Assembly (NCBI GenBank): GCA_028687915.1 | Contig: JAQTZF010000001.1 | Span: forward strand, 101,969 to 165,968 | DNA: 64,000 nt | Origin: Candidatus Daviesbacteria bacterium | GTDB lineage: Bacteria; Patescibacteriota; Microgenomatia; Daviesbacterales; UBA10151 | Direction: 5' to 3' | Program-made: the position numbers and the translations under genes | In this document: positions 1 through 64,000 of the stretch, in pieces | How positions within the stretch are numbered: the stretch's first letter is position 1 | How the letters are laid out: each line of letters begins with the position of its first letter | The notes under the pieces: model-generated | What the model was told of the DNA's origin: nothing | The model's input: only the letters and a program-made list of their open reading frames with translations | Database searches by the model: none

Positions 1-898
1 AGTCATAAAGCCTTTTTCTGACTTTACTTTAGCACCGGAAAAATTATTGTAGGGACCAGAAAACTGCTCAAAAGCAGCTTTGATATTAGATAAATGGGCT
101 TTAGCACTGTCTTTACTGGTGCTGGAAGTAACAATCCTGATAGCTACATTAAACCCAGGTTTAGTAATTTTACTTTCTACAGCTTCCAGCTGTCTGGCGT
201 CTGGTGGTGGTTTAGGAGCATCTGGTTTACCTGGTTCTTTTTCTTTTTTAACAAACTTTTTACCTGCATCTTTCCATTCATTACCAGCTGGAGACATAAC
301 CAGCTGAATCACTGCCCCCTCCCCTGCCTGCATTTTAGCTAAAGCAGCTGTTAAAGCAGACAAAGGATCTGTGGGCAAATCCTTATATGTTTTGATGGGA
401 AAATAATCAGCATTTTTTAAAGTATACATAGCGTAAGCTGTTTGGCCATTTTCTGAAAAAATATTATATTCCGGCATCACTTTAATTTCGGCATCAGGAT
501 AGGCTCCATGAACTTGTTTTTCAATTAAATCCTGGAGTGTTTTGGGTACAGAAATATAAAAAGTAATAGATTCATGTAAAGCTACTAACTCAAAAGAAAA
601 ATGTTGTTGTGGGGTAAGATTCATAAATCCACTTGATTTACGAATAGAATAAAGAGTAGAAATTAGTTGTTCTGTTGCATCAATTTTAATCTCATTATCC
701 CGGGTTACAGCCACTTTAATTAATACTGAATCCAGAGAATCTTTCTCCCGGTTCCGATCACGGTACCAAGCGATAAAATACCTACTAAAATAAATTCCAG
801 CTAAAATCAAAGCTGCCAAAATTAATCCCAAAACAATAAACAGGATAAATGCATTAAATAGTTCTGGTATAGATGTTGCGCTGTCGGTTACTTCCATA
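1..898 (-). CDS. Hypothetical membrane-anchored protein, partial (continues beyond the window start). ATG at 896-898 on the minus strand, N-terminal TM helix, then a soluble domain.
   Basis: Minus-strand frame is open from 898 to position 1 and translates as MEVTDSATSIPELFNAFILFIVLGLILAAL... It is absent from the ORF track because no stop lies inside the window. A stop/start 2 nt from the upstream gene fits an operon. Confidence 0.5.
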
Positions 899-900
899 AA

Positions 901-1287
901 TTATGCTGCCCTTTTTTCTTCTCTAATTTTTTGTAAATTAATTACATTATCTGCGTCGCCTTCCCTATCGGTTTCTCCAAACGGAACAAAAGCCACTACA
1001 TTTTTTGTAAATTCTTCCATTTTGCCAGATGGCTTTTCAGTTGCCTGATTTTCCTCAACAGCAGGTGCCCCCACGGCTTCCAATAAAGTATCCACATCAT
1101 TTTGAACCATTTGTTGTTGTACCTCATTAGAAGGAGTTACATTTTGTACCGGGGTTACCAATTGCTTAGCAACTGCCTGCCTGGTTTCATTAATAAGTTG
1201 AGGATGATCCGCACCTGGTTTAAGTGGTGCAGCCAAAGGTTCTTGTTTATTAATAACTGGAACTTCTGGAACAGTGTTGTTTACCAT
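901..1287 (-). CDS. Hypothetical acidic protein, 128 aa.
   Basis: ORF in the same orientation, immediately upstream of the partial membrane-protein gene. No motif recognised. Confidence 0.35.
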   Translation of the reverse strand: MVNNTVPEVPVINKQEPLAAPLKPGADHPQLINETRQAVAKQLVTPVQNVTPSNEVQQQMVQNDVDTLLEAVGAPAVEENQATEKPSGKMEEFTKNVVAFVPFGETDREGDADNVINLQKIREEKRAA

Positions 1288-1319
1288 ATCCCTATTATAT
1301 ATGTAATTTCAAAAAGAAG

Positions 1320-2243
1320 TTAGTCCAGAGTGTCCAGATATTGTTCTACATCCAAAGCAGCTTTGGCACCGGATCCAACAGCTGTTACGATTTGCCTATA
1401 CCTTGGATCAGCTACATCTCCAGCTACAAATACCCCTTTTACTGATGTTTCAGTTTCATTTGTTTTAACCACAAAACCATGTTTATCTAAATCTACCTGG
1501 TCTTTTAAAAAGCCGGTCGCTGGTTTATGCCCAATTGCTATAAAAATACCATCAGCCTCTATTTCCGAGGTTTTACCAGTCTGATTATCTTTTATTTTTA
1601 AGCCAGTAACCTTTTGTTCGCCCAGTATTTCTTCTACTCCTGCATTTAGAATAAATTTAATATTGTCTTTTGCTTTAGCTTGCTGTTGTAAAAGTTCTTG
1701 TGCCCGTAATTCATCACGTCGATGAATAACAGTGACTTCACTGGCAATTTTAGATAAATAAATAGATTCTTTTAGAGCAGTATCTCCTCCACCCACAATA
1801 ACTACTTTTTTACCTTTAAAAAATGGTCCATCACAAACAGCACAAGCTGATACACCCCTACCAATTAATTGTTTTTCTTGAGGCAATCCCAACCATAAGG
1901 GTGAGGAACCGGTAGCAATAATAACAGACAGGGCCTTTAACTTTTTTGTTTTTGTATTAATTAAAAAAGGAGACTTGGTAAAATCTACAGATTCTACTTC
2001 TTCATTAATAAATCTGGTGTTAAACCTCTCTGCCTGTTTCCAAAATAAGTGTGCCAAGTCTGGTGCATTAATGCCATCGGGAAATCCTGGATAATCATCA
2101 ATGTCTGTTGCGAGTGTTGGTTGTCCACCAGGAGTATTACCTGCAATAATTAAGGGCTTTAGTTCACCACGAGCCGCATAAATGGCGGCAGAAAGACCTG
2201 CCGGTCCGGAACCGATAATAATAAGCTTTTCAATCTCTTCCAT
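1320..2243 (-). CDS. trxB: Thioredoxin-disulfide reductase.
   Basis: FAD-binding GSGPAG near the N-terminus, redox-active CAVCD, second Rossmann motif VVIVGGGDTA and a length of 307 aa, all typical of low-Mr TrxR. Confidence 0.9.
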   Translation of the reverse strand: MEEIEKLIIIGSGPAGLSAAIYAARGELKPLIIAGNTPGGQPTLATDIDDYPGFPDGINAPDLAHLFWKQAERFNTRFINEEVESVDFTKSPFLINTKTKKLKALSVIIATGSSPLWLGLPQEKQLIGRGVSACAVCDGPFFKGKKVVIVGGGDTALKESIYLSKIASEVTVIHRRDELRAQELLQQQAKAKDNIKFILNAGVEEILGEQKVTGLKIKDNQTGKTSEIEADGIFIAIGHKPATGFLKDQVDLDKHGFVVKTNETETSVKGVFVAGDVADPRYRQIVTAVGSGAKAALDVEQYLDTLD

Positions 2244-2250
2244 ATAAAAA

Positions 2251-2508
2251 TTACCTTGCTTTAGTGCCTGCTGGTGTTGAGGTTTTAGCTTTTGTTACTG
2301 TTGGACTAAGTTTTCCACTAGGTGTAGCTGTCGCTGAAGGACTGGCAACCTGAGTAGGAGTTGGTGTGTTAGTTATTGTCACCTCAGGAGTTGGTGTCAC
2401 AGTAACCTGGTTAGTTGTATTTTGAAATCGGCCTCGCAACCATAATAAATAGCCTGCCATTAAAAGAATAATTAAAACAACGATCAGTATTGTTACATTA
2501 CGATTCAT
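2251..2508 (-). CDS. Small membrane-anchored protein with a Thr/Pro-rich tail.
   Basis: N-terminal TM helix followed by a TP-rich low-complexity region. Strong RBS GGAGGTGAG lies 5 nt upstream of the ATG. Confidence 0.4.
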   Translation of the reverse strand: MNRNVTILIVVLIILLMAGYLLWLRGRFQNTTNQVTVTPTPEVTITNTPTPTQVASPSATATPSGKLSPTVTKAKTSTPAGTKAR

Positions 2509-2613
2509 GTGGACTCACCTCCATCTTGGCAGCAGATGCATTCATTCTAACCATTCATTATCAATAGAGCAATACCTTGTACCTCTTTACATGCCATGTT
2601 AATATAGGTAGAC

Positions 2614-3048
2614 ATGAAAAGCTGGCAAATAATTGTCGCAGTTATCGTAGTCATCCTGGTAGGTTACTTTTTTTTACTATCCAGATCCTCCAATCCATCC
2701 CTTAACCAGTCTTCAAATACGAATTCTGATTCTTTAATTTATTATTGGTCACTAACCTGTCCTCATTGTAAAAATGTGGCAGCCTTTTTAGACACCTGGC
2801 CAAATACCAGTAAGCTTAAACTGGACAAAAGAGAAGTCTCTGAAAACCGTACCAATCAAGCGTTATTCAATGAGGCAGGAGTAAAATGTAATATTCCGCG
2901 AGATCAAATGGGAGTGCCTTTACTTATTACCCCGGATAATAAATGTATTACAGGTGATCAACCTGTAATTGAATATTTTAAAAGCCTTTTTCCGGAAAGC
3001 TCAACTTCAGCTACGCCAACATCAACAAAGTCAGGGCAACCATTATGA
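2614..3048 (+). CDS. Membrane-anchored thioredoxin-fold thiol-disulfide oxidoreductase (CPHC active site).
   Basis: N-terminal TM helix, then WSLTCPHCKN. This W-x-x-C-P-H-C context is typical of DsbA/thioredoxin-like proteins. Confidence 0.6.
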   Translation: MKSWQIIVAVIVVILVGYFFLLSRSSNPSLNQSSNTNSDSLIYYWSLTCPHCKNVAAFLDTWPNTSKLKLDKREVSENRTNQALFNEAGVKCNIPRDQMGVPLLITPDNKCITGDQPVIEYFKSLFPESSTSATPTSTKSGQPL

Positions 3049-3569
3049 AAAAGATAGTTACATCTGTTTCAACTTTTTCCTTTTTACTCCTAACTTATCT
3101 TTTTGTTGCCCTTCCTGCTAAAGCAGTCTGTCCTGTTTGCACTATAGCTGTTGGGGCAGGGCTTGGTTTATCCAGATATTTTGGTATCGATGATTCCCTT
3201 TCAGGAATCTGGGTGGGAGGGTTAATTTTATCAACAGCCCTTTGGACAGCAGATTGGTTACACAAAAGAGGTTTAAAGATAAAAATCAGAGTTATTAACA
3301 TTATCTCTGTGATAGCTTTTTATGCTTTAACCATCATCCCGCTTTATTATTCAGGAATAATTGGCCACCCCTATAACACAATTTATGGTATGGATAAGTT
3401 ATTATTTGGAACAATTATTGGTTCCCTTGTTTTTATTTTAGGAATTAATTTAGATAAGTTAGCCAGAAAGAAATACGGCAGACAGTTTTTTGTCTATCAA
3501 AAAGTTGTTTTTCCTGTTGTTTCATTAATTACTGTAACTTTAATTTTATATCTGGCAATTAATAAATAA
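3045..3569 (+). CDS. Polytopic membrane protein with an N-proximal CPVC motif; possible redox partner of the upstream Trx-fold protein.
   Basis: Signal/TM helix followed by AVCPVCTIAVGAGLG and at least four hydrophobic helices. Start overlaps the upstream stop (ATGA). Confidence 0.4.
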   Translation: MKKIVTSVSTFSFLLLTYLFVALPAKAVCPVCTIAVGAGLGLSRYFGIDDSLSGIWVGGLILSTALWTADWLHKRGLKIKIRVINIISVIAFYALTIIPLYYSGIIGHPYNTIYGMDKLLFGTIIGSLVFILGINLDKLARKKYGRQFFVYQKVVFPVVSLITVTLILYLAINK

Positions 3570-3571
3570 GT

Positions 3572-4111
3572 ATGAGTAAATCAGATGATGTTAAAAAATT
3601 ACTCCAAAAGGTCGAAGGTGTAACTAAAGAAAAAAAGTTAGACCTTTCTTCAGATGAAGATTTATCGATTGCTATTATGAATCTAATCTCTATTGAGGAG
3701 CATTTATTCTTTACCTCTCAAAAAACAGGCAAATCTTCTTATTTAGATCTTTTAAATGAGGTAAGATCCATGCGGAAAGACCTGCTTAAAGAAATTATTA
3801 AAGATTACGAAGGTGAAGTTTGGTGTATTTCTAAGCATTTACTGGCTTCATCAATGAGGTTAATGGAAGTAGGAACCAAAGAACTTGGCAAAGGTGATAA
3901 GAAGAAGGCTGAAAGTTTATTTACCAAAGCTTATAACCTCTACTCTCTTTTTTGGGGCATTAATTTAAATATAGTTAAAACTGATTCAGTCAAAAGAAAT
4001 GATACAGAAATTAATTTTTTAGATGAGAAAGCAAATACAAAAACATCTACTTCAATTTTTGATAAATTAGGGGAAGTTGTGAAGAAGGCAGTCGACTGCT
4101 GCCGTGAATAA
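3572..4111 (+). CDS. Hypothetical protein, 179 aa.
   Basis: ORF 2 nt downstream of the previous gene. No recognisable motif. Confidence 0.35.
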   Translation: MSKSDDVKKLLQKVEGVTKEKKLDLSSDEDLSIAIMNLISIEEHLFFTSQKTGKSSYLDLLNEVRSMRKDLLKEIIKDYEGEVWCISKHLLASSMRLMEVGTKELGKGDKKKAESLFTKAYNLYSLFWGINLNIVKTDSVKRNDTEINFLDEKANTKTSTSIFDKLGEVVKKAVDCCRE

Positions 4112-4150
4112 CTCCCTCTTTACTATCCTATAATATAGGTATATAATCAA

Positions 4151-4975
4151 TTGCTAATGAACGATTATCTGTCTACAGGTAACTCTGCAAATACATTAGA
4201 AGCTCCTACAAATGGCGCTGACACTCTCGGCTTAACATCTACAAACACTAAAACTTCTTTGAAAACAAGAGTACAAGCATTTGAAGCTGCCCATTTTATA
4301 GGAGATAAAGACCGGGAAGAAACAGAATTCCATCCTTTCTTACTGGAATGGGCTTCCAGACTACCAAAATCATCTTTGGGTTTTATTGACGTAGCGGCAG
4401 GCGCAGGTTTTGAAGCAAGACTACTCGCTAATAATGGTTATCCATGTATTGCCCAAGACCCTTCGGAGGAGGTGGCTAGAATCAGCAAACATCAAGTAAC
4501 TAGAGTAGGTAAGGCAGAAGAGCTTGAATTTAAAGATGCCTCTTTTTCAGGAGTGTTGATGAAAGATTCTTGGATGTTTCTTTCTCCTGAACAAAAACAG
4601 ATATTTATGACTGAGGCTTTTCGGGTTTTAGTTCCTGGAGGTTCTGTATTGCTTCAGTCCCAAAGAGAAGATGCCCACAGAGCTTGGTACATGCCAAATA
4701 AATCTGACATTATTCAAAAATTATCAAGTTTTGATTTTTTAAAATATGGCGACAGCTGGTATGAAAAATGGCTGGAAGCAGTAGTTGACCTGCAAAAAGA
4801 AGGCGAAATTTATATTATAGAATATAGCTGTATGCCAAATGATACTGAGAATTTAGCAAATCAAGCAGGTCTTTTAAGAAAAAATCTTACTGAATACGGC
4901 TGGAATCATCCTTTAGCGGTCAAAAACAGATGGGAAAGATCAGGCGGTTTTATTATTGAACTTCAGAAACCTTAA
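4151..4975 (+). CDS. Class I SAM-dependent methyltransferase.
   Basis: Motif I-like IDVAAGAGFEA and a downstream acidic post-I residue, in a Rossmann-fold arrangement. Confidence 0.55.
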   Translation: MLMNDYLSTGNSANTLEAPTNGADTLGLTSTNTKTSLKTRVQAFEAAHFIGDKDREETEFHPFLLEWASRLPKSSLGFIDVAAGAGFEARLLANNGYPCIAQDPSEEVARISKHQVTRVGKAEELEFKDASFSGVLMKDSWMFLSPEQKQIFMTEAFRVLVPGGSVLLQSQREDAHRAWYMPNKSDIIQKLSSFDFLKYGDSWYEKWLEAVVDLQKEGEIYIIEYSCMPNDTENLANQAGLLRKNLTEYGWNHPLAVKNRWERSGGFIIELQKP

Positions 4976-5270
4976 GCATTGTTAGAAGCATTTTGAATCT
5001 TTTTACTGCTTTTAAAGCATGGGGGTGATTTGCAGGCATATGAATAATCTCCCCTGCTGAAACTTTATTAACTTTTCCTGAAATAGTAATCTCTGCTTCC
5101 CCATCAACAACTTGGACTAAAGCTTCAAAGGGTGTGCTGTGTTCACTTAAACCTTGCCCTTCATCAAAAGCAAACAAAGTTATAGTACCAGAGTCGGTTT
5201 TTAAAATTTCCTTACTAACCACAGCATCTTTTTGATATTCAATAGCTTCTACCAAATTCACTGAATTCAT
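4953..5270 (-). CDS. Cupin-domain protein.
   Basis: Small beta-barrel protein with the HMPANHPHAL metal-binding-type motif characteristic of cupins. Confidence 0.5.
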   Translation of the reverse strand: MNSVNLVEAIEYQKDAVVSKEILKTDSGTITLFAFDEGQGLSEHSTPFEALVQVVDGEAEITISGKVNKVSAGEIIHMPANHPHALKAVKRFKMLLTMLKVSEVQ

Positions 5271-5551
5271 TCTTGTAACTTTTTTTCCTGAGGTTGATCT
5301 AGTTGAGGAACTCTTTTAATTGTTACTGTTTGCTCATCATGATTAATGATAATTGTTGCAATCAACCTGTCACCTGGCATTGGTACTGGCTCTTCAGGAT
5401 GATAAGGCTGACGATAAATTTTTTCACCAGTTTCACTAGTATAGTATCCTGTTGCCATCATCCTTCTAAATTGATCAATCGCTCTTCTAGTATTAACCGG
5501 CCCTTTTTTTATTTCTGGTTCTCCTAAGATTTTTTCACCTTCACAGCTCAT
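5267..5551 (-). CDS. Hypothetical protein, 94 aa.
   Basis: ORF overlapping the downstream cupin gene by 4 nt in an operonic arrangement. Confidence 0.35.
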   Translation of the reverse strand: MSCEGEKILGEPEIKKGPVNTRRAIDQFRRMMATGYYTSETGEKIYRQPYHPEEPVPMPGDRLIATIIINHDEQTVTIKRVPQLDQPQEKKLQE

Positions 5552-5593
5552 AAGTATTTATGTTTTATCACAATCAAAATAATTTAACAAATA

Positions 5594-5917
5594 TTAATCC
5601 TCTACTTTTTCTATTCTTTTAATATTCTTTAAACCCATAAAAAGCATAAATATAAGCACAATTTTGGATAAATAATTACCATTTGGGTCTAACAACATTT
5701 TCATAAATGGTGAATGAACCTGAAAAATAAGATGGAAAATTATACCAATTGGTAAAGTTAGCCATAACCAACTGGATCTGGGAACAGATAGATTAAACTT
5801 AGCAAAAAGCCTAGAGAGTAAAGGAGAAACCAAAAAAATACCCACATAAGCTGTTAAAGTATCAAAAATAGTAAATGGTCCAATTCTAAATTGCCTTAAA
5901 TAACCGATAATATCCAT
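5594..5917 (-). CDS. Small integral membrane protein.
   Basis: Three predicted hydrophobic helices across 107 aa. Confidence 0.4.
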   Translation of the reverse strand: MDIIGYLRQFRIGPFTIFDTLTAYVGIFLVSPLLSRLFAKFNLSVPRSSWLWLTLPIGIIFHLIFQVHSPFMKMLLDPNGNYLSKIVLIFMLFMGLKNIKRIEKVED

Positions 5918-6011
5918 TACTAATTAAAAACAAATATTAAATGTAAAAACTGATAAATCACTAATAGAAGTATACTACAATAATTGCTTAAATTTTTAGT
6001 TTTGGATATAT

Positions 6012-6767
6012 TTGGATGATATGAATCAACAAGAAATTATTATAGGTATTATTGGAGGAAGTGGTTTGGATGATCCCAAAATTTTAGAAAAACCAATAAC
6101 AAAAATAATAAATACTCCGTATGGAAAGCCATCTGATAAATTAACCATTGGTAAAATATCCAATAAAAAAGTAGTAATTTTACCAAGACATAATAAAAAA
6201 CATACCCTTAATCCAACCAATGTTCCCTATCAAGCCAATATTTGGGCTTTAAAGCAAGCTGGATGCACTCATATCCTGGCAACCACTGCCTGTGGTTCAC
6301 TAAAAGAAGAATTTACTCCGGGAGAATTAGTTTTTCCGGATCAATTTATTGATTTTACAAAACTTCGCAACTTAACTTTTTTTCATAATAAAGTGATCCA
6401 TACTGCCATGGCCCAACCCTTTGATGAAAAATTAAGACAAAAACTTGCCCAAACAGCAAAACAACTTAAGATAAAATATCATGCCTCAGGCACTATTGTA
6501 ACTATTGAAGGACCTCGATTTTCCACCATTGCTGAATCAAAAATGTTTCAGTTACTGGGAGCAGATCTTATTAATATGTCCACTGTTCCAGAGGTTATCC
6601 TGGCTGCTGAGCTGGCAATTCCCTACCAGTCTATCGCGATGGTAACAGATTATGATTGCTGGAAAAAAGGAGAGGTACCGGTTTCTTTTGAAATGATTTT
6701 AGAGAGAATGAAAGAGAACTCAGAAAAAGTTAAAAAATTATTAACTGAGGTGGTTAAAGCTATTTAG
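6012..6767 (+). CDS. mtnP: S-methyl-5'-thioadenosine phosphorylase (PNP/MTAP family).
   Basis: IGIIGGSGL N-terminus, the THILATTACGSL phosphate/ribose-binding segment, and a length of 251 aa typical of MTAP. Confidence 0.75.
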   Translation: MDDMNQQEIIIGIIGGSGLDDPKILEKPITKIINTPYGKPSDKLTIGKISNKKVVILPRHNKKHTLNPTNVPYQANIWALKQAGCTHILATTACGSLKEEFTPGELVFPDQFIDFTKLRNLTFFHNKVIHTAMAQPFDEKLRQKLAQTAKQLKIKYHASGTIVTIEGPRFSTIAESKMFQLLGADLINMSTVPEVILAAELAIPYQSIAMVTDYDCWKKGEVPVSFEMILERMKENSEKVKKLLTEVVKAI

Positions 6768-6780
6768 TTATATAGATTTT

Positions 6781-6927
6781 CTAAAATCTTATCAACCCTA
6801 ACCCGATAATTCCAATAAGAATAAGATAAAGTGCTATTAAATAATTAAGAATTTTTGGAAATATCAGGATTAATATCCCAAAGAGAATCGATGTCATGGG
6901 ACTTAAGTTCGCTACAGAAAAAGTCAT
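6781..6927 (-). CDS. DUF3096-like small membrane protein (48 aa); not in the ORF track because it is under 60 aa.
   Basis: Minus-strand ORF translating as MTFSVANLSPMTSILFGILILIFPKILNYLIALYLILIGIIGLGLIRF, preceded by the RBS GAGGGGGTGAG. The sequence pattern matches the DUF3096 family as I recall it. Confidence 0.5.
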   Translation of the reverse strand: MTFSVANLSPMTSILFGILILIFPKILNYLIALYLILIGIIGLGLIRF

Positions 6928-6982
6928 TTTCTCACCCCCTCTAGCTTCTGATATAATATATTAATAGCAGAAATGTGAAGGT

Positions 6983-7252
6983 ATGGTCAGTGATAACTGG
7001 TCCAAAAAAGTAACAGAAATAAGCAATGCTTTAGATTTAGAAAAGAATGTCTTTACCTGGAATAATCCAAAAAAAATTGCCCAAAGCCTTAAAAATTCTG
7101 CGGAAGCCAGCACCAGAAGAAAAGGCACACCCCTCCAATCTGCCATGAGTATGCTTAATTTCTATATAAATAGAGCTGGAAAAAACCTACCTGTAAACAG
7201 AAAAAATATTTTAGAACAAACTAAAGAAGAACTTAGAAAATTATTCCAATAA
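6983..7252 (+). CDS. DUF3175-like protein.
   Basis: An 89-aa protein carrying the SAMSMLNFYINRAGKNL motif that is conserved in DUF3175 proteins (from recall). Confidence 0.5.
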   Translation: MVSDNWSKKVTEISNALDLEKNVFTWNNPKKIAQSLKNSAEASTRRKGTPLQSAMSMLNFYINRAGKNLPVNRKNILEQTKEELRKLFQ

Positions 7253-7259
7253 TCATAAT

Positions 7260-7532
7260 TTAAATACATAAAAAACTTCCACAAGGTAGGTCACCATCCA
7301 GATACCATTTGTTTTCAAATTTTACAATTTTAATAGTTTGACCCGTCTTTACCTTACAAATACCAAAATCATCACCTTTTTGTAATAACTCTGTACACCC
7401 TCTAAAAGCATAGTAGTTTTCAAATGTTTCATGAGCAACCCTTACTACTTTTACTTGATTGATAATAATCAGGGTGAGTAATAGACCTGCTATCACAATA
7501 ATCAGGGTTACCCTTCTTGTGAAGAACTTCAT
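7260..7532 (-). CDS. Small secreted or membrane-anchored Cys-containing protein.
   Basis: N-terminal hydrophobic helix and four Cys residues across 90 aa. Confidence 0.35.
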   Translation of the reverse strand: MKFFTRRVTLIIVIAGLLLTLIIINQVKVVRVAHETFENYYAFRGCTELLQKGDDFGICKVKTGQTIKIVKFENKWYLDGDLPCGSFLCI

Positions 7533-7632
7533 GTAGTAATTTTACATGATATTAATATAAATATTAAAGGCTTTGTAATAAATATTACAGCTAATTATAA
7601 GAACTTGGTATATATTTAGCTTGAAATAAGTT

Positions 7633-8034
7633 ATGGAACAGGACGAGGCTAGAGTGGAAACAGAAGAAGTTAGAACAACAGAATATCCATCTCAAAAAGG
7701 TTATGTAACTCAAAAAATAATTTTCTCCCCTTATGACATAGTCTGGTATTTATTAAGTATTCTTGAACTTTTACTAATTTTTAGGATATTACTAAAATTC
7801 GTGGGAGCTGATCCTATCAGTTTATTTACCAGCTCTGTTTATACTACTAGTGATTTCTTTGCCCTACCCTTCTCCGGCATAATTTCCTCGTCTATAGCAG
7901 GAAAATCTATCATGGAATGGTCTACTTTTGTTGCAATGGCTGTTTATTGGGTAGTGATTTGGTTAATTATCGAATTCTTTCAACTAGTCAAACCAATTGA
8001 GGCGCAAGATATGGAACAAACAGCATATAGTTAG
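7633..8034 (+). CDS. YggT-family membrane protein.
   Basis: Two TM segments with the FRILLKFVGADP pattern seen in the YggT (Ycf19) family. Confidence 0.45.
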   Translation: MEQDEARVETEEVRTTEYPSQKGYVTQKIIFSPYDIVWYLLSILELLLIFRILLKFVGADPISLFTSSVYTTSDFFALPFSGIISSSIAGKSIMEWSTFVAMAVYWVVIWLIIEFFQLVKPIEAQDMEQTAYS

Positions 8035-8055
8035 AAAATTAATACAGGTAAGGGG

Positions 8056-8325
8056 GTGAGAAAAATGGGATTAATATTATTTGTCGTATTGGGCGCAATA
8101 GCAGGATGGATCGCATCTATGGTTGCCGGAACTAATCAGGAACAAGGAACATTATCCGATATTGTCTTAGGAATTGTGGGTGCACTGGTGGGAGGATTCA
8201 TAATGAACTTCTTTGGTCAAACAGGGGTAACTGGATTTAACTTTTACAGCCTTTTTGTTGCAGTACTCGGTGCAGTAGTTTTGTTATATGTAGTGAGATT
8301 ATTCCAACGACCTCACTTAGGATAA
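8056..8325 (+). CDS. GlsB/YeaQ/YmgE-family stress-response membrane protein (transglycosylase-associated protein).
   Basis: The stretch GLILFVVLGAIAGWIASMV...IVLGIVGALVGGFIMNFFG is characteristic of this family. Confidence 0.75.
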   Translation: MRKMGLILFVVLGAIAGWIASMVAGTNQEQGTLSDIVLGIVGALVGGFIMNFFGQTGVTGFNFYSLFVAVLGAVVLLYVVRLFQRPHLG

Positions 8326-8527
8326 AAATAGAAAGATAAAAAAGTCTACCGTATTCTCAAAAAGAGCGATAGAAATATGGAAGCGGCGTAAAACGCCTTA
8401 TTCAGATTGAATACTTTAAACATATAAGTAGTAAGTTAGCTATTAAATTTCTTCATTAAAAATTACCCACTTGCCAAGCAGGTTATAATTACTCAGTATA
8501 GTTTTTATATAGTTTTTTTTAAAATAT

Positions 8528-9979
8528 ATGGCAATCGAAATTACACAACCTATTATTGATAGTGCGTCAGATTCATTTTCTCTTATCGTGGAAAAAACAT
8601 TTAACCTATTTGACCCTCAGTTTGGTTTCTTACGTGCAAGCGGTGAAGGTGGTACCTTTGCCCGTCCGTTTGGCCGTGACACCATGATGAGCGCATTACA
8701 CCTCACCAGGGCTCATGAATTAAACCCTGCTCTCCCTGTAGATCAAATTTTCCCTGCCGTAGCTTTTATCCTCCTTCACACTCCTGAAATAGATATTCCT
8801 GAAGCAGGTATCTACAGAGGAAAACCTCCACACGAAATGGGTACCAAAGACCAGGGATTTCCAGAAAGATTTGGTTGTATTGATGAAGCAGGTTTTGGAA
8901 TCTGTTGTGACAGTGCAGATGGAGCAGACAGAACATTACTAACAATTTTTGATCTTGAAGAAAGATTTCCCCATCACTTACAAACAGCAATTAATCAGCT
9001 AGCAGTAAAATTTAATAAACCCAGCCACGAAGTTAATTATTATGTTGAAATGATAACTGAATGGGCAATAAAGAATACCCAGGAATTTGAAGGATCTGCT
9101 TTTATTGGAGCTATGTATGATCCTAAAAGAAACAATATAGAACACAGAGGATTAAATAAACAATTCTGGCGTGATAGTGAATTTTCTGTTACCAAAGAAG
9201 ATGGAAGTGATTTAACCCACCCTCTTTATACAGCAGAAGAACAAGCATTGCGTTGGTCTGCTCTTTTAAGAGCTGGTAAATTTTTGGGTGAGAAAAACCC
9301 AGATCTTGCTGCTAAAGCATTAAAAGCCGCAAAACTCACAAAAGAAAAGTTTAACCAAAGATTTCCTTATAAGTATGAAGATAGAACGGATGAGTCCACT
9401 ATAACAGGTACATACATTGCCAGTGCAATTGATGCAACAGGCTATCAAGTGCGTGACGTTACTTGTGATGAAATTACACTTCTCTCTCATGTTGTAGATG
9501 GTGAATATTTTATTACAGATCCAGAATTACGCAGGGATATTATCATGAGATCTTATCGAAGATTATTTGATGAATTAGGAGGCTTTAGAACAATCGATAG
9601 AAATAACCATCCACAAAATATCTATCATGGCCCTAACTCGATTTGGCCACATCGTCAGGCAGATATTGTCTATGCCATAGAAACAGAAGCACAAAGAATT
9701 AAAGACGAGAATCCATTTTGGTATAACGAATATAAGAAGCTAACTGAACAAGTAGCTGTTGCAGCTTTAAGACCGCTTACTCACTATAACGATCCAATAG
9801 AATTGGTCATAATCACAGCTGGTGAATATGATCTTTTTAGAACTTATTGTGAAGATTTTGATCGTCAACAAGAAAGTTCAAGGGTACAAGCTTTTAGTGG
9901 ATTTTCTGCTTTATATTTGAATGAATACCTGAGCAATAAATACCAAATTGAAGAGTTAGATGCCTTAGTTTGTGTGTAA
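8528..9979 (+). CDS. Hypothetical enzyme, possibly an (alpha/alpha)6-barrel glycoside-hydrolase-like protein.
   Basis: A 483-aa soluble protein. The FGRDTMMSALHL segment resembles the GRD motif of GDE_C/GH15-type barrels, but the assignment is weak. Confidence 0.3.
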   Translation: MAIEITQPIIDSASDSFSLIVEKTFNLFDPQFGFLRASGEGGTFARPFGRDTMMSALHLTRAHELNPALPVDQIFPAVAFILLHTPEIDIPEAGIYRGKPPHEMGTKDQGFPERFGCIDEAGFGICCDSADGADRTLLTIFDLEERFPHHLQTAINQLAVKFNKPSHEVNYYVEMITEWAIKNTQEFEGSAFIGAMYDPKRNNIEHRGLNKQFWRDSEFSVTKEDGSDLTHPLYTAEEQALRWSALLRAGKFLGEKNPDLAAKALKAAKLTKEKFNQRFPYKYEDRTDESTITGTYIASAIDATGYQVRDVTCDEITLLSHVVDGEYFITDPELRRDIIMRSYRRLFDELGGFRTIDRNNHPQNIYHGPNSIWPHRQADIVYAIETEAQRIKDENPFWYNEYKKLTEQVAVAALRPLTHYNDPIELVIITAGEYDLFRTYCEDFDRQQESSRVQAFSGFSALYLNEYLSNKYQIEELDALVCV

Positions 9980-10339
9980 TCTATTTTTTGTTTTATAAAA
10001 CCCTATAATCAGAGGCAAAATAAAAGTCAAAGTATAATACAAATATACATCAAGTTTATAATACCCATCTGCAGGTTTAAATATTTTTACCAGAAAAAAG
10101 TAATCAAAAATAATGGCAATTAGTGTCCAAGCTGCTGCCAATAAGAGATAATATTTCAATGATTCTTCTTTAATCTTTTTTAGCAAAACCAAAATAGTGA
10201 TAATTGCACCAATTGGCATTATTACCCAACCGATCATAGAAGGTGGCACGAAGAAAAACAGAAGTATACCTACTAAATATCCAATAAACCAAAGAGCTAT
10301 TCCCCACCCAAACATATCTTTGAGTAATTTCATATTCAT
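9965..10339 (-). CDS. Integral membrane protein, 124 aa with four TM helices.
   Basis: Hydrophobicity pattern only. Confidence 0.4.
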   Translation of the reverse strand: MNMKLLKDMFGWGIALWFIGYLVGILLFFFVPPSMIGWVIMPIGAIITILVLLKKIKEESLKYYLLLAAAWTLIAIIFDYFFLVKIFKPADGYYKLDVYLYYTLTFILPLIIGFYKTKNRLHTN

Positions 10340-10379
10340 AATATTATTATACCAATAATTCTATTAAGCCTAATGGTGA

Positions 10380-10643
10380 TTATTCTCTCTCAACAGAAAT
10401 TGTACATTCTGTTACTAGTGCTGCTATTGCACCTACTGCAGCTAGCACCGGAGCTATAACTGCACCAACCACCCCAAGTGTTAATGGAAAAACCACTACT
10501 GTCTTTCCCTCTTTATCTTTTATAGTAATTTTTCTAACATTCCCCTCTTTAATCAGTTCTTTAAATTTTCTAACTAAGTCTTCCCCTTTTATTGTATATG
10601 TCTCGTTTTTCTTTTCTTCCGTCATGATATTTCTTCCCTTCAA
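10380..10643 (-). CDS. DUF4342-like protein.
   Basis: The pattern ITIKDKEGKTVVVFPLTLGVVGAVIAPVLAAVGAIAALVTECTISVER matches DUF4342 from recall. Confidence 0.5.
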   Translation of the reverse strand: MKGRNIMTEEKKNETYTIKGEDLVRKFKELIKEGNVRKITIKDKEGKTVVVFPLTLGVVGAVIAPVLAAVGAIAALVTECTISVERE

Positions 10644-10672
10644 TAAATGATTCTATCACAGTTTGATAATTG

Positions 10673-11830
10673 TTAAATTAACTTCTTTTGACGAAGATCT
10701 AAATAATAACTTTGCTTAGACAATATTATTGCCCCCAACCCTATGAGAGCAGCAATAAAACCAAAAATTCCACCAATTATTGGGATTAATCCAATAAGAT
10801 AATAAACAATAAGTCCTACTGAATATAATAAATAGATACCCCAGGTTTGTTTTAAATACCTTTTTAAGAATTGTCCGATTGATAAAGCAACAAATATTTT
10901 AGCTAACCAAAGAGCAAATAGAATATAAAATATCCAAATAACAGCAATTGGCATTCCAACAATGGTAACAAATAGCATAATTACTAAAATGGGTGTAATA
11001 GCCAGCACCAAAAAACCAACTCCAAAACTAAGTAACCAGTTGGATGAAATCTTTGTTGCAATATTAGCAGTAAATTCAGGAAATAAGTAAATTAGTAGAA
11101 AACCGATGATTAAAGCAGTCAGAAAACTAATTAGCTTAAAAAAGGCAAAAACCCCAATTACAGATTGTCTAGTTATCTGATTTTGTGATTGAGTATTTCT
11201 GGGAGGAATATTTTGAGTAACTGTCCCAGAAACAGAAGCTCCTGGATTAATATTAGCTTTATTATTACTCCAATAAATAAGATTACCACCTATTTTAGCT
11301 CCAGGAGAAAGAGTAAGTTGCTCAGTTGCAGCATTTATATCACCACTTACACTGCTTCCAAAATTAACCTGACCACCAGCTAATACTATATCTTTGGCAG
11401 GACTTAAGATATTTATATTACCTCCTGCTGTAACTATACTCCCAGTAACACTGGCATTTTGGAACACATTAATGCTGCCACCAACAGCACTAATATTTCG
11501 TCCAACTTTTCCATTAATATTTATATTGCCTCCAGCTGCACGAATATTTCCGGTAACAGTACCATTAATATTTAAGTTTCCTCCAGCCATCAATAAATCA
11601 CCATTCACTGTTCCGTTTAAAGTCACATCACCCCCTACCAAATAAGCATCTCCATTCACTATTCCATCAAGGGAAACACTATTACCTGAAGCAAAATAAT
11701 CTTTATTAATTGTTTCGTTTGAGGATAAATTTGTTGTCTGACCTGATCGCAGATTAGTTTGAGCAAAAGCAACTAAAGGTGGACTAAACACCAGTAAGCA
11801 TAAAGCCAATGCTATTAGCCAATACTTCAT
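10673..11830 (-). CDS. Secreted beta-helix repeat protein with a C-terminal polytopic membrane domain.
   Basis: Signal peptide, then many degenerate repeats of the form G-x-V/I-x-L/I-N-G (for example GDVTLNGTVNGDLLMAGGNLNINGTV), reminiscent of bactofilin/DUF342-like beta-helices. The C-terminal roughly 150 aa are hydrophobic. Confidence 0.45.
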   Translation of the reverse strand: MKYWLIALALCLLVFSPPLVAFAQTNLRSGQTTNLSSNETINKDYFASGNSVSLDGIVNGDAYLVGGDVTLNGTVNGDLLMAGGNLNINGTVTGNIRAAGGNININGKVGRNISAVGGSINVFQNASVTGSIVTAGGNINILSPAKDIVLAGGQVNFGSSVSGDINAATEQLTLSPGAKIGGNLIYWSNNKANINPGASVSGTVTQNIPPRNTQSQNQITRQSVIGVFAFFKLISFLTALIIGFLLIYLFPEFTANIATKISSNWLLSFGVGFLVLAITPILVIMLFVTIVGMPIAVIWIFYILFALWLAKIFVALSIGQFLKRYLKQTWGIYLLYSVGLIVYYLIGLIPIIGGIFGFIAALIGLGAIILSKQSYYLDLRQKKLI

Positions 11831-11910
11831 AAAATTATGATAAACACTAATTTCTAGATTGTAAGTAATTTAAATTACAAACTTTACAATTGTTTAAACA
11901 ACAATTTCGC

Positions 11911-13941
11911 TTATTGCTCTATTGTAAGGTTTCTGTCTTCTTCATCAATATTGATTTTTTCAAATGGCGCAATGACAATGGGCATTCTAATATAAGCCGT
12001 TGTTTTAATGTCATCCTGGTAAACAATTTTGCTTCGATAACGATTTTGGAGAGTACTGGTTAAATAACAGTCATTTTGATTTTCTATGCTTAAATGATAA
12101 AAGCCAGTATTAGCAGAAGAAGTGCGGCGTTCTAATTTAAAATCAAAGTCATAATCAAAGTTGCATAATTTAAAATCAAAGACAAGATTATCTAAATTGA
12201 TAATCTGTATTCCATTTTTATCAAAAATCGTTCCTTTTTGGATGATAGCTTGATTGCGCAATAAATTTTGAGCTTGTTCTTTTGACAACATATCTTTGTG
12301 AATGATGATATATTGTATGCCAATAATATTAAGCTTTTTAAGATCCTCCTCCTCAAGTGATGTTTTATATGCTGTCATAAAACTACCCCAGTCAGGTGGT
12401 GTATAACCACTATACCCATTAATCATTTTTTCATGAGTGATGGTCCCGAAGTTAAGATATTTAGCTGTTTCACCAAGATAAAGGGTAGGAAAATGTAGGG
12501 TTCCTTTGCCATTTAAGAACCCAAAGTTTTGTTCAATATAAGCTTTTTCCCTAAGGACTGTGGAAGTAGAATTAAACTTAAAGTTATTAAAATTCTCCCC
12601 TATTAATAAGGCTGTCACTAAAATAAGAATTGGTATCACATAATGCTTTTTAGCCCTGAAAATTATCATAAAGCCATAAGCAACTAAGACCGAAAAAGGG
12701 AAATAAAAGATAAATTGAAATCTCGAGGGAACTCTTGTACCTTTAAATATTGGTAACCACTGAATAAGGTAATTAAAAGGCATTTTGATATTAGTACTTT
12801 GACTTGAATTTAAACGAAGATCCGGCCCAAAAGCCAAGATAGTAGTAACTATTACGAGAATAAAACTAACAAATAAAAGCAACCGGCTATAGTTCTCTTT
12901 TTTATGTCTTCCAAATAGAGATCTAATGAAGAAAAACAGACTCAGGATTATTAAAACTAAAGGTATAGCATTTATAAACAGTGTGTGTTCTTCGCTTATA
13001 TCAGCATACCCTCCCCCAGGAATTTTTTCAGTTCTATTTGTCGGCAGTAAGTTTTTATATAAAAGATTATTAGAGAGCGGTGAAAGATAATCTTCCAGGG
13101 TAGCGGAATAAGACCACAAAAGCTGGAGATCATAAGCGGCCTTTTCTTTCTGCACAAAGTTAAAATAAGGAAGATAAAAAGCAGCTAATAAGGGGATAAA
13201 TAAAATAAAAAATAAGCTGTTCTTTAAGATGCTCAGAAAATAAGCATAATTTCTTTTGTAAAAATTCAACAAAAAGAAGAATGAAAGATATGTAGCTAAA
13301 GCAAAGTTACTAAAAAACATAAAGTGAAAGGAGGTTAAGGCATTGAGGGTGAAGAACAAGAAAAAAAGGAGTGATGTTTTAGTCTCAGGCTTTTTAAAAA
13401 ATAAATATCCATATAACAACAGGGGTGGAAGAAAATATCTACCCATTAAATTAACATGATTGGGAAAATGAGCAAAGGTCATCGGATTAAAGGTATAGAC
13501 CAAAGCTCCAATAAAACTGGCATATTTACTTACAAAGTAAGGAACTCGTTCATTTTTAATTAAGTAGTTTATGCAATAAAAACTGGAGATAAAGGACAAA
13601 ACAAAGGTTAAAAAGATATAAAAATTAACAGAAAAAACTAATTGGTGGCTTATCCAATAAATAGGTGAAAAAATTAAAGACGGAATAAATAAAAATTCAT
13701 TATAAGCTACGGAATACGGCCACGGATAAAATTGGAAGGAATTAAAATATTGGTTCGGATCTAAAATTCTGCCTGTAGCAAGAGATAACTGATTGTACCA
13801 AAGGAAGAAACCATTCGTAGGGTAATCACCCATATCTGAATAAAACGATGTGATATTAGGAAGAAAGGGCCAAGTAAAAATTGTTGTTAGAAGACATCCA
13901 AGAATTATAAGAATAAATAATTGTAATAATTTTTGTCTCAT
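11911..13941 (-). CDS. Large polytopic membrane protein, probably a GT-C-fold glycosyltransferase or YfhO-like protein.
   Basis: 676 aa with more than 12 TM helices and a C-terminal soluble domain, an architecture typical of GT-C/PMT/YfhO families. No catalytic motif was verified. Confidence 0.4.
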   Translation of the reverse strand: MRQKLLQLFILIILGCLLTTIFTWPFLPNITSFYSDMGDYPTNGFFLWYNQLSLATGRILDPNQYFNSFQFYPWPYSVAYNEFLFIPSLIFSPIYWISHQLVFSVNFYIFLTFVLSFISSFYCINYLIKNERVPYFVSKYASFIGALVYTFNPMTFAHFPNHVNLMGRYFLPPLLLYGYLFFKKPETKTSLLFFLFFTLNALTSFHFMFFSNFALATYLSFFFLLNFYKRNYAYFLSILKNSLFFILFIPLLAAFYLPYFNFVQKEKAAYDLQLLWSYSATLEDYLSPLSNNLLYKNLLPTNRTEKIPGGGYADISEEHTLFINAIPLVLIILSLFFFIRSLFGRHKKENYSRLLLFVSFILVIVTTILAFGPDLRLNSSQSTNIKMPFNYLIQWLPIFKGTRVPSRFQFIFYFPFSVLVAYGFMIIFRAKKHYVIPILILVTALLIGENFNNFKFNSTSTVLREKAYIEQNFGFLNGKGTLHFPTLYLGETAKYLNFGTITHEKMINGYSGYTPPDWGSFMTAYKTSLEEEDLKKLNIIGIQYIIIHKDMLSKEQAQNLLRNQAIIQKGTIFDKNGIQIINLDNLVFDFKLCNFDYDFDFKLERRTSSANTGFYHLSIENQNDCYLTSTLQNRYRSKIVYQDDIKTTAYIRMPIVIAPFEKINIDEEDRNLTIEQ

Positions 13942-14585
13942 TATTTGGAAAATTTAATAATTTTAAGCATCCCAAAATTAAATGTTCTTACTGAAACAAT
14001 TCGAAGATTGGCTTGCTTAATCAACCTTTCTAAAGAATCATTTCTGAAGTCTTGAACATGAGCATGATCCCATACAGGATAGATTCTGTTCCAGATAAAC
14101 CAGATCGTTCTAAAAAGAAGATTGTTTGTAGGAATAAGAATTACTCCATATCCTTTAGGCTTTAGGACTCGGTATATTTCAGAAAGAACCTGAGATGGGT
14201 TTTCTACATGTTCTAATACTTCAAGACAGAAAATAGCACCAAAGGCATCCTCTTTAAAGGGAAGTTTATGGATATTACCTACTTTGAAATTACCGCCTGG
14301 TATTCTTTGACGTGCATGGGCAATTGCTTTAAGGGAAATATCAATCCCATAAATCTGCTTTGAAAGTGTTTTCTCTTGTATTCGCTTGGTAAAAAGACCA
14401 CTGTGACAACCAATATCCAAGACTTTATCTGAAACAGGTGTGATTTCTTTATCAATTTCCTTAAATCTTTTCTCATGCCATATTTTTTGAAAGATATTAT
14501 TTTTTATACCCTTATCATAGTGATCAATGGGCACATCTTCATGGGTTTGTTGTAAAGTCCGCTGTGGATGTTGAGTTATAAACAT
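13941..14585 (-). CDS. Class I SAM-dependent methyltransferase.
   Basis: Motif I VLDIGCHSGLFT, motif post-II and the LKPKGYGVILIP pattern of MTase_11/25 type proteins. Confidence 0.65.
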   Translation of the reverse strand: MFITQHPQRTLQQTHEDVPIDHYDKGIKNNIFQKIWHEKRFKEIDKEITPVSDKVLDIGCHSGLFTKRIQEKTLSKQIYGIDISLKAIAHARQRIPGGNFKVGNIHKLPFKEDAFGAIFCLEVLEHVENPSQVLSEIYRVLKPKGYGVILIPTNNLLFRTIWFIWNRIYPVWDHAHVQDFRNDSLERLIKQANLRIVSVRTFNFGMLKIIKFSK

Positions 14586-14693
14586 TATATGAAGTTATCA
14601 TAAATATTGTACCTAAACAACTGTTGGTGAACAGAAAAATAATCTGTGGTTTTAGACAAAAATCCCTTGAAAAATTATGCTAAAATCTAAGCA

Positions 14694-14915
14694 ATGAATC
14701 TCAAAAATGAAAGCTATGTAATTCTTATGGGAACTAAGAATTTTACTGAAAAATATTATAAAGACAAAAATGGTTGGGTAAAAATATCAGCAAAGGGAAA
14801 TAAGTTTCAAATGACTGCTGAACAGGTTCTTAATCACCTATTACCAGCAATAGCTGGTATTAAGCCAAATTTAATTCTAAAAGTGGAACACCAAGAATCA
14901 GGTCAAGAAAATTAA
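14694..14915 (+). CDS. Hypothetical small protein, 73 aa.
   Basis: ORF only. Confidence 0.25.
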   Translation: MNLKNESYVILMGTKNFTEKYYKDKNGWVKISAKGNKFQMTAEQVLNHLLPAIAGIKPNLILKVEHQESGQEN

Positions 14916-14928
14916 CACAATTCTGAAT

Positions 14929-15234
14929 TTAAATTAGACCGGAAAAAAGCAGAATTAATATAACAGCAGTGATAACTGCAAAGATGCCAACAGTTTTAAT
15001 AAATAGGTTTACTGCTTCTTTTTTCTTTCCTTCAATAAATAATAGAAGTGGTTGGTAAAAAAACAGATACGCCATTACTGAAACAGAAAGGGTAAGTACA
15101 AATAAAGCTGTAATTGGAGCAAAAAAGGTATCAGGTTTATTTCTTAGGGGTTGTGTAATAAAGGTCATCACAGAAACAACAAGGATAATATAAGCAGAAG
15201 CACTCAGGGCATTAATAATAGGATTCTTAGTCAT
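14929..15234 (-). CDS. Small membrane protein with three TM helices.
   Basis: Hydrophobicity only. Confidence 0.4.
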   Translation of the reverse strand: MTKNPIINALSASAYIILVVSVMTFITQPLRNKPDTFFAPITALFVLTLSVSVMAYLFFYQPLLLFIEGKKKEAVNLFIKTVGIFAVITAVILILLFSGLI

Positions 15235-15254
15235 ATATTAACTATATCAGAATT

Positions 15255-15449
15255 TTATTCAAGAAGTGTGACTTTCATTGATTGCTTTATTAATGATGAT
15301 GCTATTTGCAGAGCCTTAATCCTGCGGATGAGTAGTGTGTCTTGCGAAGCTCCTTGCTTTAATTTTGGCTGCACTTTCTCACATTTGCTTATCATTGAGT
15401 TGATAGCTCGAAGTGCTTCTTCTAATTCTTCTTTCGTAAAATTACCCAT
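15255..15449 (-). CDS. Hypothetical small helical protein, 64 aa.
   Basis: ORF downstream of and co-oriented with the 15459..15926 gene. Confidence 0.3.
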   Translation of the reverse strand: MGNFTKEELEEALRAINSMISKCEKVQPKLKQGASQDTLLIRRIKALQIASSLIKQSMKVTLLE

Positions 15450-15458
15450 AATTTACCT

Positions 15459-15926
15459 CTAGAAATTTACCGCTTGTTTGATTGCGGTCTCAAGTTTTTC
15501 CGGTTCATCCGTTCCTATACGGTAGATTTTTCGGTTTTTCATAATTATCTCAACCGCGTCAAAACCAGAAATATCATAAATCCACATATACGGCCAAAAC
15601 CACACTTTCACTCCCCATCCGTAATACCAACGATTTTTTACTGCTTGAACCGAAGCAATTTCTTTAAGAGGAAATATCCTAGTGAAAATTCCATAGCCAA
15701 ATTTGATTCGAAGATAGTTTTCATTAATGGATACTGTCAGTGTTGCAAACGATGCAAGAATAAACAGAATTAATGCCATTATGGCAGTAATGGCAAAATT
15801 TGAGCCTGAGTCAACTGAGGCAGATTCAGCCGAGGCTGTAATATAAACCCACGCGAAAAGCACCAGTACGACAAGTGTAACAACTAGCATCAGGTATCCA
15901 ATTTGGGTGTGTTTGTATAACGTCAT
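15459..15926 (-). CDS. Membrane protein with two TM helices and a C-terminal soluble, PH-like domain.
   Basis: Hydrophobicity plus a bPH-like YRI segment. The call is weak. Confidence 0.4.
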   Translation of the reverse strand: MTLYKHTQIGYLMLVVTLVVLVLFAWVYITASAESASVDSGSNFAITAIMALILFILASFATLTVSINENYLRIKFGYGIFTRIFPLKEIASVQAVKNRWYYGWGVKVWFWPYMWIYDISGFDAVEIIMKNRKIYRIGTDEPEKLETAIKQAVNF

Positions 15927-16090
15927 AATTTATTTCAAGTTTTTCTTTGGCGGCAATTATTATACTAGTATCTTCTCCGCTGAAGCGTCCACTAATATTT
16001 TTATTGTATCACTTTAAAACTAAAAATCTGGAGAAATTAGAATGGCATAATAACTCTTTTTGCTCGAGAATCGTAACTCTAAAGAACTAA

Positions 16091-16642
16091 TTAACTATTT
16101 TCTTTCTTAATCATAGTTTTTCGTAAGGTTTTCACTGCTGTGTTAGTTAAGTTCTTTACATCGCTGTCTTTCAAGTGGTAAGCAGACGTGTCTTTCATTG
16201 TTGGTTTTGGATCAGACGGCAAAAGATCGGCAATATATAAATTGATGAGTGCTACAGGTTTTTTCCCTACTCTTTTTTTCAATTCATCTGCAAGTTTAGG
16301 ATTCGGACCGGCAGCCCCTCCGCTTATTGAAATAAAAGCATACTGGTTGAACTTGGTCTTAAGGTGCTCAAGGTATGCACGAAGTGGCGTCGCAATCTGC
16401 CCCATCCAAACCGGTCCGATGAATAGAACCAGATCATTATCCTTAACTTTATCTACTATTATATCCGCTCTTGGGCTTACCTGTGGTGTCCGATTAAATA
16501 AGATATCCAGAATAATTGTAATTATAGTTCGAGGTTTTGATTCGGTAATTTTGATGTGCTCAGCCGAAAATTCATTAGCTATACTGCTAGCCAATGCTTC
16601 GTTGTTACCAGTTAGTGAATACGAAATAACTTTAACCTTCAC
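16091..16642 (-). CDS. Flavodoxin-like fold protein.
   Basis: MKVKVISYSLTGNNEALA N-terminus and the ISGGAAGP segment, typical of flavodoxin-like FMN-binding proteins. Confidence 0.5.
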   Translation of the reverse strand: MKVKVISYSLTGNNEALASSIANEFSAEHIKITESKPRTIITIILDILFNRTPQVSPRADIIVDKVKDNDLVLFIGPVWMGQIATPLRAYLEHLKTKFNQYAFISISGGAAGPNPKLADELKKRVGKKPVALINLYIADLLPSDPKPTMKDTSAYHLKDSDVKNLTNTAVKTLRKTMIKKENS

Positions 16643-16709
16643 ACTTAAAATATATCACACATTCTAACTCGCCCAAAAGCGTATCAACTTTTTTAGGATA
16701 AATACATTG

Positions 16710-16969
16710 CTCCTCCGGTAGGACTCGAACCTACAACCTTATCGTTACAAGAACCCTCAAGTTACCTTAAGGCTTGGACTATCTCATGATCCACTTGGGA
16801 CCTCAGGTATATAGTCTCTACACATTTAATCCAACTAGGTTGGAAATTTAGCTCGGGATTGTCCTTTCTAAAAAGGAGTTCCCCGAATTAGCCTGATTTT
16901 CCATCCCGTATTACTACGAGAGGCTGCCATCCAAAACAGCGATCTGCTCTACCATTGAGCTACAGAGGA
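16710..16969 (-). tRNA. tRNA-Asn(GUU) interrupted by a group I intron in the anticodon loop. The 5' exon lies at 16936..16969 and the 3' exon at 16710..16747 in plus-strand coordinates.
   Basis: The minus strand reads TCCTCTGTAGCTCAATGGTAGAGCAGATCGCTGT, then 188 nt, then TAACGATAAGGTTGTAGGTTCGAGTCCTACCGGAGGAG+G. The exons assemble into a 72-nt cloverleaf with a 7-bp acceptor stem, the T-loop TTCGAGT and the anticodon loop CUGUUAA, as in canonical tRNA-Asn. The ends resemble E. coli tRNA-Asn (UCCUCUGUAG...GGUUCGAGUCC...GAGGAG). CCA is not encoded. Confidence 0.8.
16748..16935 (-). ncRNA. Group I self-splicing intron, small IC3-like type similar to the Azoarcus/cyanobacterial tRNA introns. No ORF is present.
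   Basis: The exon end GCUGU can pair with the intron segment GCAGC, giving a U.G wobble at the 5' splice site. The intron ends in G. Its core contains GGGATGG...AATTCGGGGAAC, resembling the Azoarcus AAUUCGGCGAAAC segment, and GTGTAGAGACTA, which matches the conserved GUAGAGACUA P7 segment of IC3 introns. Confidence 0.7.
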
Positions 16970-17383
16970 TTATTAAAGAACACGGTAATTATACACTGAA
17001 CCTAATAATATGTGAATCCCTTTAAGAACTAAGGAATTTTTATTAACCCTGCATGGATTTCACAATGACAATTAGCACAAACAATAATTTAGGGTTGCCA
17101 AATAGCCTCAAAATAGGTTAAAATAAATTGTTAGCTGATGCTAGAACTGTCGCCTAGGCGACAAGCGCTCAACCTTCTTGAGCAAAAGACACATATCTTC
17201 CGAAGTATCGGAGGCATCGTAGCTGTAACCAAACAGTGTTGATGAGTGTCCCTAAGCATCCGATCGAAGAGTCGATTGAAATGAAGGGAATTCTTCTATA
17301 CTCTGCCTGTCAGCAGTTAGGTTTTCCCTTGTTAATAATATTACTGAATTTTTTCGTGATCTTTTTTAAGATTAAGGAGTTTT

Positions 17384-17905
17384 TTGATGGGTAAAGAAAA
17401 AAATTTAAAGTACAACGCAAGTCGTTTTATCAGCGCCGCTGTTATTGCCGGTGCTTCTTTCTTGCCTTTTACAAAAACTGTCGAAGCCATACCTTATATT
17501 GAACTAGTCCAACAACCTCCAGTAGAACTTATTCCTCCTGGATATCACCCAACTCAAAAATCCTGGATAGGAGATGCTACATTTTATTCTGAAGCAGGTT
17601 GCATAGGTTGTAACCCTAAAAGAATAATGGCAAATGGAGAACGCTTTAACGAAAATGCACTTACCATTGCTTTTATGCGAGCACCACTTGATTCTATGGT
17701 TTTAATTACCAATACAGAAAACGGTGAATCATGTGTTGCTAAAGTCACTGATCAGGGAAATTTTGACACACCAGAATATAATAAAATTGGCGATTTATCA
17801 AAAAAGGTAAAAGAAGTGATTAAAGGAAACGACATCACCCATGTAAAAATTACTTTACTTGAACGAGTTCCTCGAAGCACTCTTAGAATCATCTTGGCTG
17901 AATAA
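17384..17905 (+). CDS. RlpA-like double-psi beta-barrel (DPBB) protein, a putative septal lytic transglycosylase/cell-wall-binding protein.
   Basis: Signal peptide, then GDATFYSEAG...ANGERF...TIAFMRAPLDSMVLITNTENGESCVAKVTDQGNF. This follows the RlpA pattern G-A-S-Y...G-E...TAAH..LP...V-N--NG-SV-VRI-DRGPF. RBS AAGGAG is upstream. Confidence 0.6.
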   Translation: MMGKEKNLKYNASRFISAAVIAGASFLPFTKTVEAIPYIELVQQPPVELIPPGYHPTQKSWIGDATFYSEAGCIGCNPKRIMANGERFNENALTIAFMRAPLDSMVLITNTENGESCVAKVTDQGNFDTPEYNKIGDLSKKVKEVIKGNDITHVKITLLERVPRSTLRIILAE

Positions 17906-17967
17906 ATTTTATTCCAAGTAATCTCTGAGTTTTTTAGTGCGAGCAGAGCGAGCGCAAGAAACCACTG

Positions 17968-19062
17968 CTATTCTAAATAATCACGAAGTTTCTTTGCTCT
18001 GGTTGGATGCCTGAGTTTTCTAATTGCTTTAGCTTCAATCTGTCTAATTCTTTCACGAGTTACTCCAAATTCTTTACCAACTTCTTCCAAGGTTCTTTGT
18101 TTTCCATCTTCAATTCCAAATCTAAGCTGTAAGACTCTTTTTTCTCTTGGAGATAAAGAATCTAAAACCTCATCAAGATGAGCCCTAAGTAAAGCACGAG
18201 TTGCCTGTTCATCAGGTTTTAAGCCAGGAGCTTCAATAAAATCACCTAATTCTGAATCTTCTTCATCCCCTACTTTGGTAGCTAAAGAAGTTGGCTCCTG
18301 AGAAACTTTAATAATCTCCCTGGCTTTTGCTGGATCAATACCTAATTCTTTGGCAACTTCCTCTGGGGTTGGTTCACGACCTAAATCCTGCATTAATTTT
18401 CTTTGAGCTCTGTTAAAACGGTTTATTGTTTCAACCATATGAACCGGAATACGAATAGTTCTGGCTTGGTCTGCCAAGGCTCTGGTGATTGCCTGTCTAA
18501 TCCACCAGGTAGCATAAGTAGAGAATTTAAAGCCTCTTTTCCAATCATATTTTTCAACAGCTCTCATCAGCCCCATATTTCCTTCTTCAATAAGATCGAG
18601 TAATGACATACCCCGCCCAACATATTTTTTAGCTATAGAAACAACTAACCTTAAGTTAGCACTGATAAGTTTATCTTTAGCCCTTCTTTCCCCTTTTTCT
18701 GAAGCTTTTGCGAGTTCTATTTCCTGAGCTGCAGTGAGTAAAGAAACCCTGCCTATTTCTCTTAAATATTGTCTGACAGGATCAGTGACTGATCCTTCAT
18801 CCATTGAAGCTAACATTTCTAATTCTTTTTCTAAGTCAGTTGAGCCTTTTTCAGCGTCTGCCACTTCTTCTGTAGTAGTTTCAAAAACATCGATTGAAGC
18901 CTCAATCAACTTACCATAAAATTCATCTAGCTCTTCCACTTTTTCTTCTGGTTTAGGGAATACCTGTAAAATTTCTTCCTGGGTAACAAAACCACGGTCG
19001 TGGCCTAATTTTAATAGCTTTTTTTCATCTAAATCTACAACTTTCGTTTTTGCTTTTGCCAT
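17968..19062 (-). CDS. rpoD: RNA polymerase sigma-70 factor RpoD.
   Basis: Region 2 ([41 protein letters not shown]), region 3 and the region 4 HTH ([29 protein letters not shown]) are present, together with an acidic N-terminal region 1. Confidence 0.9.
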
Positions 19063-19120
19063 ATTTTGTTTTATAAATTTGTTTTCATACCTTGCCTATA
19101 AACAAATTTTCAAGCTTTGC

Positions 19121-20893
19121 TTATAGATTCTTTAATTTTAGCGATAAATCTCTAAACCTTTTTGTTAATGCTTGTAACTGTTCTATTTTACCAAAACTCT
19201 CAGCATTTTTGATATCATCTGATAGTTTTTCTAAAGAGGCTTTAACTAAAGCCTTCTTCAATCCTGCCACTACCACATTAATTTCATTCAACCATGCCTT
19301 TGAGTTTGTTAATTTATCATCAATCTCTGTTAAATACAAGCCATCTACTATAGGTATTAACTCTTCAGGCAAGGTTTTAACAAAATCACTGATGTTAAAT
19401 GCAGAGCCTTTAAAAGAAACAGCATCTAAGTATAACACTAGAAGGACATATAAAGAACGATAAGCTTCTAATGTAAAAAGTGTTTCAGGGAAATTTGGCA
19501 CAAATGTTAGGTCTGCCGGAATTTTTAACAATAAATTCATTAAATATTCTTCAAGCCTTCCTCTTCTTGATCTGAACGCTTCTTTTCCTCCTCCGTCTTG
19601 CTTAATAATATTTTCAAAAGTTGGAGCATAACTGCTACCAGCTTTTGCAACTTCTCTTCGAACGATATCTTCAGGGATAGCAATTAAAGCAGATAGTTTT
19701 TGAATATAAAATTCACGGGTAACATTATCAGATATTTTTGCCCACAGAGGCGCAATCTCAGAAGCAATACGTTTTCTTCCTTCTGCAGTATTCCTATTAA
19801 ATCTTCCAGCAACAGACTGTAAATAATAATCATAAATTGGTTCTGCTTCTTCTACAGCCTTTTTCCATAAATCAACATTTTTTAAAGATAACTCTGCCGG
19901 ATCTTTACCTTCAGGAATCTTTATTACTTTTATATTTAATCCAGCAAAATCTGCCATCTCTATCCCCCGTCTTGAAGCTGCATCTCCTGCTGAATCAGAA
20001 TCAAAACAAAGTAAGATTGTATCTGTATATTTTTTTATTAAATCAATCTGCCCTGCTGTTAAAGCAGTTCCTTTGGAAGCCACCACATTTTTTACTCCTG
20101 CCTGATAGGACATGATAGTATCCATTTCACCTTCAGTTAAAATAGCTGCGTTTGTTTGTCTAATTTCACCTTTGGATAAATTTAATCCATACAAACAGTT
20201 ACCTTTATCAAAAATGATTGTTTGAGGGGTGTTAATATATTTTGGCTCCCCCACCCCCAAAATCCTGCCTGAAAAAGCAATAATTTGACCCTTAACATCC
20301 AGTAAAGGAAACATTACTCTTCCTCGAAAACGATCATAACCACCTGATTTAGAAGCAACTGCTAAGCCTGCATCAATTAAATCAGAGGTAGTAAATCCAC
20401 GTTTGGACATAAACTTAAATAAACTATCCCAGGAATTAGGAGCATAACCCAAATTAAATTCTTTGATGGTTTTATCAGTTAAACCTCTTTTTTTAAGATA
20501 TGCCAAGGCTGGTTCACCTAATTTATGTTCAGTTAAAATATAGTGAAAGTATTGAGAAGCTTTTTGGTTAGCATCAAAAAGCTTAGATTTTTTATCTTTA
20601 TCTTTGGAAGGCTTTCTGGATAAAGTTACTCCAGCTCTTTTGGCTAAAATGTCTAAGGCATCAACAAATTCCATGCTATCTTTTAGCATTAAGAATTTAA
20701 AAATATCTCCTCCCACATTACAACCAAAGCAATGAAAGATTCCCCGTTCAGGAGAAACTACAAAAGAAGGGCTTTTTTCAGCATGAAAAGGACATGGCGC
20801 TTTATAATTAACACCGCTTTTCTTTAAAGGTAAATATTCTGAGATTAAATCAACAATGTTGATTTTTTGTTTAATTAAGTCGAGGTCGTCCAT
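19121..20893 (-). CDS. dnaG: DNA primase DnaG.
   Basis: Zinc-ribbon CPFHAEKSPSF...CFGC and a TOPRIM domain (EGEMD, DSDSAGD). The start is placed at the MDDLDLIKQ methionine (ATG 20891-20893) rather than at the upstream extension shown in the ORF track. Confidence 0.85.
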   Translation of the reverse strand: MDDLDLIKQKINIVDLISEYLPLKKSGVNYKAPCPFHAEKSPSFVVSPERGIFHCFGCNVGGDIFKFLMLKDSMEFVDALDILAKRAGVTLSRKPSKDKDKKSKLFDANQKASQYFHYILTEHKLGEPALAYLKKRGLTDKTIKEFNLGYAPNSWDSLFKFMSKRGFTTSDLIDAGLAVASKSGGYDRFRGRVMFPLLDVKGQIIAFSGRILGVGEPKYINTPQTIIFDKGNCLYGLNLSKGEIRQTNAAILTEGEMDTIMSYQAGVKNVVASKGTALTAGQIDLIKKYTDTILLCFDSDSAGDAASRRGIEMADFAGLNIKVIKIPEGKDPAELSLKNVDLWKKAVEEAEPIYDYYLQSVAGRFNRNTAEGRKRIASEIAPLWAKISDNVTREFYIQKLSALIAIPEDIVRREVAKAGSSYAPTFENIIKQDGGGKEAFRSRRGRLEEYLMNLLLKIPADLTFVPNFPETLFTLEAYRSLYVLLVLYLDAVSFKGSAFNISDFVKTLPEELIPIVDGLYLTEIDDKLTNSKAWLNEINVVVAGLKKALVKASLEKLSDDIKNAESFGKIEQLQALTKRFRDLSLKLKNL

Positions 20894-21024
20894 AGTTATA
20901 TCTGATCGTCCGTCCAATGCGTGACCATCAGGTATCCCGATAGGATCGGAACAGGTTGATAGGCGAATTGTAACCCAAAAAAACCCAAATGACAATATTA
21001 GCAAGAACAGCTATAATATCTAAA

Positions 21025-21125
21025 CTTGGAGAGGTCGCATAAAAGCTTCGCTTTTGCGATAGTTCCACCGCCAAGGCGGTGTAGTAACTATCTAATGCAA
21101 GCTATGCTTCTCTCTTTAAAGAATT
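21025..21125 (+). repeat. Orphan partial copy of the tRNA-Ser 5' end (TTGGAGAGGTCGCATA) plus a roughly 85-nt hairpin-rich spacer, immediately upstream of tRNA-Ser(GGA).
   Basis: The 16-nt stretch TTGGAGAGGTCGCATA is identical to 21123-21138 (the tRNA start), after which the sequence diverges. It contains the hairpin CCACCGCCAAGGCGGTG. Confidence 0.5.
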
Positions 21126-21213
21126 GGAGAGGTCGCATAGTGGTCTAGTGCGCCGCCTTGGAAAGGCGGTATACCGTAAGGTATCGAGGGTTCAAATCCC
21201 TCCCTCTCCGCCA
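21126..21213 (+). tRNA. tRNA-Ser(GGA).
   Basis: GGAGAGG acceptor stem, anticodon loop TTGGAAA, long variable arm, T-loop TTCAAAT, and an encoded CCA. Confidence 0.8.
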
Positions 21214-21220
21214 AAACTCT

Positions 21221-21700
21221 ATGAAGAATAAATTAAATCTCATAATTAGAAAAGCAAAAATTTCTGATCTACAAAACATTCAAGCATTAGGTACTGGGTT
21301 AATGAAATCAGATAGAAGATTTGATCCTACATTAATAGAGGAGTGGTATTTTAGTAGCGATGCTATGAAATACTTACTCAATCGTATTAGAGGCAAAAAA
21401 GGCGTTTGCCTTGTAGCAGAAGTTAATAAACAACTTGTGGGGTACCTGACTGGTAAATTACTAAAAACAGAAACATGGCGACCATTTTACAGAGCAGAGG
21501 TGAATAATTTGTATATTGAAACTAAATATCAAAGCAAAGGCATAGGAGCAGCTTTGTTAAAAGCATTTATTGAGTGGAGTAAAGCCAATAGTGCTGAGAG
21601 AATTGTTCTTAATGTTGAATCTAAGAATGTTGAAGCAATCAGGTTTTATCAGAAAAATAATTTTAACCCAGCCCGTCTGGAAATGGAAGCAAAAATATAG
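21221..21700 (+). CDS. GNAT-family N-acetyltransferase.
   Basis: The acetyl-CoA-binding motif QSKGIGAALLKAFIEW (Q/R-x-x-G-x-G/A) is present. The start is taken at MKNKLNL because the longer ORF would overlap the tRNA-Ser. Confidence 0.65.
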   Translation: MKNKLNLIIRKAKISDLQNIQALGTGLMKSDRRFDPTLIEEWYFSSDAMKYLLNRIRGKKGVCLVAEVNKQLVGYLTGKLLKTETWRPFYRAEVNNLYIETKYQSKGIGAALLKAFIEWSKANSAERIVLNVESKNVEAIRFYQKNNFNPARLEMEAKI

Positions 21701-21703
21701 TTT

Positions 21704-22258
21704 ATGAAAAAAGATTCACAAACTGAATTTGAAACTAAGGTTTTAGATCTTGATAAAGAAGAAGTTATTAAAAAGCTTAGAGAGTTAGGTGCAAAAGAGT
21801 CCCCAGAAGCTTTGTCCAGAAGATATGTTTTTGATATGGAATCAGAAGATATGGAATGGATTAGACTTAGAGAAATTGATGGCAAAGCTACTTTAGCTTA
21901 TAAATTTAAGCCTAAAGGAAATATACAGGTTGGAAAAACCCAGGAAATAGAAACGGAAGTTGCTAATTTTGAAGAAACAGCCAAAATATTACTCAAAATA
22001 CCTTTTAAACAGGTTTTATATCAGGAAAATAAAACCCACATTTTTCACCTTAATGGGATTGAATATTCAATTGATACCTGGCCCATGCTTGAACCATACC
22101 TGGAAATTGAATCAAGCAGTTTAGAAAAAGTAGCAGAAGGACTAAAACTTTTAAATTTAGAAGGTAAAGATATTGGAGATAAGGATATCAGATCAATTTA
22201 CCTGGAAAAAAATATTGATTTCCACACATTAACTGATCTTAAATTTGAGAAAAATTAG
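21704..22258 (+). CDS. CYTH-domain protein (triphosphate tunnel metalloenzyme).
   Basis: N-terminal EFETKV (the ExExK signature) and overall CYTH-like beta-strand periodicity across 184 aa. Confidence 0.55.
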   Translation: MKKDSQTEFETKVLDLDKEEVIKKLRELGAKESPEALSRRYVFDMESEDMEWIRLREIDGKATLAYKFKPKGNIQVGKTQEIETEVANFEETAKILLKIPFKQVLYQENKTHIFHLNGIEYSIDTWPMLEPYLEIESSSLEKVAEGLKLLNLEGKDIGDKDIRSIYLEKNIDFHTLTDLKFEKN

Positions 22259-22290
22259 CACCACTTGCATTAATGGTGTATGATATATAA

Positions 22291-22530
22291 ATGATGGGAA
22301 ATTATTTTTATCCAATGTATAACTCAATGTTCTACTGGATGTCTGGCTGGAATCCTTTTATCTGGCTAGCTCCTCTTGCTTTAATAGATTTAATTTTAAA
22401 GGGTTTTGCTTTATGGAAAGCAGGTAGAAATAATCACCTCTATTGGTTTATAGCTTTATTATTTATTAATTCTTTAGGTATTCTTCCGCTTATTTATCTA
22501 GTTTTCTTTGAGAAGAAGAATAAGAAGTAA
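22291..22530 (+). CDS. Small membrane protein, 79 aa.
   Basis: Two hydrophobic helices. Confidence 0.35.
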   Translation: MMGNYFYPMYNSMFYWMSGWNPFIWLAPLALIDLILKGFALWKAGRNNHLYWFIALLFINSLGILPLIYLVFFEKKNKK

Positions 22531-23094
22531 AAACTCTTTATTCCCTGCTCCCCCTAAAATTGGTGATTCCATCTCTTCTTGAATCTTAAACCCTAGTTCC
22601 TGAATCTTTTTAACTGTTTGATCTTTAATCTCTTCAGATTTTTCTAAAGATAAAACACCTTTAATTAAGTCTTGTTTTGAAGATTCATAATGAGGTTTAA
22701 GTAAGGCAATAATCATTCCATCTTCTTTTAAAAATTTCTTCACTACAGGTAAAACCAATTCTAATTTTGTCCAACCAGCATCAATGGTTATTAAATCCAC
22801 CCTTCGACTTCGCTCAGGGCCTTCGGCCTCTTCTGGCAATTCTTCTAAATGAAGAATATTAGTTCTTTCCATTACCGCTACCCTTGGGTCATTTCGAAGT
22901 TTCCAGGCAAACTCTCCGTAAGCTGTATCTACTGCATAAACTTTTGAGGCACCGTTTTGTAATAAACAATCCACAAACCCACCTGTTGATGAACCAACAT
23001 CAAGGACAACTTTACCATTCACGTCAACTTGAAATTGATCTAATGCAGCTTTTAATTTATCCCCACCGCGGGAAACAAAATTAGAGCTGCTCAT
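22498..23094 (-). CDS. tlyA: TlyA-family rRNA 2'-O-methyltransferase (FtsJ-like), apparently without the S4 domain.
   Basis: SRGGDKLKAALDQFQVDVNGKVVLDVGSSTGGFVDCLLQNGASKVYAVD, which is TlyA/FtsJ motif I, followed by the catalytic K-D-K-E context. Confidence 0.7.
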   Translation of the reverse strand: MSSSNFVSRGGDKLKAALDQFQVDVNGKVVLDVGSSTGGFVDCLLQNGASKVYAVDTAYGEFAWKLRNDPRVAVMERTNILHLEELPEEAEGPERSRRVDLITIDAGWTKLELVLPVVKKFLKEDGMIIALLKPHYESSKQDLIKGVLSLEKSEEIKDQTVKKIQELGFKIQEEMESPILGGAGNKEFLLLILLLKEN

Positions 23095-23488
23095 ACATCC
23101 CCACAGCTTTTTTAAACAAAGTCTTATCGTTTGAGAAACTTAATTTTTTCAAAGCTTCATCCGGAGTAAACCAACCTGAATCTGAAACTTCCCAATCATG
23201 ATCTTTAATATCACCTGAAACATATTTCATTAAATAGATAGTCACAATTTTGAAGATTTCTTCCCCATTTAGAGTATATTTATACTTTGATTGCCCAACA
23301 GAATTAATTATTTCTACCTCCACCCCTCCTTCTTCTTTAACTTCCCGAAGCGCTGCCTGCTTCATTCCTTCTCCTTCATTTGGATGACCTTTAGGAAACC
23401 CCCAGGATTTATTGGTTGAATGTTGAGTCAAAAGAACTTGTCCTTCTTTGTTAAATATAATTCCCCCTGCAGAAAATTCTCTCTTCAT
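23081..23488 (-). CDS. NUDIX hydrolase.
   Basis: Nudix box GHPNEGEGMKQAALREVKEEGGVEV (Gx5Ex7REUxEExGU). Confidence 0.75.
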   Translation of the reverse strand: MKREFSAGGIIFNKEGQVLLTQHSTNKSWGFPKGHPNEGEGMKQAALREVKEEGGVEVEIINSVGQSKYKYTLNGEEIFKIVTIYLMKYVSGDIKDHDWEVSDSGWFTPDEALKKLSFSNDKTLFKKAVGMYEQL

Positions 23489-23510
23489 ATTTTTTAATTA
23501 TATAGTATAG

Positions 23511-23596
23511 CGGAGGCGGTAGGATTCGAACCTACGAGGAGCTTTCGCCCCGACAGTTTTCGAAACTGTTTCCTTAAACCACTCGGACACGCCTCC
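23511..23596 (-). tRNA. tRNA-Ser(CGA).
   Basis: Reverse complement GGAGGCGTGTCCGAGTGG...ACAGTTTCGAAAACTGT...GTAGGTTCGAATCCTACCGCCTCC+G, with a long variable arm. No CCA is encoded. Confidence 0.75.
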
Positions 23597-23601
23597 CCAT
23601 G

Positions 23602-23674
23602 TGCGCCTGGAGGGGATCGAACCCCCGACTTCATCGTCCGCAACGATGCGCTCTATCCACTGAGCTACAGGCGC
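23602..23674 (-). tRNA. tRNA-Arg with anticodon GCG, an unusual Arg anticodon for bacteria.
   Basis: Reverse complement GCGCCTGTAGCTCAGTGGATAGAGCGCATCGTTGCGGACGATGAAGTCGGGGGTTCGATCCCCTCCAGGCGC+A. The anticodon loop is TTGCGGA. Confidence 0.7.
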
Positions 23675-23801
23675 AATATGTGAATTTTACAACAACTATA
23701 CGCTAGAAGCTAATATCTGGACACTTACGTTTTGGCGAAGTAAAAGGCAAGGTTCTGCGAGCACGAGGTATAATTTTCCTTACCGAAGTACAAGCAGGTC
23801 C

Positions 23802-24356
23802 TTATTTTTGGGGATTTTCTAAGGGAAAATGTTTTTGTAAGGATGAGGCCCAGGAATCCATTAAATTTTTTGGAGCAATTTCATGAAAAGGTAAATACCT
23901 GGCAACCACTTTTTTAATCTCTTCAAGTTGATCCTTTTGAATTAAAATAATAAGCTGTCCTGGAAAACGCAGATCAGTTAATACGTTTAATATTTGATAG
24001 CCTTCTTTTTCTGAAAACCAAAAACTATTTAAATCTGTCCAAAAATAGAAATGGTCTCCAATAGTGATTCCTTGTGTAGATATTTTATATTGCACATCCT
24101 CTGGAGGGACAAAAGCTAATACATAAACCATAAAAGCAAAAGCAAATAATACTCCAATAAAAATATATTCTCTGGCAAAAAAGGAGATCAATATCAGTAA
24201 AACAAAAATAATTGCTATTGTGGTAAAAAAGGATCTGTCTCTTTTTCTAAAAGGTCTGGAAGGAGCTGTCCAGGTTAAATAAGTTCTCACGGGATCATCA
24301 TCTAAGTCCCTGATATCATTATTCTTTTCTGAAGGTTTGTGGTAAAACTCGGGCAT
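23802..24356 (-). CDS. Membrane protein, 184 aa with two central TM helices.
   Basis: Hydrophobicity only. Confidence 0.4.
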   Translation of the reverse strand: MPEFYHKPSEKNNDIRDLDDDPVRTYLTWTAPSRPFRKRDRSFFTTIAIIFVLLILISFFAREYIFIGVLFAFAFMVYVLAFVPPEDVQYKISTQGITIGDHFYFWTDLNSFWFSEKEGYQILNVLTDLRFPGQLIILIQKDQLEEIKKVVARYLPFHEIAPKNLMDSWASSLQKHFPLENPQK

Positions 24357-24416
24357 TAAAAATTATTATACAACAGACATGGATTATATATGCTATGTTT
24401 GTTACAATTAGCCACA

Positions 24417-24481
24417 AGGAGAGGTCGCATAAGACATTCCGCCTACGGCAGAAGATCTTGAGCTACTCTCCTCGTAAACTC
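24417..24481 (+). repeat. Orphan partial copy of the tRNA-Ser 5' end (AAGGAGAGGTCGCATAAG) upstream of tRNA-Ser(GCU).
   Basis: Matches the first 14-16 nt of all three plus-strand tRNA-Ser genes. The segment ends ...CTACTCTCC, which could pair with the 5' GGAGAG. Confidence 0.5.
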
Positions 24482-24568
24482 GGAGAGGTCGCATAGTGGC
24501 CTAGTGCGAATCGGTGCTAACGATTTGTCGTCGTAAGACGACCGAGGGTTCGAATCCCTCCCTCTCCG
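24482..24568 (+). tRNA. tRNA-Ser(GCU).
   Basis: GGAGAGGTCGCATAGTGGCCTAGTGCG AATCG GTGCTAA CGATT, a long variable arm, GAGGGTTCGAATCCCTC, then CCTCTCC+G. Confidence 0.75.
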
Positions 24569-24645
24569 CCTTCGATCGCCATAGCGATCTTCGGCGGACA
24601 CAGTCCGCTTGTTGTCGCAAAGGAGATTTAAGATAATTTATATAA

Positions 24646-24733
<88 letters not shown>

Positions 24734-24756
24734 AACTTGTTATAATAAAATTAAAT

Positions 24757-25005
24757 ATGTCCACCAAAGACTGGTTTAAACGCGATATAAATACTATTAA
24801 AAATTCATTTATATATACTCTTAAAAAATTACACATGATTACATTATTTGCACTGGTATTTTCAGGAATTTTAACTTATTTATATAACGATTTTTCTATT
24901 AACAAAATAATTGCTTACACTATTATATTTTTACCTATTTCTTTTATTGGGTTTTTTATGGTTCATGTAATCGAAACAAAAGGTTATGATATTGACACTC
25001 CCTAA
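24757..25005 (+). CDS. Small membrane protein, 82 aa; the start is moved downstream of the tRNA.
   Basis: Two TM helices. The longer ORF in the track overlaps tRNA-Ser(UGA), so the ATG at 24757 was chosen. Confidence 0.35.
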   Translation: MSTKDWFKRDINTIKNSFIYTLKKLHMITLFALVFSGILTYLYNDFSINKIIAYTIIFLPISFIGFFMVHVIETKGYDIDTP

Positions 25006-25020
25006 AGTATGTATCCCTTA

Positions 25021-25713
25021 TTATCTAGCTAGTGTAATTGCCCAGACTGATTTAGCTCCATTCCTCTTTAATATATAGCAACATTCTTTTAAAGTCGAAC
25101 CTGTGGTCCAGACATCATCTATTAATAAAATATTTGAATTAGGATTTAAGAATTTAGAATTAAAAGAAAAAGCATTTTTGATATTCTTTTTTCTTTCCCA
25201 ACCTTGTAAACCTACCTGAGGTTTGGTGTGTTTGGTTCTTTTTAATGCTTCTGTATATTCTAATCCTATTTTTGAAGCTAATATTTTCCCCAAAAGGGCT
25301 GATTGATTAAACCCACGCCATTTTTGGCGTTTAACATATAATGGCACAGGAACTATTATCCAACCCTCTCCTCTATCTTTTTTAATTTCATCAATAAATT
25401 GCGGAGTATATTTGGCCCAATATTCAATCATTAAGTCTATTAAACTTTCTGCAATATCAGACACAAATTTGTACTTTAACTTTTGAATGGCTTTTTTTAA
25501 TGGAGCCTGATAAATTCCTAGGCTCCACAAACCATCCAAACCATATCTTTTTTGACATAAAGGATGAGATTTACCACCAATAGAGTTTTTTTCACAATTT
25601 GGACAAACTAAATCTTGTTGCAGGATATTTTTGATACAAGAATCACAAAAATATGAACCAAATTTACCACACCCACAACATTTCTTGGGAAAAAATAAAT
25701 CAAAAAAGTTCAT
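25021..25713 (-). CDS. comF: ComF-family protein (phosphoribosyltransferase-like; ComFC).
   Basis: N-terminal 4-Cys zinc finger (CCGCG...CDSC...CPNC...C) and a C-terminal PRTase motif ILLIDDVWTTGSTL. Confidence 0.7.
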   Translation of the reverse strand: MNFFDLFFPKKCCGCGKFGSYFCDSCIKNILQQDLVCPNCEKNSIGGKSHPLCQKRYGLDGLWSLGIYQAPLKKAIQKLKYKFVSDIAESLIDLMIEYWAKYTPQFIDEIKKDRGEGWIIVPVPLYVKRQKWRGFNQSALLGKILASKIGLEYTEALKRTKHTKPQVGLQGWERKKNIKNAFSFNSKFLNPNSNILLIDDVWTTGSTLKECCYILKRNGAKSVWAITLAR

Positions 25714-25780
25714 ACTTTAATATAAACCAAGTTTAAAAACACTTAAACAAGACTTTGTGCTTATAAACTAAAATAGAAAC

Positions 25781-25810
25781 CAAAAATCCACCCTTAGGTG
25801 GATTTTTTTG
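25781..25810. terminator. Bidirectional rho-independent terminator hairpin immediately 3' of the tmRNA.
   Basis: AAAAATCCACCCTTAGGTGGATTTTTTT, a perfect 7-bp stem flanked by an A-run and a T-run. Confidence 0.6.
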
Positions 25811-26196
25811 TGGAGACGAGGGTATTGAACCCTGTCTGAATCGTTAATTTAATAACATCTACAAGCTTAGCTAATATATTTTTAAGTACTGGTTGTAACC
25901 TATTAGCAGGAAAACCAATACTTGATTGAGTCATCTTAAACAATTATGGATCAACCAACACCACAATAATAGCAACCTGACTGTTGTACTTATCTTAAGG
26001 ATTCCGTCAGATGGAGATTACCTTAAAATACCCTTATGCGGCTAGAGTGTAACCTGGTTGCCCAAGTACACCAAGCGTAAACACTTGGGATGCTAATTTT
26101 TCTTTAGCATATTTTTTGAAACCATGTTTTACGAATAAGGTTTCCTGTTCGGCTTGCAGTTTTTAAAGTGCCGGTCCGTCGAATCTGTACGTCCCC
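25811..26196 (-). ncRNA. ssrA: tmRNA (ssrA).
   Basis: Minus strand begins GGGGACGTACAGATTCGACGG and ends GACAGGGTTCAATACCCTCGTCTCC+A, a tRNA-like acceptor/T-arm with acceptor pairing GGGGACG/CGTCTCC. The internal tag ORF ends ...GGT TAC ACT CTA GCC GCA TAA (…GYTLAA*). It sits adjacent to smpB. Confidence 0.8.
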
Positions 26197-26243
26197 GTGC
26201 GTATATAATACCAAATCTGAGGTCAAAAATCAAATTTATAAGG

Positions 26244-26684
26244 CTAGACCTTACCCCTTAAATCCTGTTCTATTTTTCTGAGTTGATCCCGTTCCTTAAT
26301 AATTCTTCTCTTATCAAATTCCTTCTTTGATTTACCCAATCCCAACTCAACTTTAATCATGTTATTTTTTTCATATATGGAAACAGGCACCAAGGCAACT
26401 CCTTTGCCGGAAAGCTTACCAATTAGGCTGGTAATCTGATCCCTGTGTAACAACAGCTTTCTGGATTTAATAGGATCATAATTTTTTATAGGAGCATTTT
26501 GATAAGCAGGAATGTTCATATTAATTAAAGAGACTTCCCCGTTAATGATTTTGGCGTGGGATTGTCCCATATCTACCCTACCAGCTCTGATAGATTTTAC
26601 CTCAGGACCAGTTAACTGAATTCCAGCCTCTAAAGATTCTAAAATATGATAATTGTGTAATCCTTTTTTGTTTACTATTCTCAT
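26244..26684 (-). CDS. smpB: SsrA-binding protein SmpB.
   Basis: Translation MRIVNKKGLHNYHILESLEAGIQLTGPEVKSIRAGRV..., 146 aa, next to the tmRNA. Confidence 0.9.
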   Translation of the reverse strand: MRIVNKKGLHNYHILESLEAGIQLTGPEVKSIRAGRVDMGQSHAKIINGEVSLINMNIPAYQNAPIKNYDPIKSRKLLLHRDQITSLIGKLSGKGVALVPVSIYEKNNMIKVELGLGKSKKEFDKRRIIKERDQLRKIEQDLRGKV

Positions 26685-26696
26685 ACAACCCTAGGT

Positions 26697-28526
26697 TCAT
26701 TTTAAATCCATGGAGAAGATTTTACTACCATCAAGTAAGAACACCTGCTTCTTTGTTTCATCTACCACAAAATCAATAAATGTAGCAAATTTAGGAGAAG
26801 TATATTGTGATAAATAATTACCCTTTTTATCCATCACCACTAATCTGTTATTGCCTTTATCCAAAACATATAAGTTTTCAGTATCAGAAGACACAAAGAA
26901 ACCGGAAACTTCTTTAATTGGTTTATCTAAATTAGCATAAGAAAAAAAGTCAGCTATTCCTTGAGTAAATTTAATTATTTCAACTTTATTTTTTAATATC
27001 CAAACAGAAGAATCAATTTGCATCTTGATTGAGTTTTTTAAATCAACTTTACTTGTTAAATACTCTCTTTTATCAGAATACCCTGCTTCTGTAGGCAAGT
27101 ATTTCCAAACTTGGCCAGAAGATGAAGAAATACTGCCTTTATCTAATAAATAGATATTCCCTCCAAAAGCAAATAAATCTGCTATTTGACCCCATCCGGA
27201 ATCAGACTTAACAGCAGCTGTAACTTTTTTATCAGCAGAATCAACCCGAAGTATTCCCTTGTCTTGTGAGAACGCAAAAGCCACATTACCATTTATTGAG
27301 GCAAGTCTAGCGTTACCTATCTTATCAGCTCCAGCCAAAGTTTCCTGAGATTTAGAAGATAAATTAATCTTTACCAAAGCATTATTTTTATTATCTAAAA
27401 GCAATAAGTTTCCTGAGGATAAGGATAATGATCTTGCAGTAAAATCTTTTTTAATTAAATTTAAATCCAACCAGATAGGAAAATCTGTCACATCATTTGT
27501 TTTAGAAATTTCAGGAAAACTGGCGTCAAGCCTATTTTTAAGGTCTTTTGCCTGAGTATTTCCAGGATCAAGTTTAAATAATTGCTCTAAAGCAGTTCTA
27601 GAATTATTTAAACTGGTTACTGCTTCTGCAGTATCTGAATCTTTTAAAGCTTGGGCTTTATTGAATTCATCAGTTGCTGTTTGTAAGTAAGCATTAATAG
27701 CCTTAGAGTTTTCGCTGCTTTTTTGATTTTGAAAACCCCTAACTGCACTTATAATAACTATTACTAATAAAACGACTCCAATAACAGCAAAACCTCTTTT
27801 GGAGCGAGGTATTAAGTTGGAGAAGGTTCGTTTAAGACGCCTTCCCAGACTGCGCAGTAAAGCTTTAGTCTTCGCGCCATTCTCTGCAGCCAGAACTGGT
27901 GCTACTGGCCTGCTTTCCTCTATAATTCCCTCTTCTTTAGGAATAGATCTTTCTCTTTCTACCACAATTGCTGCCACCGGATAGTTTTCTGCTTCTGGTA
28001 ATTTACTTGCTATTTCATCTTCTAAATTTTCAATTTCTACTGTCTCAAGTGTTGTTAAATTATCCTGTAAAATCTTATCCAAAGTTTTAGTACACATCAT
28101 GATGCGGTCCCCTTCTTTAATAATTCCTGAAATCACCTGTCCTTCAGAAAGCTCACATAAATCTGTTCTCTTACCATCTCTAACTAAAAAAGCTTCTAAA
28201 TTTCCACACTGACCTAGTAAATAGAAAAAAGTATCAGTTGGCTCTTCCTGAGTAGCAGAAATTAAAATATTTAATTCCAAAGAATCCTTTAAAGAATCTT
28301 TAATACCCTGAAAAGTTTCTAAAACCCGGTCAGTAACATTTAAGCTTGAGGCAAAAAAGGAACTTTCTGCGTCACTTAAGGCTTGACGGGTGCGAGTAAA
28401 AGCATCATCAAGGCTTGATGAAATAATAATAAACAAATAAAAGTTTTGCTCTGGTTGATAAGAAACCAAAGCAATTGCAGCATCTGTGTCTGAATTTAAG
28501 CCAATAATTTTGGCTGTTTTTAGCAT
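26697..28526 (-). CDS. Hypothetical membrane-anchored protein with an N-terminal cytoplasmic domain, one TM helix and a large extracytoplasmic beta-rich domain (possibly a beta-propeller).
   Basis: 609 aa with a central TM helix (VIGVVLLVIVIISAV). The C-terminal portion is rich in beta-strand periodicity. No catalytic motif recognised. Confidence 0.4.
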   Translation of the reverse strand: MLKTAKIIGLNSDTDAAIALVSYQPEQNFYLFIIISSSLDDAFTRTRQALSDAESSFFASSLNVTDRVLETFQGIKDSLKDSLELNILISATQEEPTDTFFYLLGQCGNLEAFLVRDGKRTDLCELSEGQVISGIIKEGDRIMMCTKTLDKILQDNLTTLETVEIENLEDEIASKLPEAENYPVAAIVVERERSIPKEEGIIEESRPVAPVLAAENGAKTKALLRSLGRRLKRTFSNLIPRSKRGFAVIGVVLLVIVIISAVRGFQNQKSSENSKAINAYLQTATDEFNKAQALKDSDTAEAVTSLNNSRTALEQLFKLDPGNTQAKDLKNRLDASFPEISKTNDVTDFPIWLDLNLIKKDFTARSLSLSSGNLLLLDNKNNALVKINLSSKSQETLAGADKIGNARLASINGNVAFAFSQDKGILRVDSADKKVTAAVKSDSGWGQIADLFAFGGNIYLLDKGSISSSSGQVWKYLPTEAGYSDKREYLTSKVDLKNSIKMQIDSSVWILKNKVEIIKFTQGIADFFSYANLDKPIKEVSGFFVSSDTENLYVLDKGNNRLVVMDKKGNYLSQYTSPKFATFIDFVVDETKKQVFLLDGSKIFSMDLK

Positions 28527-28558
28527 AATTACTACCTCTGTTTCTGGGCAGTCTTAGA

Positions 28559-28810
28559 TTATCCAAATAGAAAACCAATAAACAAAATTATGATTCCTAA
28601 TGAGATACCTGAGTGGATTATAGCAAAAGCGCGAAGGTATGGTGCAACTTCAGTAATTAGAGTATCTGTCATTAAGTTTATTTGTCTGACTACAATTAAA
28701 CTGAAGATAAAATATAAGAGGCTTAATACTACCAACCCACCCTTAACTATAAACCAAACCGTATCCATTGATACCACAGGATTAAAAATAGTACTTTCAA
28801 GAGACATCAC
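28559..28810 (-). CDS. Small membrane protein, 83 aa.
   Basis: Two TM helices. Confidence 0.35.
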   Translation of the reverse strand: MMSLESTIFNPVVSMDTVWFIVKGGLVVLSLLYFIFSLIVVRQINLMTDTLITEVAPYLRAFAIIHSGISLGIIILFIGFLFG

Positions 28811-29372
28811 GACCTCCTTGTGGTTCTACTAAGGCACGCAAATCCTGAATTCTTTCTGCAACAAAATCAGGATTAGGCACAGATACAAATAAAATTTCCT
28901 GAGTATCAGCTGCAGTTTTAATGATTACATCACCAAAGTTAAACAAAGAACCAAAAACACCTAAAATATGTGTTTTAACACTTTGCACATCCTCCAAAGT
29001 TACCTCGGTTGATGTTTTAGAAAGAAGCGAAGCCATAGCTACATCAACAATATGGATATTAGTTACTATATAAATATTAAAATACCAATATAAATATTTT
29101 TCTAAAATATAAGCAGTCATTAACATGTACCACAAAATTACTATTGCCACTACAATATCACTGGGAATTTGAGGTAAAACATTGGTAAAAATGCCATCAA
29201 AAGCAGAAAAAACAAAAGGAAAAATAATTCCTAAAAAAGCAATCACCATCCAGGACAGAGTAGTAAACCAATGCTGACGCAAAAGGATCTCAATGTGTTC
29301 ATCAGCCTCTTGTTGACCCAATCTAATATTTTCAGGGTTATCAAAAAGCGCCGGAAACAACTTAAAGTTCAT
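28797..29372 (-). CDS. Membrane protein, 191 aa.
   Basis: Two or three TM helices and a C-terminal soluble region. Confidence 0.4.
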   Translation of the reverse strand: MNFKLFPALFDNPENIRLGQQEADEHIEILLRQHWFTTLSWMVIAFLGIIFPFVFSAFDGIFTNVLPQIPSDIVVAIVILWYMLMTAYILEKYLYWYFNIYIVTNIHIVDVAMASLLSKTSTEVTLEDVQSVKTHILGVFGSLFNFGDVIIKTAADTQEILFVSVPNPDFVAERIQDLRALVEPQGGRDVS

Positions 29373-29390
29373 GAAGGAATAATATCATAA

Positions 29391-31124
29391 TTATTTCTTC
29401 TCTACATTAAATAATGGACCAACAATAGAAATATTTGCCGGAGCTCTTAAATTAAAGAAATTCTTAAATTCGTTTCCTCCAAAAGATTGTGATCCACCAT
29501 CTCCTGATATAGAGACATTAGTGGTCATCCCTGAACCAAAATCAGCTGAAACAGAGACGCTTGAAATAGAATTAAATGGAGTAATGCTACGACTGCGTAG
29601 TTCCTGTTTAACCCTATCAGCATTCCATGTCTCCTGACCTGCTGGATTACCTTTATCCGGCTGGTAAAGATGCTCCTGAGTAGAAGAATCATTTCGGGAA
29701 AGTAACAGCACATTAACGATATCTGCTAGTTCATCAGATTTTAACCAGGCTGATTTACCATACTCTTTTCTGTATCCTTGTGCAGCATAAAGACAAGGAG
29801 AATCTTTATCATAAGATTTAGCCATTAAATCAGCAAAACTACTAACATCACCAGTAGTATCTCTCATTCTTTTAGTATAAGAAGTTCCCCCTCCCCAAAC
29901 ATCAGCTGAGGTAAAAGTATAACCTCCTGCAGTAGAAGCAAACCAACCTTTAATTGGCTGTCCCCCTGAACTCATAATTTTACCTTTTGTGGCTTCAACA
30001 GCTGCAATCCAGGCAGAGGAATTTAATTCTTTTTTAACAACCTGATCAGATTGACTTGGACGTACATAACCTTTTGATTTTTGGATTGCCAACCCATATG
30101 AACGTGCTGCAATAGCCTGCGCTTGTAATGCTGCAGCTGGCCAGCTAGTCGGCATTTCATAAAGGTGTTTTAAGTATTCATCTAAACTCATTGACTCATT
30201 ATTAAAAGTTTGACCAAATTCATTGGTACCATCTACTTTTATGGTTTCCCCTTCGTGACCACTGCTAAATTCAAAGTTTTGGAAATATGCCCGAAGTATA
30301 TCTTCAGCTGACTGACCGGCTTTAGCTCTGCCCAATGCACCATATTGATTCATTCCCACCCGGTGTGGAATACCAAAAGTAAAAAAAGCAAAAGCTGGTG
30401 AGAATCCAGGATTAATATTTCTATCATCAGTACAGATTAAGGGTCCAGCTCCCAAACTGGTAGGTAAATTTAAACTTCCTAACCTGGCATTAATAATTTC
30501 CTGTTGCTTGGCAGACAAACTAGCTATTTGTTTACTTAAAGTTGACTGATAATCCTTCGCCTTATTTACCTCTCCCCCAATAAAGGCTGCATTCTTATCA
30601 ACTTCAACTTGCATAGAAGCCAAACTTTTTTTATCTTTTTCAAGCTTGTCTTTTTGAGTAATTAAGTCCAGCATATCAGCTGTAACTTGAGAAATCACAC
30701 TTTGGTCCTCTTTGGTAGCTGCCTGGCGATAAGATAGCTCACGTAAAAGGTCTCCTGATCCAACACTGGAGAAAATTACAGTCAGGGGTGAAGCCATGTA
30801 AGAACGAATATAATAAGATCTGACTCTTTGCGAAAGCAATGATTGCTGAACAACTAATTTATCAGTCCTGATACTAATATCTTTTTCCTTCTGCTTAATA
30901 CTGTTTGATAAACTAACTAACTTATTTTGAATTTGAGCCAATTGAATTTTTAAAGCATTCAGTTGTCCTTCTAAAGGTTTGGTTGCTGCCACAGATTTTT
31001 CGCGGGCAGCAGATAATTCATTAATCTGTTTTTGTAAATCCTCCACTTCATCAGCACGAATAACAAAAGGCTGATAAATAAGAACTAACAATAATAAAGG
31101 AATAAGCAGAAAAACTTTTCTCAT
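29391..31124 (-). CDS. Secreted coiled-coil plus SpoIID/LytB-domain protein (cell-wall amidase enhancer-like).
   Basis: Signal peptide and a roughly 200-aa coiled-coil region with heptad-like periodicity. The downstream segment PHRVGMNQYGALGRAKAGQSAEDILRAYF matches the SpoIID signature msQyGA-gmA-G--y-eIL-hYY. Confidence 0.55.
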   Translation of the reverse strand: MRKVFLLIPLLLLVLIYQPFVIRADEVEDLQKQINELSAAREKSVAATKPLEGQLNALKIQLAQIQNKLVSLSNSIKQKEKDISIRTDKLVVQQSLLSQRVRSYYIRSYMASPLTVIFSSVGSGDLLRELSYRQAATKEDQSVISQVTADMLDLITQKDKLEKDKKSLASMQVEVDKNAAFIGGEVNKAKDYQSTLSKQIASLSAKQQEIINARLGSLNLPTSLGAGPLICTDDRNINPGFSPAFAFFTFGIPHRVGMNQYGALGRAKAGQSAEDILRAYFQNFEFSSGHEGETIKVDGTNEFGQTFNNESMSLDEYLKHLYEMPTSWPAAALQAQAIAARSYGLAIQKSKGYVRPSQSDQVVKKELNSSAWIAAVEATKGKIMSSGGQPIKGWFASTAGGYTFTSADVWGGGTSYTKRMRDTTGDVSSFADLMAKSYDKDSPCLYAAQGYRKEYGKSAWLKSDELADIVNVLLLSRNDSSTQEHLYQPDKGNPAGQETWNADRVKQELRSRSITPFNSISSVSVSADFGSGMTTNVSISGDGGSQSFGGNEFKNFFNLRAPANISIVGPLFNVEKK

Positions 31125-31224
31125 GGAATAATGTCATTATACCCTAAAAATAATGTACGTGTCTTTAAACTTTGAGCCTGCCGAAAGGTTGCAAACAAAT
31201 TTGGATTAAGATAATCTAGAAGCA

Positions 31225-31632
31225 ATGTCCATCTTTTTAAGAACTCTTTTATTAACATTATTTTTACTTATTTTTCTCTCTTCCTCTCGCTTAGCTCTCG
31301 CTGCTGATCCTCCCGGAGGCGCAGGTGAGGCTTGTCCTAATGGAGCCTCTGGTATTAACACTGCTCTTGGATGTGTACCTACTGAACCCTCCGCCTTTAT
31401 TCAGGCTGTATCCCGTTTGCTAAGTGGTATTGGAGGAGGGATTGCCCTTCTTCTTATGATTGCTGGATCTTTTAGAATGATTACCTCTGGTGGCAATCCT
31501 GATGGTGTAAAAGCTGGTTCTGAACAATTTACCTCTGCTTTGATTGGATTATTATTTATTATTTTTGCTGTGCTACTATTAAAAGTAATCGGGGTAGATA
31601 TTTTAAATATCCCAGGATTTGGATCTATTTAA
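31225..31632 (+). CDS. VirB2/TrbC-like pilin paralog 1 (signal peptide plus two TM helices).
   Basis: Cleavable signal peptide ...LALA|AD, a Cys pair, then TM-ITSGGNPDG-amphipathic-TM. This is the same architecture as the five downstream paralogs. Confidence 0.5.
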   Translation: MSIFLRTLLLTLFLLIFLSSSRLALAADPPGGAGEACPNGASGINTALGCVPTEPSAFIQAVSRLLSGIGGGIALLLMIAGSFRMITSGGNPDGVKAGSEQFTSALIGLLFIIFAVLLLKVIGVDILNIPGFGSI

Positions 31633-31635
31633 TAT

Positions 31636-32010
31636 ATGACTAAACTACTTGCACAAGGATTAACAATACCAGGTCTAACAGGAACACCAATCCCTATTCC
31701 AGGAGTTGGTGGTGAATCCACTGTACGAGACGCCACCATAGGAGGATTCCTCACTCCTCTACTTGATGTAGTTTTCTTAATTGCTTCTGTTTTAATGTTT
31801 GTTTGGATGGTTTGGGGCATTATGCAATATATTTTTGCGGGAGGGGAAAAAGAAAAACTCGCTAAAGCCAGGTCCAGAATCACCTGGGCGATTGTTGGTT
31901 TTTGTATTGTTTTACTTTCTTTTACTATTTCACAGTATGCTAAAGAAATTTTTCCACCCAATTCAGACCCAAACAGCGAACAAACTGTAACAACCGTTTC
32001 AACACCATAA
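31636..32010 (+). CDS. VirB2/TrbC-like pilin paralog 2.
   Basis: TM-FAGGEKEKLAKARSRITWAIVGF-TM, with the shared S/AGG(E/D)KEK motif. Confidence 0.5.
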   Translation: MTKLLAQGLTIPGLTGTPIPIPGVGGESTVRDATIGGFLTPLLDVVFLIASVLMFVWMVWGIMQYIFAGGEKEKLAKARSRITWAIVGFCIVLLSFTISQYAKEIFPPNSDPNSEQTVTTVSTP

Positions 32011-32011
32011 C

Positions 32012-32317
32012 ATGACACCAACACCTGTTAATTTAAAAAGTCAATTTGGATTCGGTTATTTTGAAAATTTAGGTCAGGGTTTTAGTCTTTTAGTGATGCC
32101 TATTTTTGAAATTGCTGGCGTGGCTGTTATTATTTACCTACTTATAGGAGGCATTAAATATATGACCTCAGCTGGAGATAAAAACGCGGTGGCTTCTGCC
32201 CAGCAAATGATTACCCATGCTATTATTGGATTTATATTATTGGTATTATTATTTGTAATAGTACAATTCGTACCAGAATTTTTTGGAGCTGGTGCATTAA
32301 AGATTATAGGAAGATGA
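32012..32317 (+). CDS. VirB2/TrbC-like pilin paralog 3.
   Basis: TM-TSAGDKNAVASAQQMITHAIIGF-TM. The stop/start sits tight against the neighbouring genes. Confidence 0.5.
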   Translation: MTPTPVNLKSQFGFGYFENLGQGFSLLVMPIFEIAGVAVIIYLLIGGIKYMTSAGDKNAVASAQQMITHAIIGFILLVLLFVIVQFVPEFFGAGALKIIGR

Positions 32318-32652
32318 ATCAATTACTAGCAGCAAACCCATCAAGCGTCATAGGAACCATTACCCCTCCTCCTGGTATTAAAGATTTGGTGGATAAAGGC
32401 GGCGCTGGTGGAATTAATTCTGTTTTAACAAGTAGTATTATTTTAATCTACCAAGTGGCAATTGTTTTATTTGTCTTCATGATTGTCTTTGGTGCTTTGC
32501 AATGGATTATCTCCGGAGGAGAAAAAGAAAAAATTGCTGCTGCTCAGGGAAGAATTACCAATGCTGTTATTGGTTTGGTTATTTTAGGACTAGCCTGGGT
32601 TATTGTCTCTGTTTTAGGTAATTTTACTGGAATTAAAGTTGGGGGTGTTTAA
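32314..32652 (+). CDS. VirB2/TrbC-like pilin paralog 4.
   Basis: QWIISGGEKEKIAAAQGRITNAVIGLVILGLAWVIVSV, nearly identical to paralog 5. Confidence 0.5.
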   Translation: MNQLLAANPSSVIGTITPPPGIKDLVDKGGAGGINSVLTSSIILIYQVAIVLFVFMIVFGALQWIISGGEKEKIAAAQGRITNAVIGLVILGLAWVIVSVLGNFTGIKVGGV

Positions 32653-32701
32653 AACCAACCCAAGACTTGACAAGGGTTTTATTGTATGCAAACATTAATT
32701 C

Positions 32702-33061
32702 ATGATCCAAGAAGTTTTAGCAGCTGTTAGCCCCACCCCGATAGTAGTTGATTTAGCCAATGTTGGTGTTGGTATTCCTGCAGATACAAGTGTGGGTCTT
32801 ATCATCGGAAATGCCATCAGAATTATTATGATGATTGCCTTAATTGGTGTTTTGGCAATGTTAATTTTTGGGGCTTTTCAATGGATTGTTTCCGGAGGAG
32901 AAAAAGAAAAAGTAGCTTCTGCCAGAGGACGAATTACCAATGCTTTAATTGGATTAGCTATTTTAGGATTAGCTTTTGTAATAGTAACTGTAGCTGGAAA
33001 CTTAGTTAATATAAATATCTTTGATATTAAAATTCCAAATCTTGCTAACCCAGCTCCTTAA
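32702..33061 (+). CDS. VirB2/TrbC-like pilin paralog 5.
   Basis: QWIVSGGEKEKVASARGRITNALIGLAILGLAFVIVTV. Confidence 0.5.
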   Translation: MIQEVLAAVSPTPIVVDLANVGVGIPADTSVGLIIGNAIRIIMMIALIGVLAMLIFGAFQWIVSGGEKEKVASARGRITNALIGLAILGLAFVIVTVAGNLVNINIFDIKIPNLANPAP

Positions 33062-33120
33062 TCAATTCTGGCTACCCCTCCTTGCTTGACCTGATTTCTT
33101 CTTTTTAGTACTGTTAATAT

Positions 33121-33480
33121 ATGAAAAAATTCCTAGTCTTAATTCTTAATTCTCTTTTCTTAATGATTTATACCCCGGTTTATGCTGATAATCCGGGACC
33201 TGCAGGACCCAAACAATTACAGGAACTTTTTATGCGAATTATTAACCTGGCTGCAGAGGCTGCTTTTGTTGTTTTACTTATCATGTTAGTTTACGCCGGC
33301 ATCAAATTTTTAACTTCTGGTGGGGACCCAAAAGCAATTGGAGCAGCTGGGGGCACCATCACCTGGGCATTGTTAGGAATATTATTTATGGCAATTGGCT
33401 GGTTACTGCTACTATTAATCAAAAATTTTACAGGAGTAGATGTAACACAATTTTGTATTGGTTTTAATGGTTGCCAGTAA
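33121..33480 (+). CDS. VirB2/TrbC-like pilin paralog 6 (with signal peptide).
   Basis: Signal peptide ...PVYA|DNPGPAGP, then TM-TSGGDPKAIGAAGGTITWALLGILF-TM. Confidence 0.5.
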   Translation: MKKFLVLILNSLFLMIYTPVYADNPGPAGPKQLQELFMRIINLAAEAAFVVLLIMLVYAGIKFLTSGGDPKAIGAAGGTITWALLGILFMAIGWLLLLLIKNFTGVDVTQFCIGFNGCQ

Positions 33481-33486
33481 TTATTC

Positions 33487-35532
33487 ATGAAATATCTGCC
33501 TTTGTTTACTCTTGGACTTTTAATAAGTTGTATCTTTCTCTTTTTTCCTGCAACAATCAAAGCTGCTTGTACTAGTGAGGGTCCTGCTTGTGTCTATCCC
33601 AAACAAGATGGAGGCACTTGCCAGGGAACTTGCTCCAAAACTCAAAATATTTTTGTTTGCAGCCCATCAGCACCTGATTGTTTTACTCCTTCTACACCCT
33701 CACCTTCCCCTGGTCAACCATCAATACCCCCTCCTTCCACACCAATATCAACAAGTATAATTATTGGTGCCCAGCTTCCAGGAGCTATAACCATCAACAG
33801 ATTAATTCCTTCCCAGTACAGTTTCCAATGGATTAAATTTCAATATTCCCTGGGAAGCAGCCAAGATCTGGAGGGTTTAATAAGAAGTGCAAGGAGTGCC
33901 AGTTCAGGTGGGGGCAGAACTTATCAGGTCTTAATTTCTGTTGCCAAAAATACAGCCGGTATTGAAACTTTAAAAAACCCAGATACTTATCCACCCGAAC
34001 AGGATCCTGATTATTTTACTCATCAGTATTGTCCCTATGATGAAGAGCTGGAAACTTATAATATCCCCTACAATTGCGGCACAGATCCTGTCAGTGGAGA
34101 ACCTCAAACTTGTTATGAACAACGCAGAGCTCAACCTAAAAGCGATAATGGTTATACAAAATTTAGAGATCAAATGGAAGCCCTTGCCCCAAGATTAAGT
34201 GGTGCCTCAGCTGTTGAAGTATGGAATGAACCAAACCTGGAAGATGAATGGACACGACAAGGACTGGGGCCGGTTAATCCTGAAAACTATGTTAATTTTA
34301 TGAATTGTGGGATTAAAGGGCTTAAAAAAGGCGGATATACAGGAAAGATTATTAGCGCTGGCTTAGCTCCAAATGCTTATGCCACAAGTACTGGTCAATC
34401 AAACATGAATGATTTAACTTTTTTTAATAGCTTTATTGATAAGGGAGGATTAAATAATATTGATGCAATCGGCTGGCATGCTAATATTACTTCTGAAATA
34501 GCACCAAGTGATAATCCAGGTGATAATGGATTTAAAAGAGTCCAACATGCCCTTGGAAAAGGTAAACCTGTATGGTTAACTGAATTTGGCTGGGATAGAA
34601 GTACTTTTAGAGGTGCGGATGATTACGAAAGACGCCAGCTGCAAGCCCAATATATTGCCCAGGCTTACGAGGTAGCAGATAGGTTAGGCGGCATCGGTGC
34701 AATGTTTGTCTGGAATTTCGGCTTTACTATTGATTCCCCGGGACAACCTGAATTTATTCCCTGGGATATAGAGGGTACAATCCCCCGGGGTCTACTTTGC
34801 CAGCCAAATCCATTACGAACAACTCGTCCAGACAGAGGAGACACCACTTATGTACACGATGAATCCATTGCTGATGATCCTGTACCAGCCAAGGTAGCCG
34901 GAGTTGCTTTATTACCAAGAATAATTATTGATGAAACAACTCAAAGCGCAGCACAGGTAAATGGAACTGATGTCCAGGTTACAAAAAGTTTCTTCAGCGA
35001 ACTTTTAAACTGGCTCTCTTTTATTCAAAATTTTGCTTGTTCTACACTGGGACGAGTTCTTGGTTTAAGAGATTTTTGTACCCCTAATTTATCAGTAGGA
35101 ACAACTGAATCAGGCACACGTCCTCCCGGAAAAAATACCCAACAATTTACACTTCAAACAAATAGTTTAAGTAAAGTCTCAATCCCACAGGGAATTACGC
35201 TTATTCCGGAAGATAAAGACTGTAATTTAGGGCAAATCAAAGAGGAAGGCGTAGATATTGGGAATCAAAAATTAAATGAACTAAGTGAAACCCTGGGAAC
35301 TACCACTGGTTTTTATGGAAACAATATGGTCGATTTTAAAACCACAAATAATCCTGATTGGGAAAGGTGTATGGTAGAACGAATGAAGACAGAGAATTTA
35401 AATATAGGTAATAAATTATTTGAACAAGATAGAAGATCAGCTGATTTATATTGTAGAAAACAAGTAATGTGTAAAGGCTTATATCCAAATGGTATATGCC
35501 CATTTGAACCTACCCCTACTCCTGCCAGATAA
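33487..35532 (+). CDS. Secreted clan GH-A glycoside hydrolase (GH5-like), with a Cys-rich N-terminal module and a Pro/Ser-rich linker.
   Basis: Signal peptide. VEVWNEPNLEDEW carries the NEP acid/base motif and VWLTEFGWD carries the TE(F)G nucleophile motif, spaced about 120 aa apart as in (beta/alpha)8 GH-A enzymes. The N-terminus has a six-Cys module followed by TPSTPSPSPGQPSIPPPSTP. Confidence 0.5.
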   Translation: MKYLPLFTLGLLISCIFLFFPATIKAACTSEGPACVYPKQDGGTCQGTCSKTQNIFVCSPSAPDCFTPSTPSPSPGQPSIPPPSTPISTSIIIGAQLPGAITINRLIPSQYSFQWIKFQYSLGSSQDLEGLIRSARSASSGGGRTYQVLISVAKNTAGIETLKNPDTYPPEQDPDYFTHQYCPYDEELETYNIPYNCGTDPVSGEPQTCYEQRRAQPKSDNGYTKFRDQMEALAPRLSGASAVEVWNEPNLEDEWTRQGLGPVNPENYVNFMNCGIKGLKKGGYTGKIISAGLAPNAYATSTGQSNMNDLTFFNSFIDKGGLNNIDAIGWHANITSEIAPSDNPGDNGFKRVQHALGKGKPVWLTEFGWDRSTFRGADDYERRQLQAQYIAQAYEVADRLGGIGAMFVWNFGFTIDSPGQPEFIPWDIEGTIPRGLLCQPNPLRTTRPDRGDTTYVHDESIADDPVPAKVAGVALLPRIIIDETTQSAAQVNGTDVQVTKSFFSELLNWLSFIQNFACSTLGRVLGLRDFCTPNLSVGTTESGTRPPGKNTQQFTLQTNSLSKVSIPQGITLIPEDKDCNLGQIKEEGVDIGNQKLNELSETLGTTTGFYGNNMVDFKTTNNPDWERCMVERMKTENLNIGNKLFEQDRRSADLYCRKQVMCKGLYPNGICPFEPTPTPAR

Positions 35533-35579
35533 TAATAGGTCTAGTTGCAAGAACCTTGCAAATTTTGTACTCTTAAACT

Positions 35580-37295
35580 ATGTCTGCCTTCCAAAAAGTC
35601 TTCTCCTTATTATTTATTTTATTTATAGCTAACTTATTTATTTTTATTTCTCCGGCTTCTGCAGAAAGCAGTCCATGTTTAGGAGATTGGTGCCCTTTAA
35701 GTACTGCCAACTATCAAGATGAAGTTGCTACTCAAAGATTTGGAAGAAATATTTTAGTTTTTGGACATGTTGCGCTATTTGGTACAAACCCATTAGGAGG
35801 ACAAACATACAGTGAAAAAGTTGCCTATAATACTGTAAACGGTAAAATCGTAGCCTCAGCAGTTCCTGGTATTGGCCCTGGAAACATTAATGATGGCGCA
35901 TTAGCCATGGCAGGTAAAACAATAGATTCTTTATATACTCCACCTACCTCCAGCATAGAATATCTGGCTAATATAGGAGAAAATATTGGTATTGCTCCAA
36001 AATCTGCATATGCTCAAGAGATTGGTGGTTCAGGTTATAACGTAATTAGACCAGTACTAAAGCTCTGGCAAGTCACCAGAAATATTGCTTATGTGGGTTT
36101 TATTTTAGTTTTTATGGCTGCTGGGTTGATGATTATGTTCAGACAAAAACTTAATCCTCAAACAGTTATTGGTATCCAACAAGCCTTACCTGGAATAGTG
36201 GTTGGATTAATATTAGTTACATTCAGTTATTTTATTGCGTCTTTAATTGTAGATCTTTCTTTCGTGGGTGCCAGGCTAGTTGCAGGACTCTTTATCAGCA
36301 CTGGTGAAGTAAATTTTTATGGGTGTAGTGTAGTCGCCCTTGACGGAAGTTGCTCTTCTGGAGATAACGAATCAGGACTAATAAACACTTATAATAAATC
36401 TGATGCTTTTGATATGTATGGGCGAGCAGGAACCAGAGTTAGTAATATTTCTGATGTTTTTGGACAAGTATGGGGAACTCTTAGTCCATCCGCACCAACA
36501 AGCCCATCTGGGGTAGATGGACTTTTAAAAAGGCTTCAGGATGCAGCTAATGGAGCCCGATCAGGAGTATTATTTGGACCAGGAGGTGCTTTAGTCGGTG
36601 CTTTTAGCGGCTTAATTAATTATAGTATTGGCCAAGCAGCAGCTGCTGGAGTAACTGCCACACTCGCATCACTATTAATTCCATTAATTCTTGGTATTGC
36701 CTTGATGATTCAATTTGTCAAACTAATACTTTCATTAGTTATGTCTTATCTGCAAATATTGTTGATGGTTATTTTTGGACCAATCTTAATTATGGTGTCT
36801 GCAGTTCCAGGCAGAGGTGGAGCTTTAAGTTATTGGTTAAAAGGGCTCTTTGCTAATGCTTTGGTGTTCCCTGCTGTTTTTGCTGGATTTTTGTTTGCAG
36901 GATTATTATTAAATTGGAATAGTGCCAACCTAAACCTGGCTAACATGCCTATGTTTGGCGGATTACATCCTGATATTTTAAAATCAGTTTTAGCTTTTGG
37001 CGTATTATTAGGATTACCTGCTATTCCTGATATGGTCAGAGATGCTTTTGGAGTAAAAGCACCACAAGGATTCATGAAAGCAGCTATAGGAGGATTTATG
37101 GGTGGAGTTGCTGCAGGCAAAGGTGGATATAACCAAGCCATGGAAAAAACAGGTATCAGATCAGAACAACAAGCAAAACAAAAACAAGATATCGAATCGA
37201 AGCAAGCAGGTTATGTACAGGGAGCACGTCCAGTTTGGGCTCGTCCAACCATAGGCGGTAGAATAAAGTCATTCTTAGTAGATAACGCTAAATAA
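35580..37295 (+). CDS. TrbL/VirB6-like polytopic T4SS inner-membrane protein.
   Basis: Signal peptide plus a roughly 150-aa periplasmic domain, then six or more TM helices (IAYVGFILVFMAAGLMIMF, GIVVGLILVTFSYFIASLIV and others), then a Gly-rich tail. This architecture and its position in a T4SS locus match VirB6/TrbL. Confidence 0.55.
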   Translation: MSAFQKVFSLLFILFIANLFIFISPASAESSPCLGDWCPLSTANYQDEVATQRFGRNILVFGHVALFGTNPLGGQTYSEKVAYNTVNGKIVASAVPGIGPGNINDGALAMAGKTIDSLYTPPTSSIEYLANIGENIGIAPKSAYAQEIGGSGYNVIRPVLKLWQVTRNIAYVGFILVFMAAGLMIMFRQKLNPQTVIGIQQALPGIVVGLILVTFSYFIASLIVDLSFVGARLVAGLFISTGEVNFYGCSVVALDGSCSSGDNESGLINTYNKSDAFDMYGRAGTRVSNISDVFGQVWGTLSPSAPTSPSGVDGLLKRLQDAANGARSGVLFGPGGALVGAFSGLINYSIGQAAAAGVTATLASLLIPLILGIALMIQFVKLILSLVMSYLQILLMVIFGPILIMVSAVPGRGGALSYWLKGLFANALVFPAVFAGFLFAGLLLNWNSANLNLANMPMFGGLHPDILKSVLAFGVLLGLPAIPDMVRDAFGVKAPQGFMKAAIGGFMGGVAAGKGGYNQAMEKTGIRSEQQAKQKQDIESKQAGYVQGARPVWARPTIGGRIKSFLVDNAK

Positions 37296-37320
37296 ACAGA
37301 TATTTTACGAGAGATAAACT

Positions 37321-39555
37321 TTAACCTTTTAATCCTTCTTCTAATGCCTTTTTTAAAGTTCCTGTTATAAACTCCCATATAAAGGATCCTGCAAACTTAA
37401 GATCTTTTCTGTGCTCAATCTTATTATTAACCATAATATCCACCACTCTTTGTACCTTTTTTGCTGTAAGATCATCAACAGCTACTTTAAAGTCCCCTGA
37501 TCCAGGAACAAGCTCTGGCCTCCCGGCTCTTATTTCTCTTTCTGCCTGTTCTGCGGCTCGCTGTTTTATCTTTAACTTCTCTTTACCAGAGAGTTTAATA
37601 TCAAAATAATCTGCCAGTACCATTTCTTTTTCCTGCATCTGAATAAATTGCGGAGCATTAGGATCAGTTAAACCAGTCAGTTTATTAACCCCTGCTAAGA
37701 TTTCATCTTCAGATAATCTTTGTTTGCCTGTCGATTCTATTTTCTGTCTAGCATATTTAATAAAGTTCATTAGTAAATGCTTTTTTGTTTCCCAAGATTC
37801 TGCTTTTGAATATTCAAAAGCATTTAAGAGTTTGCCCAATGTATCAAAATTTGGATTTAACAAAAAAGATTCAGCTGAACCGCAGAGTGCTTTTCTACCT
37901 TCCTCTGGTCCATCAACAAACCTTGAGGCCCAAAGACTCATAACTTGCGCCCCCATTGGAATAAAACTGAAATCATTACTCGAAACCACACCTTTTTCTA
38001 CTTTTCTCCTCAAAAGTCTGAAGTTAAGATGGCCCACTCTTTCACCACGATTGTTATCGTTAATCCTTAGGGCTTCATCGCTTTGTTCCTTGGGTCCACG
38101 ATCTTGATATAAGAACCTGCCCTTCTCGTCAATATAATCAGGCGTTGCATCAATTCCTGTTCTTTCTTTAAAAGACGAGTATTCTTTATAAGACAAAAAA
38201 TCAGCTGGAGCGTTTAATCTGACAGTTCTTGTCCAAAAATCACCCCCATAAATATCTACCCCCTCAAGAAGTTCAATTTGGCTTCTCAAAAGTCCGGCTT
38301 CAGCTCTAAGAAATTCCCTAAAACGCATAATTTTTGACATTGGGTAGTCACAACCATCTCTTCCTCCTGCCCAAGTCGGTTTTTCAGGACCATCATAATC
38401 AATCCCAACGGTTTTTTCATTAATTTTCCCCCTATTTACTATCAAATAGTCATACATGATTCCCCTACCAGTAAAGCGGAACATTCTTTCAGCCATGTTT
38501 GAAGCCCATTCATACTCATTTGCTTTATAACGGCTATCTACCAGCTCATCGTAATCTTCATGTCCTTTACTCTTTAAAAACTCCCGAAATACTTTGTCTT
38601 GTTCTTTCTCTGCATCCTCCTGATATTTTGAGAATTTTTGGGTTTCAGAAAGATTTTCAAACTTATCTTCCCTAGAACGATCTTCAGCTTTCTGTTTGTT
38701 TAAATAATCCTCATAATTTCCTACTACTACTGGTATTTCTGCAGGATCTATTTTTAGCTCTAAACAAGCCCTTTGAAGAGCCAAAAACTGTTGAACCTTC
38801 TTACCAAAACCACCTCTTCCTGCTTCTGAATTAGCCCTGGCGAACTCATGACCATGATCTTCATAGTATTGAAGAGCCTCAATAAAAGGATTAAATGTTT
38901 GAGGGGCCTCTCCTTCACCTCTCGCAACCTCTTCTTGCAGCGCGAATAAAACGTCGTACCAGTCCGGCGCTAAACTTAGAGCAGCTCCAGAAACATCTTT
39001 AATGCTTCCTTTATTCTCGTAAGCATTAAAGGCAGAATGAAAAGAAAGCCTGGCTTTAATTTCATTACGCATCCGGTGAGCCCAATCTTTTTGATCTTTA
39101 AACTGTTCGTCAGACAATTGTTCACCTGTAATTGGATCCTTATGTTTTATCTCTAAAGTTTCTAAGATTGCTTGTGCATTTTGAAGATCAATTTGTGTCT
39201 GTTGGGTTAAATCACTCTTGGAAATTTCTACTAATGCCAAAGTGTCTTTAATGTGTTTCTCTGCTTCTTCTCTTTTTTTTGGCCAAACAACTTCAATTGG
39301 ATATTGTTGAGGACCCATAATTTCAATCGCTGTCCAGCCCGGTGGTATATCCTGTCCTTGACGGGTAGTTTTCCGTCCTTCTATTTCTTCTCCCGCGTCT
39401 TCTCCTAATGCGGCATTAATTGCAGCAGCCGCTTCCGGACCATGTATTCTGGCTATTCTTGCTTTTTGCGCTTCAGTAAGAAGCTCTTTTTGATTTTCTC
39501 CACTGGCACCTGTTTCTGTTCCACCTGGTTCTGGCATATGTTTTTCTCTTTCCAT
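37321..39555 (-). CDS. Hypothetical large soluble protein, 744 aa, acidic, with no recognisable domain.
   Basis: Long ORF oriented against the surrounding T4SS genes. No TM helix and no motif identified. Confidence 0.5.
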   Translation of the reverse strand: MEREKHMPEPGGTETGASGENQKELLTEAQKARIARIHGPEAAAAINAALGEDAGEEIEGRKTTRQGQDIPPGWTAIEIMGPQQYPIEVVWPKKREEAEKHIKDTLALVEISKSDLTQQTQIDLQNAQAILETLEIKHKDPITGEQLSDEQFKDQKDWAHRMRNEIKARLSFHSAFNAYENKGSIKDVSGAALSLAPDWYDVLFALQEEVARGEGEAPQTFNPFIEALQYYEDHGHEFARANSEAGRGGFGKKVQQFLALQRACLELKIDPAEIPVVVGNYEDYLNKQKAEDRSREDKFENLSETQKFSKYQEDAEKEQDKVFREFLKSKGHEDYDELVDSRYKANEYEWASNMAERMFRFTGRGIMYDYLIVNRGKINEKTVGIDYDGPEKPTWAGGRDGCDYPMSKIMRFREFLRAEAGLLRSQIELLEGVDIYGGDFWTRTVRLNAPADFLSYKEYSSFKERTGIDATPDYIDEKGRFLYQDRGPKEQSDEALRINDNNRGERVGHLNFRLLRRKVEKGVVSSNDFSFIPMGAQVMSLWASRFVDGPEEGRKALCGSAESFLLNPNFDTLGKLLNAFEYSKAESWETKKHLLMNFIKYARQKIESTGKQRLSEDEILAGVNKLTGLTDPNAPQFIQMQEKEMVLADYFDIKLSGKEKLKIKQRAAEQAEREIRAGRPELVPGSGDFKVAVDDLTAKKVQRVVDIMVNNKIEHRKDLKFAGSFIWEFITGTLKKALEEGLKG

Positions 39556-39672
39556 AAACCCTCCTTTATTACTAAATTACAATCCAAACCTAAAATTGGC
39601 CTACATTATAATCTAAGGCTGAGCTTATATCAAACCCGATCTAATCGGGTTCAAATTTAGTATAGCACAGCT

Positions 39673-40899
39673 TTAATCACACTTCTCTGCAGCATCTTCT
39701 TTTTTAAGGCCACAATGCGGACATACTTCAATACCCTTGCCAGATGGAATATCTCCCTCACATCTGGGACATTTGAAAAAAGCTTCCTGAGCACCTGACC
39801 AGGTTGACATTTCTCCTCCAATTTTATTGCCTGAGAATCCACAGCTCCCACGAAGTCTTGGTGCCCCCATTGCAATTAAGCGCCTCTTCCTTTCTTCATA
39901 TGCTTCATCACCTACAGTTAATTCATTTGACTCAGTTATTTCTCCCCTAAGCAGAGCCAAAGCATAATTATCATGGGCAATCTTATTTCTTTCTGCTTCT
40001 TTAATATCCTGATTCTCTAAAGCATTTAAAACATCCCTTCTAAGGGGCTGTAGCTTATCTAAAAGCCAATGGCAACTATCTTGTTGTCTATTACTATGAT
40101 TTGGATCTAAGGCCTTTATTACGTCCATGTGAGAGTTAAACCTTTCCCCTCCTTTAAGCCAGACAGGTGTTTTTAACAAATCTACATCTGAAGAACTTTC
40201 GCTTAATTGATTTTCTATACTTAAAAACTGATTTAAAAAGTTTGTTGCTTCACTGGTAGTTAGGTGATTTCGGTATGCAATTGCATCTACCCTATCTTCT
40301 AACACCTGAAAAACAAAAGTAAAGTTGTGATCTTTAAACCCATCTTCTTTTTTTCCGGGTTCTGAATGCCAAACAGCAAAATCTCCTTTATCTATTACTC
40401 CAGCAAACAGGGGTTGCTCAATCTTTTCTTTAAAACCAATACACTCTGCTCTTGCTCTTATGCCTTGTCCTTTTTTAAAGCTTTCTAAGATATCTCCATC
40501 TTGTTCATACCCAATGGAGTAAATCTGATTTGGCAAACCATTTTCACCCCTTTTTAATCCATAACTATAGCGGGTGATATTTTCTTCAACAATGTATTCA
40601 CGGGTAAAATACTTGAGGTTTTCATCTACTCTGGTACGCCATGAGGCAATATTAGAACAATTTCGACGGGCGTAAATTTCGTCTTGAAGATTGAATGCTT
40701 GTTGTGTTTCTGTAGCCATATTTTTCCTGCTCGGGATCAAACTACGGTTATGGTTCCTGGCTTCCACAAGCAGTTCACATGCTTGTGGTTTACAGTTGCG
40801 GCACAGCTCTTGAATTTCACAAGATTCCCATTGTCGCCTACGGCGACCCGCCCCTATAAAATACATAAGTATGTTGTTTTTGTCAATTCCTATCAGCAA
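39673..40899 (-). CDS. Hypothetical protein with a C-terminal zinc-ribbon (CPRC...CPHC).
   Basis: 408-aa ORF co-oriented with and upstream of the 744-aa gene. The C-terminus reads FKCPRCEGDIPSGKGIEVCPHCGLKK. The true start may be the internal MATETQQAF. Confidence 0.4.
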   Translation of the reverse strand: MLIGIDKNNILMYFIGAGRRRRQWESCEIQELCRNCKPQACELLVEARNHNRSLIPSRKNMATETQQAFNLQDEIYARRNCSNIASWRTRVDENLKYFTREYIVEENITRYSYGLKRGENGLPNQIYSIGYEQDGDILESFKKGQGIRARAECIGFKEKIEQPLFAGVIDKGDFAVWHSEPGKKEDGFKDHNFTFVFQVLEDRVDAIAYRNHLTTSEATNFLNQFLSIENQLSESSSDVDLLKTPVWLKGGERFNSHMDVIKALDPNHSNRQQDSCHWLLDKLQPLRRDVLNALENQDIKEAERNKIAHDNYALALLRGEITESNELTVGDEAYEERKRRLIAMGAPRLRGSCGFSGNKIGGEMSTWSGAQEAFFKCPRCEGDIPSGKGIEVCPHCGLKKEDAAEKCD

Positions 40900-40983
40900 A
40901 GTACTAGATACATTAAGAAGAAACCAAATTGATCTCTTTTGAGATGCTTGCGAGTAAAGTTTTCACGGGTTATACCTATAACT

Positions 40984-42141
40984 ATGGAACCACACCCTAT
41001 CCCACAAAATGTTACATCTTTTGAATTCCACTTAGTTGGAGACATGACTCTTAAGCAGTTTGCCTATCTTGGTGCAGGCCTGGGAATGGCTTATTTATTA
41101 TATGCCACCATGTTCTTTTCTCTGCCAATTGTGGCTATCCCTTTAATTTTGGTATCTACTATATTAGGCGTGGCATTTGCTTTTGTTCCTATCTACGACC
41201 GGCCATTTGATCATTGGGTCTCAGCCTTTTTTAAAGCAGTTTATTCTCCAACTAAAGCTTCTTTTAAAATAAAATATGACCCTAAACTAAAAGTTGAACC
41301 AAACGATCCTTTCTTAAAGGATAGATTACAATTATACCTTTCAACTATGGGAATGACTGTTAATTTATGGGATAAAGCAGCAACTACTCAACCAAGAACA
41401 ACTCAAACACAATCAACCCCAACAGCCTTACAAGAAAAAGAAGTTGCTCTGGCAGAAAATTTAATTAGTAAAACTATGGATAATATTCAGACACAGACAC
41501 AACCATCAGCCTCAGAAAAATTACCAAGTCAGCAGGAATTAACTAATTTAGTAGAAATGGCAAAACAAGCACAATTATTACAGGGAAAAATTTCAGATAC
41601 AGAAAATTTAATCAAACAAATGACAAGCAGCACCAAGCAAGCAGAAGCATCACAAGTTCAATCTAGTTTAAAAGCCTTGATTCAGCAAACAGAAGAATTG
41701 TATAAAAAAACATCTACTATGAATCAAGCAACTCCTCATACAGCTCAACCTCAAACAGCAGCCATACCACAAGTACCAAGCATTCAGGCTGTTACTCAAC
41801 CAGTTGCCCCTCCAAAAGTAACTGTGGTACAACCACTGGCCCACAAAGAAACACAGGTGGTCTTAACCACCACCCCAAATATCATTAATGGAATGGTAAG
41901 TGACGAAGCTGGAAATTTCATAGAAAATGTCATTGTTATTATTCACGATAAAGAAGGTATTCCTGTTCGAGCATTAAAGACGAATAAGTTAGGTCAATTT
42001 GCCGGAGCAACTCCATTACCCCTGGGTGTCTACACCATTACTTTGGAGAAAGATAATTTTACCTTCCAAACCCTACAACTCACACTGGATAATTCAGTCT
42101 TAGGACCACTGCAAATCATCGCCAAAAAGGGAGGGCAATAG
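40984..42141 (+). CDS. PrgI-family (VirB3-like) T4SS membrane protein fused to a long Q/T-rich linker and a C-terminal carboxypeptidase-regulatory-like beta-sandwich.
   Basis: N-terminus FEFHLVGDMTLKQFAYLGAGLGMAYLLYATMFF...VAFAFVPIYDRPFDHW matches the PrgI family pattern. C-terminus IINGMVSDEAGNFIENVIVIIHDKEGIPVRALKTNKLGQFAGATPLPLGVYTITLEKDNF matches the CarboxypepD_reg pattern (GxVxDxxGxPIxxAxVxL...TDxxGxFxxxxLxxGxYTL). Start taken at MEPHPIP. Confidence 0.55.
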   Translation: MEPHPIPQNVTSFEFHLVGDMTLKQFAYLGAGLGMAYLLYATMFFSLPIVAIPLILVSTILGVAFAFVPIYDRPFDHWVSAFFKAVYSPTKASFKIKYDPKLKVEPNDPFLKDRLQLYLSTMGMTVNLWDKAATTQPRTTQTQSTPTALQEKEVALAENLISKTMDNIQTQTQPSASEKLPSQQELTNLVEMAKQAQLLQGKISDTENLIKQMTSSTKQAEASQVQSSLKALIQQTEELYKKTSTMNQATPHTAQPQTAAIPQVPSIQAVTQPVAPPKVTVVQPLAHKETQVVLTTTPNIINGMVSDEAGNFIENVIVIIHDKEGIPVRALKTNKLGQFAGATPLPLGVYTITLEKDNFTFQTLQLTLDNSVLGPLQIIAKKGGQ

Positions 42142-42143
42142 AA

Positions 42144-43043
42144 TTGACCACCAGCCAACAATTTATTCCTATTCAGGATGTTAATAAGGATTTAGTTTTT
42201 CAAAAAGATGGCAGTGTCGGCATTATTATCTCTGTTTCAGCAGTTAACTTTGCCCTGCTGTTTGAAACAGAACAAATATCTATCATTGATTCTTTTGCCG
42301 GGCTTTTAAATTCTTTATCTTTTCCTATCCAAATAGTTATCTATTCTAAAATCATGGATGTGTCATCTTATTTACACACTATTGATAATGCTTTAGCAAA
42401 ACAAACCAATCCTAACTTAAAAAAGATGACTTTAAGCTATCGCGGGTTTGTGGAAAAAAGCATTAAAGATAATAACGTGCTGGATAAAAAGTTTTATGTT
42501 TGTATTAAATTAACCTCTCTTGAGTTAGGTTTATTACCTTCTAACATGGAAGAAAAAACTAAAAAGGTGGCAACATTGCTTGAACCACGAAGAGATCATT
42601 TAATCAGGCAATTAGAGCGTTTAGGATTAAAAGCCAAACAACTATCTACAGAGGAGATTATTAAACTCTTTTATGAAATATATAATCCACCCATTACTGC
42701 TTCTGTTGCCCTGCCTGTACAAAGCAATATTAAATCTAGCCCCTTACTGGAAATTAATAAACCAGAAGTAATTCCTCAAACCCCTAAAGTAGAGGATAAT
42801 TTACCACCAAAACTGCGACCAATTAGAGCTAATTTGACTCAGCAAGTATCAACAACAGTAGTTCCACCTGCTCCTACTCCTGCACAAGCACCAATTACAC
42901 CACCAGTCATTCCAAAACCACCCACTCCGGTTGCTGCTCCTTTAACTAACCTATCTCCTATCACAGCAGCTAATTTAACATCTAATGCTTCTACTTTTAC
43001 ATCTCCTTTTGTGGTTGAAGAACTACCTGATGACGGACCCTAA
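42144..43043 (+). CDS. T4SS protein resembling the N-terminal domain of VirB4/CagE/TrbE, possibly the detached N-terminal part of a split VirB4, with a Pro/Thr-rich C-terminal tail.
   Basis: FIPIQDVNKDLVFQKDGSVGIIISVSAVNFALLFETEQISIIDSFAGLLNSLSFPIQIV follows the VirB4 N-terminal domain pattern (F-p--i-dg-i--kdGs-g-vl-v---n--l-s--E---l---f---Ln-L--piQi). The last 80 aa are low-complexity P/T/A. Confidence 0.4.
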   Translation: MTTSQQFIPIQDVNKDLVFQKDGSVGIIISVSAVNFALLFETEQISIIDSFAGLLNSLSFPIQIVIYSKIMDVSSYLHTIDNALAKQTNPNLKKMTLSYRGFVEKSIKDNNVLDKKFYVCIKLTSLELGLLPSNMEEKTKKVATLLEPRRDHLIRQLERLGLKAKQLSTEEIIKLFYEIYNPPITASVALPVQSNIKSSPLLEINKPEVIPQTPKVEDNLPPKLRPIRANLTQQVSTTVVPPAPTPAQAPITPPVIPKPPTPVAAPLTNLSPITAANLTSNASTFTSPFVVEELPDDGP

Positions 43044-44790
43044 ACAAAAACAATTAACTTTTGAAGATGCGGTTGCCCCCTATGAAGTAGAGGTTGATTT
43101 TTCGTTCCTAAAAATTAACCACCGCTATTTCCGTTCCTTTTTTGTATCTTCTTATCCGCGCTATGTTGAACCAAATTGGCTGGAGCCATTAATTTCATTT
43201 GAGCACTCAATGGTTTTATCAATGTTTATCTACCCTACCAGTTCAGCTGGCATTTTGGATGATTTAAAAAGAAAGATTGCTGAAATGGAAGCCACTATTC
43301 AAACTGATCAGGAAAGGGGGAGAATTGTTAATCCTACGGTTACAGTAGCTTTGGATGATGCCAAAGCATTACAGGAGCAACTTGCCAAAGGATCGGAAAG
43401 ATTTTTCCAGTTTAGTTTATATATTAATGTGCCCTCAGACTCTATTGAAGAATTAAATAATAAGTCACAGCTGGTTCAATCTACACTAGGCAGTATTTCT
43501 ATTGATTCTCATCCACTTTATTTACAAATGAAAGAAGGGTTTGAAAGCACACTGCCAATTGGACAAGATCCTTTATATCTTGCCCACAATATGGACACTA
43601 CCTCACTTGCCACCACATTTCCTTTTGTTTCCTCAGAGCTAACCTCACCAGATGGAGTTATTTATGGCATTAATGCCCATAACGATTCTTTAATTATTTT
43701 TGATAGGTTTAGCCAGGAAAACGCAAATTCTGTAGTTTTTGCAACAGCCGGTGCCGGTAAATCATATTTTGTAAAATTAGAATCTCTCCGTTCTTTAATG
43801 TTGGGCACAGAAGTAATTATTATTGACCCGGAAAAAGAATATGTAGATTTAGCCAAAGCTGTAGGGGGAGATTATATAAATTTTTCCACCACTTCACCTG
43901 TAAAGATTAATCCTTTTGACTTACCAGATATTTTAAATAGCGAAGAAGATGAATTAGGAAGAAAGATTTTATCTTTAACTGGATTTTTACGCTTGGTTTT
44001 AGGAGACCTCACTGCCAACGAAGTAGCAGTTTTAGATAGAGCCTTAAATGCCACTTATAAGTTAAAGGGGATTACAGCAAATGTTTTTAATAAAACAGAT
44101 CCTGCCAGTAAAATAAAAGTTGAGTCCCCGTTGATGGAAGATTTATATAAAGTGCTTATTGGCATGGAGGACAGCCTGGCGGGAAGCCTAGCTATAAGAT
44201 TGGAAAGGTTTATCAAAGGTTCTTTGGCTGGTATTTTTTCTGCTCAATCAAATATTAATATTCAAAACCCTTTTACTGTCTTTTCTGTTCGTGAATTACC
44301 AGACCAGTTAAGACCATTAGCTATGTATTTAATCCTTGATTATATTTGGACAAAAATCCGCAGAGAAATTAAAAAAAGGATTTTAGTGGTGGATGAGGCT
44401 TGGTATATGATGAAATACCCTGATTCTGCTTCTTTTTTAGTAGAAATGGTTAAAAGATCTAGGAAATATTACCTTGGAGTAACCACTATTAGCCAGGATG
44501 TAGAGGATTTCCTAGGACAAGACCGGGGCAAAGAAATCATTTCCAACTCAGCAATGCAGATATTATTAAAACAAGCACCTGTGTCTATTGAAAAAATAGG
44601 CGCTGTTTTTAATTTATCTCAGGGTGAAAAAAGACTGCTAACCACGGCTGGAGTAGGACAGGGGTTGTTTTTTGCTGGAAATGTACACATTGCCATGTCT
44701 ATTGTCGCCTCAGAAGAGGAGCATATCTTAATCACAACAAACCCCCGAGAAATATTGGAACGCCAGGAAAAAGAAAAAGGAGTTAGCTAA
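43030..44790 (+). CDS. virB4: VirB4-family T4SS ATPase (TraC/TrbE/PrgJ-like).
   Basis: N-terminal INHRYFRSFFVSSYPRYVEPNWLEPL, the classic VirB4 segment; Walker A ATAGAGKSYFVK; Walker B ILVVDEAW; C-terminal NPFDLP and TISQDVEDF motifs. Start taken at MTDPKQ (ATG 43030), overlapping the previous ORF by 14 nt. Confidence 0.8.
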   Translation: MTDPKQKQLTFEDAVAPYEVEVDFSFLKINHRYFRSFFVSSYPRYVEPNWLEPLISFEHSMVLSMFIYPTSSAGILDDLKRKIAEMEATIQTDQERGRIVNPTVTVALDDAKALQEQLAKGSERFFQFSLYINVPSDSIEELNNKSQLVQSTLGSISIDSHPLYLQMKEGFESTLPIGQDPLYLAHNMDTTSLATTFPFVSSELTSPDGVIYGINAHNDSLIIFDRFSQENANSVVFATAGAGKSYFVKLESLRSLMLGTEVIIIDPEKEYVDLAKAVGGDYINFSTTSPVKINPFDLPDILNSEEDELGRKILSLTGFLRLVLGDLTANEVAVLDRALNATYKLKGITANVFNKTDPASKIKVESPLMEDLYKVLIGMEDSLAGSLAIRLERFIKGSLAGIFSAQSNINIQNPFTVFSVRELPDQLRPLAMYLILDYIWTKIRREIKKRILVVDEAWYMMKYPDSASFLVEMVKRSRKYYLGVTTISQDVEDFLGQDRGKEIISNSAMQILLKQAPVSIEKIGAVFNLSQGEKRLLTTAGVGQGLFFAGNVHIAMSIVASEEEHILITTNPREILERQEKEKGVS

Positions 44791-44792
44791 TC

Positions 44793-46514
44793 ATGGCTGC
44801 CTTAAATCAAAAATTAATAGAAGACACCATACATTTAGTAGAAACATACCAAAAAAGCACAGAAGATTCAGCTTTTAGGAGACGCTTTAATTCGGCAATT
44901 GCCAGAGATGTTAATGCAACTTATAAAAACCGTCCGTTAAAATTATATTTTGAAGTACTGGCAAGTATTAATAATCCTAAATATGGAGAATCATATAAAA
45001 ATATTCAGCGCCTGGTTAAACATGATGACGAAGGAATCATTTCAAAAGCCCTGCTTAGAGTAGACCAAAATGATCTAAAGCATTTATATGCAGCAGCAAA
45101 AGATAATACTAACTCAACAAAATACCCTGATAAAGAAATCAAAGATATAAACAACATCGAAGAGACCATAAAAGATCCCAACCAAAAACGAGAAGCTCAT
45201 AAAAAGCGACTTGAAGAAACAAGCTATCTTGCTGTTGAAAAAAAGACACCTACCTCAAGTGAAATAGAAAAACCTGAAGAAAAAACAGGCCCTGGCTCTT
45301 CCCCAGAATACAAAAAATCATATAATCCAGCCACCCAGGAGGAAAAAGTCAGACTAGAAGCAGCTTTTAACCAAACAAGACCTGAAGTTTCACAGAATGT
45401 TTTAGTGGGACCAAGCGGTGAGCCAATTAGAAATATTTATTCTGAAGAACCGCCACAGGAAATATTTGAACCCACCTCTTCAGAACCAGACAGCTCGTCA
45501 TTACCTCAAATACCTGATTTTGGTGGTATTTCACGCACAACCAACTTTGCCAAGAATATATTTAAAGGGGGAGAAGCCGTAGAAACATTAGGAGCTGAAG
45601 CAGGAGTAAGAATGGCTGCTGGAAAAGCAGCTGTAGCAGGAGCAGAAAAAGTTATTGCCAAAGCAGGTGCAGGAACAGCCACTAGAATTGGTGCAGGATT
45701 ATTAGCGAGAGCTGGATTTACAGCTGCTGCAGGAGCAGCCGCTACAGGTGTTGGAGTACCTGTGGCAATAATTATTACCCTGGTGACTGCTTTTGGAAGT
45801 CAAATCAAGAAACTAGGTAAGTTATTGCTTCAGGTTACAGTTGCAATTACATGTGCTTTTATTCTAATGTTTTTTTGGAATTGGGGAGAAAAAATGAATT
45901 CACTACTTCCTCCTTATACTGTCGGCGAAGCTGCAGAATTGCCAACAGTCACACCAACAACTACACCTTCTCCAACTGGCCCAAACCCAACACCTGCTCC
46001 CGGCGTTACTGCCAACTGCCCCATCTCTGGTGGAAATATCAGTTGCGGCTCACAAAATACAAATTATTACGCCTGTCCAGGCGGGCATTGCAGTCTTGCA
46101 TATCGTCGATCTACTCCAATAAATGAAACTAATTGTAATCGGTATCCAGCAACAGCTTATGGTATGGATATTTTGGCAAGTGCAGGGCAGGTTGTTTCCA
46201 TCCCTACTATTAGAGACACCGATGGAACAGTAAGAAACTTAGAATGTTCTTTTGTTTATCAAGATGCATCAGGAGAAGCAATAAATCAATTTAACTGTAT
46301 TGCGGTTGGAAGCACTATCAGTCCACCTGATCATTACTATATTCAATTTCACCACCTTAGAGCAGTAATCCCCTCAGGACCGTATAGAACAGGGAGTCCA
46401 GCTGGTTATGTTTTAAATGACCATACCCATGTTCAAATCGGCAGAAATGGAGTCTGTCAAGGTACATCTATCTCGTCTTGTATCGTTCCTGAAGAAACTC
46501 TACAATGTTATTAG
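44793..46514 (+). CDS. Membrane-anchored M23-family peptidase (putative T4SS-associated peptidoglycan hydrolase).
   Basis: Central TM helix (VAIIITLVTAF...ITCAFILMFFW). The C-terminal domain carries YGMDILASAGQVVSIP (M23 HxxxD-region analog), FHHLRAV, and HTHVQIG (the HxH motif), in the order expected for lysostaphin-type M23 peptidases, plus a Cys-rich insert. Confidence 0.55.
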   Translation: MAALNQKLIEDTIHLVETYQKSTEDSAFRRRFNSAIARDVNATYKNRPLKLYFEVLASINNPKYGESYKNIQRLVKHDDEGIISKALLRVDQNDLKHLYAAAKDNTNSTKYPDKEIKDINNIEETIKDPNQKREAHKKRLEETSYLAVEKKTPTSSEIEKPEEKTGPGSSPEYKKSYNPATQEEKVRLEAAFNQTRPEVSQNVLVGPSGEPIRNIYSEEPPQEIFEPTSSEPDSSSLPQIPDFGGISRTTNFAKNIFKGGEAVETLGAEAGVRMAAGKAAVAGAEKVIAKAGAGTATRIGAGLLARAGFTAAAGAAATGVGVPVAIIITLVTAFGSQIKKLGKLLLQVTVAITCAFILMFFWNWGEKMNSLLPPYTVGEAAELPTVTPTTTPSPTGPNPTPAPGVTANCPISGGNISCGSQNTNYYACPGGHCSLAYRRSTPINETNCNRYPATAYGMDILASAGQVVSIPTIRDTDGTVRNLECSFVYQDASGEAINQFNCIAVGSTISPPDHYYIQFHHLRAVIPSGPYRTGSPAGYVLNDHTHVQIGRNGVCQGTSISSCIVPEETLQCY

Positions 46515-46515
46515 A

Positions 46516-47019
46516 ATGAACAAAAAAGTACTAATTATACTACTACCTTTTGTGGTTGTTATTATTGGATTGGCTGCTTTATTGCTTTTCCCAAAAAAAT
46601 CTCAGATTACCCCAACTGTAATTTCTAGCCTTACTCCAACCCCTACCCAAACTGCGATTTTAAAACCATTAGTTGTAAAACCACCTACAGACCAAGAACT
46701 AGGACTAGTCTCTGTTGTTCCATCACCTGATCCTACCGGACAAAACAAAATTTCCCCAATCGAACGAATTACTTTTACTTTTAATAAAAGCGTTGACCCT
46801 ACTACTTTGGAATTTAATTCACAACCTGAAGTGGAACTAGAAAAGTATTTTTCCGAGAATAATACCAAACTATTGATTCAACCTCAGGGATTGGCTTTTT
46901 GGAAACCAAACACTGATTATGTTTTAACTATTAGAAAACAACTGAGGTCAAAGGATGGATTTAGCCTAAAAGAAGACATTATGTATAATCTAAAAGCAAT
47001 TACTCAAGGAGGAGAATAA
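46516..47019 (+). CDS. Membrane-anchored bacterial Ig-like (Big_5/SbsA-like) domain protein.
   Basis: N-terminal TM helix, then LVSVVPSPDPTGQNKISPIERITFTFNKSVDPTTLEF...TDYVLTI, the Ig-like pattern (v-s-sPadga--v----i-ltFsepvd---l). Start at ATG 46516, 1 nt after the upstream stop. Confidence 0.45.
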   Translation: MNKKVLIILLPFVVVIIGLAALLLFPKKSQITPTVISSLTPTPTQTAILKPLVVKPPTDQELGLVSVVPSPDPTGQNKISPIERITFTFNKSVDPTTLEFNSQPEVELEKYFSENNTKLLIQPQGLAFWKPNTDYVLTIRKQLRSKDGFSLKEDIMYNLKAITQGGE

Positions 47020-47020
47020 A

Positions 47021-47473
47021 ATGGCTAATTTAAGCTCAAAACAAAAAGTTATTGGTGTTATTGCTATCATAGGCACAATATTAATATTAATCTTCCAGTC
47101 TGGGTTTTACAGTAAACCTGCTGCAAAAAGAGAGGAAATAAATAACCCTGCTACTCAAAACCCAGAAGTAGTTTCTACATCTCCCAACCCCTTGGAAAAA
47201 GCAATTATTTGGGGAACCACACCAATCGAAATTACTTTTAATCTTTCTGTCCAGAATATTCCTGAACTAAAATATACATTTGAGCCAGAATCAGATATAA
47301 AAGCAGAGCTTCTAAACGACCGTAAAACTGTAAGATTTACACCAAATAAGCCTTTACCGCTGGGTGCTGACTATACCTTAACTATTCCAGCAGGCGCTAA
47401 GTTTGATGATGATAAAACTCTGGGTAAGGATTATAAAGTTCATTTTAGAACCATAGAGTATAGGGGTGTTTAA
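47021..47473 (+). CDS. Membrane-anchored Ig-like domain protein, a paralog of the previous gene.
   Basis: TM helix plus VVSTSPNPLEKAIIWGTTPIEITFNLSV...ADYTLTIPAG. Confidence 0.45.
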   Translation: MANLSSKQKVIGVIAIIGTILILIFQSGFYSKPAAKREEINNPATQNPEVVSTSPNPLEKAIIWGTTPIEITFNLSVQNIPELKYTFEPESDIKAELLNDRKTVRFTPNKPLPLGADYTLTIPAGAKFDDDKTLGKDYKVHFRTIEYRGV

Positions 47474-48570
47474 GATAAATTAACAGGCATTACGATATAT
47501 TCCAAACCCTCTTCTCCAACTGGCTTAAAAATAGCAGCAGAAAGAAGTCCTGATAATTCTATGATCACCTGGGATGAATTAAAGGCAGATAAACTATCTT
47601 GTAAATATTTAGTACTAAAGGAAATCTGAAGGTCTTCCCCTTCTACTTCTGCATCAATTTCTTTTTTCTGATTACCTAATTCTTTTGTTTCTGAGGTTAA
47701 CACTAGTTTTGATTTCAAATTTTGTAGTTTTACAGTATTAGCTTCACCTCTGGCAAACACAGAAGCCAGTTTAACCGCTTTTAGCAGCTCACTCCTACTT
47801 GTGATAATTCTTGCTTTGATCTCAGTTGGAACAATTTTTTCCCAGGCGGGAAACGACCCTTCGATTAATCGGGAAGAAATTTGTGTATTACCAAAAGAAA
47901 AAATGACCTGATTTTGATCCTCTGAAACAGCAATTTGAATACTATCTGCTTCGTCCTCGCTAATAAGCCTCACTACTTCTTCAAATGTGCGTCTGGGCAC
48001 CAATGCCTTAAAAGATGAGTCGCTTTCTGTCTCCACGCTTTTATGAGCCAAACGATAACCATCAGTTGCCACAAGCTGTAATTTTTTGTGGTTAATCTCA
48101 GTTAAAATACCTGTTAAGACTGGTCTACCATCATCAGCCGCGGCTGAAAAAACAATCTCAGGCAGAGCTTTAATTAATATTTTAGGATCTAATAAAGCAG
48201 CTTGTTTTCCTGATAAAGGAATATTTGGAAACTCTGTGGCGCTAATACCATTTAAAGTGGAGGAAAAAGTTGGGGTGGTTATTTCGATAGCTTCATCGCT
48301 GGCATTTATTTCAATCTTTTCACCAGAAAGGTTTGCAATTACATCAACCAACATCTTTGCGGGAATAGTTACTGCTCCTTCTTCTACCACATCTGCTTTC
48401 ACAGATTTCACAACACCTATTTCCAGGTTGGTAGCTGATATTTTTATTCTATCTGTTTGTGCTTCTATTAAAACATTACCTAAAACAGGTAATTGAGATC
48501 TAATACCTGCAGAACGAGAGACAGAAGAAAGTATTGGTATTAAATCCTGCTGTAAAATTGTAAATTTCAT
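47470..48570 (-). CDS. dnaN: DNA polymerase III beta sliding clamp.
   Basis: MKFTILQQDLIPILSSVSRSAGIRSQLPVLGNVLIEAQTDRIKISATNLEIGV..., 366 aa with a three-domain clamp pattern, downstream of dnaA. Confidence 0.85.
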   Translation of the reverse strand: MKFTILQQDLIPILSSVSRSAGIRSQLPVLGNVLIEAQTDRIKISATNLEIGVVKSVKADVVEEGAVTIPAKMLVDVIANLSGEKIEINASDEAIEITTPTFSSTLNGISATEFPNIPLSGKQAALLDPKILIKALPEIVFSAAADDGRPVLTGILTEINHKKLQLVATDGYRLAHKSVETESDSSFKALVPRRTFEEVVRLISEDEADSIQIAVSEDQNQVIFSFGNTQISSRLIEGSFPAWEKIVPTEIKARIITSRSELLKAVKLASVFARGEANTVKLQNLKSKLVLTSETKELGNQKKEIDAEVEGEDLQISFSTKYLQDSLSAFNSSQVIIELSGLLSAAIFKPVGEEGLEYIVMPVNLS

Positions 48571-48577
48571 ATACTAA

Positions 48578-49030
48578 TTACTCTTCCTGGGCAGAAATGT
48601 ACTTGTGGGCATCCTCATCAGAGATCTTAATCAAGCGAAAATGCACCCGCCCAGTAACTACTAGGTTTTTAATGTGTTTCTCTTCTTCTGTCAAGGTAGC
48701 AAAGTTACCATTTTTAACTTCAATAAAATCAATTCGTTCATTATTCTTTATTCCAACAAAATCTATTGGAGATCCGAGGGGAATAATTCGATCGTAATCA
48801 TAGCGCAACTGCGCATAAGCTAGTAACTCTGCCACTTTACCTTTTTGAGGATTAATTGATCCTTGTATGGTTTGTAATACTTTGGTTGGTAAATCTGCTG
48901 CTTGTTTATAAAGGGTGATTAAATCTGTTGGGATTTCTTGTGGTTTTTGTTTTGCATGAAGTCTTCCAAATAAATAAGTAATTACCAGTACGAGTATTCC
49001 TATTAGAATGTATATGTAATTTATATCCAT
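48578..49030 (-). CDS. Membrane-anchored PD-(D/E)xK nuclease-fold protein (Mrr-cat-like restriction-endonuclease-like).
   Basis: N-terminal TM helix, then ...PIDFVGIKNNERIDFIEVKNG..., which matches the D...(E/D)xK catalytic signature of Mrr_cat-type nucleases. Confidence 0.4.
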   Translation of the reverse strand: MDINYIYILIGILVLVITYLFGRLHAKQKPQEIPTDLITLYKQAADLPTKVLQTIQGSINPQKGKVAELLAYAQLRYDYDRIIPLGSPIDFVGIKNNERIDFIEVKNGNFATLTEEEKHIKNLVVTGRVHFRLIKISDEDAHKYISAQEE

Positions 49031-49089
49031 AATTTATACCAAATCTTTTGGTTCAAACTATTTAACGAGTCCTTTATGGTGGACGAGTT

Positions 49090-49368
49090 AAATTAGTTTA
49101 TCCACTTACAAAGCAGTCCTAGTTCTTTCTTTATTTATACAGCAGTAGTATTACTAGGGTCTGTTAAGATGTGTATTAACAGCCATAACTTAGGCGTAAA
49201 TAGCTTGGGGATAACAGAAAAACCCCTCTTCTGCCACAGTCTCAGTCTTTTTATCTACTGTTTACACTGAAGCTTTCGCCTACTCTTCGTGTGTAAAAAG
49301 TATATCATATATGTGGATAAAGTGGTGGATAACTTTAGTTAGTTTGGGGATAACTCTGTTGATAAATA
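49090..49368. promoter_or_regulatory. DnaA-box cluster (candidate oriC module) between dnaA and dnaN.
   Basis: TTATCCACT at 49097-49105; TGTGGATAA, a perfect reverse complement of TTATCCACA, at 49311-49319; GGTGGATAA at 49323-49331; TGGGGATAA at 49206-49214 and 49343-49351. Confidence 0.6.
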
Positions 49369-50700
49369 TTAAGCAGTCAGTGCTTGTTTTAGCTCAATTA
49401 AAACTCTTTGTATCTCTCTGTCTGTGCCAGAAGCTGTTCTGATTTTATCCACACCATGCAGGATAGTTGTGTGATCCCTTCCTCCAAGTAAATCCCCAAT
49501 CCTTTCATAAGGGATCTTACATTCCTCATATAAAAGATACATGGCTAATTGTCGTGGTAAAACCAACTCTTTTTTTCGTCTGGGACCAGTGATGTCTGCC
49601 ATTTTGGTGTTAAAGTAACGATTTATTTCAGAAAAAACCTTTTTATGGTCCAGCTTAATACTTGAGGGTTGAGGTTTGCCCAGATAATTTCTGATAAAGG
49701 CGGGGTTTAATTCTTGGTTGCTAAGCTTAGCAATCTGAATTATCTGCATTAGTTTTCCTTCTAACTCTCTGGCATTTGTTTCCACAAGCTCAGCAATTAA
49801 GATAATGCATTCTTCCGGAACAATATCTCCTTTTTCCCGACACCTGGCTTTAATAATTGCTATTCTGGTATCAAAATCTGGAAGTTGAATATCCACCATT
49901 AAACCTCCCTGAAAACGGGAGGCCAGCCTTCCTTCTAATTTTTGGATTTCATTAGGTGGTCTGTCTGAAGTTAAAATTATTTGAGCATTTTTGGCTTGAA
50001 GCTCATTAAATGTATGGAAGAATTCTTCCTGGGTAGAATCTCTGCCAGAAATAAACTGCACGTCATCAATTAAAAGTAATCCACAATTACGGTATTTAGC
50101 CCTAAAATCACCTGTTCTTTTAGTTTGAATACTTTGGATAAAGTCATTCATGAACTTTTCTGAGGAACAATAGATAATTTTTAGGTGTGGGTTCTTTTGA
50201 ATTAAGGCATTTCCCACAGCATGCATTAAATGAGTCTTCCCTACTCCTGTTCCACCATAGATAAATAAAGGGTTGTATGAAGTTCCAGGATTATTAATTA
50301 CTGCTTGTGCTGCTGCATAAGCTAGATTATTAGATAAGCCAACCATAAAGTTTTCAATTGAATATTTAGGATTTAGGCCGGTTTGTGATACATCGGGCGC
50401 TCTGACTTCAAAATCTAGCTCCAGGTCTGGTTCTGAGCTTATCCCTCCTTTTGTGTCTAATGAGGAATCAACCCTTAATTCAATGTGTAGGCTTTTACCA
50501 AAGGACTCCTCCACTGCTTTGGCCAGGTCGTCAATATATTTAGTGGAAAGCTGTTGCTTAATAAATCCTGAGGGGACATTGATAACAATATTTTCTTCAT
50601 CCACGCTCTCGAGCGCTGTTTTAGAAAACCATGTTTTATAGTTTGCCAAAGTGACTTGGTTTTTTAAAATCTTTAGAGTTTTAGACCATTGTTTTTCCAT
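49369..50700 (-). CDS. dnaA: Chromosomal replication initiator DnaA.
   Basis: AAA+ Walker A GGTGVGKTHLMHAVGN, Walker B LLLIDDVQF, sensor motifs, and a C-terminal DNA-binding domain (...LPRQLAMYLLYEECKIPYERIGDLLGGRDHTTILHG). Start taken at MEKQWSK (ATG 50698-50700). Confidence 0.9.
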   Translation of the reverse strand: MEKQWSKTLKILKNQVTLANYKTWFSKTALESVDEENIVINVPSGFIKQQLSTKYIDDLAKAVEESFGKSLHIELRVDSSLDTKGGISSEPDLELDFEVRAPDVSQTGLNPKYSIENFMVGLSNNLAYAAAQAVINNPGTSYNPLFIYGGTGVGKTHLMHAVGNALIQKNPHLKIIYCSSEKFMNDFIQSIQTKRTGDFRAKYRNCGLLLIDDVQFISGRDSTQEEFFHTFNELQAKNAQIILTSDRPPNEIQKLEGRLASRFQGGLMVDIQLPDFDTRIAIIKARCREKGDIVPEECIILIAELVETNARELEGKLMQIIQIAKLSNQELNPAFIRNYLGKPQPSSIKLDHKKVFSEINRYFNTKMADITGPRRKKELVLPRQLAMYLLYEECKIPYERIGDLLGGRDHTTILHGVDKIRTASGTDREIQRVLIELKQALTA

Positions 50701-50859
50701 AAGGTGTAAAGGGTAGGTTGAGGCAAGACCCAAACTTGATGGGGCTATCATAATGAAAAAGTTATCCACAGAAAAGATACCTAAACAGTGACGCACTATA
50801 TCAACTTTGTTTTCATTTAAAAATTGAAATTTATGAAATTAAATGTCATTATTTATTAA
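50701..50859. promoter_or_regulatory. dnaA upstream region with a perfect DnaA box and an AT-rich putative DNA-unwinding element.
   Basis: TTATCCACA at 50762-50770, followed by about 60 nt of more than 85% A+T (catttaaaaattgaaatttatgaaattaaatgtcattatttattaaatgaatatttt). Confidence 0.45.
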
Positions 50860-51714
50860 ATGAATATTTTAAGTAGAACTAAGGGGAAGGTTATCATTAT
50901 TGTTTTAGGGATTGTATTTATTGCTGCTGCAATAGTTTATAAAGGTTCTGGTGCGAATACCTCAACTAGTAATTTAATGTCTCTTTCCACTTTTATGTTT
51001 GGTATTTTTGTAGCGTTTGCTATTGCCAATGCTCATGGAAAGATTAGAAAAATAAACGAAGCTATTAATGATGAGGAAGGTAATACGCTTTTTATCTATA
51101 AATCTTTAAGTCTATGGGGCGAGGAGGTGGAACAGCAGGCTCAGTCTTTAATTGATGATTACTTAATTGACCAGATAGATTATTATCTCTGGGACTATAA
51201 ATATTCAAGTAAATCTTTTATGAGGCTGTTTGATTTCATTGTTCAACTTGATTGTAAAAACGAAGCTCAAAAGATTCTTTATGGGAATATGATTAACGCC
51301 TTATCAGACTCTCTAAAAAAAAGAAAGCAAGTAGAATCACTGGTGAATGAAAGGATGATGCCGGTAGAATGGCTTAGTGTTCTTTCGCTGCTTTTGGTTG
51401 ATATTATTTATGTATTTAATATGAATGATGGAAGTCTTATAAATATTGCGGCGACAATATTATTATCAGTTACCGCAATTGTTTTTATAGTCATTTTAAG
51501 AGATTTGGATGCCTTGAGTTGGAAAGAATCAACATGGATTTGGGAGCCTTTAGATAATTTATTTAAAGAGATTGGCCTTTTACCTTACTACCCAGACGAC
51601 GTGATTAAAGCGGGTAAAATAAAACCTACAACAAAAGAAAAAATAAGACTGGCAACATATCCAAACAGGTATCCTGATATGAGCGGAAAAATTGTTTCTG
51701 AGATTGAAATTTAA
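50860..51714 (+). CDS. Membrane protein, 284 aa.
   Basis: Three or four TM helices. No motif recognised. Confidence 0.4.
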   Translation: MNILSRTKGKVIIIVLGIVFIAAAIVYKGSGANTSTSNLMSLSTFMFGIFVAFAIANAHGKIRKINEAINDEEGNTLFIYKSLSLWGEEVEQQAQSLIDDYLIDQIDYYLWDYKYSSKSFMRLFDFIVQLDCKNEAQKILYGNMINALSDSLKKRKQVESLVNERMMPVEWLSVLSLLLVDIIYVFNMNDGSLINIAATILLSVTAIVFIVILRDLDALSWKESTWIWEPLDNLFKEIGLLPYYPDDVIKAGKIKPTTKEKIRLATYPNRYPDMSGKIVSEIEI

Positions 51715-51800
51715 GAAATAGTTTTAATTACTGGGTCCATTAATCTCCTCCTCCTTCTGTTAGCTTGCAAAGTGAAGCAAAAATTAGTAAACTACCCTAT

Positions 51801-51938
51801 ATGCCAAAGCGCACATATCAACCTAAAAAAGTTAAAAGAGCCAGAAAACATGGATTCCTTTCCCGGATGGCAGATAATGATGGTCAAAAAGTTTTAAAAA
51901 GAAGAAGAGCTAAAGGTAGAGTAAAGCTTTCTGTCTAA
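51801..51938 (+). CDS. rpmH: 50S ribosomal protein L34; under 60 aa, so not in the ORF track.
   Basis: Translation [45 protein letters not shown], the canonical L34 sequence, immediately upstream of rnpA. Confidence 0.85.
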
Positions 51939-52279
51939 TGCTATCTCGCGACAAAAGACTAAATTTAAAAATCTCATTCAGTTTTGTTATTAAAGGACAA
52001 AAGACAGAGAATTCTTTCTATAAGATTTTTTTTAGACAAGGAGATGTTGTTCAACCAAAAGTTGGCATTGCCTTAAAAAAAGAATATTTCAAATTAGCAG
52101 TTGATAGAAACAGAGCCAGAAGGTTAACATCAAAGGCTATGGAAAGCTTGTACCCTCTCTTAAAAGAAAAGACTAATTTAATTTTAATGCCTAAGGCAGA
52201 GATTTTGAAGCAAAGTTCAGAGGAATTGACAGAGTTTTTGAAAAAAGAACTGAAGAGAATTGACCTAATTTCTAATTGA
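51938..52279 (+). CDS. rnpA: Ribonuclease P protein component.
   Basis: A 113-aa basic protein directly after rpmH (TAATG overlap). It carries the RNR-like motif RNRARR and follows the conserved rpmH-rnpA-yidD-yidC synteny. Confidence 0.75.
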   Translation: MLSRDKRLNLKISFSFVIKGQKTENSFYKIFFRQGDVVQPKVGIALKKEYFKLAVDRNRARRLTSKAMESLYPLLKEKTNLILMPKAEILKQSSEELTEFLKKELKRIDLISN

Positions 52280-52346
52280 CCTAATTTCTAAACTTAGTAA
52301 TTGGAACTTATTTAGGTTAATTAGAGTACTTAGAAAATTAGAAATT

Positions 52347-52547
52347 ATGAAGACCATTATTTTATTACTGATTGATTTTTATCGTAAGTTTCTGTCTTTT
52401 GATACTGGCTTGTTTTCTTTTTTGGCTCCAGGTGGTGCTTGCAGACAAACACCAACATGCTCTTTGTACACTAGGCAAGCGATTATAAAGTATGGTTTAA
52501 TAAAAGGGCTTCTAAAGGGAGGGAAAAGAATAATAACATGCAGATAA
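52347..52547 (+). CDS. yidD: Membrane protein insertion efficiency factor YidD.
   Basis: The CRQTPTCSLYTRQAIIKYG motif (C-x-P-x-C-S-x-Y) typical of YidD, in a 66-aa protein. Confidence 0.8.
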   Translation: MKTIILLLIDFYRKFLSFDTGLFSFLAPGGACRQTPTCSLYTRQAIIKYGLIKGLLKGGKRIITCR

Positions 52548-53386
52548 TTGGTGACATTTTTAATACAGTGCTTTTTGCTCCCATCCTAAATTTATTAGTA
52601 GCTATTCTTAAAGGTGCTGAATTTATACATTTACCAGGAGCCTTAGGTTTATCCATTATCCTTTTGACTGTCCTAATTCGTTTATTGGTATGGCCTTTTA
52701 TGCAGACTCAGCTTAAATCAGCCAGAAAAATGGCAGAATTAAAACCACACCTTGATTTTTTAAAAACTAAGCATAAAGGAGATAAACAAGCGTTGGCTTC
52801 AGCTCAGATGGCTCTTTATAAAGAGCATGGAATTAACCCGGCTGGTGGTTGTATTCCCGCTCTTATTCAGATCCCAATTATTATTGCTCTTTATCAAACG
52901 ATTCTGGCTTTTTTTAATACTTCTGGTTTAGAAAATATTAACAAGGCATTATATGTTAAGGACTGGCATTTTTTAACACCTCCAAATTTGGATTTTTTTG
53001 GCTTGAATTTAGCAACTAAACCTTCAGATTTTGGTCAATATGGAATTCTTCTCCTTTTGATACCTGTTGTTACAGGGGCTTTGCAGCTTATTCAGTCTAA
53101 AATGATGGCACCTGAGAAGCCAATTAAGGAATACCCTTCTGATTCTCCAAAAGAAAAGAAAGAAAAAGAAAGTACAGAAGATTCTATGGCTATGATGCAA
53201 TCACAAATGATGTTCATGATGCCTTTAATGGTAGGTTATTTTGCCTTCTCTTTTCCGATTGGGCTGGCTTTATACTGGAATACCTTTACTGTTCTGGGGA
53301 TTATTCAACAATATAAAATCTCTGGTTGGGGTGGTTTAAAAGATTGGATTAAGTATATTAAAAGTAAAACTAATTTAAACTCATGA
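52538..53386 (+). CDS. yidC: Membrane protein insertase YidC (short Gram-positive type).
   Basis: LIRLLVWPFMQTQLKSARKMAELKP, QMALYKEHGINPAGGCIPALIQIPI, and the C-terminal GLALYW, all conserved YidC/Oxa1 segments. Confidence 0.8.
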   Translation: MQIIGDIFNTVLFAPILNLLVAILKGAEFIHLPGALGLSIILLTVLIRLLVWPFMQTQLKSARKMAELKPHLDFLKTKHKGDKQALASAQMALYKEHGINPAGGCIPALIQIPIIIALYQTILAFFNTSGLENINKALYVKDWHFLTPPNLDFFGLNLATKPSDFGQYGILLLLIPVVTGALQLIQSKMMAPEKPIKEYPSDSPKEKKEKESTEDSMAMMQSQMMFMMPLMVGYFAFSFPIGLALYWNTFTVLGIIQQYKISGWGGLKDWIKYIKSKTNLNS

Positions 53387-53784
53387 TAATCTGGGATAAA
53401 GATTTTAGTGTTGGTATTAAAGAAATTGATGAACAACATCAGAAGCTTTTTGAAATTATAAATAGATTAGACGACTCGACAAACGCTCCAACCAATACAG
53501 AAAAGATATCTGAGATTATTAAAGAACTGCTGGATTATTCTGTTTACCATTTTTCAACTGAAGAAAAGTATTTTAAGGAATTTAATTATGAGCATACTGA
53601 AGCGCATATTAAATCACATAATCTATACAAAGAAAAAGTAGATCAGTTTATTATTGATTTTAAGGAAAAAGACGGAAATTTACCTTTTGAGATTATTAAT
53701 TTTTTAAGTAATTGGTGGACAGCACATGTTAATGGTCAGGACAAGCTTTATGTTAAGTGTTTCCATGAGCATGGGTTATATTAA
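53383..53784 (+). CDS. Hemerythrin-like (bacteriohemerythrin) domain protein.
   Basis: MIIWDKDFSVGIKEIDEQHQKLF... with spaced His/Glu/Asp ligands (H..E...H, H....D). Confidence 0.55.
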   Translation: MIIWDKDFSVGIKEIDEQHQKLFEIINRLDDSTNAPTNTEKISEIIKELLDYSVYHFSTEEKYFKEFNYEHTEAHIKSHNLYKEKVDQFIIDFKEKDGNLPFEIINFLSNWWTAHVNGQDKLYVKCFHEHGLY

Positions 53785-53838
53785 CCTTCTCTATTTCCCG
53801 ATTGACTGATCCTGAATCTTCTTATATACTTACCTCCT

Positions 53839-54327
53839 ATGGAAGCAAAAGTTTCAGAAATTTTAGAAAATATATTAGGAATGCTTGGACTTGAAGGCAG
53901 CTTTGAAGTAAACGAAGGCCCGGAAGAAGTTAAAGTTACAATTGAAGCCTCAGATCCTGGCAGACTGATTGGTTTCGGTGGAGAAACCTTAGATGCCTTA
54001 CAACTCATTGTGAATCAAATCGTTGGCAAACAAGCTTCAGATAAAGAACCATATAAAAGAGTCAGCATTGATGTTGCTGGTTGGAGACAAAACAAAGAAG
54101 CAGATTTAGAGCGAAGAGCCAGAAACTGGATGAATGAAGTTCTTGAAAGCCAGGAAGATATGGAGCTTGAACCAATGCCATCCTGGCAAAGAAGAGTAGT
54201 TCATATGATTGCTTCTGAAACAGAAGGGGTTGAATCAGAGAGTATTGGCGAAGGAAGAGACAGGCACTTAATTATTAAAGCAGTTAAGGCAGAAAAATCA
54301 GCCACTAAAAAAGAAGAGCTTGAGTAG
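53839..54327 (+). CDS. jag: Jag/KhpB-type RNA-binding protein (KH plus R3H).
   Basis: Position after yidC; KH-like GRLIGFGGETLDALQ and an R3H-like C-terminal region. Confidence 0.7.
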   Translation: MEAKVSEILENILGMLGLEGSFEVNEGPEEVKVTIEASDPGRLIGFGGETLDALQLIVNQIVGKQASDKEPYKRVSIDVAGWRQNKEADLERRARNWMNEVLESQEDMELEPMPSWQRRVVHMIASETEGVESESIGEGRDRHLIIKAVKAEKSATKKEELE

Positions 54328-54354
54328 ATTCTTCATCTGCTGTAGACTAATTTA

Positions 54355-55641
54355 GTGATTAATTTATTACAAGACTCACCCAAAGTTTTAATTAGCGATT
54401 TCCGCAAAGTTTCATCACAAACTATCTGGCAAATTATCAGTAAAGTTGCCACTTCCCTTTCTACTTTTATAATTCTTGGTTTGGTTAGCCGAACCTTTGG
54501 TCAAACCGGAACAGGTGCTTTTACCCTGGCTTTGACTTATTTAGGATTCTTTTATTTAGCAACAGATCTGGGTTTAAACGCTTTCTTTCTTCCCCGATTA
54601 AGTATTAATAAAGAAGAATTAAATTCATTATTTAATGCAAGGCTTATAATGTCATTTGCTCTTATTCTTCTTGCAAACATAGGGACCTTTTTTTTACCAT
54701 TTGCAGATAATAATTTTAAGCTATTGGTTTTAATTGGTTCACTGACGATTACCTTTAATAGCTTGCTATCTTCATTTAATCTAATTTTTCAAAATCAGCT
54801 GAAATATGAATATTCTATGGCAGCTACTTCTTTAGGGGCTTTTTTTAATGTTGTGGTAGTGGCTTTTCTTTGTACTATTCATACTCCCCTTTATTTACTG
54901 GCACTGGGAACTTTATTTTCTACCCTGGTTACCGCTATTACTTCTTATAGCTTAGTATCTAGTTTTTATAAATTTTCCTTTAATTTTTCTCAATCTAACT
55001 TTATAATTAATACTCTCAAAAGTGCGTGGCCCATGATGCTGACCTTGGGATTAAATACGGTTTATTTTAGAGTAGATACTTTTATTTTATCCTCACATTA
55101 TTCTATGGCTGTAGTAGGTACATATAATTTAGCCTATCAAATCTTTCAGAGTATGCTCGTTGTCCCCACCTTTATTATGAATAGCTTTTACCCCATTCTA
55201 ATTGCTGATCAAAGAACTAGGGTTGGCCTTTTTGTGAGAAAGGTATTATTTTCCTCGATTGTTTTATTGTCTATTTCAATTATAGCCTTGGTGCTCACCT
55301 GGATTTTTTCTCCCTTAATTATTAAGCTAATTACAGGCAGTGATTTTGGTGGTTCATCTGTTGCCTTAAACATCCTTTCACTTGGTTTACCCGCTTTTTT
55401 TGTGACCTCATTATTGATGATGGTGCTGATTATTTTTGGTAAATATAAACCGTTAGCTGCTGTTTATGCAGTTGGCTTATTAGTAAATGTGATACTAAAT
55501 TTAGTGTGGATTCCTCAATTTTCTTTTATTGCTGCTTCCTGGGTAACTGTAGTATCTGAGTATCTAATTTTAATTTTACAGTTATTAATTGTATTACCAC
55601 TGCTTAGAGAACAAAATCAAATTGAAGAGAATAATATTTAG
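54355..55641 (+). CDS. MOP-superfamily polysaccharide/lipid-II flippase-like membrane protein (Wzx/MurJ-like).
   Basis: 428 aa with about 12 TM helices. The N-terminal pattern ...KVATSLSTFIILGLVSRTFGQTGTGAFTLALTY... is typical of the polysaccharide biosynthesis protein family. Confidence 0.5.
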   Translation: MINLLQDSPKVLISDFRKVSSQTIWQIISKVATSLSTFIILGLVSRTFGQTGTGAFTLALTYLGFFYLATDLGLNAFFLPRLSINKEELNSLFNARLIMSFALILLANIGTFFLPFADNNFKLLVLIGSLTITFNSLLSSFNLIFQNQLKYEYSMAATSLGAFFNVVVVAFLCTIHTPLYLLALGTLFSTLVTAITSYSLVSSFYKFSFNFSQSNFIINTLKSAWPMMLTLGLNTVYFRVDTFILSSHYSMAVVGTYNLAYQIFQSMLVVPTFIMNSFYPILIADQRTRVGLFVRKVLFSSIVLLSISIIALVLTWIFSPLIIKLITGSDFGGSSVALNILSLGLPAFFVTSLLMMVLIIFGKYKPLAAVYAVGLLVNVILNLVWIPQFSFIAASWVTVVSEYLILILQLLIVLPLLREQNQIEENNI

Positions 55642-55673
55642 TCCTCTGATAAATACGTGATATACTTTCAAAG

Positions 55674-56093
55674 ATGAAATACATTATATATACCGATGGC
55701 GGCTCAAGAGGTAACCCAGGTCCTGCTGCTGCTGCTTTTATTGTTAAGTCAGAAGGTGGAGAGGTGCTGGCAGAAAAAGGGGCATTCTTAGGAGTAGCTA
55801 CTAATAACGAAGCAGAGTATGCTGCTGTGATAAAGGCGCTGGAGTTAATGGTACTAGATTACAAGGATCTAAAGTCAGCGGAGATAGAAGTCCGGGCAGA
55901 TTCCAAGCTGGTAGTTGAGCAGCTAAGTGGAAATTGGAAAATTAAGAATGAGCGGATTAGGGTGCTGTGTAATCAGGTTAAGCAACTAGAGTCAAATTTA
56001 GGTAAAATAGAGTATAAATACATACCACGTGACCTCAATCATGAAGCAGATTTAATTGTAAATATTACCCTAGATAATCAAAAAGTTTTTTAA
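55674..56093 (+). CDS. rnhA: Ribonuclease HI.
   Basis: IYTDGGSRGNPGPAAAAF...TNNEAEYAAVIKALE...D carry the D-E-D-D catalytic residues in canonical RNase H spacing. Confidence 0.85.
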   Translation: MKYIIYTDGGSRGNPGPAAAAFIVKSEGGEVLAEKGAFLGVATNNEAEYAAVIKALELMVLDYKDLKSAEIEVRADSKLVVEQLSGNWKIKNERIRVLCNQVKQLESNLGKIEYKYIPRDLNHEADLIVNITLDNQKVF

Positions 56094-56171
56094 CTAAATT
56101 TTATTTCCCGTGATCTTCTTCTATACGTTTGATCTCTCTTGAAATAGACGTGTTGAAAAGGGTACGATTAC

Positions 56172-59015
56172 GTGAGAGGAGTCATTAATAGCATTGAAAT
56201 TACTATGAATAACCTTTCACGAAATAAACCAGTGGCTTTTGTCGTGGGTGCTGCCGGCTTTATTGGGTCAAGCTTAGTTGAATGTTTACTGGGAAAAGGC
56301 ATTCAGGTGGTTGGGGCGGATGATTTTAGTACAGGCAGAAGAAATAATCTTATCGAAGCCAATAAGGATAAAGGCTTTCAATTGATCAGTCAATCCTTAT
56401 CTAATGTGTCTGATCTGGTATTTCCACGACTTGATTATGCGGTATTTACAATAACCGAAGATATTTCAAAGGATAGATTTGGAGCAACTCTTAAAAACTT
56501 TTTGGATATTTGTTCTACTAATACACCTAAAATAATTTTAGTCTCCTCTATTAACCTTTACGATTCAAAGGATGAGTCTGATAACTTAAAACTTGCTGAG
56601 AAAAAATTGGCAGAGATAGCCCGCGACAGTAAAATTAATGCCAGAATCGTTCGACTGTCTGCGGTTTTTGGTCCACGAATGAACTTTAGGGATACAGACC
56701 CCATCACAAGATTAATTAAATCTGCAGCAACTGGAAAATTAAACCAGGAACAAACTCCGCTGGAATTTACTACCCGTGCTTTATACATCTCTGATGCTGT
56801 TGACCTGATTGTTAAAGCTATTATGCATGGCTCTACCGCTCAAAAAATATATGATGGCGCTATGATAGAGCCAGTCAAAGTTTCTGAGATAAAGCAACTA
56901 CTGATGGATCCGGTTTGGTATGAAGAAAAAGGATTTACACCCACAGAATTACCGCCTTGGCCAACACCAAATCTTAATAAGACGATTAAAGAATTGTCGT
57001 GGAAACCACATACTTCAATTATTAAGGCATTAAAAGAGACTATGGCATATTTTAAAGAGAATGCTGATGAGATCCCAAAAGAGGTAGTTGAAGAGAAGAA
57101 GTCATCAGTTCCCTGGCAATTTTCAAAATTAGAAGATGAGGATACACAACAAAAGAGTGAGCCTATTCATGAAAAAAAACTCAAAAAGGGAATTATCATT
57201 CCTAAAGTTAACACTAATAGTATTAAACAAAAGACTATTTCCATTGTTGGGTTAGTGGTAATCTTTTTTGCGCTTGTGTTTCCCATATTAAGAGTAGGAG
57301 TATCTGCTTATGAGATTAAAGTACACCTAGAAAATAGTATCAAACAAACATCTTTGGGTAATTTTAATGAAGCAGTAAGAGAGGCAGATCAGGCAACAGG
57401 GGACATAACTTACTTAAAAGACTCATTTGATAGCCTTTCTTTCATAAAGAATGTAGGAATATTAAAGACGCCATATGAGGCGATTGAACAAAGTTTGGGA
57501 CTTGCATTTAAAGCAGTTAGTGCTAATTTACATACTGTTTTGGGGGTAAGATATATGGCTGGGGGATTTGCTGTAATCTCAGGAGAAAAGGAAGGGGATA
57601 GCACAAGTTTAATTAATAGTGCAAAAGCAGAGGTTTATGAAGCAGATAATGAAATAGGGCAGGTATCAGCTAGCTTAAATGATGTAAGTTATGTAAATAA
57701 AATACCTACAATTTTTCAACAGGAGTTAAAAACCCTGGATGAAAAGATTACTTTATACCGTCAAACCATAAATTTAGGAAAAACCCTGGTAGATTTATTA
57801 CCTGCAGTTATTACTAAAGAGGGTGAAAAAAGCTATTTGATTGTTTTACAGGACAACAGAGTTTTAAGACCAGGTGGAGGTCAAATCAGATCTTATGTTG
57901 TGGTTACTTTTAATAATGGTAAATTAAAAGAAATAAAAGGGGACTTGGTAGAAAATCTGGATAGTTCATATGAAGGAAAAATAGATCCACCAATAGAACT
58001 AAAGAATGATTTAGGAGAATCCAACTGGAGATTAAAGGATGCCTCATTTGATTTAGATTCTCCAACAAGTGCTAAAAATATTGTTTGGTTTTATGGCAGG
58101 GAGTCTGGTATACCAGTTTCCGGATTAGTTGCTTTGGATTTAGAATCCGTTTCCAAACTATTAGCGGCTGTGGGACCGTTAAATATTGGAAATAAAGGAG
58201 AGGAAGTAACCAGCACTAATATTTATCAAAAGGTTCCATTAACCAGAGAAGGTAATCAAGTAAGTGTGGATATTTTAAGAGTATTAGTAGAAAGAATCTT
58301 CTATTTATCAAAACAGAATTGGGTGGTTTTAGCTAAAAATTCAGAAGAATCATTAAGTCAAAAACACTTAACTTTATATTTAACCGACCCAAATGCTTTT
58401 TCTTATCTTTCCTCAAATGGCTGGACTGGGTCGATGCCAGTACAAACAAAAGAAAAAATAGGGGAAAGACAGGAATTTTTATCTCTTTCAGAAACCAATA
58501 ATAGTCAGGGTCAGTCATCAACTTCAATAGAAAGGTCTGCTAACTTAGAGAGCAGTTTAGATAAAAATGGTTTGGTTTCACATAAATTAACCGTCAATTA
58601 TTCAGCAACAGAAAAACTGACCAGCCCTTACAAAACACGCTTAAAAGTATATTTAGCTGGAGGCACTAAGATGTTGAAGTCAACATGGGGAGGAAAAATT
58701 ATAAAAGATATAAGTCCTTTTAGTGATTATGGAAAGTCCGGATATTCAATATTGTTAGAGCTGGGAGTTGGAGAGCAAAAGCAATTAGTTTTAGAATATC
58801 AAGATTTATTAGCAGTTAAATTTGAGCAAAATAATTTGAAATATCAATTAAATATTGTTAAACAAGCAGGACAGCAAGCCATTCCGTTTAATTTTAAATT
58901 AACATTTCCAGAAAATATTAAAGCAGAGAGTAAATACAAAAATGGTTTAGGTGAGGTTTTGGTGGCTGATCAGATCTCCCAAAACAAGACATACGAAGTA
59001 ATTTTACACAAATAA
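56172..59015 (+). CDS. Fusion protein: N-terminal NAD-dependent epimerase/dehydratase (Rossmann), one TM helix, and a C-terminal DUF4012-like extracytoplasmic domain.
   Basis: FVVGAAGFIGSSLVECLL (GxxGxxG), then a TM helix (ISIVGLVVIFFALVFPIL), then roughly 570 aa resembling DUF4012 as I recall it. The track start is GTG 56172; an alternative ATG lies at 56205. Confidence 0.55.
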   Translation: MRGVINSIEITMNNLSRNKPVAFVVGAAGFIGSSLVECLLGKGIQVVGADDFSTGRRNNLIEANKDKGFQLISQSLSNVSDLVFPRLDYAVFTITEDISKDRFGATLKNFLDICSTNTPKIILVSSINLYDSKDESDNLKLAEKKLAEIARDSKINARIVRLSAVFGPRMNFRDTDPITRLIKSAATGKLNQEQTPLEFTTRALYISDAVDLIVKAIMHGSTAQKIYDGAMIEPVKVSEIKQLLMDPVWYEEKGFTPTELPPWPTPNLNKTIKELSWKPHTSIIKALKETMAYFKENADEIPKEVVEEKKSSVPWQFSKLEDEDTQQKSEPIHEKKLKKGIIIPKVNTNSIKQKTISIVGLVVIFFALVFPILRVGVSAYEIKVHLENSIKQTSLGNFNEAVREADQATGDITYLKDSFDSLSFIKNVGILKTPYEAIEQSLGLAFKAVSANLHTVLGVRYMAGGFAVISGEKEGDSTSLINSAKAEVYEADNEIGQVSASLNDVSYVNKIPTIFQQELKTLDEKITLYRQTINLGKTLVDLLPAVITKEGEKSYLIVLQDNRVLRPGGGQIRSYVVVTFNNGKLKEIKGDLVENLDSSYEGKIDPPIELKNDLGESNWRLKDASFDLDSPTSAKNIVWFYGRESGIPVSGLVALDLESVSKLLAAVGPLNIGNKGEEVTSTNIYQKVPLTREGNQVSVDILRVLVERIFYLSKQNWVVLAKNSEESLSQKHLTLYLTDPNAFSYLSSNGWTGSMPVQTKEKIGERQEFLSLSETNNSQGQSSTSIERSANLESSLDKNGLVSHKLTVNYSATEKLTSPYKTRLKVYLAGGTKMLKSTWGGKIIKDISPFSDYGKSGYSILLELGVGEQKQLVLEYQDLLAVKFEQNNLKYQLNIVKQAGQQAIPFNFKLTFPENIKAESKYKNGLGEVLVADQISQNKTYEVILHK

Positions 59016-59063
59016 TCCAACAGCATTGAACTTTGAGGCTAGTTGTGATAAAGTACTCAAGTT

Positions 59064-59822
59064 ATGGCAAGAATTTCATTAAAAGCAACTGAAAGAGAAA
59101 TCTTTGGTAAAAAAGTTAATAAACTTCGAAAGTCTGGGATTATTCCTGGACACGTTTTTGGTAAAAGCCTGGAAACAGAACATGTTTCAGTTAAGGCTGC
59201 TGATTTTATTAAGGTTTATAAAGAAGCAGGGGAAACAGGGTTAATTGATTTAAAAATAAGCAAGCTTGCTGCTAACGCAGTTGATGATGATAAAACCAGG
59301 CCTGTATTAATTCGCCAGGTACAATTAGATCCAGTCAGAAGCGAAGTCCTTAATATTGATTTTTACCAGGTCAACTTAAAAGAAAAAACTACTGTTAATG
59401 TTCCAATAGAATTAATTGGGGAAGAACCAGAAATAGTACATAGTGGAGAAGCTGTTGTAATTCAACCAATGATGGAAGTTGAAGTAGAGGCTTTGCCAGA
59501 TGATTTACCAGAAAATATTGAAGTTGATATTAGCTCACTTAAAGCAATTGATGATGCTATCACTGTTGCTGACTTACCAGTGCCTACTGGTGTCACTATC
59601 TTAGCTGAACCAGAAGCTGTAGTAGTTAAATTAGATAATGCAGTAACAGCAGAGATGCAAGAGCTACTGGAAGAACAAGCAGAAGAACAGGCTGCAGCAA
59701 CTGAAGCTGCTGCTGAAGGCGCTGAAGGTGAAGAAAAGCCTGAAGGTGAAGAAGGTGCAGAAACCCCTGAAGGTGAAGAAAAACCTGCTGAAGGTCAGGA
59801 AAAAGAAGAATCTGCTGAGTAA
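59064..59822 (+). CDS. rplY: 50S ribosomal protein L25 / general stress protein Ctc, with an acidic C-terminal extension.
   Basis: MARISLKATEREIFGKKVNKLRKSGIIPGHVFGK, the canonical L25 N-terminus. Two-domain Ctc form with an E/A-rich tail. Confidence 0.8.
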   Translation: MARISLKATEREIFGKKVNKLRKSGIIPGHVFGKSLETEHVSVKAADFIKVYKEAGETGLIDLKISKLAANAVDDDKTRPVLIRQVQLDPVRSEVLNIDFYQVNLKEKTTVNVPIELIGEEPEIVHSGEAVVIQPMMEVEVEALPDDLPENIEVDISSLKAIDDAITVADLPVPTGVTILAEPEAVVVKLDNAVTAEMQELLEEQAEEQAAATEAAAEGAEGEEKPEGEEGAETPEGEEKPAEGQEKEESAE

Positions 59823-59867
59823 TTTCCAATACTTTTTCGGTTAATTTGAGTGAATTGTGCGGTAATT

Positions 59868-61991
59868 TTAGGCACAAACTTTTGGCCAAGAGCTTTCCAT
59901 AATTGATTTTTTATCTTTATTTATCTTTTGCCAGAGCTCTTCTGTAGTAAAGGGCATAAATGGGTGTAAGAGTTTTAATGTTTCTGCTAACACATGTTCT
60001 AAAACTGGTTGGGCTTCAACTCTTCTGTCTTTGCTTTTTTCTATATAAACATCTGCAAACTTGTGCCAAATAAATTCATATAAAATTTCAGTTGCCAAAT
60101 GCAACTGAAATGATTCCAGATTTTTAGTGACATCCTTAATGGTTTTATTTAGCTCTTCCAAAATCTTTTTATCATCTGGATGTAATTTGTCATTCTGATG
60201 GTCCGCTGGACCAGAAGAATCTAGATCCTTCGTTTCACTCAGGATGACAGAAGAAGGTTTTAATTCATAAATAAATCTATAAATATTTTTTATTTTTGTC
60301 CCAAAGTTACGGAAGTTTTTACATCTTTCATCCATTAGTTGTCGGGATGTTTTACCATCACGACCTGGTGCAGAATAAGAATATAACGCCATCCTGACAC
60401 TATCTGTTCCCCAGCTTTCCCTTAAGTCATTGGGATTAATACCATTACCCAAGGATTTGGAAAATTTCTTTCCCTGTAAGTCTCTTAGCATCCCGTGGAA
60501 GAACATATTTTTAAAAGGAATTTGTTCCGCAAGGTAGAGTGAAATCATGATCATGCGGGCAATCCAAAGGTATTTTATTTCCGGAGCGGTAATTTCAAAG
60601 TCCCATGGGAAGTATTTTTTCATCTCTTCTGTGTTATTAGGCCAGCCCAATGTTGATAAAGGCCAAAGACCTGAGGAGAACCAGGTATCAAATATCTTTT
60701 CTTCCTGCACCCACCCTTCACCTGGTGGGTCTTGGGAAACTTTTATATCATCTCCGTGGTACCAAATTGGGATGCGGTGGCCCCACCAAAGATCGCGTGA
60801 AATACACCAATCATGTAAGTCTTTAATCCAATCAGTTAAAATCTTTTTGTAATTTTTTGGTAAGAAATTTACCTCTCCAATTCTTTTTAAAGCCTTGTCT
60901 GCCAAGGGCTTCATTTTAATAAACCACTCTTCAGAGATTAATGGTTCTACTGTTGTTTTACATCTTTCGCAAACTGGAACAGAATGGATAAGGTCTTCTG
61001 TCTTAATTAAAGCTCCTGATTCCTGTAATTTTGCAGCTGCTTTTTCTTCTGCTTCATCAATCTTTAACCCAGCTAAATCTTGGGCTAACTCAGTCATTCG
61101 GCCAGTCTTATCAACAACATGTAAAATTGGTAAGTTGTGATCTTTGCCAATTTCATAATCTTTTGGATCATGACCTGGGGTGATTTTTAAAGCGCCGGTG
61201 CCAAAATCTTTATCCACTCTTTTATCTTCAAAGATCGGAATTTTATTACTGTTTAAAGGATTGATGGCAAAAGCTCCAACAAATTTCTTAAACTCCGGGT
61301 GGTTGGGATACATAGCAATCCCAGTATCAGCATAGATGGTTTCTGGTCTGGTAGTGGCAATAGTAATAAAGTCATCAGAATTTTCTATTTTGTATTTAAC
61401 AAAATATAATTTTTCTTTTTTTTCTTCATATTCCATTTCTACATCTTCGATGGCAGTGCCACACTTTGGACACCACTGAACAATGTAGGCCCCTTTATAA
61501 ACCAAGCCATCATCATAATATTTTTTAAACTCTGCAAAAACAGCGTCAGACCTTTTTTCATCCATGGTAAAAACTTCTCTTGACCAATCAGCAGAAATTC
61601 CAAAAACAGTCCAGTCTTTATGAAAAGACTGATAGACTTCATCTTTAAACTCCAGTGCTCTTTTCATCCATTCTTCTCTTCCTAACTTATTTTTGGTAAG
61701 TCCCTCTTTACTGAGTAGTTTATTTAAAGCTCCTTCAAATTGGATACCAGCATGATCCACCCCTGGCATAAGTAAAACATCAAAGCCCTGCATCCTCTTA
61801 AAACGGGCGATTGCATCTAGGATAGAGTGTTGCATGGCATGACCCAAGTGTAATTCTCCGGTTAAGTTTGGAGGCGGCATAAGGAGGGAATAAGGTTTTT
61901 TAGAAGACAATGGGTCTGCCTTAAAAAGGCCTGATTTTTCCCACGAGTTATAGAGTTCTTTTTCCAGTTGCTGCTGATTATTCTTATCCAT
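59868..61991 (-). CDS. valS: Valine--tRNA ligase (compact form).
   Basis: PPPNLTGELHLGHAMQHSILDAIARFKRMQGFDVLLMPGVDHAGIQ, the ValRS-type HIGH region; KFSKSLGN, the KMSKS motif; and an editing-domain segment. Confidence 0.8.
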   Translation of the reverse strand: MDKNNQQQLEKELYNSWEKSGLFKADPLSSKKPYSLLMPPPNLTGELHLGHAMQHSILDAIARFKRMQGFDVLLMPGVDHAGIQFEGALNKLLSKEGLTKNKLGREEWMKRALEFKDEVYQSFHKDWTVFGISADWSREVFTMDEKRSDAVFAEFKKYYDDGLVYKGAYIVQWCPKCGTAIEDVEMEYEEKKEKLYFVKYKIENSDDFITIATTRPETIYADTGIAMYPNHPEFKKFVGAFAINPLNSNKIPIFEDKRVDKDFGTGALKITPGHDPKDYEIGKDHNLPILHVVDKTGRMTELAQDLAGLKIDEAEEKAAAKLQESGALIKTEDLIHSVPVCERCKTTVEPLISEEWFIKMKPLADKALKRIGEVNFLPKNYKKILTDWIKDLHDWCISRDLWWGHRIPIWYHGDDIKVSQDPPGEGWVQEEKIFDTWFSSGLWPLSTLGWPNNTEEMKKYFPWDFEITAPEIKYLWIARMIMISLYLAEQIPFKNMFFHGMLRDLQGKKFSKSLGNGINPNDLRESWGTDSVRMALYSYSAPGRDGKTSRQLMDERCKNFRNFGTKIKNIYRFIYELKPSSVILSETKDLDSSGPADHQNDKLHPDDKKILEELNKTIKDVTKNLESFQLHLATEILYEFIWHKFADVYIEKSKDRRVEAQPVLEHVLAETLKLLHPFMPFTTEELWQKINKDKKSIMESSWPKVCA

Positions 61992-62000
61992 GTGGGGTAA

Positions 62001-62609
62001 TTATATTACTTTTTGGTCCTTTTTTGGTAATGCACCACAATTGCCAATTTTATTTAGTGAATAAGTTGCTTTGCAGGGTGGTTCTGCGCCATTCTTTAAT
62101 TGGATGGTGACAGTCTGTTTAACATGGTTGCTAAAAACAGCAATAATATTTTCCGTAAGAAACTCATGTCTGTTGCCACAATTTTCAATAAAAAATCCGG
62201 CACTACCAACCTCTCTTAATTTTTGATTTGTAATAATACTTATACCTTCTTTTGGTGTAAAAGGGGGTTGTCCTAAAATTTGGGGAAAGGGCTGGTCGTA
62301 GTGAATTCTTCTGATGGTAGACAATTCTTCCCAACCCCATGGGTTATAGGTACCAAGATTAACTGTTGTGTCAGTTTGTCGAGGTTTTGAGGCAGTATAT
62401 TCTATACTCATTGGTGTAAGGTCACTTTGATATTCTTCTTGGGTTTGATCTATTTTTTTAAAAGTAATAATTTGTTTGCGACCAGGCTCTTTGCTTGTGT
62501 AAAAGCGATTATAAGTACCAGGAGGAACTGGGTTAATGGGGTCACCTATCCAGACTTTAGTATTGGGATGTAATTGATGTTCTTTTTCGCCCCTCATAAG
62601 ATAAGCCAA
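62001..62609 (-). CDS. Hypothetical protein, 202 aa.
   Basis: ORF downstream of tsaD. No motif recognised. Confidence 0.35.
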   Translation of the reverse strand: MAYLMRGEKEHQLHPNTKVWIGDPINPVPPGTYNRFYTSKEPGRKQIITFKKIDQTQEEYQSDLTPMSIEYTASKPRQTDTTVNLGTYNPWGWEELSTIRRIHYDQPFPQILGQPPFTPKEGISIITNQKLREVGSAGFFIENCGNRHEFLTENIIAVFSNHVKQTVTIQLKNGAEPPCKATYSLNKIGNCGALPKKDQKVI

Positions 62610-62628
62610 TTAGGCCAATTGAAAGATT

Positions 62629-63807
62629 TTATTGATGTGAAGAGTTATTGTCAAGAGAGATGTTAGGGTTTGCCTGAAGGTGTAATGGATTAATAGGGGA
62701 AGGGTTAAAGAAAGCAGCGGTGGCAATACTGGCAGCATTGTCAGTACAAAGTGAGGGAGGGGGGATAAAAACCTTGGCATGTGGAATAATTTCGGACAGG
62801 CTTTGGGTGAGCTTAGAGGAGAGTGTTTTATTAGCTGCTACTCCTCCAGCAACAATAATTTGATCAATATTGTACAATTGGACTGCTGTGACAGTCTTTT
62901 CAACAAGAATATCTGTAATAGCATCTTCAATTGAAGCAGCTAAGTTAGCCAGCATATCAGAAGATCGGAGTATCAGAGTATCGGCGGAGCCACTTTTGCT
63001 GACTTGCTGGTCCGCTGATCTTAGCTGATTTATCTGATTATTGACTGCAGTTTTTAAACCAGAGAAAGAAAAATCCAGATCCTTAGAATCCAGCATTGGT
63101 CTGGGTAAATTATATGCTTTGGGATTACCTTCTTCTGCTAGTTTGGATAAGTTGGGTCCTCCTGGATAAGGCAGCCCAAGTAGTCTGGCACATTTATCAA
63201 AACACTCTCCTGCAGCATCATCACGGGTTCCTCCTAAATATTTATATTTTCCGTGGTCTGTAAAGAGGATTAAATCAGTGTGTCCTCCTGAAACTAATAA
63301 GCCAAGACAAGGAAATGTCGGAACATCAGGGTGTCGGAGTATCAGAGTATCAGCTGTTGCTGATTTGCTGACCCTCTGACTTGCTGACTCTCTGATATCT
63401 ATCCAATTAGCATAAAAATGTCCCCGTAGATGATTTACAGGAATTAAGGGTTTATTCCAAATTAAACTCAGTGTCTTAGCTGTTTCAACTCCGACTAAGA
63501 GTGATCCTATTAGTCCTGGTCCTTCTGTAACAGCTATAGCGTCGATTGGCGGGGTATTGTTGATGGTGTATGGTTTGTGACTTATAAATGCCTTGGACAG
63601 TGCTTCTTCGACCACTGGAATGATGCTTAAAAGCTGCTCTCTTGCTGCTTGTTCAGGAATTACACCACCATATTTAGCTTGTAATTCAGCTGAGGAAGCC
63701 ACAATATTGGATAAAATAGTTACTCTATCTCCATCTTTTTGCATGATAGCACAAGCTGTTTCATCACAACTTGTCTCTATTCCCAGAATAATTTGTTTAT
63801 TTTTCAT
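62629..63807 (-). CDS. tsaD: tRNA N6-adenosine threonylcarbamoyltransferase TsaD (Kae1/Gcp family), carrying two roughly 20-aa repeat-derived insertions.
   Basis: ILGIETSCDETACAI N-terminus, HLRGHFYAN, LLVSGGHT, and C-terminal GG(V)AAN motifs. Two paralogous inserted segments, SASQRVSKSATADTLILRHPDV and SADQQVSKSGSADTLILRSSDM, are encoded by near-identical DNA repeats. Confidence 0.85.
   Translation of the reverse strand: MKNKQIILGIETSCDETACAIMQKDGDRVTILSNIVASSAELQAKYGGVIPEQAAREQLLSIIPVVEEALSKAFISHKPYTINNTPPIDAIAVTEGPGLIGSLLVGVETAKTLSLIWNKPLIPVNHLRGHFYANWIDIRESASQRVSKSATADTLILRHPDVPTFPCLGLLVSGGHTDLILFTDHGKYKYLGGTRDDAAGECFDKCARLLGLPYPGGPNLSKLAEEGNPKAYNLPRPMLDSKDLDFSFSGLKTAVNNQINQLRSADQQVSKSGSADTLILRSSDMLANLAASIEDAITDILVEKTVTAVQLYNIDQIIVAGGVAANKTLSSKLTQSLSEIIPHAKVFIPPPSLCTDNAASIATAAFFNPSPINPLHLQANPNISLDNNSSHQ
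62950..63010. repeat. Intragenic repeat copy A inside tsaD.
   Basis: ...GATCGGAGTATCAGAGTATCGGCGGAGCC...GCTGACTTGCTGG... shares the 18-nt core TCGGAGTATCAGAGTATC and GCTGACTTGCTG with copy B. Confidence 0.6.
63320..63390. repeat. Intragenic repeat copy B inside tsaD.
   Basis: ...GTGTCGGAGTATCAGAGTATCAGCTGTTGCTGATTTGCTGACCCTCTGACTTGCTGACTC... Confidence 0.6.
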
Positions 63808-64000
63808 TGATGCAATTTTAACAGATTATTAAAAGATATTTTTATCTGATTTTTTATAATTTTCCCTATTGCACAACCATCTAAAAACACGCTAATTTTA
63901 ATACATGGCTTTTGATAATATACCGCGGACTCATTGTTTTTCTTTAGGAGATTTTCATGATTTTGATTCCTGTATATTTAGGTATTATGTGAATCATCAT

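Follow-up and report, generated by a model that had tools for sequence, protein, structure and literature searches.

The minus strand of the window (the whole 64-kb stretch of DNA analysed, from whose first letter all positions are counted) carries at 16710-16969 a tRNA-Asn(GUU) gene whose anticodon loop is split by a group I intron of 188 nt. The genes dnaG and rpoD lie upstream on the same strand; the other neighbours are a small DPBB-like ORF on the opposite strand and, downstream, a flavodoxin/FMN-reductase-like ORF. The features of the locus are as follows.

21004-19121, minus strand: dnaG, upstream of the tRNA-Asn gene.
19062-17968, minus strand: rpoD, upstream of the tRNA-Asn gene.
16988-17016, minus strand: candidate sigma-70-type promoter, TTCACA-17-TATAAT, an 11/12 consensus match.
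16936-16969, minus strand: 5' exon of tRNA-Asn(GUU), tRNA positions 1-35, ending in C32 U33 G34 U35.
16748-16935, minus strand: group I intron, 188 nt, with omega-G at 16748.
16710-16747, minus strand: 3' exon, from U36 A37 A38 to the 3' strand of the acceptor stem, with discriminator G73 at 16710.

The 5' exon (16969-16936) reads TCCTCTGTAGCTCAATGGTAGAGCAGATCGCTGT and the 3' exon (16747-16710) TAACGATAAGGTTGTAGGTTCGAGTCCTACCGGAGGAG; the intron begins with TTTGGATGGCAGC and ends with GGTTCTTG. CCA is not encoded at the 3' end of the gene. The candidate promoter ends 19 nt 5' of the tRNA, and such matches are no commoner in the region than expected from shuffled sequence.

The intron was recognized by the Rfam model RF00028, which matched 16945-16755 on the minus strand over its whole length (model positions 1-253 of 253) and scored 64.1 bits, where the gathering score is 50, with an E-value of 5.9e-14. 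The intron mode of ARAGORN (option -i), run on the excerpt and on the whole window, reported tRNA-Asn(gtt) with i(35,188) at c[16709,16969] and the junction gctgt-intron-taacg, and supplied the boundaries given above. Both kinds of search had been proposed in an earlier note on this DNA, which described the locus as a tRNA-Asn(GUU) gene interrupted by an ORF-less group I intron of about 188 nt, and both bear that description out. No ORF of more than 25 aa in the ORF list overlaps the locus, and a homing-endonuclease ORF is likewise absent. The two exons assemble, as the earlier note had it, into a canonical tRNA-Asn of 72 nt with a standard cloverleaf, the anticodon loop CUGUUAA and discriminator G; its sole irregularity is a G27.A43 mismatch. 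Intron-aware ARAGORN found no other tRNA-Asn gene within the 64 kb, so that the gene is indeed the only one of its kind in the window. ARAGORN in default mode called no tRNA at the locus. Because default tRNA finders miss the gene, the genome would seem to lack tRNA-Asn altogether. For the features of the split tRNA and its group I intron, chance is ruled out by a wide margin.

The insertion point had been placed between positions 35 and 36, and no other boundary combines a 7-nt anticodon loop with U at position -1 and G at the omega position. Intron-aware ARAGORN and the match to intron-less tRNA-Asn agree with it. If both boundaries are moved by two bases, the gene would instead be a tRNA-Thr(UGU) interrupted at 33/34. 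The shifted splice product also passes ARAGORN as tRNA-Thr(tgt), and many homologous loci are named Thr(tgt) i(33) by the same program, as ARAGORN and tFind often do; this systematic miscall was described before (PMC13011429). An intron so bounded, however, would end in U (16750) and not in G, and the splice site would no longer have the U.G wobble with which P1 ends; the 33/34 boundary was rejected on these two grounds. Homologues sequenced after in vitro splicing, moreover, were excised at 35/36 (PMC13011429), and the exons fit intron-less tRNA-Asn genes in the same syntenic slot as well as the annotated tRNA-Asn of E. coli, which leaves a threonine identity extremely improbable.

The intron-less genes came from a scan of metagenomes with RpoD. 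Most of its returns were from distant phyla, and its use lay in the intron-less tRNA-Asn found at the rpoD slot. In 12 loci (L123, L125-L127, L131, L151, L160, L171, L176, L181, L184, and L190) rpoD is followed on the same strand by an intron-less tRNA-Asn(GUU). The spliced 72-nt tRNA is identical at 65 of 72 positions to the tRNA of metagenome locus L123 and at 49-61 of 72 to the 11 others. In a collection of E. coli genomes the spliced tRNA matched only annotated tRNA-Asn genes, with the alignment continuous over the junction. The linkage of rpoD and tRNA-Asn is thus kept without the intron on diverse contigs, which makes this an orthologous locus polymorphic for the presence of the intron.

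Homologues were collected with a 20-mer from P7, taking one genome per species, which yielded at least 119 loci, nearly all inside split tRNA genes. The window precursor and 65 full-length homologues were combined into an alignment of 66 precursors. The secondary structure was derived by hand and with the Rfam alignment; with intron positions numbered 1-188, its elements are listed here from 5' to 3'.

16923-16939, minus strand: P1, exon C32-U35 and intron nt 1 paired with the guide GGCAG (intron 8-12); 100% paired in the 66 sequences.
16904-16921, minus strand: P2 hairpin, intron 15-32, 7 bp, GUAA (GNRA) tetraloop L2; 7 of 7 pairs change on both sides.
16892-16896, minus strand: P3 5' strand, UCAGG, intron 40-44, partner 16803-16807; 99.7% paired, compensatory changes in 3 of 5 pairs.
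16822-16886, minus strand: P4-P5-P6/P6a domain with A-rich J4/5 (AAC) and J5/4 (CAA), from covariation in the 66 precursors and the Rfam alignment; P4 (intron 50-55 with 78-83) nearly invariant, P5 (59-63 with 70-74) covarying, P6 (84-85 with 113-114) nearly invariant, P6a (92-96 with 102-106) covarying.
16811-16818, minus strand: P7 5' strand, G-A(bulge)-GACUAU, intron 118 and 120-125 with A119 bulged, partner 16776-16782.
16803-16807, minus strand: P3 3' strand, CCUGA, intron 129-133.
16788-16802, minus strand: P8 hairpin, intron 134-138 with 144-148, 5 bp, 5-nt loop; 5 of 5 pairs change on both sides.
16776-16782, minus strand: P7 3' strand, AUAGUCC, intron 154-160, with J8/7 (AUGAG) just before it.
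16755-16772, minus strand: P9 hairpin, intron 164-170 with 175-181, 7 bp, GUAA (GNRA) loop L9; 6 of 7 pairs change on both sides.

At the 5' splice site the exon end GCUGU lies opposite GCAGC of the intron, with a U35.G9 wobble, exactly the pairing that had been proposed from the sequence. The four exon pairs of P1 are invariant in the alignment, and the innermost pair, between intron nt 1 and nt 8, covaries without a single unpaired cell (CG in 45 sequences, GC in 7, UG in 7, AU in 6, and UA in 1). In the window copy, intron C13 additionally pairs with exon G31. L2 follows G[ACGU][AG]A in almost every homologue of the alignment. P7, which binds guanosine, makes a pseudoknot across P3 and is 100% paired yet invariant; the search pattern prescribed its 5' strand and left its 3' strand free. 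The J8/7-P7' string AGAUAGUCC is invariant across the 66 precursors as well. A single hairpin lies between P3' and P7', with P7.1/P7.2 absent between P3' and P8, and the 188-nt intron has no space for P7.1/P7.2, P5abc or P9 extensions. A tail of 7 nt follows P9 and ends in omega-G188, the terminal G already pointed out in the earlier note; the final two intron bases (T221 and G222 of the alignment) are invariant in 66/66. No convincing P10 pairing was found for the window intron. A 3-base P10 between UAA of the 3' exon and UUG of the intron can be drawn by eye and is not claimed, because L1 varies too much among the aligned sequences. In a consensus scan, the P9 hairpin with its U-rich tail (16755-16772, minus strand) scored as resembling an intrinsic terminator, a signal graded as incidental; it could lead to a terminator being annotated falsely or might, conceivably, act as an attenuator when the precursor is transcribed.

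The model of P1-P9 and the cloverleaf is strongly supported by the alignment, in which 95.2% of the cells are paired; moving the 3' partners along by 1-3 columns lowers this share to 36.6-48.0%. Both sides change in 50 of the 75 modelled pairs, and 918 cells are changed on both sides, compared with about 259 in shuffled alignments; none of 500 shuffles equalled the observed value on any of five measures. Compensatory changes were seen in P2, P3, P5, P6a, P8, and P9 and in all four tRNA stems, including the acceptor, D, and anticodon stems of the 5' exon. P4, P6, and P7 are paired but unvarying, and therefore provide no covariation evidence for or against the model. Folded without guidance, the 260-nt precursor reached -86 kcal/mol (z = -3.4 versus shuffles), and the MFE/centroid fold recovered the acceptor stem, the D and T arms, P1, P2, P4, P5, P8, and P9.

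None of the listed homologues is identical to the window sequence, the best among the matches listed being L086 with 79%. The window copy is intact. Across the 123 alignment columns with a conservation of 90% or more in the 65 homologues, its bases never deviate, and all its modelled pairs are standard except 27:43, which is also mismatched in 57 of 66 homologues. Nothing suggests decay of the intron. The split gene could be thought of as a pseudogene, a decayed relic in a cell served by an intron-less tRNA-Asn elsewhere, given that the view of the genome extends over 64 kb and a second tRNA-Asn could sit outside it. The intact columns and pairs speak against this, as does the position of the gene in the conserved rpoD-linked tRNA-Asn slot, and such a relic is accordingly judged very improbable. 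The split locus is very probably functional.

Group I introns splice by an established series of steps, which we infer to apply to the window intron as well. Transcription would give a precursor of about 260 nt. In it, P1 would form by pairing of the guide GGCAG with C32-U33-G34-U35 and intron nt 1, so that the 5' splice site comes to lie at the U35.G wobble. Folding of the P3-P9 core, with the P3/P7 pseudoknot and the P4-P6 domain, would follow. In the Azoarcus ribozyme, GNRA loops on P2 and P9 are docked in receptors; in the window intron the tetraloops of P2 and P9 would probably dock in helical receptors in a similar manner, clamping the two domains together. Free guanosine bound in P7 would attack and cleave the chain after U35, after which G188 (omega-G, 16748) would occupy the guanosine site and the 3'-OH of U35 would attack the 3' splice site, so that U35 becomes linked to U36. 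In the meantime the two exons would be kept together by the anticodon stem, and the product would be the canonical 72-nt tRNA-Asn with the loop CUGUUAA, to which CCA would be added later. A requirement for the anticodon stem in holding the exons was described for the Anabaena pre-tRNA intron (Zaug et al. 1993).

What the analysis shows for the window copy is its anatomy, a structure supported by covariation, its intactness, its orthology to tRNA-Asn genes lacking an intron, and its homology to a ribozyme of proven activity; that it splices, and its tertiary contacts, are what we infer. The tRNA-Asp intron of GCA_001029755.1 was demonstrated to self-splice precisely at 35/36 in vitro with GTP and 5 mM Mg2+, and changing its omega-G to C blocked exon ligation (Nakagawa et al., PMC13011429). 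The same in vitro demonstration was obtained with the tRNA-Asn intron of GCA_016700035.1 (PMC13011429). An intron that is functional but depends in vivo on a host protein, such as a chaperone or a maturase-like factor, might be expected from its minimal form, in which a single hairpin stands between P3' and P7', P7.1/P7.2 of the longer relatives are missing, and the 188 nt are close to the lower limit of the published lengths (184-894 nt). A relative of 196 nt with the same minimal layout, however, self-splices free of protein in 5 mM Mg2+ (PMC13011429), the intron contains no ORF, and no maturase-like gene adjoining the split tRNA-Asn was found among the neighbouring genes; protein dependence is consequently considered quite improbable. 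With high confidence, the gene can be regarded as the tRNA-Asn(GUU) of the organism, and the compact intron that splits it between U35 and U36 as a self-splicing group I intron without an ORF.

The earlier note held such an intron in tRNA-Asn at 35/36 to be unusual, a view that did not stand. The intron-bearing tRNA types of bacteria were extended from the four classical ones to 21 by Williams (2020, bioRxiv 10.1101/2020.01.27.920355), whose class 'Asn.4Ug' is cited by PMC13011429. In 95 complete genomes of Patescibacteria, 15 tRNA-Asn and 3 tRNA-Asp genes with group I introns at 35/36 were reported (Nakagawa et al., mSystems 2026, PMC13011429). The tRNA introns of this phylum are mostly devoid of an endonuclease gene and are missed or mislabelled by standard tools (PMC13011429). 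The window locus is thus a further instance of an already described class, with the same host tRNA, position, and phylum and with in vitro splicing on record, and introns of this kind are common in public genomes (at least 60 other species).

The closest published relatives of the window intron are those in the tRNA-Asp(GUC) genes of two Microgenomatia, GCA_001029755.1 (196 nt) and GCA_030583725.1 (184 nt). These belong to the same class and share the 35/36 site, the exon target CUGU, a compact P1-P9 layout without P7.1/P7.2, and GNRA loops at L2 and L9. The window intron is identical to them at 73-74% of its 188 nt (73% for GCA_001029755.1), including the long blocks AGGCTAATTCGGGGAA, AATCCCGAGCTAAAT, and TAAATGTGTAGAGACTATATACCT; they differ in their host, Asp in place of Asn, and by compensatory changes in P2, P5, P6a, P8, and P9. 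The published tRNA-Asn(GUU) introns agree with that of the window in host tRNA, position, phylum, the U-1/omega-G rule, and the J8/7-P7' motif AUGAGAUAGUCCA, with 61-68% of bases identical, but the 15 of them measure 205-312 nt, or about 570 nt when they contain an HNH endonuclease gene. In many of them P3' and P8 are separated by an additional element, and P7.1 was drawn for the tested Saccharimonadia intron (PMC13011429).

The classical IC3 introns are those of Azoarcus tRNA-Ile(CAU), Anabaena/Nostoc tRNA-Leu(UAA), tRNA-fMet, and tRNA-Arg(CCU). Like them, the window intron is small and ORF-less, lies in a tRNA anticodon loop, and, judged by homology, probably splices by itself; it also shares the core motifs AAUUCGGGGAA (J3/4-P4) and GUGUAGAGACUA (J6/7-P7). 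The classical introns differ in being inserted at 33/34, 34/35 or 36/37, and the window intron is about 60% identical to that of Nostoc tRNA-Leu. The earlier note had pointed to the motifs AATTCGGGGAAC and GTGTAGAGACTA, both of which do occur in the window intron, and had called the intron IC3-like, which holds in part. In a segment-wise comparison, the P3-P6 segment scored best against two IC3-labelled introns, and AATTCGGGGAA and GTGTAGAGACTA are common to the window intron and IC3-labelled introns of Table S5, with similar motifs in IA-labelled ones too. The 3' part is IA-like, since the J8/7-P7'-P9-tail segment gave a mean local score of 27.4 against IA-labelled 35/36 introns versus 16.9 against IC3-labelled ones. 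The IC3 3' signature, AGUCCAGACCACAAAC after P7' and the ending GGUAAG, is empirical, being drawn from labelled examples, and differs from the formal subgroup definition; both of its parts are absent from the window intron, whereas among the 8 IC3-labelled introns compared each was present in 6. Identity over the whole intron does not separate the subgroups (0.60-0.67 for IA- and IC3-labelled introns alike). In the published survey with subgroup covariance models, 25 of 28 introns at 35/36 were assigned to IA and none of the tRNA introns of Patescibacteria to IC (PMC13011429). A minimal core that lacks P7.1/P7.2, elements typical of IA, is the description that fits the layout best.

The scan with the P7 20-mer, together with the alignment, placed the compact intron also in tRNA-Asn of at least 60 other species and in tRNA-Asp of at least 5, and CTGT|...G|TAA is present at 60 homologous loci of the alignment. 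In intron mode, ARAGORN shifted the boundaries of most of the homologous split tRNA-Asn (L003-L119) and named them Thr, Asp, Tyr, His, Val, Ala or Phe. The window intron may belong to a compact sublineage of about 174-212 nt whose members in the published survey are found only in tRNA-Asp; the same ribozyme in tRNA-Asn of at least 61 and tRNA-Asp of at least 5 genomes would then suggest movement between tRNA genes with C32-U33-G34-U35, for example by reverse splicing with the GCAG guide, a proposal put forward tentatively and with more doubt than belief. The target C32-U33-G34-U35 is common to tRNA-Asn and tRNA-Asp, and could thus offer one ribozyme a simple route into both. If the proposal is true, few natural self-splicing group I ribozymes would be smaller than the compact introns. 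Two precursors, L065:4043-4288 and L090:2-247, measure just 246 nt, leaving introns of about 174 nt, under the published minimum of 184 nt.

The P7 20-mer was also found in longer introns of about 375-765 nt (L006, L011, L052, L060, L072, L079, L082, L088, L093, L104, and L111). Among the matches listed, these loci come from 10 Bacteroidales/Paludibacteraceae gut MAGs and 1 Clostridium MAG (L104). ARAGORN labels their host genes tRNA-Gln(UUG) or tRNA-Phe(GAA), which is doubtful given its miscalls elsewhere, and the longer introns may have endonuclease genes inside.

The main practical value of the locus lies in annotation, as missed or mislabelled split tRNA-Asn genes affect estimates of tRNA complement and completeness for CPR genomes. 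Biologically, the locus adds to the published cases in which an essential, single-copy tRNA gene of a highly reduced genome has kept a self-splicing intron. Ribozyme engineers may find a minimal scaffold from nature in the compact lineage (about 174-212 nt), which could also inform studies of how group I introns switch among tRNA hosts. To specialists, the points on annotation and on the compact lineage are unsurprising since the reports of 2020 and 2026.

The host appears to belong to the Patescibacteria (CPR), class Microgenomatia, near Ca. Daviesbacteria, as judged from synteny with and identity to named MAGs rather than from a marker-gene phylogeny. The order dnaG-rpoD-tRNA(intron) recurs in L077, a Candidatus Daviesbacteria MAG whose RpoD and DnaG are 83% and 59% identical, respectively, and also in L039, L089, and L091. 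Among the matches listed, most carriers of the homologous intron, the closest homologues included, come from Microgenomates-group MAGs (Gottesman-, Woese-, Roizman-, Davies-, Ames-, Levyi-, and Curtissbacteria). A gene neighbouring the split tRNA was found on one Logan contig, SRR22315507.

Dozens of GTDB MAG records among L002-L120 (for example L039, L086, and L094) are titled 'uncultured Gammaproteobacteria/Pseudomonadales bacterium' (binchicken / SRP..._co) and carry the Microgenomatia-type intron. One of these, L039, has the dnaG-rpoD-tRNA-Asn synteny with an RpoD 82.6% identical to that of the window, and the record titles look like placeholder or wrong taxonomy.

Other RNA features of the window were noted in passing. 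Rfam identified a tmRNA at 25808-26196 (minus strand; 90.5 bits, E-value of 7.7e-34) that was missed by both ARAGORN runs and whose 3' end is CUCCACAA instead of the usual CCACCA. A cobalamin riboswitch (RF00174, 37.1 bits) was found at 40733-40863 (minus strand), at the 5' end of an ORF of 408 aa (39673-40899, minus strand) that is followed by one of 744 aa (37321-39555, minus strand). Neither ORF had a Pfam match, and the riboswitch predicts that both are B12-regulated genes in a reduced genome. Finally, four tRNA-Ser genes (GGA, CGA, GCU, and UGA) and a tRNA-Arg(GCG) gene are clustered within 3.6 kb at 21126-24733.

Follow-up and report, generated by a model that had tools for sequence, protein, structure and literature searches.

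Positions 31225 to 47473 of the window (the whole 64-kb stretch of DNA that was analysed) very probably encode a chromosomal, vertically inherited type IV secretion system (T4SS) of the Patescibacteria clade in Candidatus Daviesbacteria (Microgenomatia), as judged from sequence comparisons. Two of the proteins match entries of a Candidatus Daviesbacteria MAG exactly (NCBI PHQ59_00775 and PHQ59_00795). The locus is real, and as a main finding it is ordinary, since pilus-bearing, relaxase-less Patescibacteria T4SSs have already been described. What is new is a pair of opposite-strand genes inside the locus, missed by the first-pass annotation, one of which is predicted to encode a member of an unstudied protein family under a vitamin-B12 riboswitch.

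The core found at the locus is of the Gram-positive (MPF-FATA) style and consists of PrgI/VirB3, a TrsD-like protein with the VirB4 ATPase, and a VirB6-like polytopic protein. To this core the locus adds a set of six divergent pilins of the VirB2-like type, a GH-A-like hydrolase that is secreted, a Cys-rich bitopic protein, and two membrane proteins with Ig-like domains; none of its genes was recognised as VirB8-like. The plus-strand genes are as follows.

31225..31632, plus strand: VirB2-like pilin 1, 135 aa, with a signal peptide and a two-helix hairpin (PF18895, 36.5 bits; hydrophobic segments)
31636..32010, plus strand: VirB2-like pilin 2, 124 aa (PF18895, 40.0 bits)
32012..32317, plus strand: VirB2-like pilin 3, 101 aa (PF18895, 30.3 bits)
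32314..32652, plus strand: VirB2-like pilin 4, 112 aa (PF18895, 40.9 bits)
32702..33061, plus strand: VirB2-like pilin 5, 119 aa (PF18895, 32.0 bits)
33121..33480, plus strand: VirB2-like pilin 6, 119 aa (PF18895, 30.1 bits)
33487..35532, plus strand: secreted protein of 681 aa whose core is probably a clan GH-A (TIM-barrel) glycosidase (signal peptide, sub-threshold profile matches, motifs)
35580..37295, plus strand: 571-aa polytopic membrane protein, VirB6-like (position and topology, weak profile matches)
40984..42141, plus strand: PrgI/VirB3-like membrane protein, 385 aa from the ATG at 40984 (PF12666, PF13620; L001 gene call)
42144..43043, plus strand: TrsD-like protein, 299 aa, homologous to the N-terminal domain of VirB4 but encoded on its own (NF041427, VirB4 profiles, PF26593)
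43030..44790, plus strand: VirB4 ATPase, 586 aa, MPF-FATA (CD1110) type (NF045971, P-loop_TraG, Walker A)
44793..46514, plus strand: 573-aa membrane protein (topology)
46516..47019, plus strand: membrane protein with one TM segment and a Big_5 Ig-like domain, 167 aa from the ATG at 46516 (PF13205, 24.9 bits; threshold, 23.6; L001 gene call)
47021..47473, plus strand: membrane protein with one TM segment and a Big_5 Ig-like domain, 150 aa (PF13205, 40.5 bits)

HMM searches with Pfam and NCBIfam placed the pilin, PrgI, and VirB4 calls of the first-pass annotation above their thresholds. VirB4 scores 378.6 bits against the NCBIfam profile conju_CD1110 (NF045971; cut-off, 325), covering profile positions 180-733, and has a P-loop_TraG match of 86.7 bits and the Walker A motif ATAGAGKS. 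PrgI is recovered by PF12666 with 32.8 bits (threshold, 27) and bears a C-terminal CarboxypepD_reg Ig-like domain (PF13620, 28.4 bits). VirB4 had also been read as apparently split, and the split is real because the 299-aa ORF matches both positions 2-170 of the VirB4 profile and TrsD (NF041427, 32.6 bits); a precomputed table lists this ORF as PF26593, TraC-like. The two genes overlap by 14 nt, an arrangement kept in every related locus; judging by these alignments, the split is the normal TrsD-plus-VirB4 pairing, natural and conserved. The six pilin genes (31225-33480) score 30.1-40.9 bits, all over the Pfam threshold of T4SS_pilin (26.6 bits), and each encodes the two-helix hairpin, with a mean pairwise identity of 27%.

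The calls for the remaining membrane and secreted proteins fared unevenly. The VirB6/TrbL-like reading of the 571-aa protein agrees with its gene position and topology (a signal peptide, an outer domain of ~130 aa, and ~6 TM segments), while its profile matches, to the Mycoplasma ICE membrane proteins MMCAP2_0566 and Mbov_0396, are weak (E = 1.6e-4 and 1.4e-3); the protein is 61-73% identical across loci. Likewise, the proposed GH-A glycosidase has a signal peptide, the motifs WNEPN and LTEFGW (NEP, TEFGW), and a match to PslG in a profile search of solved structures (E = 0.0027), whereas its match to Pfam Glyco_hydro_cc falls under threshold (E = 0.0096). It is conserved in L003 and L005 and is a candidate functional stand-in for VirB1. 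Both proteins proposed to be Ig-like carry Big_5 domains. In contrast, the M23 peptidase assigned to the 573-aa gene is unsupported. That protein has a cytoplasmic N-terminal domain, two TM segments, and a Cys-rich outer C-terminal domain, and belongs to a family of nine homologues, the window's own and eight besides, none of which has an M23 domain. Searches with six orthologues gave no HMM match even at E ≤ 10, and no PDB match was found; hhalign put the M23 identity at a probability of 0.2%, and the first zinc-ligand histidine is not conserved.

Patescibacteria T4SSs were published in 2023 and 2025 (Wang et al., PMC10633639; Quinonero-Coronel et al., PMC12102498). According to these two papers, the systems nest within MPF-FATA, combine a core of the Gram-positive type with arrays of VirB2-like pilins and a homologue of TrsD, and have no relaxase; the coupling protein is encoded elsewhere if at all, and in Microgenomatia the system lies close to dnaA/dnaN. 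Every point of the first-pass interpretation is already in those papers and is therefore not new. Essentiality has been shown only for the Saccharibacterium S. epibionticum (PMC10633639); PMC12857230 is a further literature match. With S. epibionticum SEML1_0006-0019 and the clade's T4SS as surveyed in 2025, the present locus shares an MPF-FATA-type VirB4 with an adjacent TrsD-like gene, PrgI/VirB3 and VirB6-like proteins, six divergent VirB2-like pilins encoded in an array, genes of hydrolase type adjoining virB4, the lack of a relaxase and coupling protein (T4CP) in the cluster, and the dnaA/dnaN neighbourhood. Unlike those descriptions, it is a Microgenomatia (Daviesbacteria) version in which VirB6 and the hydrolase are too divergent for standard profiles, PrgI has an extra Ig-like domain, and the stretch from the VirB6-like gene to PrgI harbours a B12-riboswitch/zinc-ribbon unit and a 744-aa orphan, both on the opposite strand. 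Compared with the conjugative MPF-FATA systems of Gram-positive bacteria (pCF10 Prg/Pcf, pGO1 Trs, and CTn2 of C. difficile), it has a VirB4 over the CD1110-family cut-off, shares PrgI and TrsD homologues, and is devoid of outer-membrane core proteins (VirB7/9/10). It differs from them in having VirB2-like pilins, in lacking a relaxase, T4CP, or surface adhesin, and in being chromosomal and vertically inherited.

Three features serve as landmarks of the chromosomal setting.

47470..48570, minus strand: dnaN, flanking marker (all three DNA_pol3_beta domains)
49098..49365, no strand: six-DnaA-box cluster, probable oriC (DnaA boxes; GC-skew minimum)
49369..50796, minus strand: dnaA, flanking marker (Bac_DnaA, 221.5 bits)

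The locus ends at dnaN, ~1.6 kb from the DnaA-box cluster, and is followed by dnaN, a Holliday-resolvase-like gene, and dnaA; the cumulative GC-skew minimum falls at 48-50 kb of the window. The earlier placement of the locus against dnaN/oriC is thus correct. Among related genomes with contigs reaching these flanks, the gene order SpoIID-pilins-dnaN-dnaA is kept, and the TrsD/VirB4 split and full synteny extend to related loci with DnaN identities from 86% down to 60%. Moreover, VirB4 is 93-95% identical in comparisons in which DnaN is 80-86% identical, the opposite of the pattern expected for a recently acquired mobile element. A Pfam scan of 37 ORFs of the 64-kb window found no relaxase, T4CP, VirB11, or integrase, in line with the reported absence of a relaxase, VirD4, and VirB11, and credible ATPases, as judged by Walker A motifs, are limited to VirB4 and DnaA. 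According to PMC12102498, however, most Patescibacteria genomes have VirD4-like genes at other sites. It is highly improbable that an integrated conjugative or mobilisable element makes up the locus, with its relaxase, coupling protein, and integrase beyond the window or diverged past recognition. The conjugative (CD1110/CTn2) type of VirB4, three large window ORFs (676, 609, and 483 aa) without a Pfam match, and tRNA genes, which are common integration sites, at 21-25 kb would all be compatible with such an element. Yet the conserved order and the strong conservation of VirB4 argue against it, as do the lack of an integrase or a second P-loop ATPase in the window, a uniform GC content (0.37-0.40), and the rarity of relaxases near virB4, with just 15 cases in ~2,400 virB4-carrying genomes in PMC12102498. 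Synteny, VirB4 conservation, and the lack of mobility genes in the window support the first-pass view of a non-conjugative, core chromosomal T4SS-like apparatus in an episymbiotic bacterium with a reduced genome.

Family literature and the anatomy of the locus suggest how this apparatus may work. PrgI would anchor VirB4 and TrsD would assist it, and this ATPase would power the extraction of pilins from the membrane; the extracted pilins would assemble through the VirB6-like channel, and hydrolases would breach the cell wall. The pilus or conduit formed in this way may contact the host bacterium and move proteins or other macromolecules, not conjugative DNA.

The locus had been described as co-directional, which is wrong: two genes (37321-39555 and 39673-40719, ~3.4 kb) lie on the minus strand between the VirB6-like gene and PrgI.

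37321..39555, minus strand: 744-aa soluble, mostly helical orphan protein
39605..39633, minus strand: sigma-70-like promoter of the 744-aa gene, TTGATA-17-TATAAT, followed by a strong Shine-Dalgarno sequence (11/12 consensus match)
39673..40719, minus strand: 348-aa soluble protein of an uncharacterised family, under B12-riboswitch control (motifs W-x-S-P-P-G and G-S-C-G; C-terminal zinc ribbon)
40733..40863, minus strand: aptamer of a cobalamin riboswitch (RF00174), immediately 5' of the gene for the 348-aa protein (37.1 bits; threshold, 31.5)
40858..40886, minus strand: promoter-like site upstream of the riboswitch, TTGACA-17-TATTTT (TTGACA hexamer also in L005, L006, and L009)

They form two independent transcription units and are probably not parts of the core machine. 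The excerpts of PMC12102498 and PMC10633639 do not mention them, and a full-text literature search returned nothing joining riboswitch, cobalamin, and Patescibacteria.

The conserved core and B12 box of the riboswitch are intact. Relatives of the 348-aa gene have a B12-class riboswitch upstream, over the Rfam threshold in 15 of 17 distinct loci (L003, L005-L008, and L010-L018 among them); in a 16th, L009, it scores 30.6 bits, just under threshold. The ribosome-binding site, 7 nt from the ATG, lies within the riboswitch 3' tail TCCCGAGCAGGA, which is invariant across loci, making B12-dependent sequestration of that site the likely control of the gene. As in known cobalamin regulons, a supra-threshold aptamer with a conserved core sits directly 5' of the ORF, the ribosome-binding site falls in the conserved 3' tail, and three riboswitch classes (RF00174, RF01482, and RF01689) serve the family across different genomes. 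However, such regulons control B12 transport, salvage, or B12-independent isozymes, whereas the 348-aa gene belongs to no known B12-related family, and its soluble product has a flexible G-S-C-G segment, a zinc ribbon, and no transporter features. Searches gave no Pfam family, solved-fold match, or characterised homologue for it, and no membrane segment was found. Considering solely the regulatory association, it is most likely a cytoplasmic protein induced by B12 starvation, involved in corrinoid handling or in bypassing a B12-dependent step. The family is tied to B12 rather than to the T4SS, since riboswitch-bearing members also occur far from any T4SS (L008, L011, and L013-L017, those of L008 and L011 being stand-alone genes).

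Alternatively, the machine may mainly bring DNA, nucleotides, or cofactors of the host into the epibiont, and its role in supplying cofactors would explain the presence of the nested B12-regulated gene. For Saccharibacteria, import has already been put forward, with a precedent in the H. pylori ComB system (PMC11665869). Furthermore, the site between PrgI and the VirB6-like gene stays filled and under riboswitch control when its occupant is swapped for a member of a different subfamily, namely, the short form of the zinc-ribbon gene in L003 and L018 (VirB4 identity, 95% and 74%), and the family member of L016 adjoins a DUF4430+DUF6580 pair that is likewise under riboswitch control and is putatively a cassette for B12 uptake. 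We nonetheless consider import quite unlikely: family members with a B12 riboswitch also reside far from any T4SS, the 348-aa gene has its own promoter on the opposite strand, its product lacks a membrane segment, and cofactor import by a T4SS has no experimental precedent.

The 744-aa orphan may be a lineage-specific accessory of the T4SS or one of its substrates. Searches matched it to no protein of known function and to no known fold. That it acts as a T4SS substrate (effector) or cytoplasmic adaptor, and is not a passenger gene, strikes us as unlikely: neither a secretion signal nor a domain or fold could be recognised in it, its family is tiny (12 matches), and the protein at the same position in L010 has no detectable homology to it. 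Its divergence, the fastest of the locus (30-41% identity where VirB4 is 93-95% identical), is typical of host-interaction proteins but is equally explicable by weak constraint. On the other hand, the protein is soluble, without a signal peptide, and its gene was seen only in T4SS loci, where it is invariably flanked by the zinc-ribbon and VirB6-like genes, and not in the stand-alone zinc-ribbon loci with listed genes. Its strong promoter and Shine-Dalgarno sequence are its own, and the promoter is conserved at the nucleotide level in L003, L005, L006, and L007.

The component inventory of the T4SS-like locus was drawn from an ORF listing and profile searches over 31225-47473. Six successive plus-strand genes (31225-33480) all pass the Pfam model T4SS_pilin (PF18895; 30.1-40.9 bits, threshold 26.6), and each encodes two hydrophobic helices of the VirB2/TrbC type, as expected of the six pilin-like genes named in the first-pass annotation. 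Directly after the pilins lies the gene for a 681-aa protein with a signal peptide and the motifs WNEPN and LTEFGW, which are typical of clan GH-A hydrolases and invariant across three orthologues. The proposal of a secreted GH-A glycosidase gains from these features, yet the profile matches stay below threshold (Glyco_hydro_cc in Pfam, E = 0.0096; PslG in a PDB profile search, E = 0.0027). Likewise, the 571-aa protein taken for a VirB6/TrbL homolog fits in topology (about six transmembrane segments plus an outer domain, behind a signal peptide) and in gene position, but it had no match in a Pfam scan and matched only weakly to membrane proteins of Mycoplasma ICEs (E = 1.6e-4 and 1.4e-3), where VirB4 is a neighbor.

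The profile searches upheld the assignments of PrgI and VirB4 as well as those of the pilins. The PrgI/VirB3 gene scores above threshold (PF12666; 32.8 bits, threshold 27). Classical VirB3/PrgI proteins have about 100 residues; the product here is far longer and carries a C-terminal fusion, which recurs in each of the six related loci for which domain calls were precomputed (L003, L005-L007, L009, and L010; L numbers denote loci in other Microgenomatia or Patescibacteria assemblies). The 586-aa VirB4 protein is of the MPF-FATA type, matching NF045971 (conju_CD1110) at 378.6 bits (cutoff, 325) over profile positions 180-733 and P-loop_TraG at 86.7 bits. VirB4 had been described as apparently split. 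There are indeed two ORFs, the other encoding a 299-aa protein that matches TrsD (NF041427; 32.6 bits, E = 6.7e-8, below the full-length cutoff) and aligns to positions 2-170 of VirB4 profiles; the two genes overlap by 14 nt. A frameshifted or pseudogenized virB4 can be ruled out, however, since a TrsD/VirB4 pair with a short overlap occurs in every related locus and in the literature. The last genes of the locus encode two single-pass proteins with Big_5 domains (Pfam), in agreement with the two Ig-like membrane proteins first proposed.

The locus is not co-directional, as had been claimed: about 3.4 kb between the VirB6-like gene and the PrgI gene, holding two genes, lies on the minus strand. 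The features of this region are as follows.

37321-39555, minus strand: gene for an orphan protein (744 aa, soluble), served by a separate sigma-70-like promoter at 39605-39633 (minus strand; TTGATA-17-TATAAT)
39673-40719, minus strand: gene for a 348-aa zinc-ribbon protein
40733-40863, minus strand: cobalamin riboswitch aptamer (RF00174; Rfam, 37.1 bits, threshold 31.5)
40984-42141, plus strand: gene for the PrgI/VirB3 homolog, about 385 aa, with a Gln/Pro-rich linker followed by a C-terminal CarboxypepD_reg Ig-like domain

One assignment did not survive. The 573-aa protein, whose N-terminal domain is cytoplasmic and whose outer domain, beyond two transmembrane segments, is Cys-rich, had been read as an M23 peptidase. 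No match of any kind was found in Pfam, in NCBIfam, or in a PDB profile search, nor in the C-terminal domains of six orthologues in Pfam even at E ≤ 10, and none of nine homologs carries an M23 domain. Alignment to lysostaphin with hhalign gave a probability of 0.2%. Moreover, the first zinc-ligand histidine, that of HxxxD, is not conserved: the orthologues have Ala or Ser at this position or lack it. In the L005 orthologue, Gln takes the place of the first HxH histidine. The M23 reading has no support and is rejected.

Two views of the locus may be considered: an integrated conjugative element or a core chromosomal system. The flanks bear on this question. The last T4SS stop codon is overlapped by dnaN, which is followed by a Holliday-resolvase-like gene and dnaA. 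Every related locus that extends to this point has the resolvase-like gene inserted between dnaA and dnaN. The following feature lies in the same region.

49098-49365: six DnaA boxes (at most one mismatch) clustered in 270 bp, with the dnaA stop codon on one side and the Holliday-resolvase-like gene on the other

The minimum of the cumulative GC skew coincides with this cluster; oriC would therefore lie about 1.6 kb from the T4SS locus, which bears out the placement of the locus next to dnaN and oriC. In a Pfam scan of 37 window ORFs, including every ORF of at least 200 aa, no relaxase, coupling protein (VirD4), VirB11, or integrase was found, as the first-pass annotation had held for the first three, and VirB4 and DnaA are the only credible Walker A proteins in the window.

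Two of the encoded proteins are identical to PHQ59_00775 and PHQ59_00795 of a Candidatus Daviesbacteria MAG, which lie on a contig of 1.096 Mb. Exact look-ups and scans recovered related T4SS loci in L003/L004, L005, L006, L007, L009, L010, L012, and L018. As far as each contig reaches, gene order is the same: from the dnaN side, dnaA, the resolvase-like gene, dnaN, one or more Big_5 genes, a gene at the position of the 573-aa protein, VirB4, TrsD, and PrgI, then the pair of genes on the opposite strand, the VirB6-like gene, in most cases a gene for a secreted protein where the GH gene stands, the pilin array, and SpoIID. Compared with the window (virB4, 43030-44790; dnaN, 47470-48570), VirB4 is 93-95% identical and DnaN 80-86% identical in L003, L005, and L006; the corresponding values in L007, L009, and L010 are 72-76% and 60-70%. 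A VirB4 more conserved than DnaN, together with fixed chromosomal synteny, is unlike an integrated mobile element. Given this synteny and the lack of relaxase, coupling protein, and integrase genes among the 37 ORFs, we reject an integrated conjugative element and regard the locus as core, as originally proposed. In the closer loci (L003, L005, and L006), identity falls to 61-73% for the VirB6-like protein, 53-57% for the GH protein, and 43-56% for the 573-aa protein, and no gene of the locus evolves faster than that of the 744-aa orphan (30-41% identity, against 93-95% for VirB4). Such a pattern is consistent with a motor that is indispensable and with host-facing parts that are under diversifying pressure.

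The components and the absences in the window support the earlier reading of a minimal, nonconjugative Gram-positive-type T4SS, a type of system that has already been published. According to Wang et al. (2023; PMC10633639), the S. epibionticum cluster SEML1_0006-0019 is essential for epibiotic growth, combines a Gram-positive-type composition with a series of essential pilins, and lacks recognizable coupling or relaxase proteins; a later review gives the number of pilins as six (PMC12857230). The survey of 3,035 genomes by Quinonero-Coronel et al. (2025; PMC12102498) places the VirB4 of Patescibacteria as a clade nested in MPF-FATA, with TrsD as the commonest partner and PrgI/VirB3 also common. 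The survey also describes VirB6 in Microgenomatia as scarce and hard to detect or undetectable, and VirB2-like pilin arrays of 2-11 genes as frequent in Microgenomatia and Saccharimonadia (25% mean identity; second published figure, 54%). It further reports that relaxases are almost always absent, that T4CP genes lie elsewhere, and that in Paceibacteria and Microgenomatia dnaA and dnaN are frequent neighbors of virB4 (PMC12102498). The window shares with this system an MPF-FATA VirB4, an adjoining TrsD-like gene, PrgI/VirB3, and a cluster without relaxase or T4CP genes near dnaA and dnaN; the pairwise identities of its six pilins (mean, 27%; maximum, 46%) match the values of the survey. A place of its VirB4 within the Patescibacteria clade has indirect support in the Daviesbacteria origin of the MAG and in the 72-95% identity to VirB4 of other Patescibacteria loci. 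The window T4SS is a further member of the published Patescibacteria system, and every element of the interpretation first offered for it has already appeared in print. As such T4SSs have been surveyed in about 2,400 genomes, one more example from Microgenomatia changes little. The literature still calls the system's role completely unknown (PMC11665869).

The two minus-strand genes are a different matter: as far as the searchable literature shows, the nested riboswitch-controlled family and the T4SS-specific 744-aa orphan are undescribed. The riboswitch at 40733-40863 has the GGGAA...GUGAAAUUC...GCUG..CCGCAACUGUAA core and the AGCCAGGAACC (B12) box, is preceded by a promoter-like site (TTGACA-17-TATTTT), and lies 14 nt before an ATG at 40719 with an AGGA ribosome-binding site. 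The longer ORF starting at TTG 40899 is therefore an artifact, and the gene encodes 348 aa. Orthologous positions score 30.6-59.1 bits. The 3' tail, TCCCGAGCAGGA, holds the ribosome-binding site and does not vary among the seven aligned loci apart from a single substitution in L009; three of these loci also have a hairpin in which the ribosome-binding site is sequestered, with a T-run after it. From this arrangement, the riboswitch is likely to mediate B12-dependent shut-off of translation or transcription.

The 348-aa protein has no predicted signal peptide or membrane segment and matched no family in Pfam or NCBIfam. Its conserved features are a W-x-S-P-P-G motif and a C-terminal CPxC...CPHCG zinc ribbon; an invariant G-S-C-G falls where disorder is predicted. 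When 1.84 billion representatives were scanned in full with an HMM, 349 relatives came out at E ≤ 1e-3, shorter forms included; the few named ones are Levybacteria hypothetical proteins. A B12-class riboswitch lies directly upstream of the family member in 15 of 17 distinct loci (the window, L003, L005, L006, L007, L008, and L010-L018). Of the other two, L009 has a riboswitch just under threshold (30.6 bits), and the marginal L019 has no B12-class riboswitch upstream. These riboswitches span three Rfam families (RF00174, RF01482, and RF01689), and in L008, L011, and L013-L017 the family genes are far from any T4SS. The family therefore belongs to the B12 regulon rather than to the T4SS. We infer that it acts in corrinoid handling or salvage or in the bypass of a B12-dependent step. 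Searches of the literature found no relevant account of a cobalamin or B12 riboswitch in CPR/Patescibacteria. An unannotated family of about 350 cluster representatives, placed in the B12 regulon across Patescibacteria by riboswitches of three classes, offers a practical way into the question of how these auxotrophs cope with cobalamin. The L016 stretch 1982-3064 holds an AdoCbl-II riboswitch and, behind it, genes for a DUF4430 protein and for a polytopic membrane protein with DUF6580; directly downstream lie a second riboswitch and a member of the 348-aa protein's family. DUF4430 is a transcobalamin-like B12-binding domain typical of B12-uptake operons, and the pair is probably a small B12-uptake cassette. 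The records of L012, L013, and L015 are titled "uncultured Gammaproteobacteria bacterium" despite typical Patescibacteria loci; these labels are probably wrong.

The 744-aa orphan has 12 homologs among 5.8 billion proteins and was found only inside T4SS loci, with homology detected by profile in L003, L005, L006, L007, and L009 and by BLAST in L018. No homolog was found in the stand-alone zinc-ribbon loci with listed genes, and a metagenome scan for further homologs recovered only the L003 contig. The orphan may be a lineage-specific adaptor or substrate of the T4SS, judging from its distribution and divergence. Its promoter and a strong Shine-Dalgarno sequence are conserved at the nucleotide level in five loci. 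A separate conserved promoter weakens the case for a single riboswitch-controlled operon with the 348-aa gene, and the 744-aa gene is probably outside riboswitch control. The conserved MERE N terminus of the protein is not a translated Shine-Dalgarno sequence, since the first ATG is preceded by a GGAGG of its own. Short motifs in the two orphans were also considered as glycyl-radical, transglutaminase, or relaxase-HUH signatures, but these readings were dropped because the spacing is off-consensus and the Cys falls within disordered sequence. In L003 (8879-9910) and L018 (9230-10117), whose VirB4 proteins are 95% and 74% identical to that of the window, respectively, the slot under riboswitch control, between PrgI and the orphan gene, is taken up by another family member, of a short form. 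This suggests that the slot itself is maintained, and the family gene appears to have been replaced within it.

Could the T4SS of this Microgenomatia lineage be tied to cofactor economy, with a B12 riboswitch gating the nested family member? We consider this improbable. If the pair did work with the T4SS, the 744-aa protein could serve, for example, as an adaptor or a secreted effector, with the 348-aa protein receiving or processing host-derived corrinoid in the cytoplasm; the T4SS would then be a nutrient-piracy device with an accessory tuned by B12 status. The conserved nesting of a B12-regulated gene in the locus provides a testable, if weak, link between T4SS function and nutrient acquisition.

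Elsewhere in the window, three long ORFs have neither a Pfam match nor a Walker A motif: 676 aa (11911-13941, minus strand), 609 aa (26697-28526, minus strand), and 483 aa (8528-9979, plus strand). A tmRNA gene (25808-26196, minus strand) adjoins a ComFC-like gene (25021-25713, minus strand) that encodes a phosphoribosyltransferase with a double zinc ribbon. A tRNA gene at about 16712-16969 (minus strand) carries a group I intron (Rfam Intron_gpI, 16755-16945, 64.1 bits); ARAGORN made no call there, and the exon halves are visible in the sequence. Another group I intron lies in L016 (4142-4328); at this place the tRNA of L014 and L015 is intact.

Follow-up and report, generated by a model that had tools for sequence, protein, structure and literature searches.

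Six adjacent genes on the chromosome of Candidatus Daviesbacteria (Microgenomatia, Patescibacteria/CPR) probably encode differentiated VirB2-like pilins of the PF18895 family, which would serve a chromosomal, origin-proximal type IV secretion system (T4SS) of the monoderm (MPF_FATA-like) type. They fill positions 31225-33480 of the + strand of the window, by which we mean the whole stretch of 64,000 nucleotides analysed (Table 1), and correspond to the six consecutive small ORFs of 101-135 aa reported in a preliminary description of this DNA. The intergenic gaps are, in order from paralog 1 to paralog 6, 3, 1, -4, 49 and 59 nt, the stop codon of paralog 3 overlapping the start codon of paralog 4 (ATGA). 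Promoter and terminator counts between positions 30900 and 37400 did not exceed those of shuffled sequence and therefore permit no statement on transcription units. One NCBI MAG protein of Candidatus Daviesbacteria, PHQ59_00745, is identical to paralog 4. Since multi-pilin arrays were published in 2023-2025, the present array is one more example of something known and no new kind of system; what the comparison sharpens is the question posed by the large number of pilins, and we shall make the case that each copy is a fixed, differentiated part and not a variable spare.

Table 1. Coordinates of the pilin array and of the neighbouring T4SS-associated genes in the window.
Feature	Position	Strand	Length (aa)	Match or basis
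SpoIID-domain secreted protein, N-terminal coiled coil	29391..31124	-		PF08486, 44 bits
Pilin paralog 1 (class 1)	31225..31632	+	135	PF18895, 36.5 bits
Pilin paralog 2 (class 2)	31636..32010	+	124	PF18895, 40.0 bits
Pilin paralog 3 (class 3)	32012..32317	+	101	PF18895, 30.3 bits
Pilin paralog 4 (class 4)	32314..32652	+	112	PF18895, 40.9 bits
Pilin paralog 5 (class 5)	32702..33061	+	119	PF18895, 32.0 bits
Pilin paralog 6 (class 6)	33121..33480	+	119	PF18895, 30.1 bits
Secreted Cys-rich protein (19 Cys)	33487..35532	+	681	6 nt downstream of the array
Polytopic membrane protein	35580..37295	+	571	probably VirB6-like, by fold
PrgI-family (VirB3-like) protein, C-terminal CarboxypepD_reg domain	40939..42141	+	400	PF12666, 32.8 bits (cutoff 27)
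TrsD/TraD-like protein	42144..43043	+	299	NF041427 TrsD, E 6.7e-8; VirB4 N-terminal models
VirB4-type T4SS ATPase	42985..44790	+	601	PF19044 TraG P-loop, 86.7 bits; PF12846 AAA_10, 46.2 bits

Homology to a pilin family, whose absence together with an unsuitable predicted topology had been named beforehand as an argument against the pilin reading, was found for all six proteins. Their scores (30.1-40.9 bits) exceed the gathering score of PF18895 (T4SS_pilin, 26.6 bits), and because each of them passes independently the match is not due to chance; all 108 members of related arrays from 18 genomes likewise match this family at E <= 0.01. Direct homology to TrbC/VirB2 (PF04956) was not detected in any of the six at E <= 1, and only five of the 108 relatives match that model, weakly (best E 6e-5), so that the earlier designation "VirB2-like subunits" stands as regards PF18895 membership, two-helix architecture and T4SS context, but not as regards PF04956. 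Against NF045849, the Mbov_0395 family of the Mycoplasma ICE, paralog 1 reaches 16 bits and paralog 6 reaches 17, under the curated cutoff of 40, whereas 86 of the 108 relatives match at E <= 0.01 (best E 1.6e-9), which points to distant relatedness and not to membership. A sequence-profile search of the PDB with the pilin profile returned nothing relevant, hhalign of this profile with PrgF of pCF10 was not significant (E 0.24), and tblastn of paralog 4 gave no match in the plasmid and phage collections. The "Pam" pili of CPR, described in a 2026 preprint, are an Ig-fold donor-strand system; they differ from the proteins discussed here and were set aside as not relevant to the six genes.

Hydropathy reveals two strong hydrophobic segments in each of the six paralogs, and the AF2 model of paralog 4 is a helical hairpin (helices at residues 29-66 and 71-105, turn at 67-70; mean pLDDT 77.9) with a well-predicted helix core (residues 41-100, pLDDT 88-94 per ten-residue block). 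The ~70-residue core of two hydrophobic helices and a short turn that typifies PF18895 is thus seen by both approaches, and the helix-loop-helix architecture proposed earlier is borne out. All six hairpins carry a conserved [ST][GA]G turn, the second glycine of S-G-G being invariant in the six and at least 90% conserved among the 108 array members of the 18 genomes; the inter-helix motifs quoted in the preliminary description are present in the sequences. The loops are TSGGNPDG in paralog 1 (net charge -1), FAGGEKEKLAKARSR in paralog 2 (basic, +3), TSAGDKNAVASAQQ in paralog 3 (0), ISGGEKEKIAAAQGR in paralog 4 (+1), VSGGEKEKVASARGR in paralog 5 (+2) and TSGGDPK in paralog 6 (0). A clear third, N-terminal hydrophobic segment was found by hydropathy only in paralogs 1 and 6, in agreement with the signal peptides ascribed to these two; it is followed by LALA|AD and VYA|DN, respectively, which on reading of the sequence are the predicted cleavage sites. 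Paralogs 2 to 5 are without a signal peptide, the N-terminal segment of paralog 5 lying just at the threshold (1.61 against a cut-off of 1.6) and having no basic N-region. Cysteine pairs occur immediately ahead of helix 1 in paralog 1 (Cys37/Cys50) and at the C-terminus of paralog 6 (Cys112/Cys118). The class III leader of type IV pili (G|F/M-x-x-x-E site) was looked for in the six sequences, with neither a Pfam N_methyl match nor the motif being found. We infer a VirB2-like topology, outside-TM-inside-TM-outside with the short charged loop in the cytoplasm; its orientation is deduced from the fact that classes 1 and 6 have signal peptides, that class-1 orthologs carry a secreted ectodomain, and that the loops in classes 2, 4 and 5 are basic.

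Across genomes the six genes behave as position-specific classes. Same-position orthologs are 70-84% identical in the related locus L001 and 56-72% identical in L003, and pairwise local identity between paralogs inside the array is 19-46%. Nineteen related non-duplicate loci keep the order 1-2-3-4-5-6, and among 39 independent complete arrays assigned with class HMMs, class 1 comes first in 25 and class 6 last in 32, with five further cases ambiguous. Loop signatures differ by class and are kept in the orthologs of 18 genomes, that of class 2 being YIFAGG.KE.LAKARSRI. Paralog 1 has orthologs of 73% identity in L001 and 72% in L003, the latter as the C-terminal module of a 590-aa protein; 14 of 18 class 1 proteins possess a Cys-rich N-terminal region of 278-516 aa, and paralog 1 here is a short form. 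The ortholog of paralog 3 in L001 is 84% identical, and class 6 orthologs have a hydrophobic N-terminus in 18/18 cases and two cysteines in 15/18. Neither position-specific classes in a conserved order, nor the large ectodomain usual in class 1, nor purifying selection on all classes appears in the passages of PMC12102498 and PMC10633639 compared.

Related arrays were located by a genome scan with the class 4/5 alignment, and array counts were taken from the non-iterated pilin HMM only, because the iterated HMM drifted onto the 571-aa proteins. Sixty-five complete arrays (this one included) comprise six genes in 30 cases, eight in 16 and fewer than six in nine. Class 5 is the one multiplied in larger arrays, with two to six copies in L010, L023, L028, L031, L036, L039 and L050. 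The extra copies at class 4/5 positions indicate some turnover. The fixed order would also fit with alternative filaments used at different stages of the life cycle.

These comparisons favour differentiated, non-redundant subunits over antigenic variation. According to the latter reading, raised in the preliminary description and suggested in PMC12102498, which draws a parallel to VirB2 paralogs in Bartonella and Anaplasma, the genes encode alternative major pilins of which one or a few would be in use at any moment, so that the exposed surface of the filament would change with the host. The low identity between the paralogs, which is also typical of the published arrays, would agree with this, as would a copy number of 2 to 11 across lineages with the extras gathering at class 4/5 positions. 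By region, conservation is highest in the loop (62-88% identity) and lowest in the tails (28-59%), and the low conservation of these exposed N- and C-terminal tails is a further point in favour of variation. Set against it are the stable same-position orthologs, each class with its own loop signature in many genomes, and the rarity of class loss, seen in the small number of arrays with fewer than six genes. The six pilins are, as judged from codon comparisons, under purifying selection, dN being far below dS in all of them; dN/dS is about 0.05-0.14 for the pilins and 0.03-0.17 for neighbouring genes, values that saturation of the synonymous sites (pS 0.57-0.74) makes only approximate. Between samples the arrays hardly differ (at 0 of 2,193 and 1 of 1,860 nt), and no signature of repeats or gene conversion was found within the array, its best internal DNA repeat, between paralogs 4 and 5, reaching 78% over 134 nt. 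Moreover, several differences between the classes have nothing to do with surface variation, namely the signal peptide, a loop charge that ranges from -1 to +3, and the Cys pairs. Antigenic or host-range variation, against which the fixed order of the genes, the loops conserved within each class and a dN much lower than dS all speak, is in our view rather unlikely.

The preliminary description had further called paralogs 4 and 5 near-identical in their core and therefore recently duplicated. The first part holds for the 26-residue cores, in which 21 residues are the same, but over the whole alignable length (98 aa) the two proteins are only 46% identical. That the array contains recent, largely redundant copies would be suggested by these cores and by the adjacency of the two genes; the DNA similarity, however, is confined to the 134 nt mentioned, and paralogs 4 and 5 have separate orthologs in L001 (75% and 76% identity) and in L003 (57% and 60%), each of them thus being far closer to its counterpart in L001 than to the other. 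Classes 4 and 5 are also separable in most Daviesbacteria-like arrays. Because each has its own same-position orthologs, the split is older than the species divergence, and recent duplication is highly improbable.

The array lies within a monoderm-type T4SS locus with VirB6-like, PrgI/VirB3-like, TrsD and VirB4 genes, about 14 kb from dnaN/dnaA (47470-50796). Directly upstream and divergent from it is the SpoIID gene, which has the same place in L001, L002 and L003; its product may be a candidate partner for cell-wall remodelling, with a VirB1-like role. The 681-aa protein has one N-terminal hydrophobic segment and a weak, sub-threshold match to PF11790 (Glyco_hydro_cc, E 0.0096); it has a syntenic counterpart of 701 aa in L001 (58% identity), and this conserved neighbour is possibly a glycoside hydrolase. 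The 571-aa protein is, from its fold, a probable VirB6-like assembly platform, and neither a PDB profile search with its profile (nothing relevant) nor hhalign with PrgH of pCF10 (E 0.24, not significant) yielded a counterpart. Residues ~152-228 of this protein form a pilin-like hairpin, a similarity tested separately against controls. The PrgI-family gene is syntenic in L001 and L002. All NCBIfam matches of the TrsD/TraD-like protein are below curated cutoffs and its match to Pfam TraC_F_IV is weak; it appears to correspond to the N-terminal portion of VirB4, which is a separate protein in monoderm T4SS. The VirB4 gene itself is situated 9.5 kb downstream of the array. The 40 larger ORFs of the window that were scanned with Pfam contain no relaxase or coupling-protein domain, which suggests that the cargo exchanged with the host is likely to be protein or other molecules and not conjugative DNA.

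For the proteins in question the name "pilin" rests on architecture, context and the name of the family. To our knowledge, PF18895 proteins have not been seen to form a filament in any organism. Reviews accordingly call a pilus only an "intriguing possibility", and the six might instead be small two-pass membrane proteins that stay in the membrane, as accessory or channel parts of the T4SS or in some unrelated membrane function, in which case "pilin" would be a misnomer. Consistent with such a role are the searches by sequence and by fold, which gave no significant match among solved pilins, the lack of a PF04956 match for any of the six, and the occurrence of a similar hairpin inside the polytopic 571-aa protein. 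It is opposed by the tight, conserved linkage with the VirB6-like, VirB3 and VirB4 genes, by an architecture and topology the same as those of VirB2-like proteins, and by the consistent sub-threshold matches of the relatives to the Mycoplasma ICE pilin-like family and, for a few, to TrbC/VirB2. Class 1, in addition, usually bears a large secreted ectodomain on its outward N-terminus, an arrangement best understood if the subunit is displayed at the surface. We consider a non-filament function unlikely, somewhat more so than variation between alternative pilins.

If the six proteins are differentiated pilins, each would insert in the cytoplasmic membrane as a helical hairpin, with its N- and C-termini outward and the short charged [ST]GG(E/D)K loop toward the cytoplasm; classes 1 and 6 would do so via Sec with cleavage of the signal peptide, and classes 2 to 5 without one. 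The TrsD/VirB4 ATPase may then pull out the hairpins and stack them on the 571-aa VirB6-like platform, forming a tube that would span the envelope toward the host cell; its lumen would be lined by the loops, and the variable termini would be exposed. The retention of each class in a fixed order implies, we think, that the subunits are non-redundant and either co-assemble or act at different positions. A mixed filament of several classes is plausible by this reasoning. We would place class 1 at the surface or tip, given the large secreted ectodomain in most relatives; the basic-loop classes 2, 4 and 5 could make up the bulk of the tube, and class 6 would be the constant member at the end of the array. 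That an ordered, ancient, non-redundant set builds one heteromeric T4SS tube, with class 1 and its variable ectodomain at the surface or tip, classes 2, 4 and 5 in the shaft, class 6 as end-of-array subunit and nucleation perhaps on the VirB6-like hairpin, is a tentative proposal that we hold to be less probable than differentiation as such. If it is correct, VirB2-type pili would gain their first heteropolymeric example, and the CPR pilins would be related to the hairpins of monoderm conjugation (Mycoplasma ICE, PrgF-type) and not borrowed from diderm systems.

The T4SS is a leading candidate for the structure that physically connects these ultrasmall bacteria with their hosts. In one tested Patescibacterium, the Saccharibacterium Southlakia epibionticum ML1, the passages compared report that the T4SS with its series of six pilins is essential for epibiotic growth and has no recognisable coupling protein or relaxase (Wang 2023, PMC10633639). 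The corresponding passages of a survey of Patescibacteria describe 441 arrays, each with 2-11 pilin genes and the largest numbers occurring in Microgenomatia and Saccharimonadia, with a within-array identity of 25% on average and 54% at most, an array being defined as at least two pilin genes in tandem or with one non-pilin gene between them (Quinonero-Coronel 2025, PMC12102498). By that definition ours is such an array, with six contiguous genes of 19-46% identity in a Patescibacteria host near virB4, PrgI and TrsD genes. As far as these passages go, it shares with the published arrays the PF18895 family, tandem divergent hairpins and a chromosomal monoderm-type T4SS with PrgI/VirB3, TrsD and VirB4 near dnaA; a relaxase or coupling protein was detected neither in the published systems nor in the ORFs scanned here, and we see no essential difference.

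VirB2-like proteins have been characterised as small, with two helices, a short loop and an optional signal peptide ((S)OMIMO), and in Gram-positive T4SS the PrgF hairpin is described as giving a pilus-like tube on VirB6; on inspected plasmids that carry several candidates, only one of these gave a pilus when modelled (bioRxiv 10.64898/2025.12.18.695078). PrgF of Enterococcus pCF10 resembles the array proteins as a small two-helix membrane protein of a monoderm with a short charged loop and optional signal peptide, and in the order prgF-prgG-prgH-prgI-prgJ its gene lies just upstream of the VirB6-like, VirB3-like and VirB4 genes, as here. It is, however, a single gene of 75 aa, as opposed to six conserved classes, and pCF10 is conjugative, with the relaxase and VirD4 that were not found in the 40 larger ORFs scanned. 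The Mycoplasma ICE genes Mbov_0395/0396/0397 (NF045849/NF045889/NF045975) likewise have the order pilin-like protein, polytopic membrane protein, VirB4; the 571-aa protein and TrsD match models neighbouring NF045849, all below curated cutoffs, and are therefore not family members. The Mycoplasma module differs from our array in being carried by a mobile element and in not being described as multi-gene. TrbC/VirB2 pilins (PF04956) share the hairpin of two hydrophobic helices, the charged cytoplasmic or lumenal loop and the link to T4SS, but the proteins here do not match that family, only two of the six have a signal peptide, and the host is a monoderm. Multiplication of VirB2 paralogs is also known from some host-associated bacteria, among them Bartonella and Anaplasma; the paralogs described here are ancient and ordered and not recent, variable copies.

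The six tandem genes are separated by 3, 1, -4, 49 and 59 nt, and are followed on the same strand by a 681-aa gene after 6 nt and by the 571-aa VirB6-like gene after a further 47 nt (see table); the six exist just as the preliminary description has them. Each protein on its own matches Pfam family PF18895 ("Type IV secretion system pilin") at 30.1-40.9 bits. Since all six independently exceed the curated threshold of 26.6 bits, the array is real rather than a product of chance, and the membership in a type IV secretion system (T4SS) pilin family claimed earlier is established. A 19-residue hydropathy scan reveals two strong hydrophobic segments in all six. Only paralogs 1 and 6 possess a clear additional N-terminal segment, followed by putative cleavage sites, read by eye, between LALA and AD and between VYA and DN, respectively; these signal-peptide-like N-termini agree with the signal peptides previously assigned to them. 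The N-terminal segment of paralog 5 is merely at threshold level (1.61 vs. a cut-off of 1.6) and is devoid of a basic N-region. The turn motif reported earlier occurs in all six paralogs, and its second glycine is at least 90% conserved among 108 array members from 18 genomes. The AlphaFold2 model of paralog 4, computed from a 19-sequence alignment, predicts a helical hairpin (helices 29-66 and 71-105; turn S67-G-G-E70) with a mean pLDDT of 77.9, rising to 88-94 per ten-residue block over residues 41-100.

Features of the pilin array and its surroundings in the window
Feature	Position	Strand	Length (aa)	Remark
T4SS locus	29391-44790
Secreted SpoIID-domain protein	29391-31124			divergent from array
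Paralog 1	31225-31632	+	135
Paralog 2	31636-32010	+	124
Paralog 3	32012-32317	+	101
Paralog 4	32314-32652	+	112
Paralog 5	32702-33061	+	119
Paralog 6	33121-33480	+	119
Secreted Cys-rich protein	33487-35532	+	681	directly downstream of array
Polytopic membrane protein	35580-37295	+	571	VirB6-like
Pilin-like hairpin	36033-36263			residues ~152-228 of the 571-aa protein
Large gene	37321-39555	-	744
Large gene	39673-40899	-	408
PrgI/VirB3-like protein	40939-42141
TrsD-like protein	42144-43043
VirB4 ATPase	42985-44790
Big_5 proteins	46417-47473			two, small, adjoining
dnaN/dnaA	47470-50796

The window is chromosomal, encoding SmpB, DnaG, RpoD, FtsJ, LeuRS, TsaD and YidC. Paralog 4 is identical to the PHQ59_00745 protein of a Candidatus Daviesbacteria MAG, and a relative at 75% identity bears the NCBI product name "pilin." The parts around the array are those of a monoderm-type T4SS. 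A scan of 40 larger ORFs across the window detected neither a relaxase nor a coupling-protein domain. Wang et al. (PMC10633639) describe the six-pilin cluster of Southlakia epibionticum ML1, whose pilin series is essential for epibiotic growth; it, too, has neither of the two in recognizable form. According to a 2025 review, that system comprises six VirB2-like pilins, conserved in structure and divergent in sequence (PMC12857230). The two large minus-strand genes between the VirB6-like and PrgI-like genes have no match in Pfam or NCBIfam; they have syntenic counterparts of 657 and 343 aa in two other genomes (L001 and L002), and may be uncharacterized T4SS components. Just 3' of the T4SS genes are two proteins with bacterial Ig-like Big_5 domains. 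The "Pam" pili of the Candidate Phyla Radiation (CPR) are of Ig fold and unrelated to the PF18895 array.

Using PF18895 together with other profiles, Quinonero-Coronel et al. (2025) surveyed 3,035 Patescibacteria genomes; they report 441 arrays of 2-11 pilin genes, most abundant in Microgenomatia and Saccharimonadia, with a mean within-array identity of 25% (maximum 54%), and T4SSs close to dnaA (PMC12102498). The window T4SS is likewise origin-proximal, ending ~3 kb short of dnaN/dnaA; the cumulative GC skew minimum falls at 48-50 kb. The window matches the published description in every element, and is a further example of the described kind. The observations added here are incremental: paralog order and class structure are conserved, class-1 pilins carry ectodomain fusions, and a pilin-like hairpin occurs in the platform protein. 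Through them the question of "why so many pilins" becomes experimentally addressable.

The same six-gene array is present in the same neighborhood of other Microgenomatia genomes. Every window paralog is closest to the same-position gene of these genomes (70-84% identity in L001, 56-72% in L003) and not to its array siblings (19-46%). Paralogs 4 and 5, previously considered a recent duplication, are 46% identical (DNA 78% over 134 nt) and each has its own ortholog, which makes the duplication old. Scanning one genome per species found 79 loci spanning Daviesbacteria, Woesebacteria, Levybacteria, Gottesmanbacteria, Shapirobacteria, Pacebacteria and others. Among the 65 complete arrays counted with a non-iterated HMM, the window's own included, 30 contain six genes, 16 eight and the others 1-11. 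Nineteen related non-duplicate loci repeat the order 1-2-3-4-5-6. When class-specific HMMs built on 18 arrays were run on 39 independent complete arrays of at least five genes, class 1 was the first gene in 25 and class 6 the last in 32 (plus five ambiguous), with class 5 mostly penultimate. Surplus genes of larger arrays are mostly class 5 or class 4 copies. In the arrays of 9-11 genes that some genomes carry (L039:2946-8385, L028:8133-12976, L036:7858-13658, L041:4505-10625), nearly all surplus copies are of these two classes, L039 having up to six class-5 genes; L041 carries three consecutive class-1 genes, each with an ectodomain.

The differentiation of the classes is conserved in their loops: TSAGNP(D/E) in class 1, YIFAGG.KE.LAKARSRI in class 2, (Q)WI.SGGDKEAV.KAR.R in class 4/5 and K(Y/F)LTSGG(E/D)(P/Q)KA in class 6, which also has a hydrophobic N-terminus in 18/18 members and two Cys in 15/18. 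Within the window, the loops vary in net charge from -1 in class 1 to +3 in class 2. The pilins are under purifying selection: compared with their L001 counterparts, the six have dN/dS values of 0.05-0.14 and neighboring genes 0.03-0.17, which are approximate because synonymous sites are saturated (pS 0.57-0.74). Arrays from different samples differ at 0/2,193 and 1/1,860 nt. The published host-range idea, also raised in the preliminary description together with antigenic variation, treats the pilins as alternative variants; with six classes retained in fixed order we regard it as unlikely, and non-redundant roles, through co-assembly or position-specific use, are the more likely reading. A putative heteropolymer of several pilin classes is plausible.

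Within classes, pairwise identity is highest in the loop (62-88%), lower in the helices (42-69%) and lowest in the N- and C-terminal tails (28-59%). A lumen-lining loop and exposed termini would be expected to give such a gradient. The hairpins would reside in the membrane, their termini on the outer and their charged loop on the inner side, from where the TrsD/VirB4 ATPase would pull them out; stacked on the VirB6-like platform, they would form a tube with lumen-facing loops, spanning the gap to the host cell. Such an assembly was modeled and probed for PrgF of pCF10. That the window proteins never leave the membrane is, in our view, improbable.

The VirB2 relationship suggested earlier is not established as homology to the classical TrbC/VirB2 pilins: none of the six window proteins matches PF04956, and just 5/108 relatives do, weakly. 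A profile search of PDB sequences with the pilin profile found nothing. Against PrgF, newly proposed as a Gram-positive VirB2-like protein (bioRxiv 10.64898/2025.12.18.695078), hhalign gave an in-register, non-significant alignment (E 0.24). Array members (86/108) consistently match, below threshold (best E 1.6e-9), NF045849, the "Mbov_0395 family pilin-like conjugal transfer protein" of Mycoplasma ICEs, and the 571-aa protein and TrsD match the neighboring Mbov_0396 and Mbov_0397 models. The order of pilin, polytopic membrane protein and VirB3/VirB4 is shared with pCF10 (prgF-prgG-prgH-prgI-prgJ), a hint, and no more than a lead, that CPR pilins should be placed among the hairpin proteins of conjugation systems in monoderms.

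In the 571-aa protein, the first transmembrane hairpin (TM-FRQKLNPQT-TM) is similar to the pilin domain. A model trained exclusively on 531 pilin domains from arrays (HMM), run on 78 orthologs, scored a median of 12.1 and a maximum of 22.7 bits, compared with at most 5.2 bits for shuffled and 6.5 bits for reversed controls; the 12 matches inspected all map to one N-terminal region, residues ~105-300. For the ortholog P0110, a match to PF04956 (TrbC) is available as a precomputed annotation. A pilin-like module may thus be built into the assembly platform.

In most cases the class-1 pilin makes up only the last ~100 residues, at the C-terminus, of a much longer Cys-rich protein that is secreted and, in related loci, measures 275-966 aa. 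Large examples are L003:7511-9310 and the first array genes of L008, L009, L011, L012, L013, L014, L016, L018, L021, L022, L024, L027 and L029. Searching 1.84 billion representatives with paralog 1 returned 7,996 matches at E<=1e-3; of the 150 top-ranking ones, 148 have lengths of 173-763 aa, nearly all matching at or near the C-terminal end. Class-1 ectodomains of related genomes are mostly without Pfam matches. Paralog 1 itself retains only the Cys37/Cys50 pair.

In L003 a toxin-antitoxin/defense-type block (4987-7386; AbiEii, DUF433/DUF5615, PIN/PhdYeFM) separates the SpoIID-like gene from the array, and a Fic-domain gene lies downstream. Many public MAG records with typical CPR pilin arrays (L006, L008, L009, L014, L018, L022, L025, L027, L028 and others) are titled "uncultured Gammaproteobacteria bacterium," Pseudomonadales or Alphaproteobacteria, titles that look wrong.
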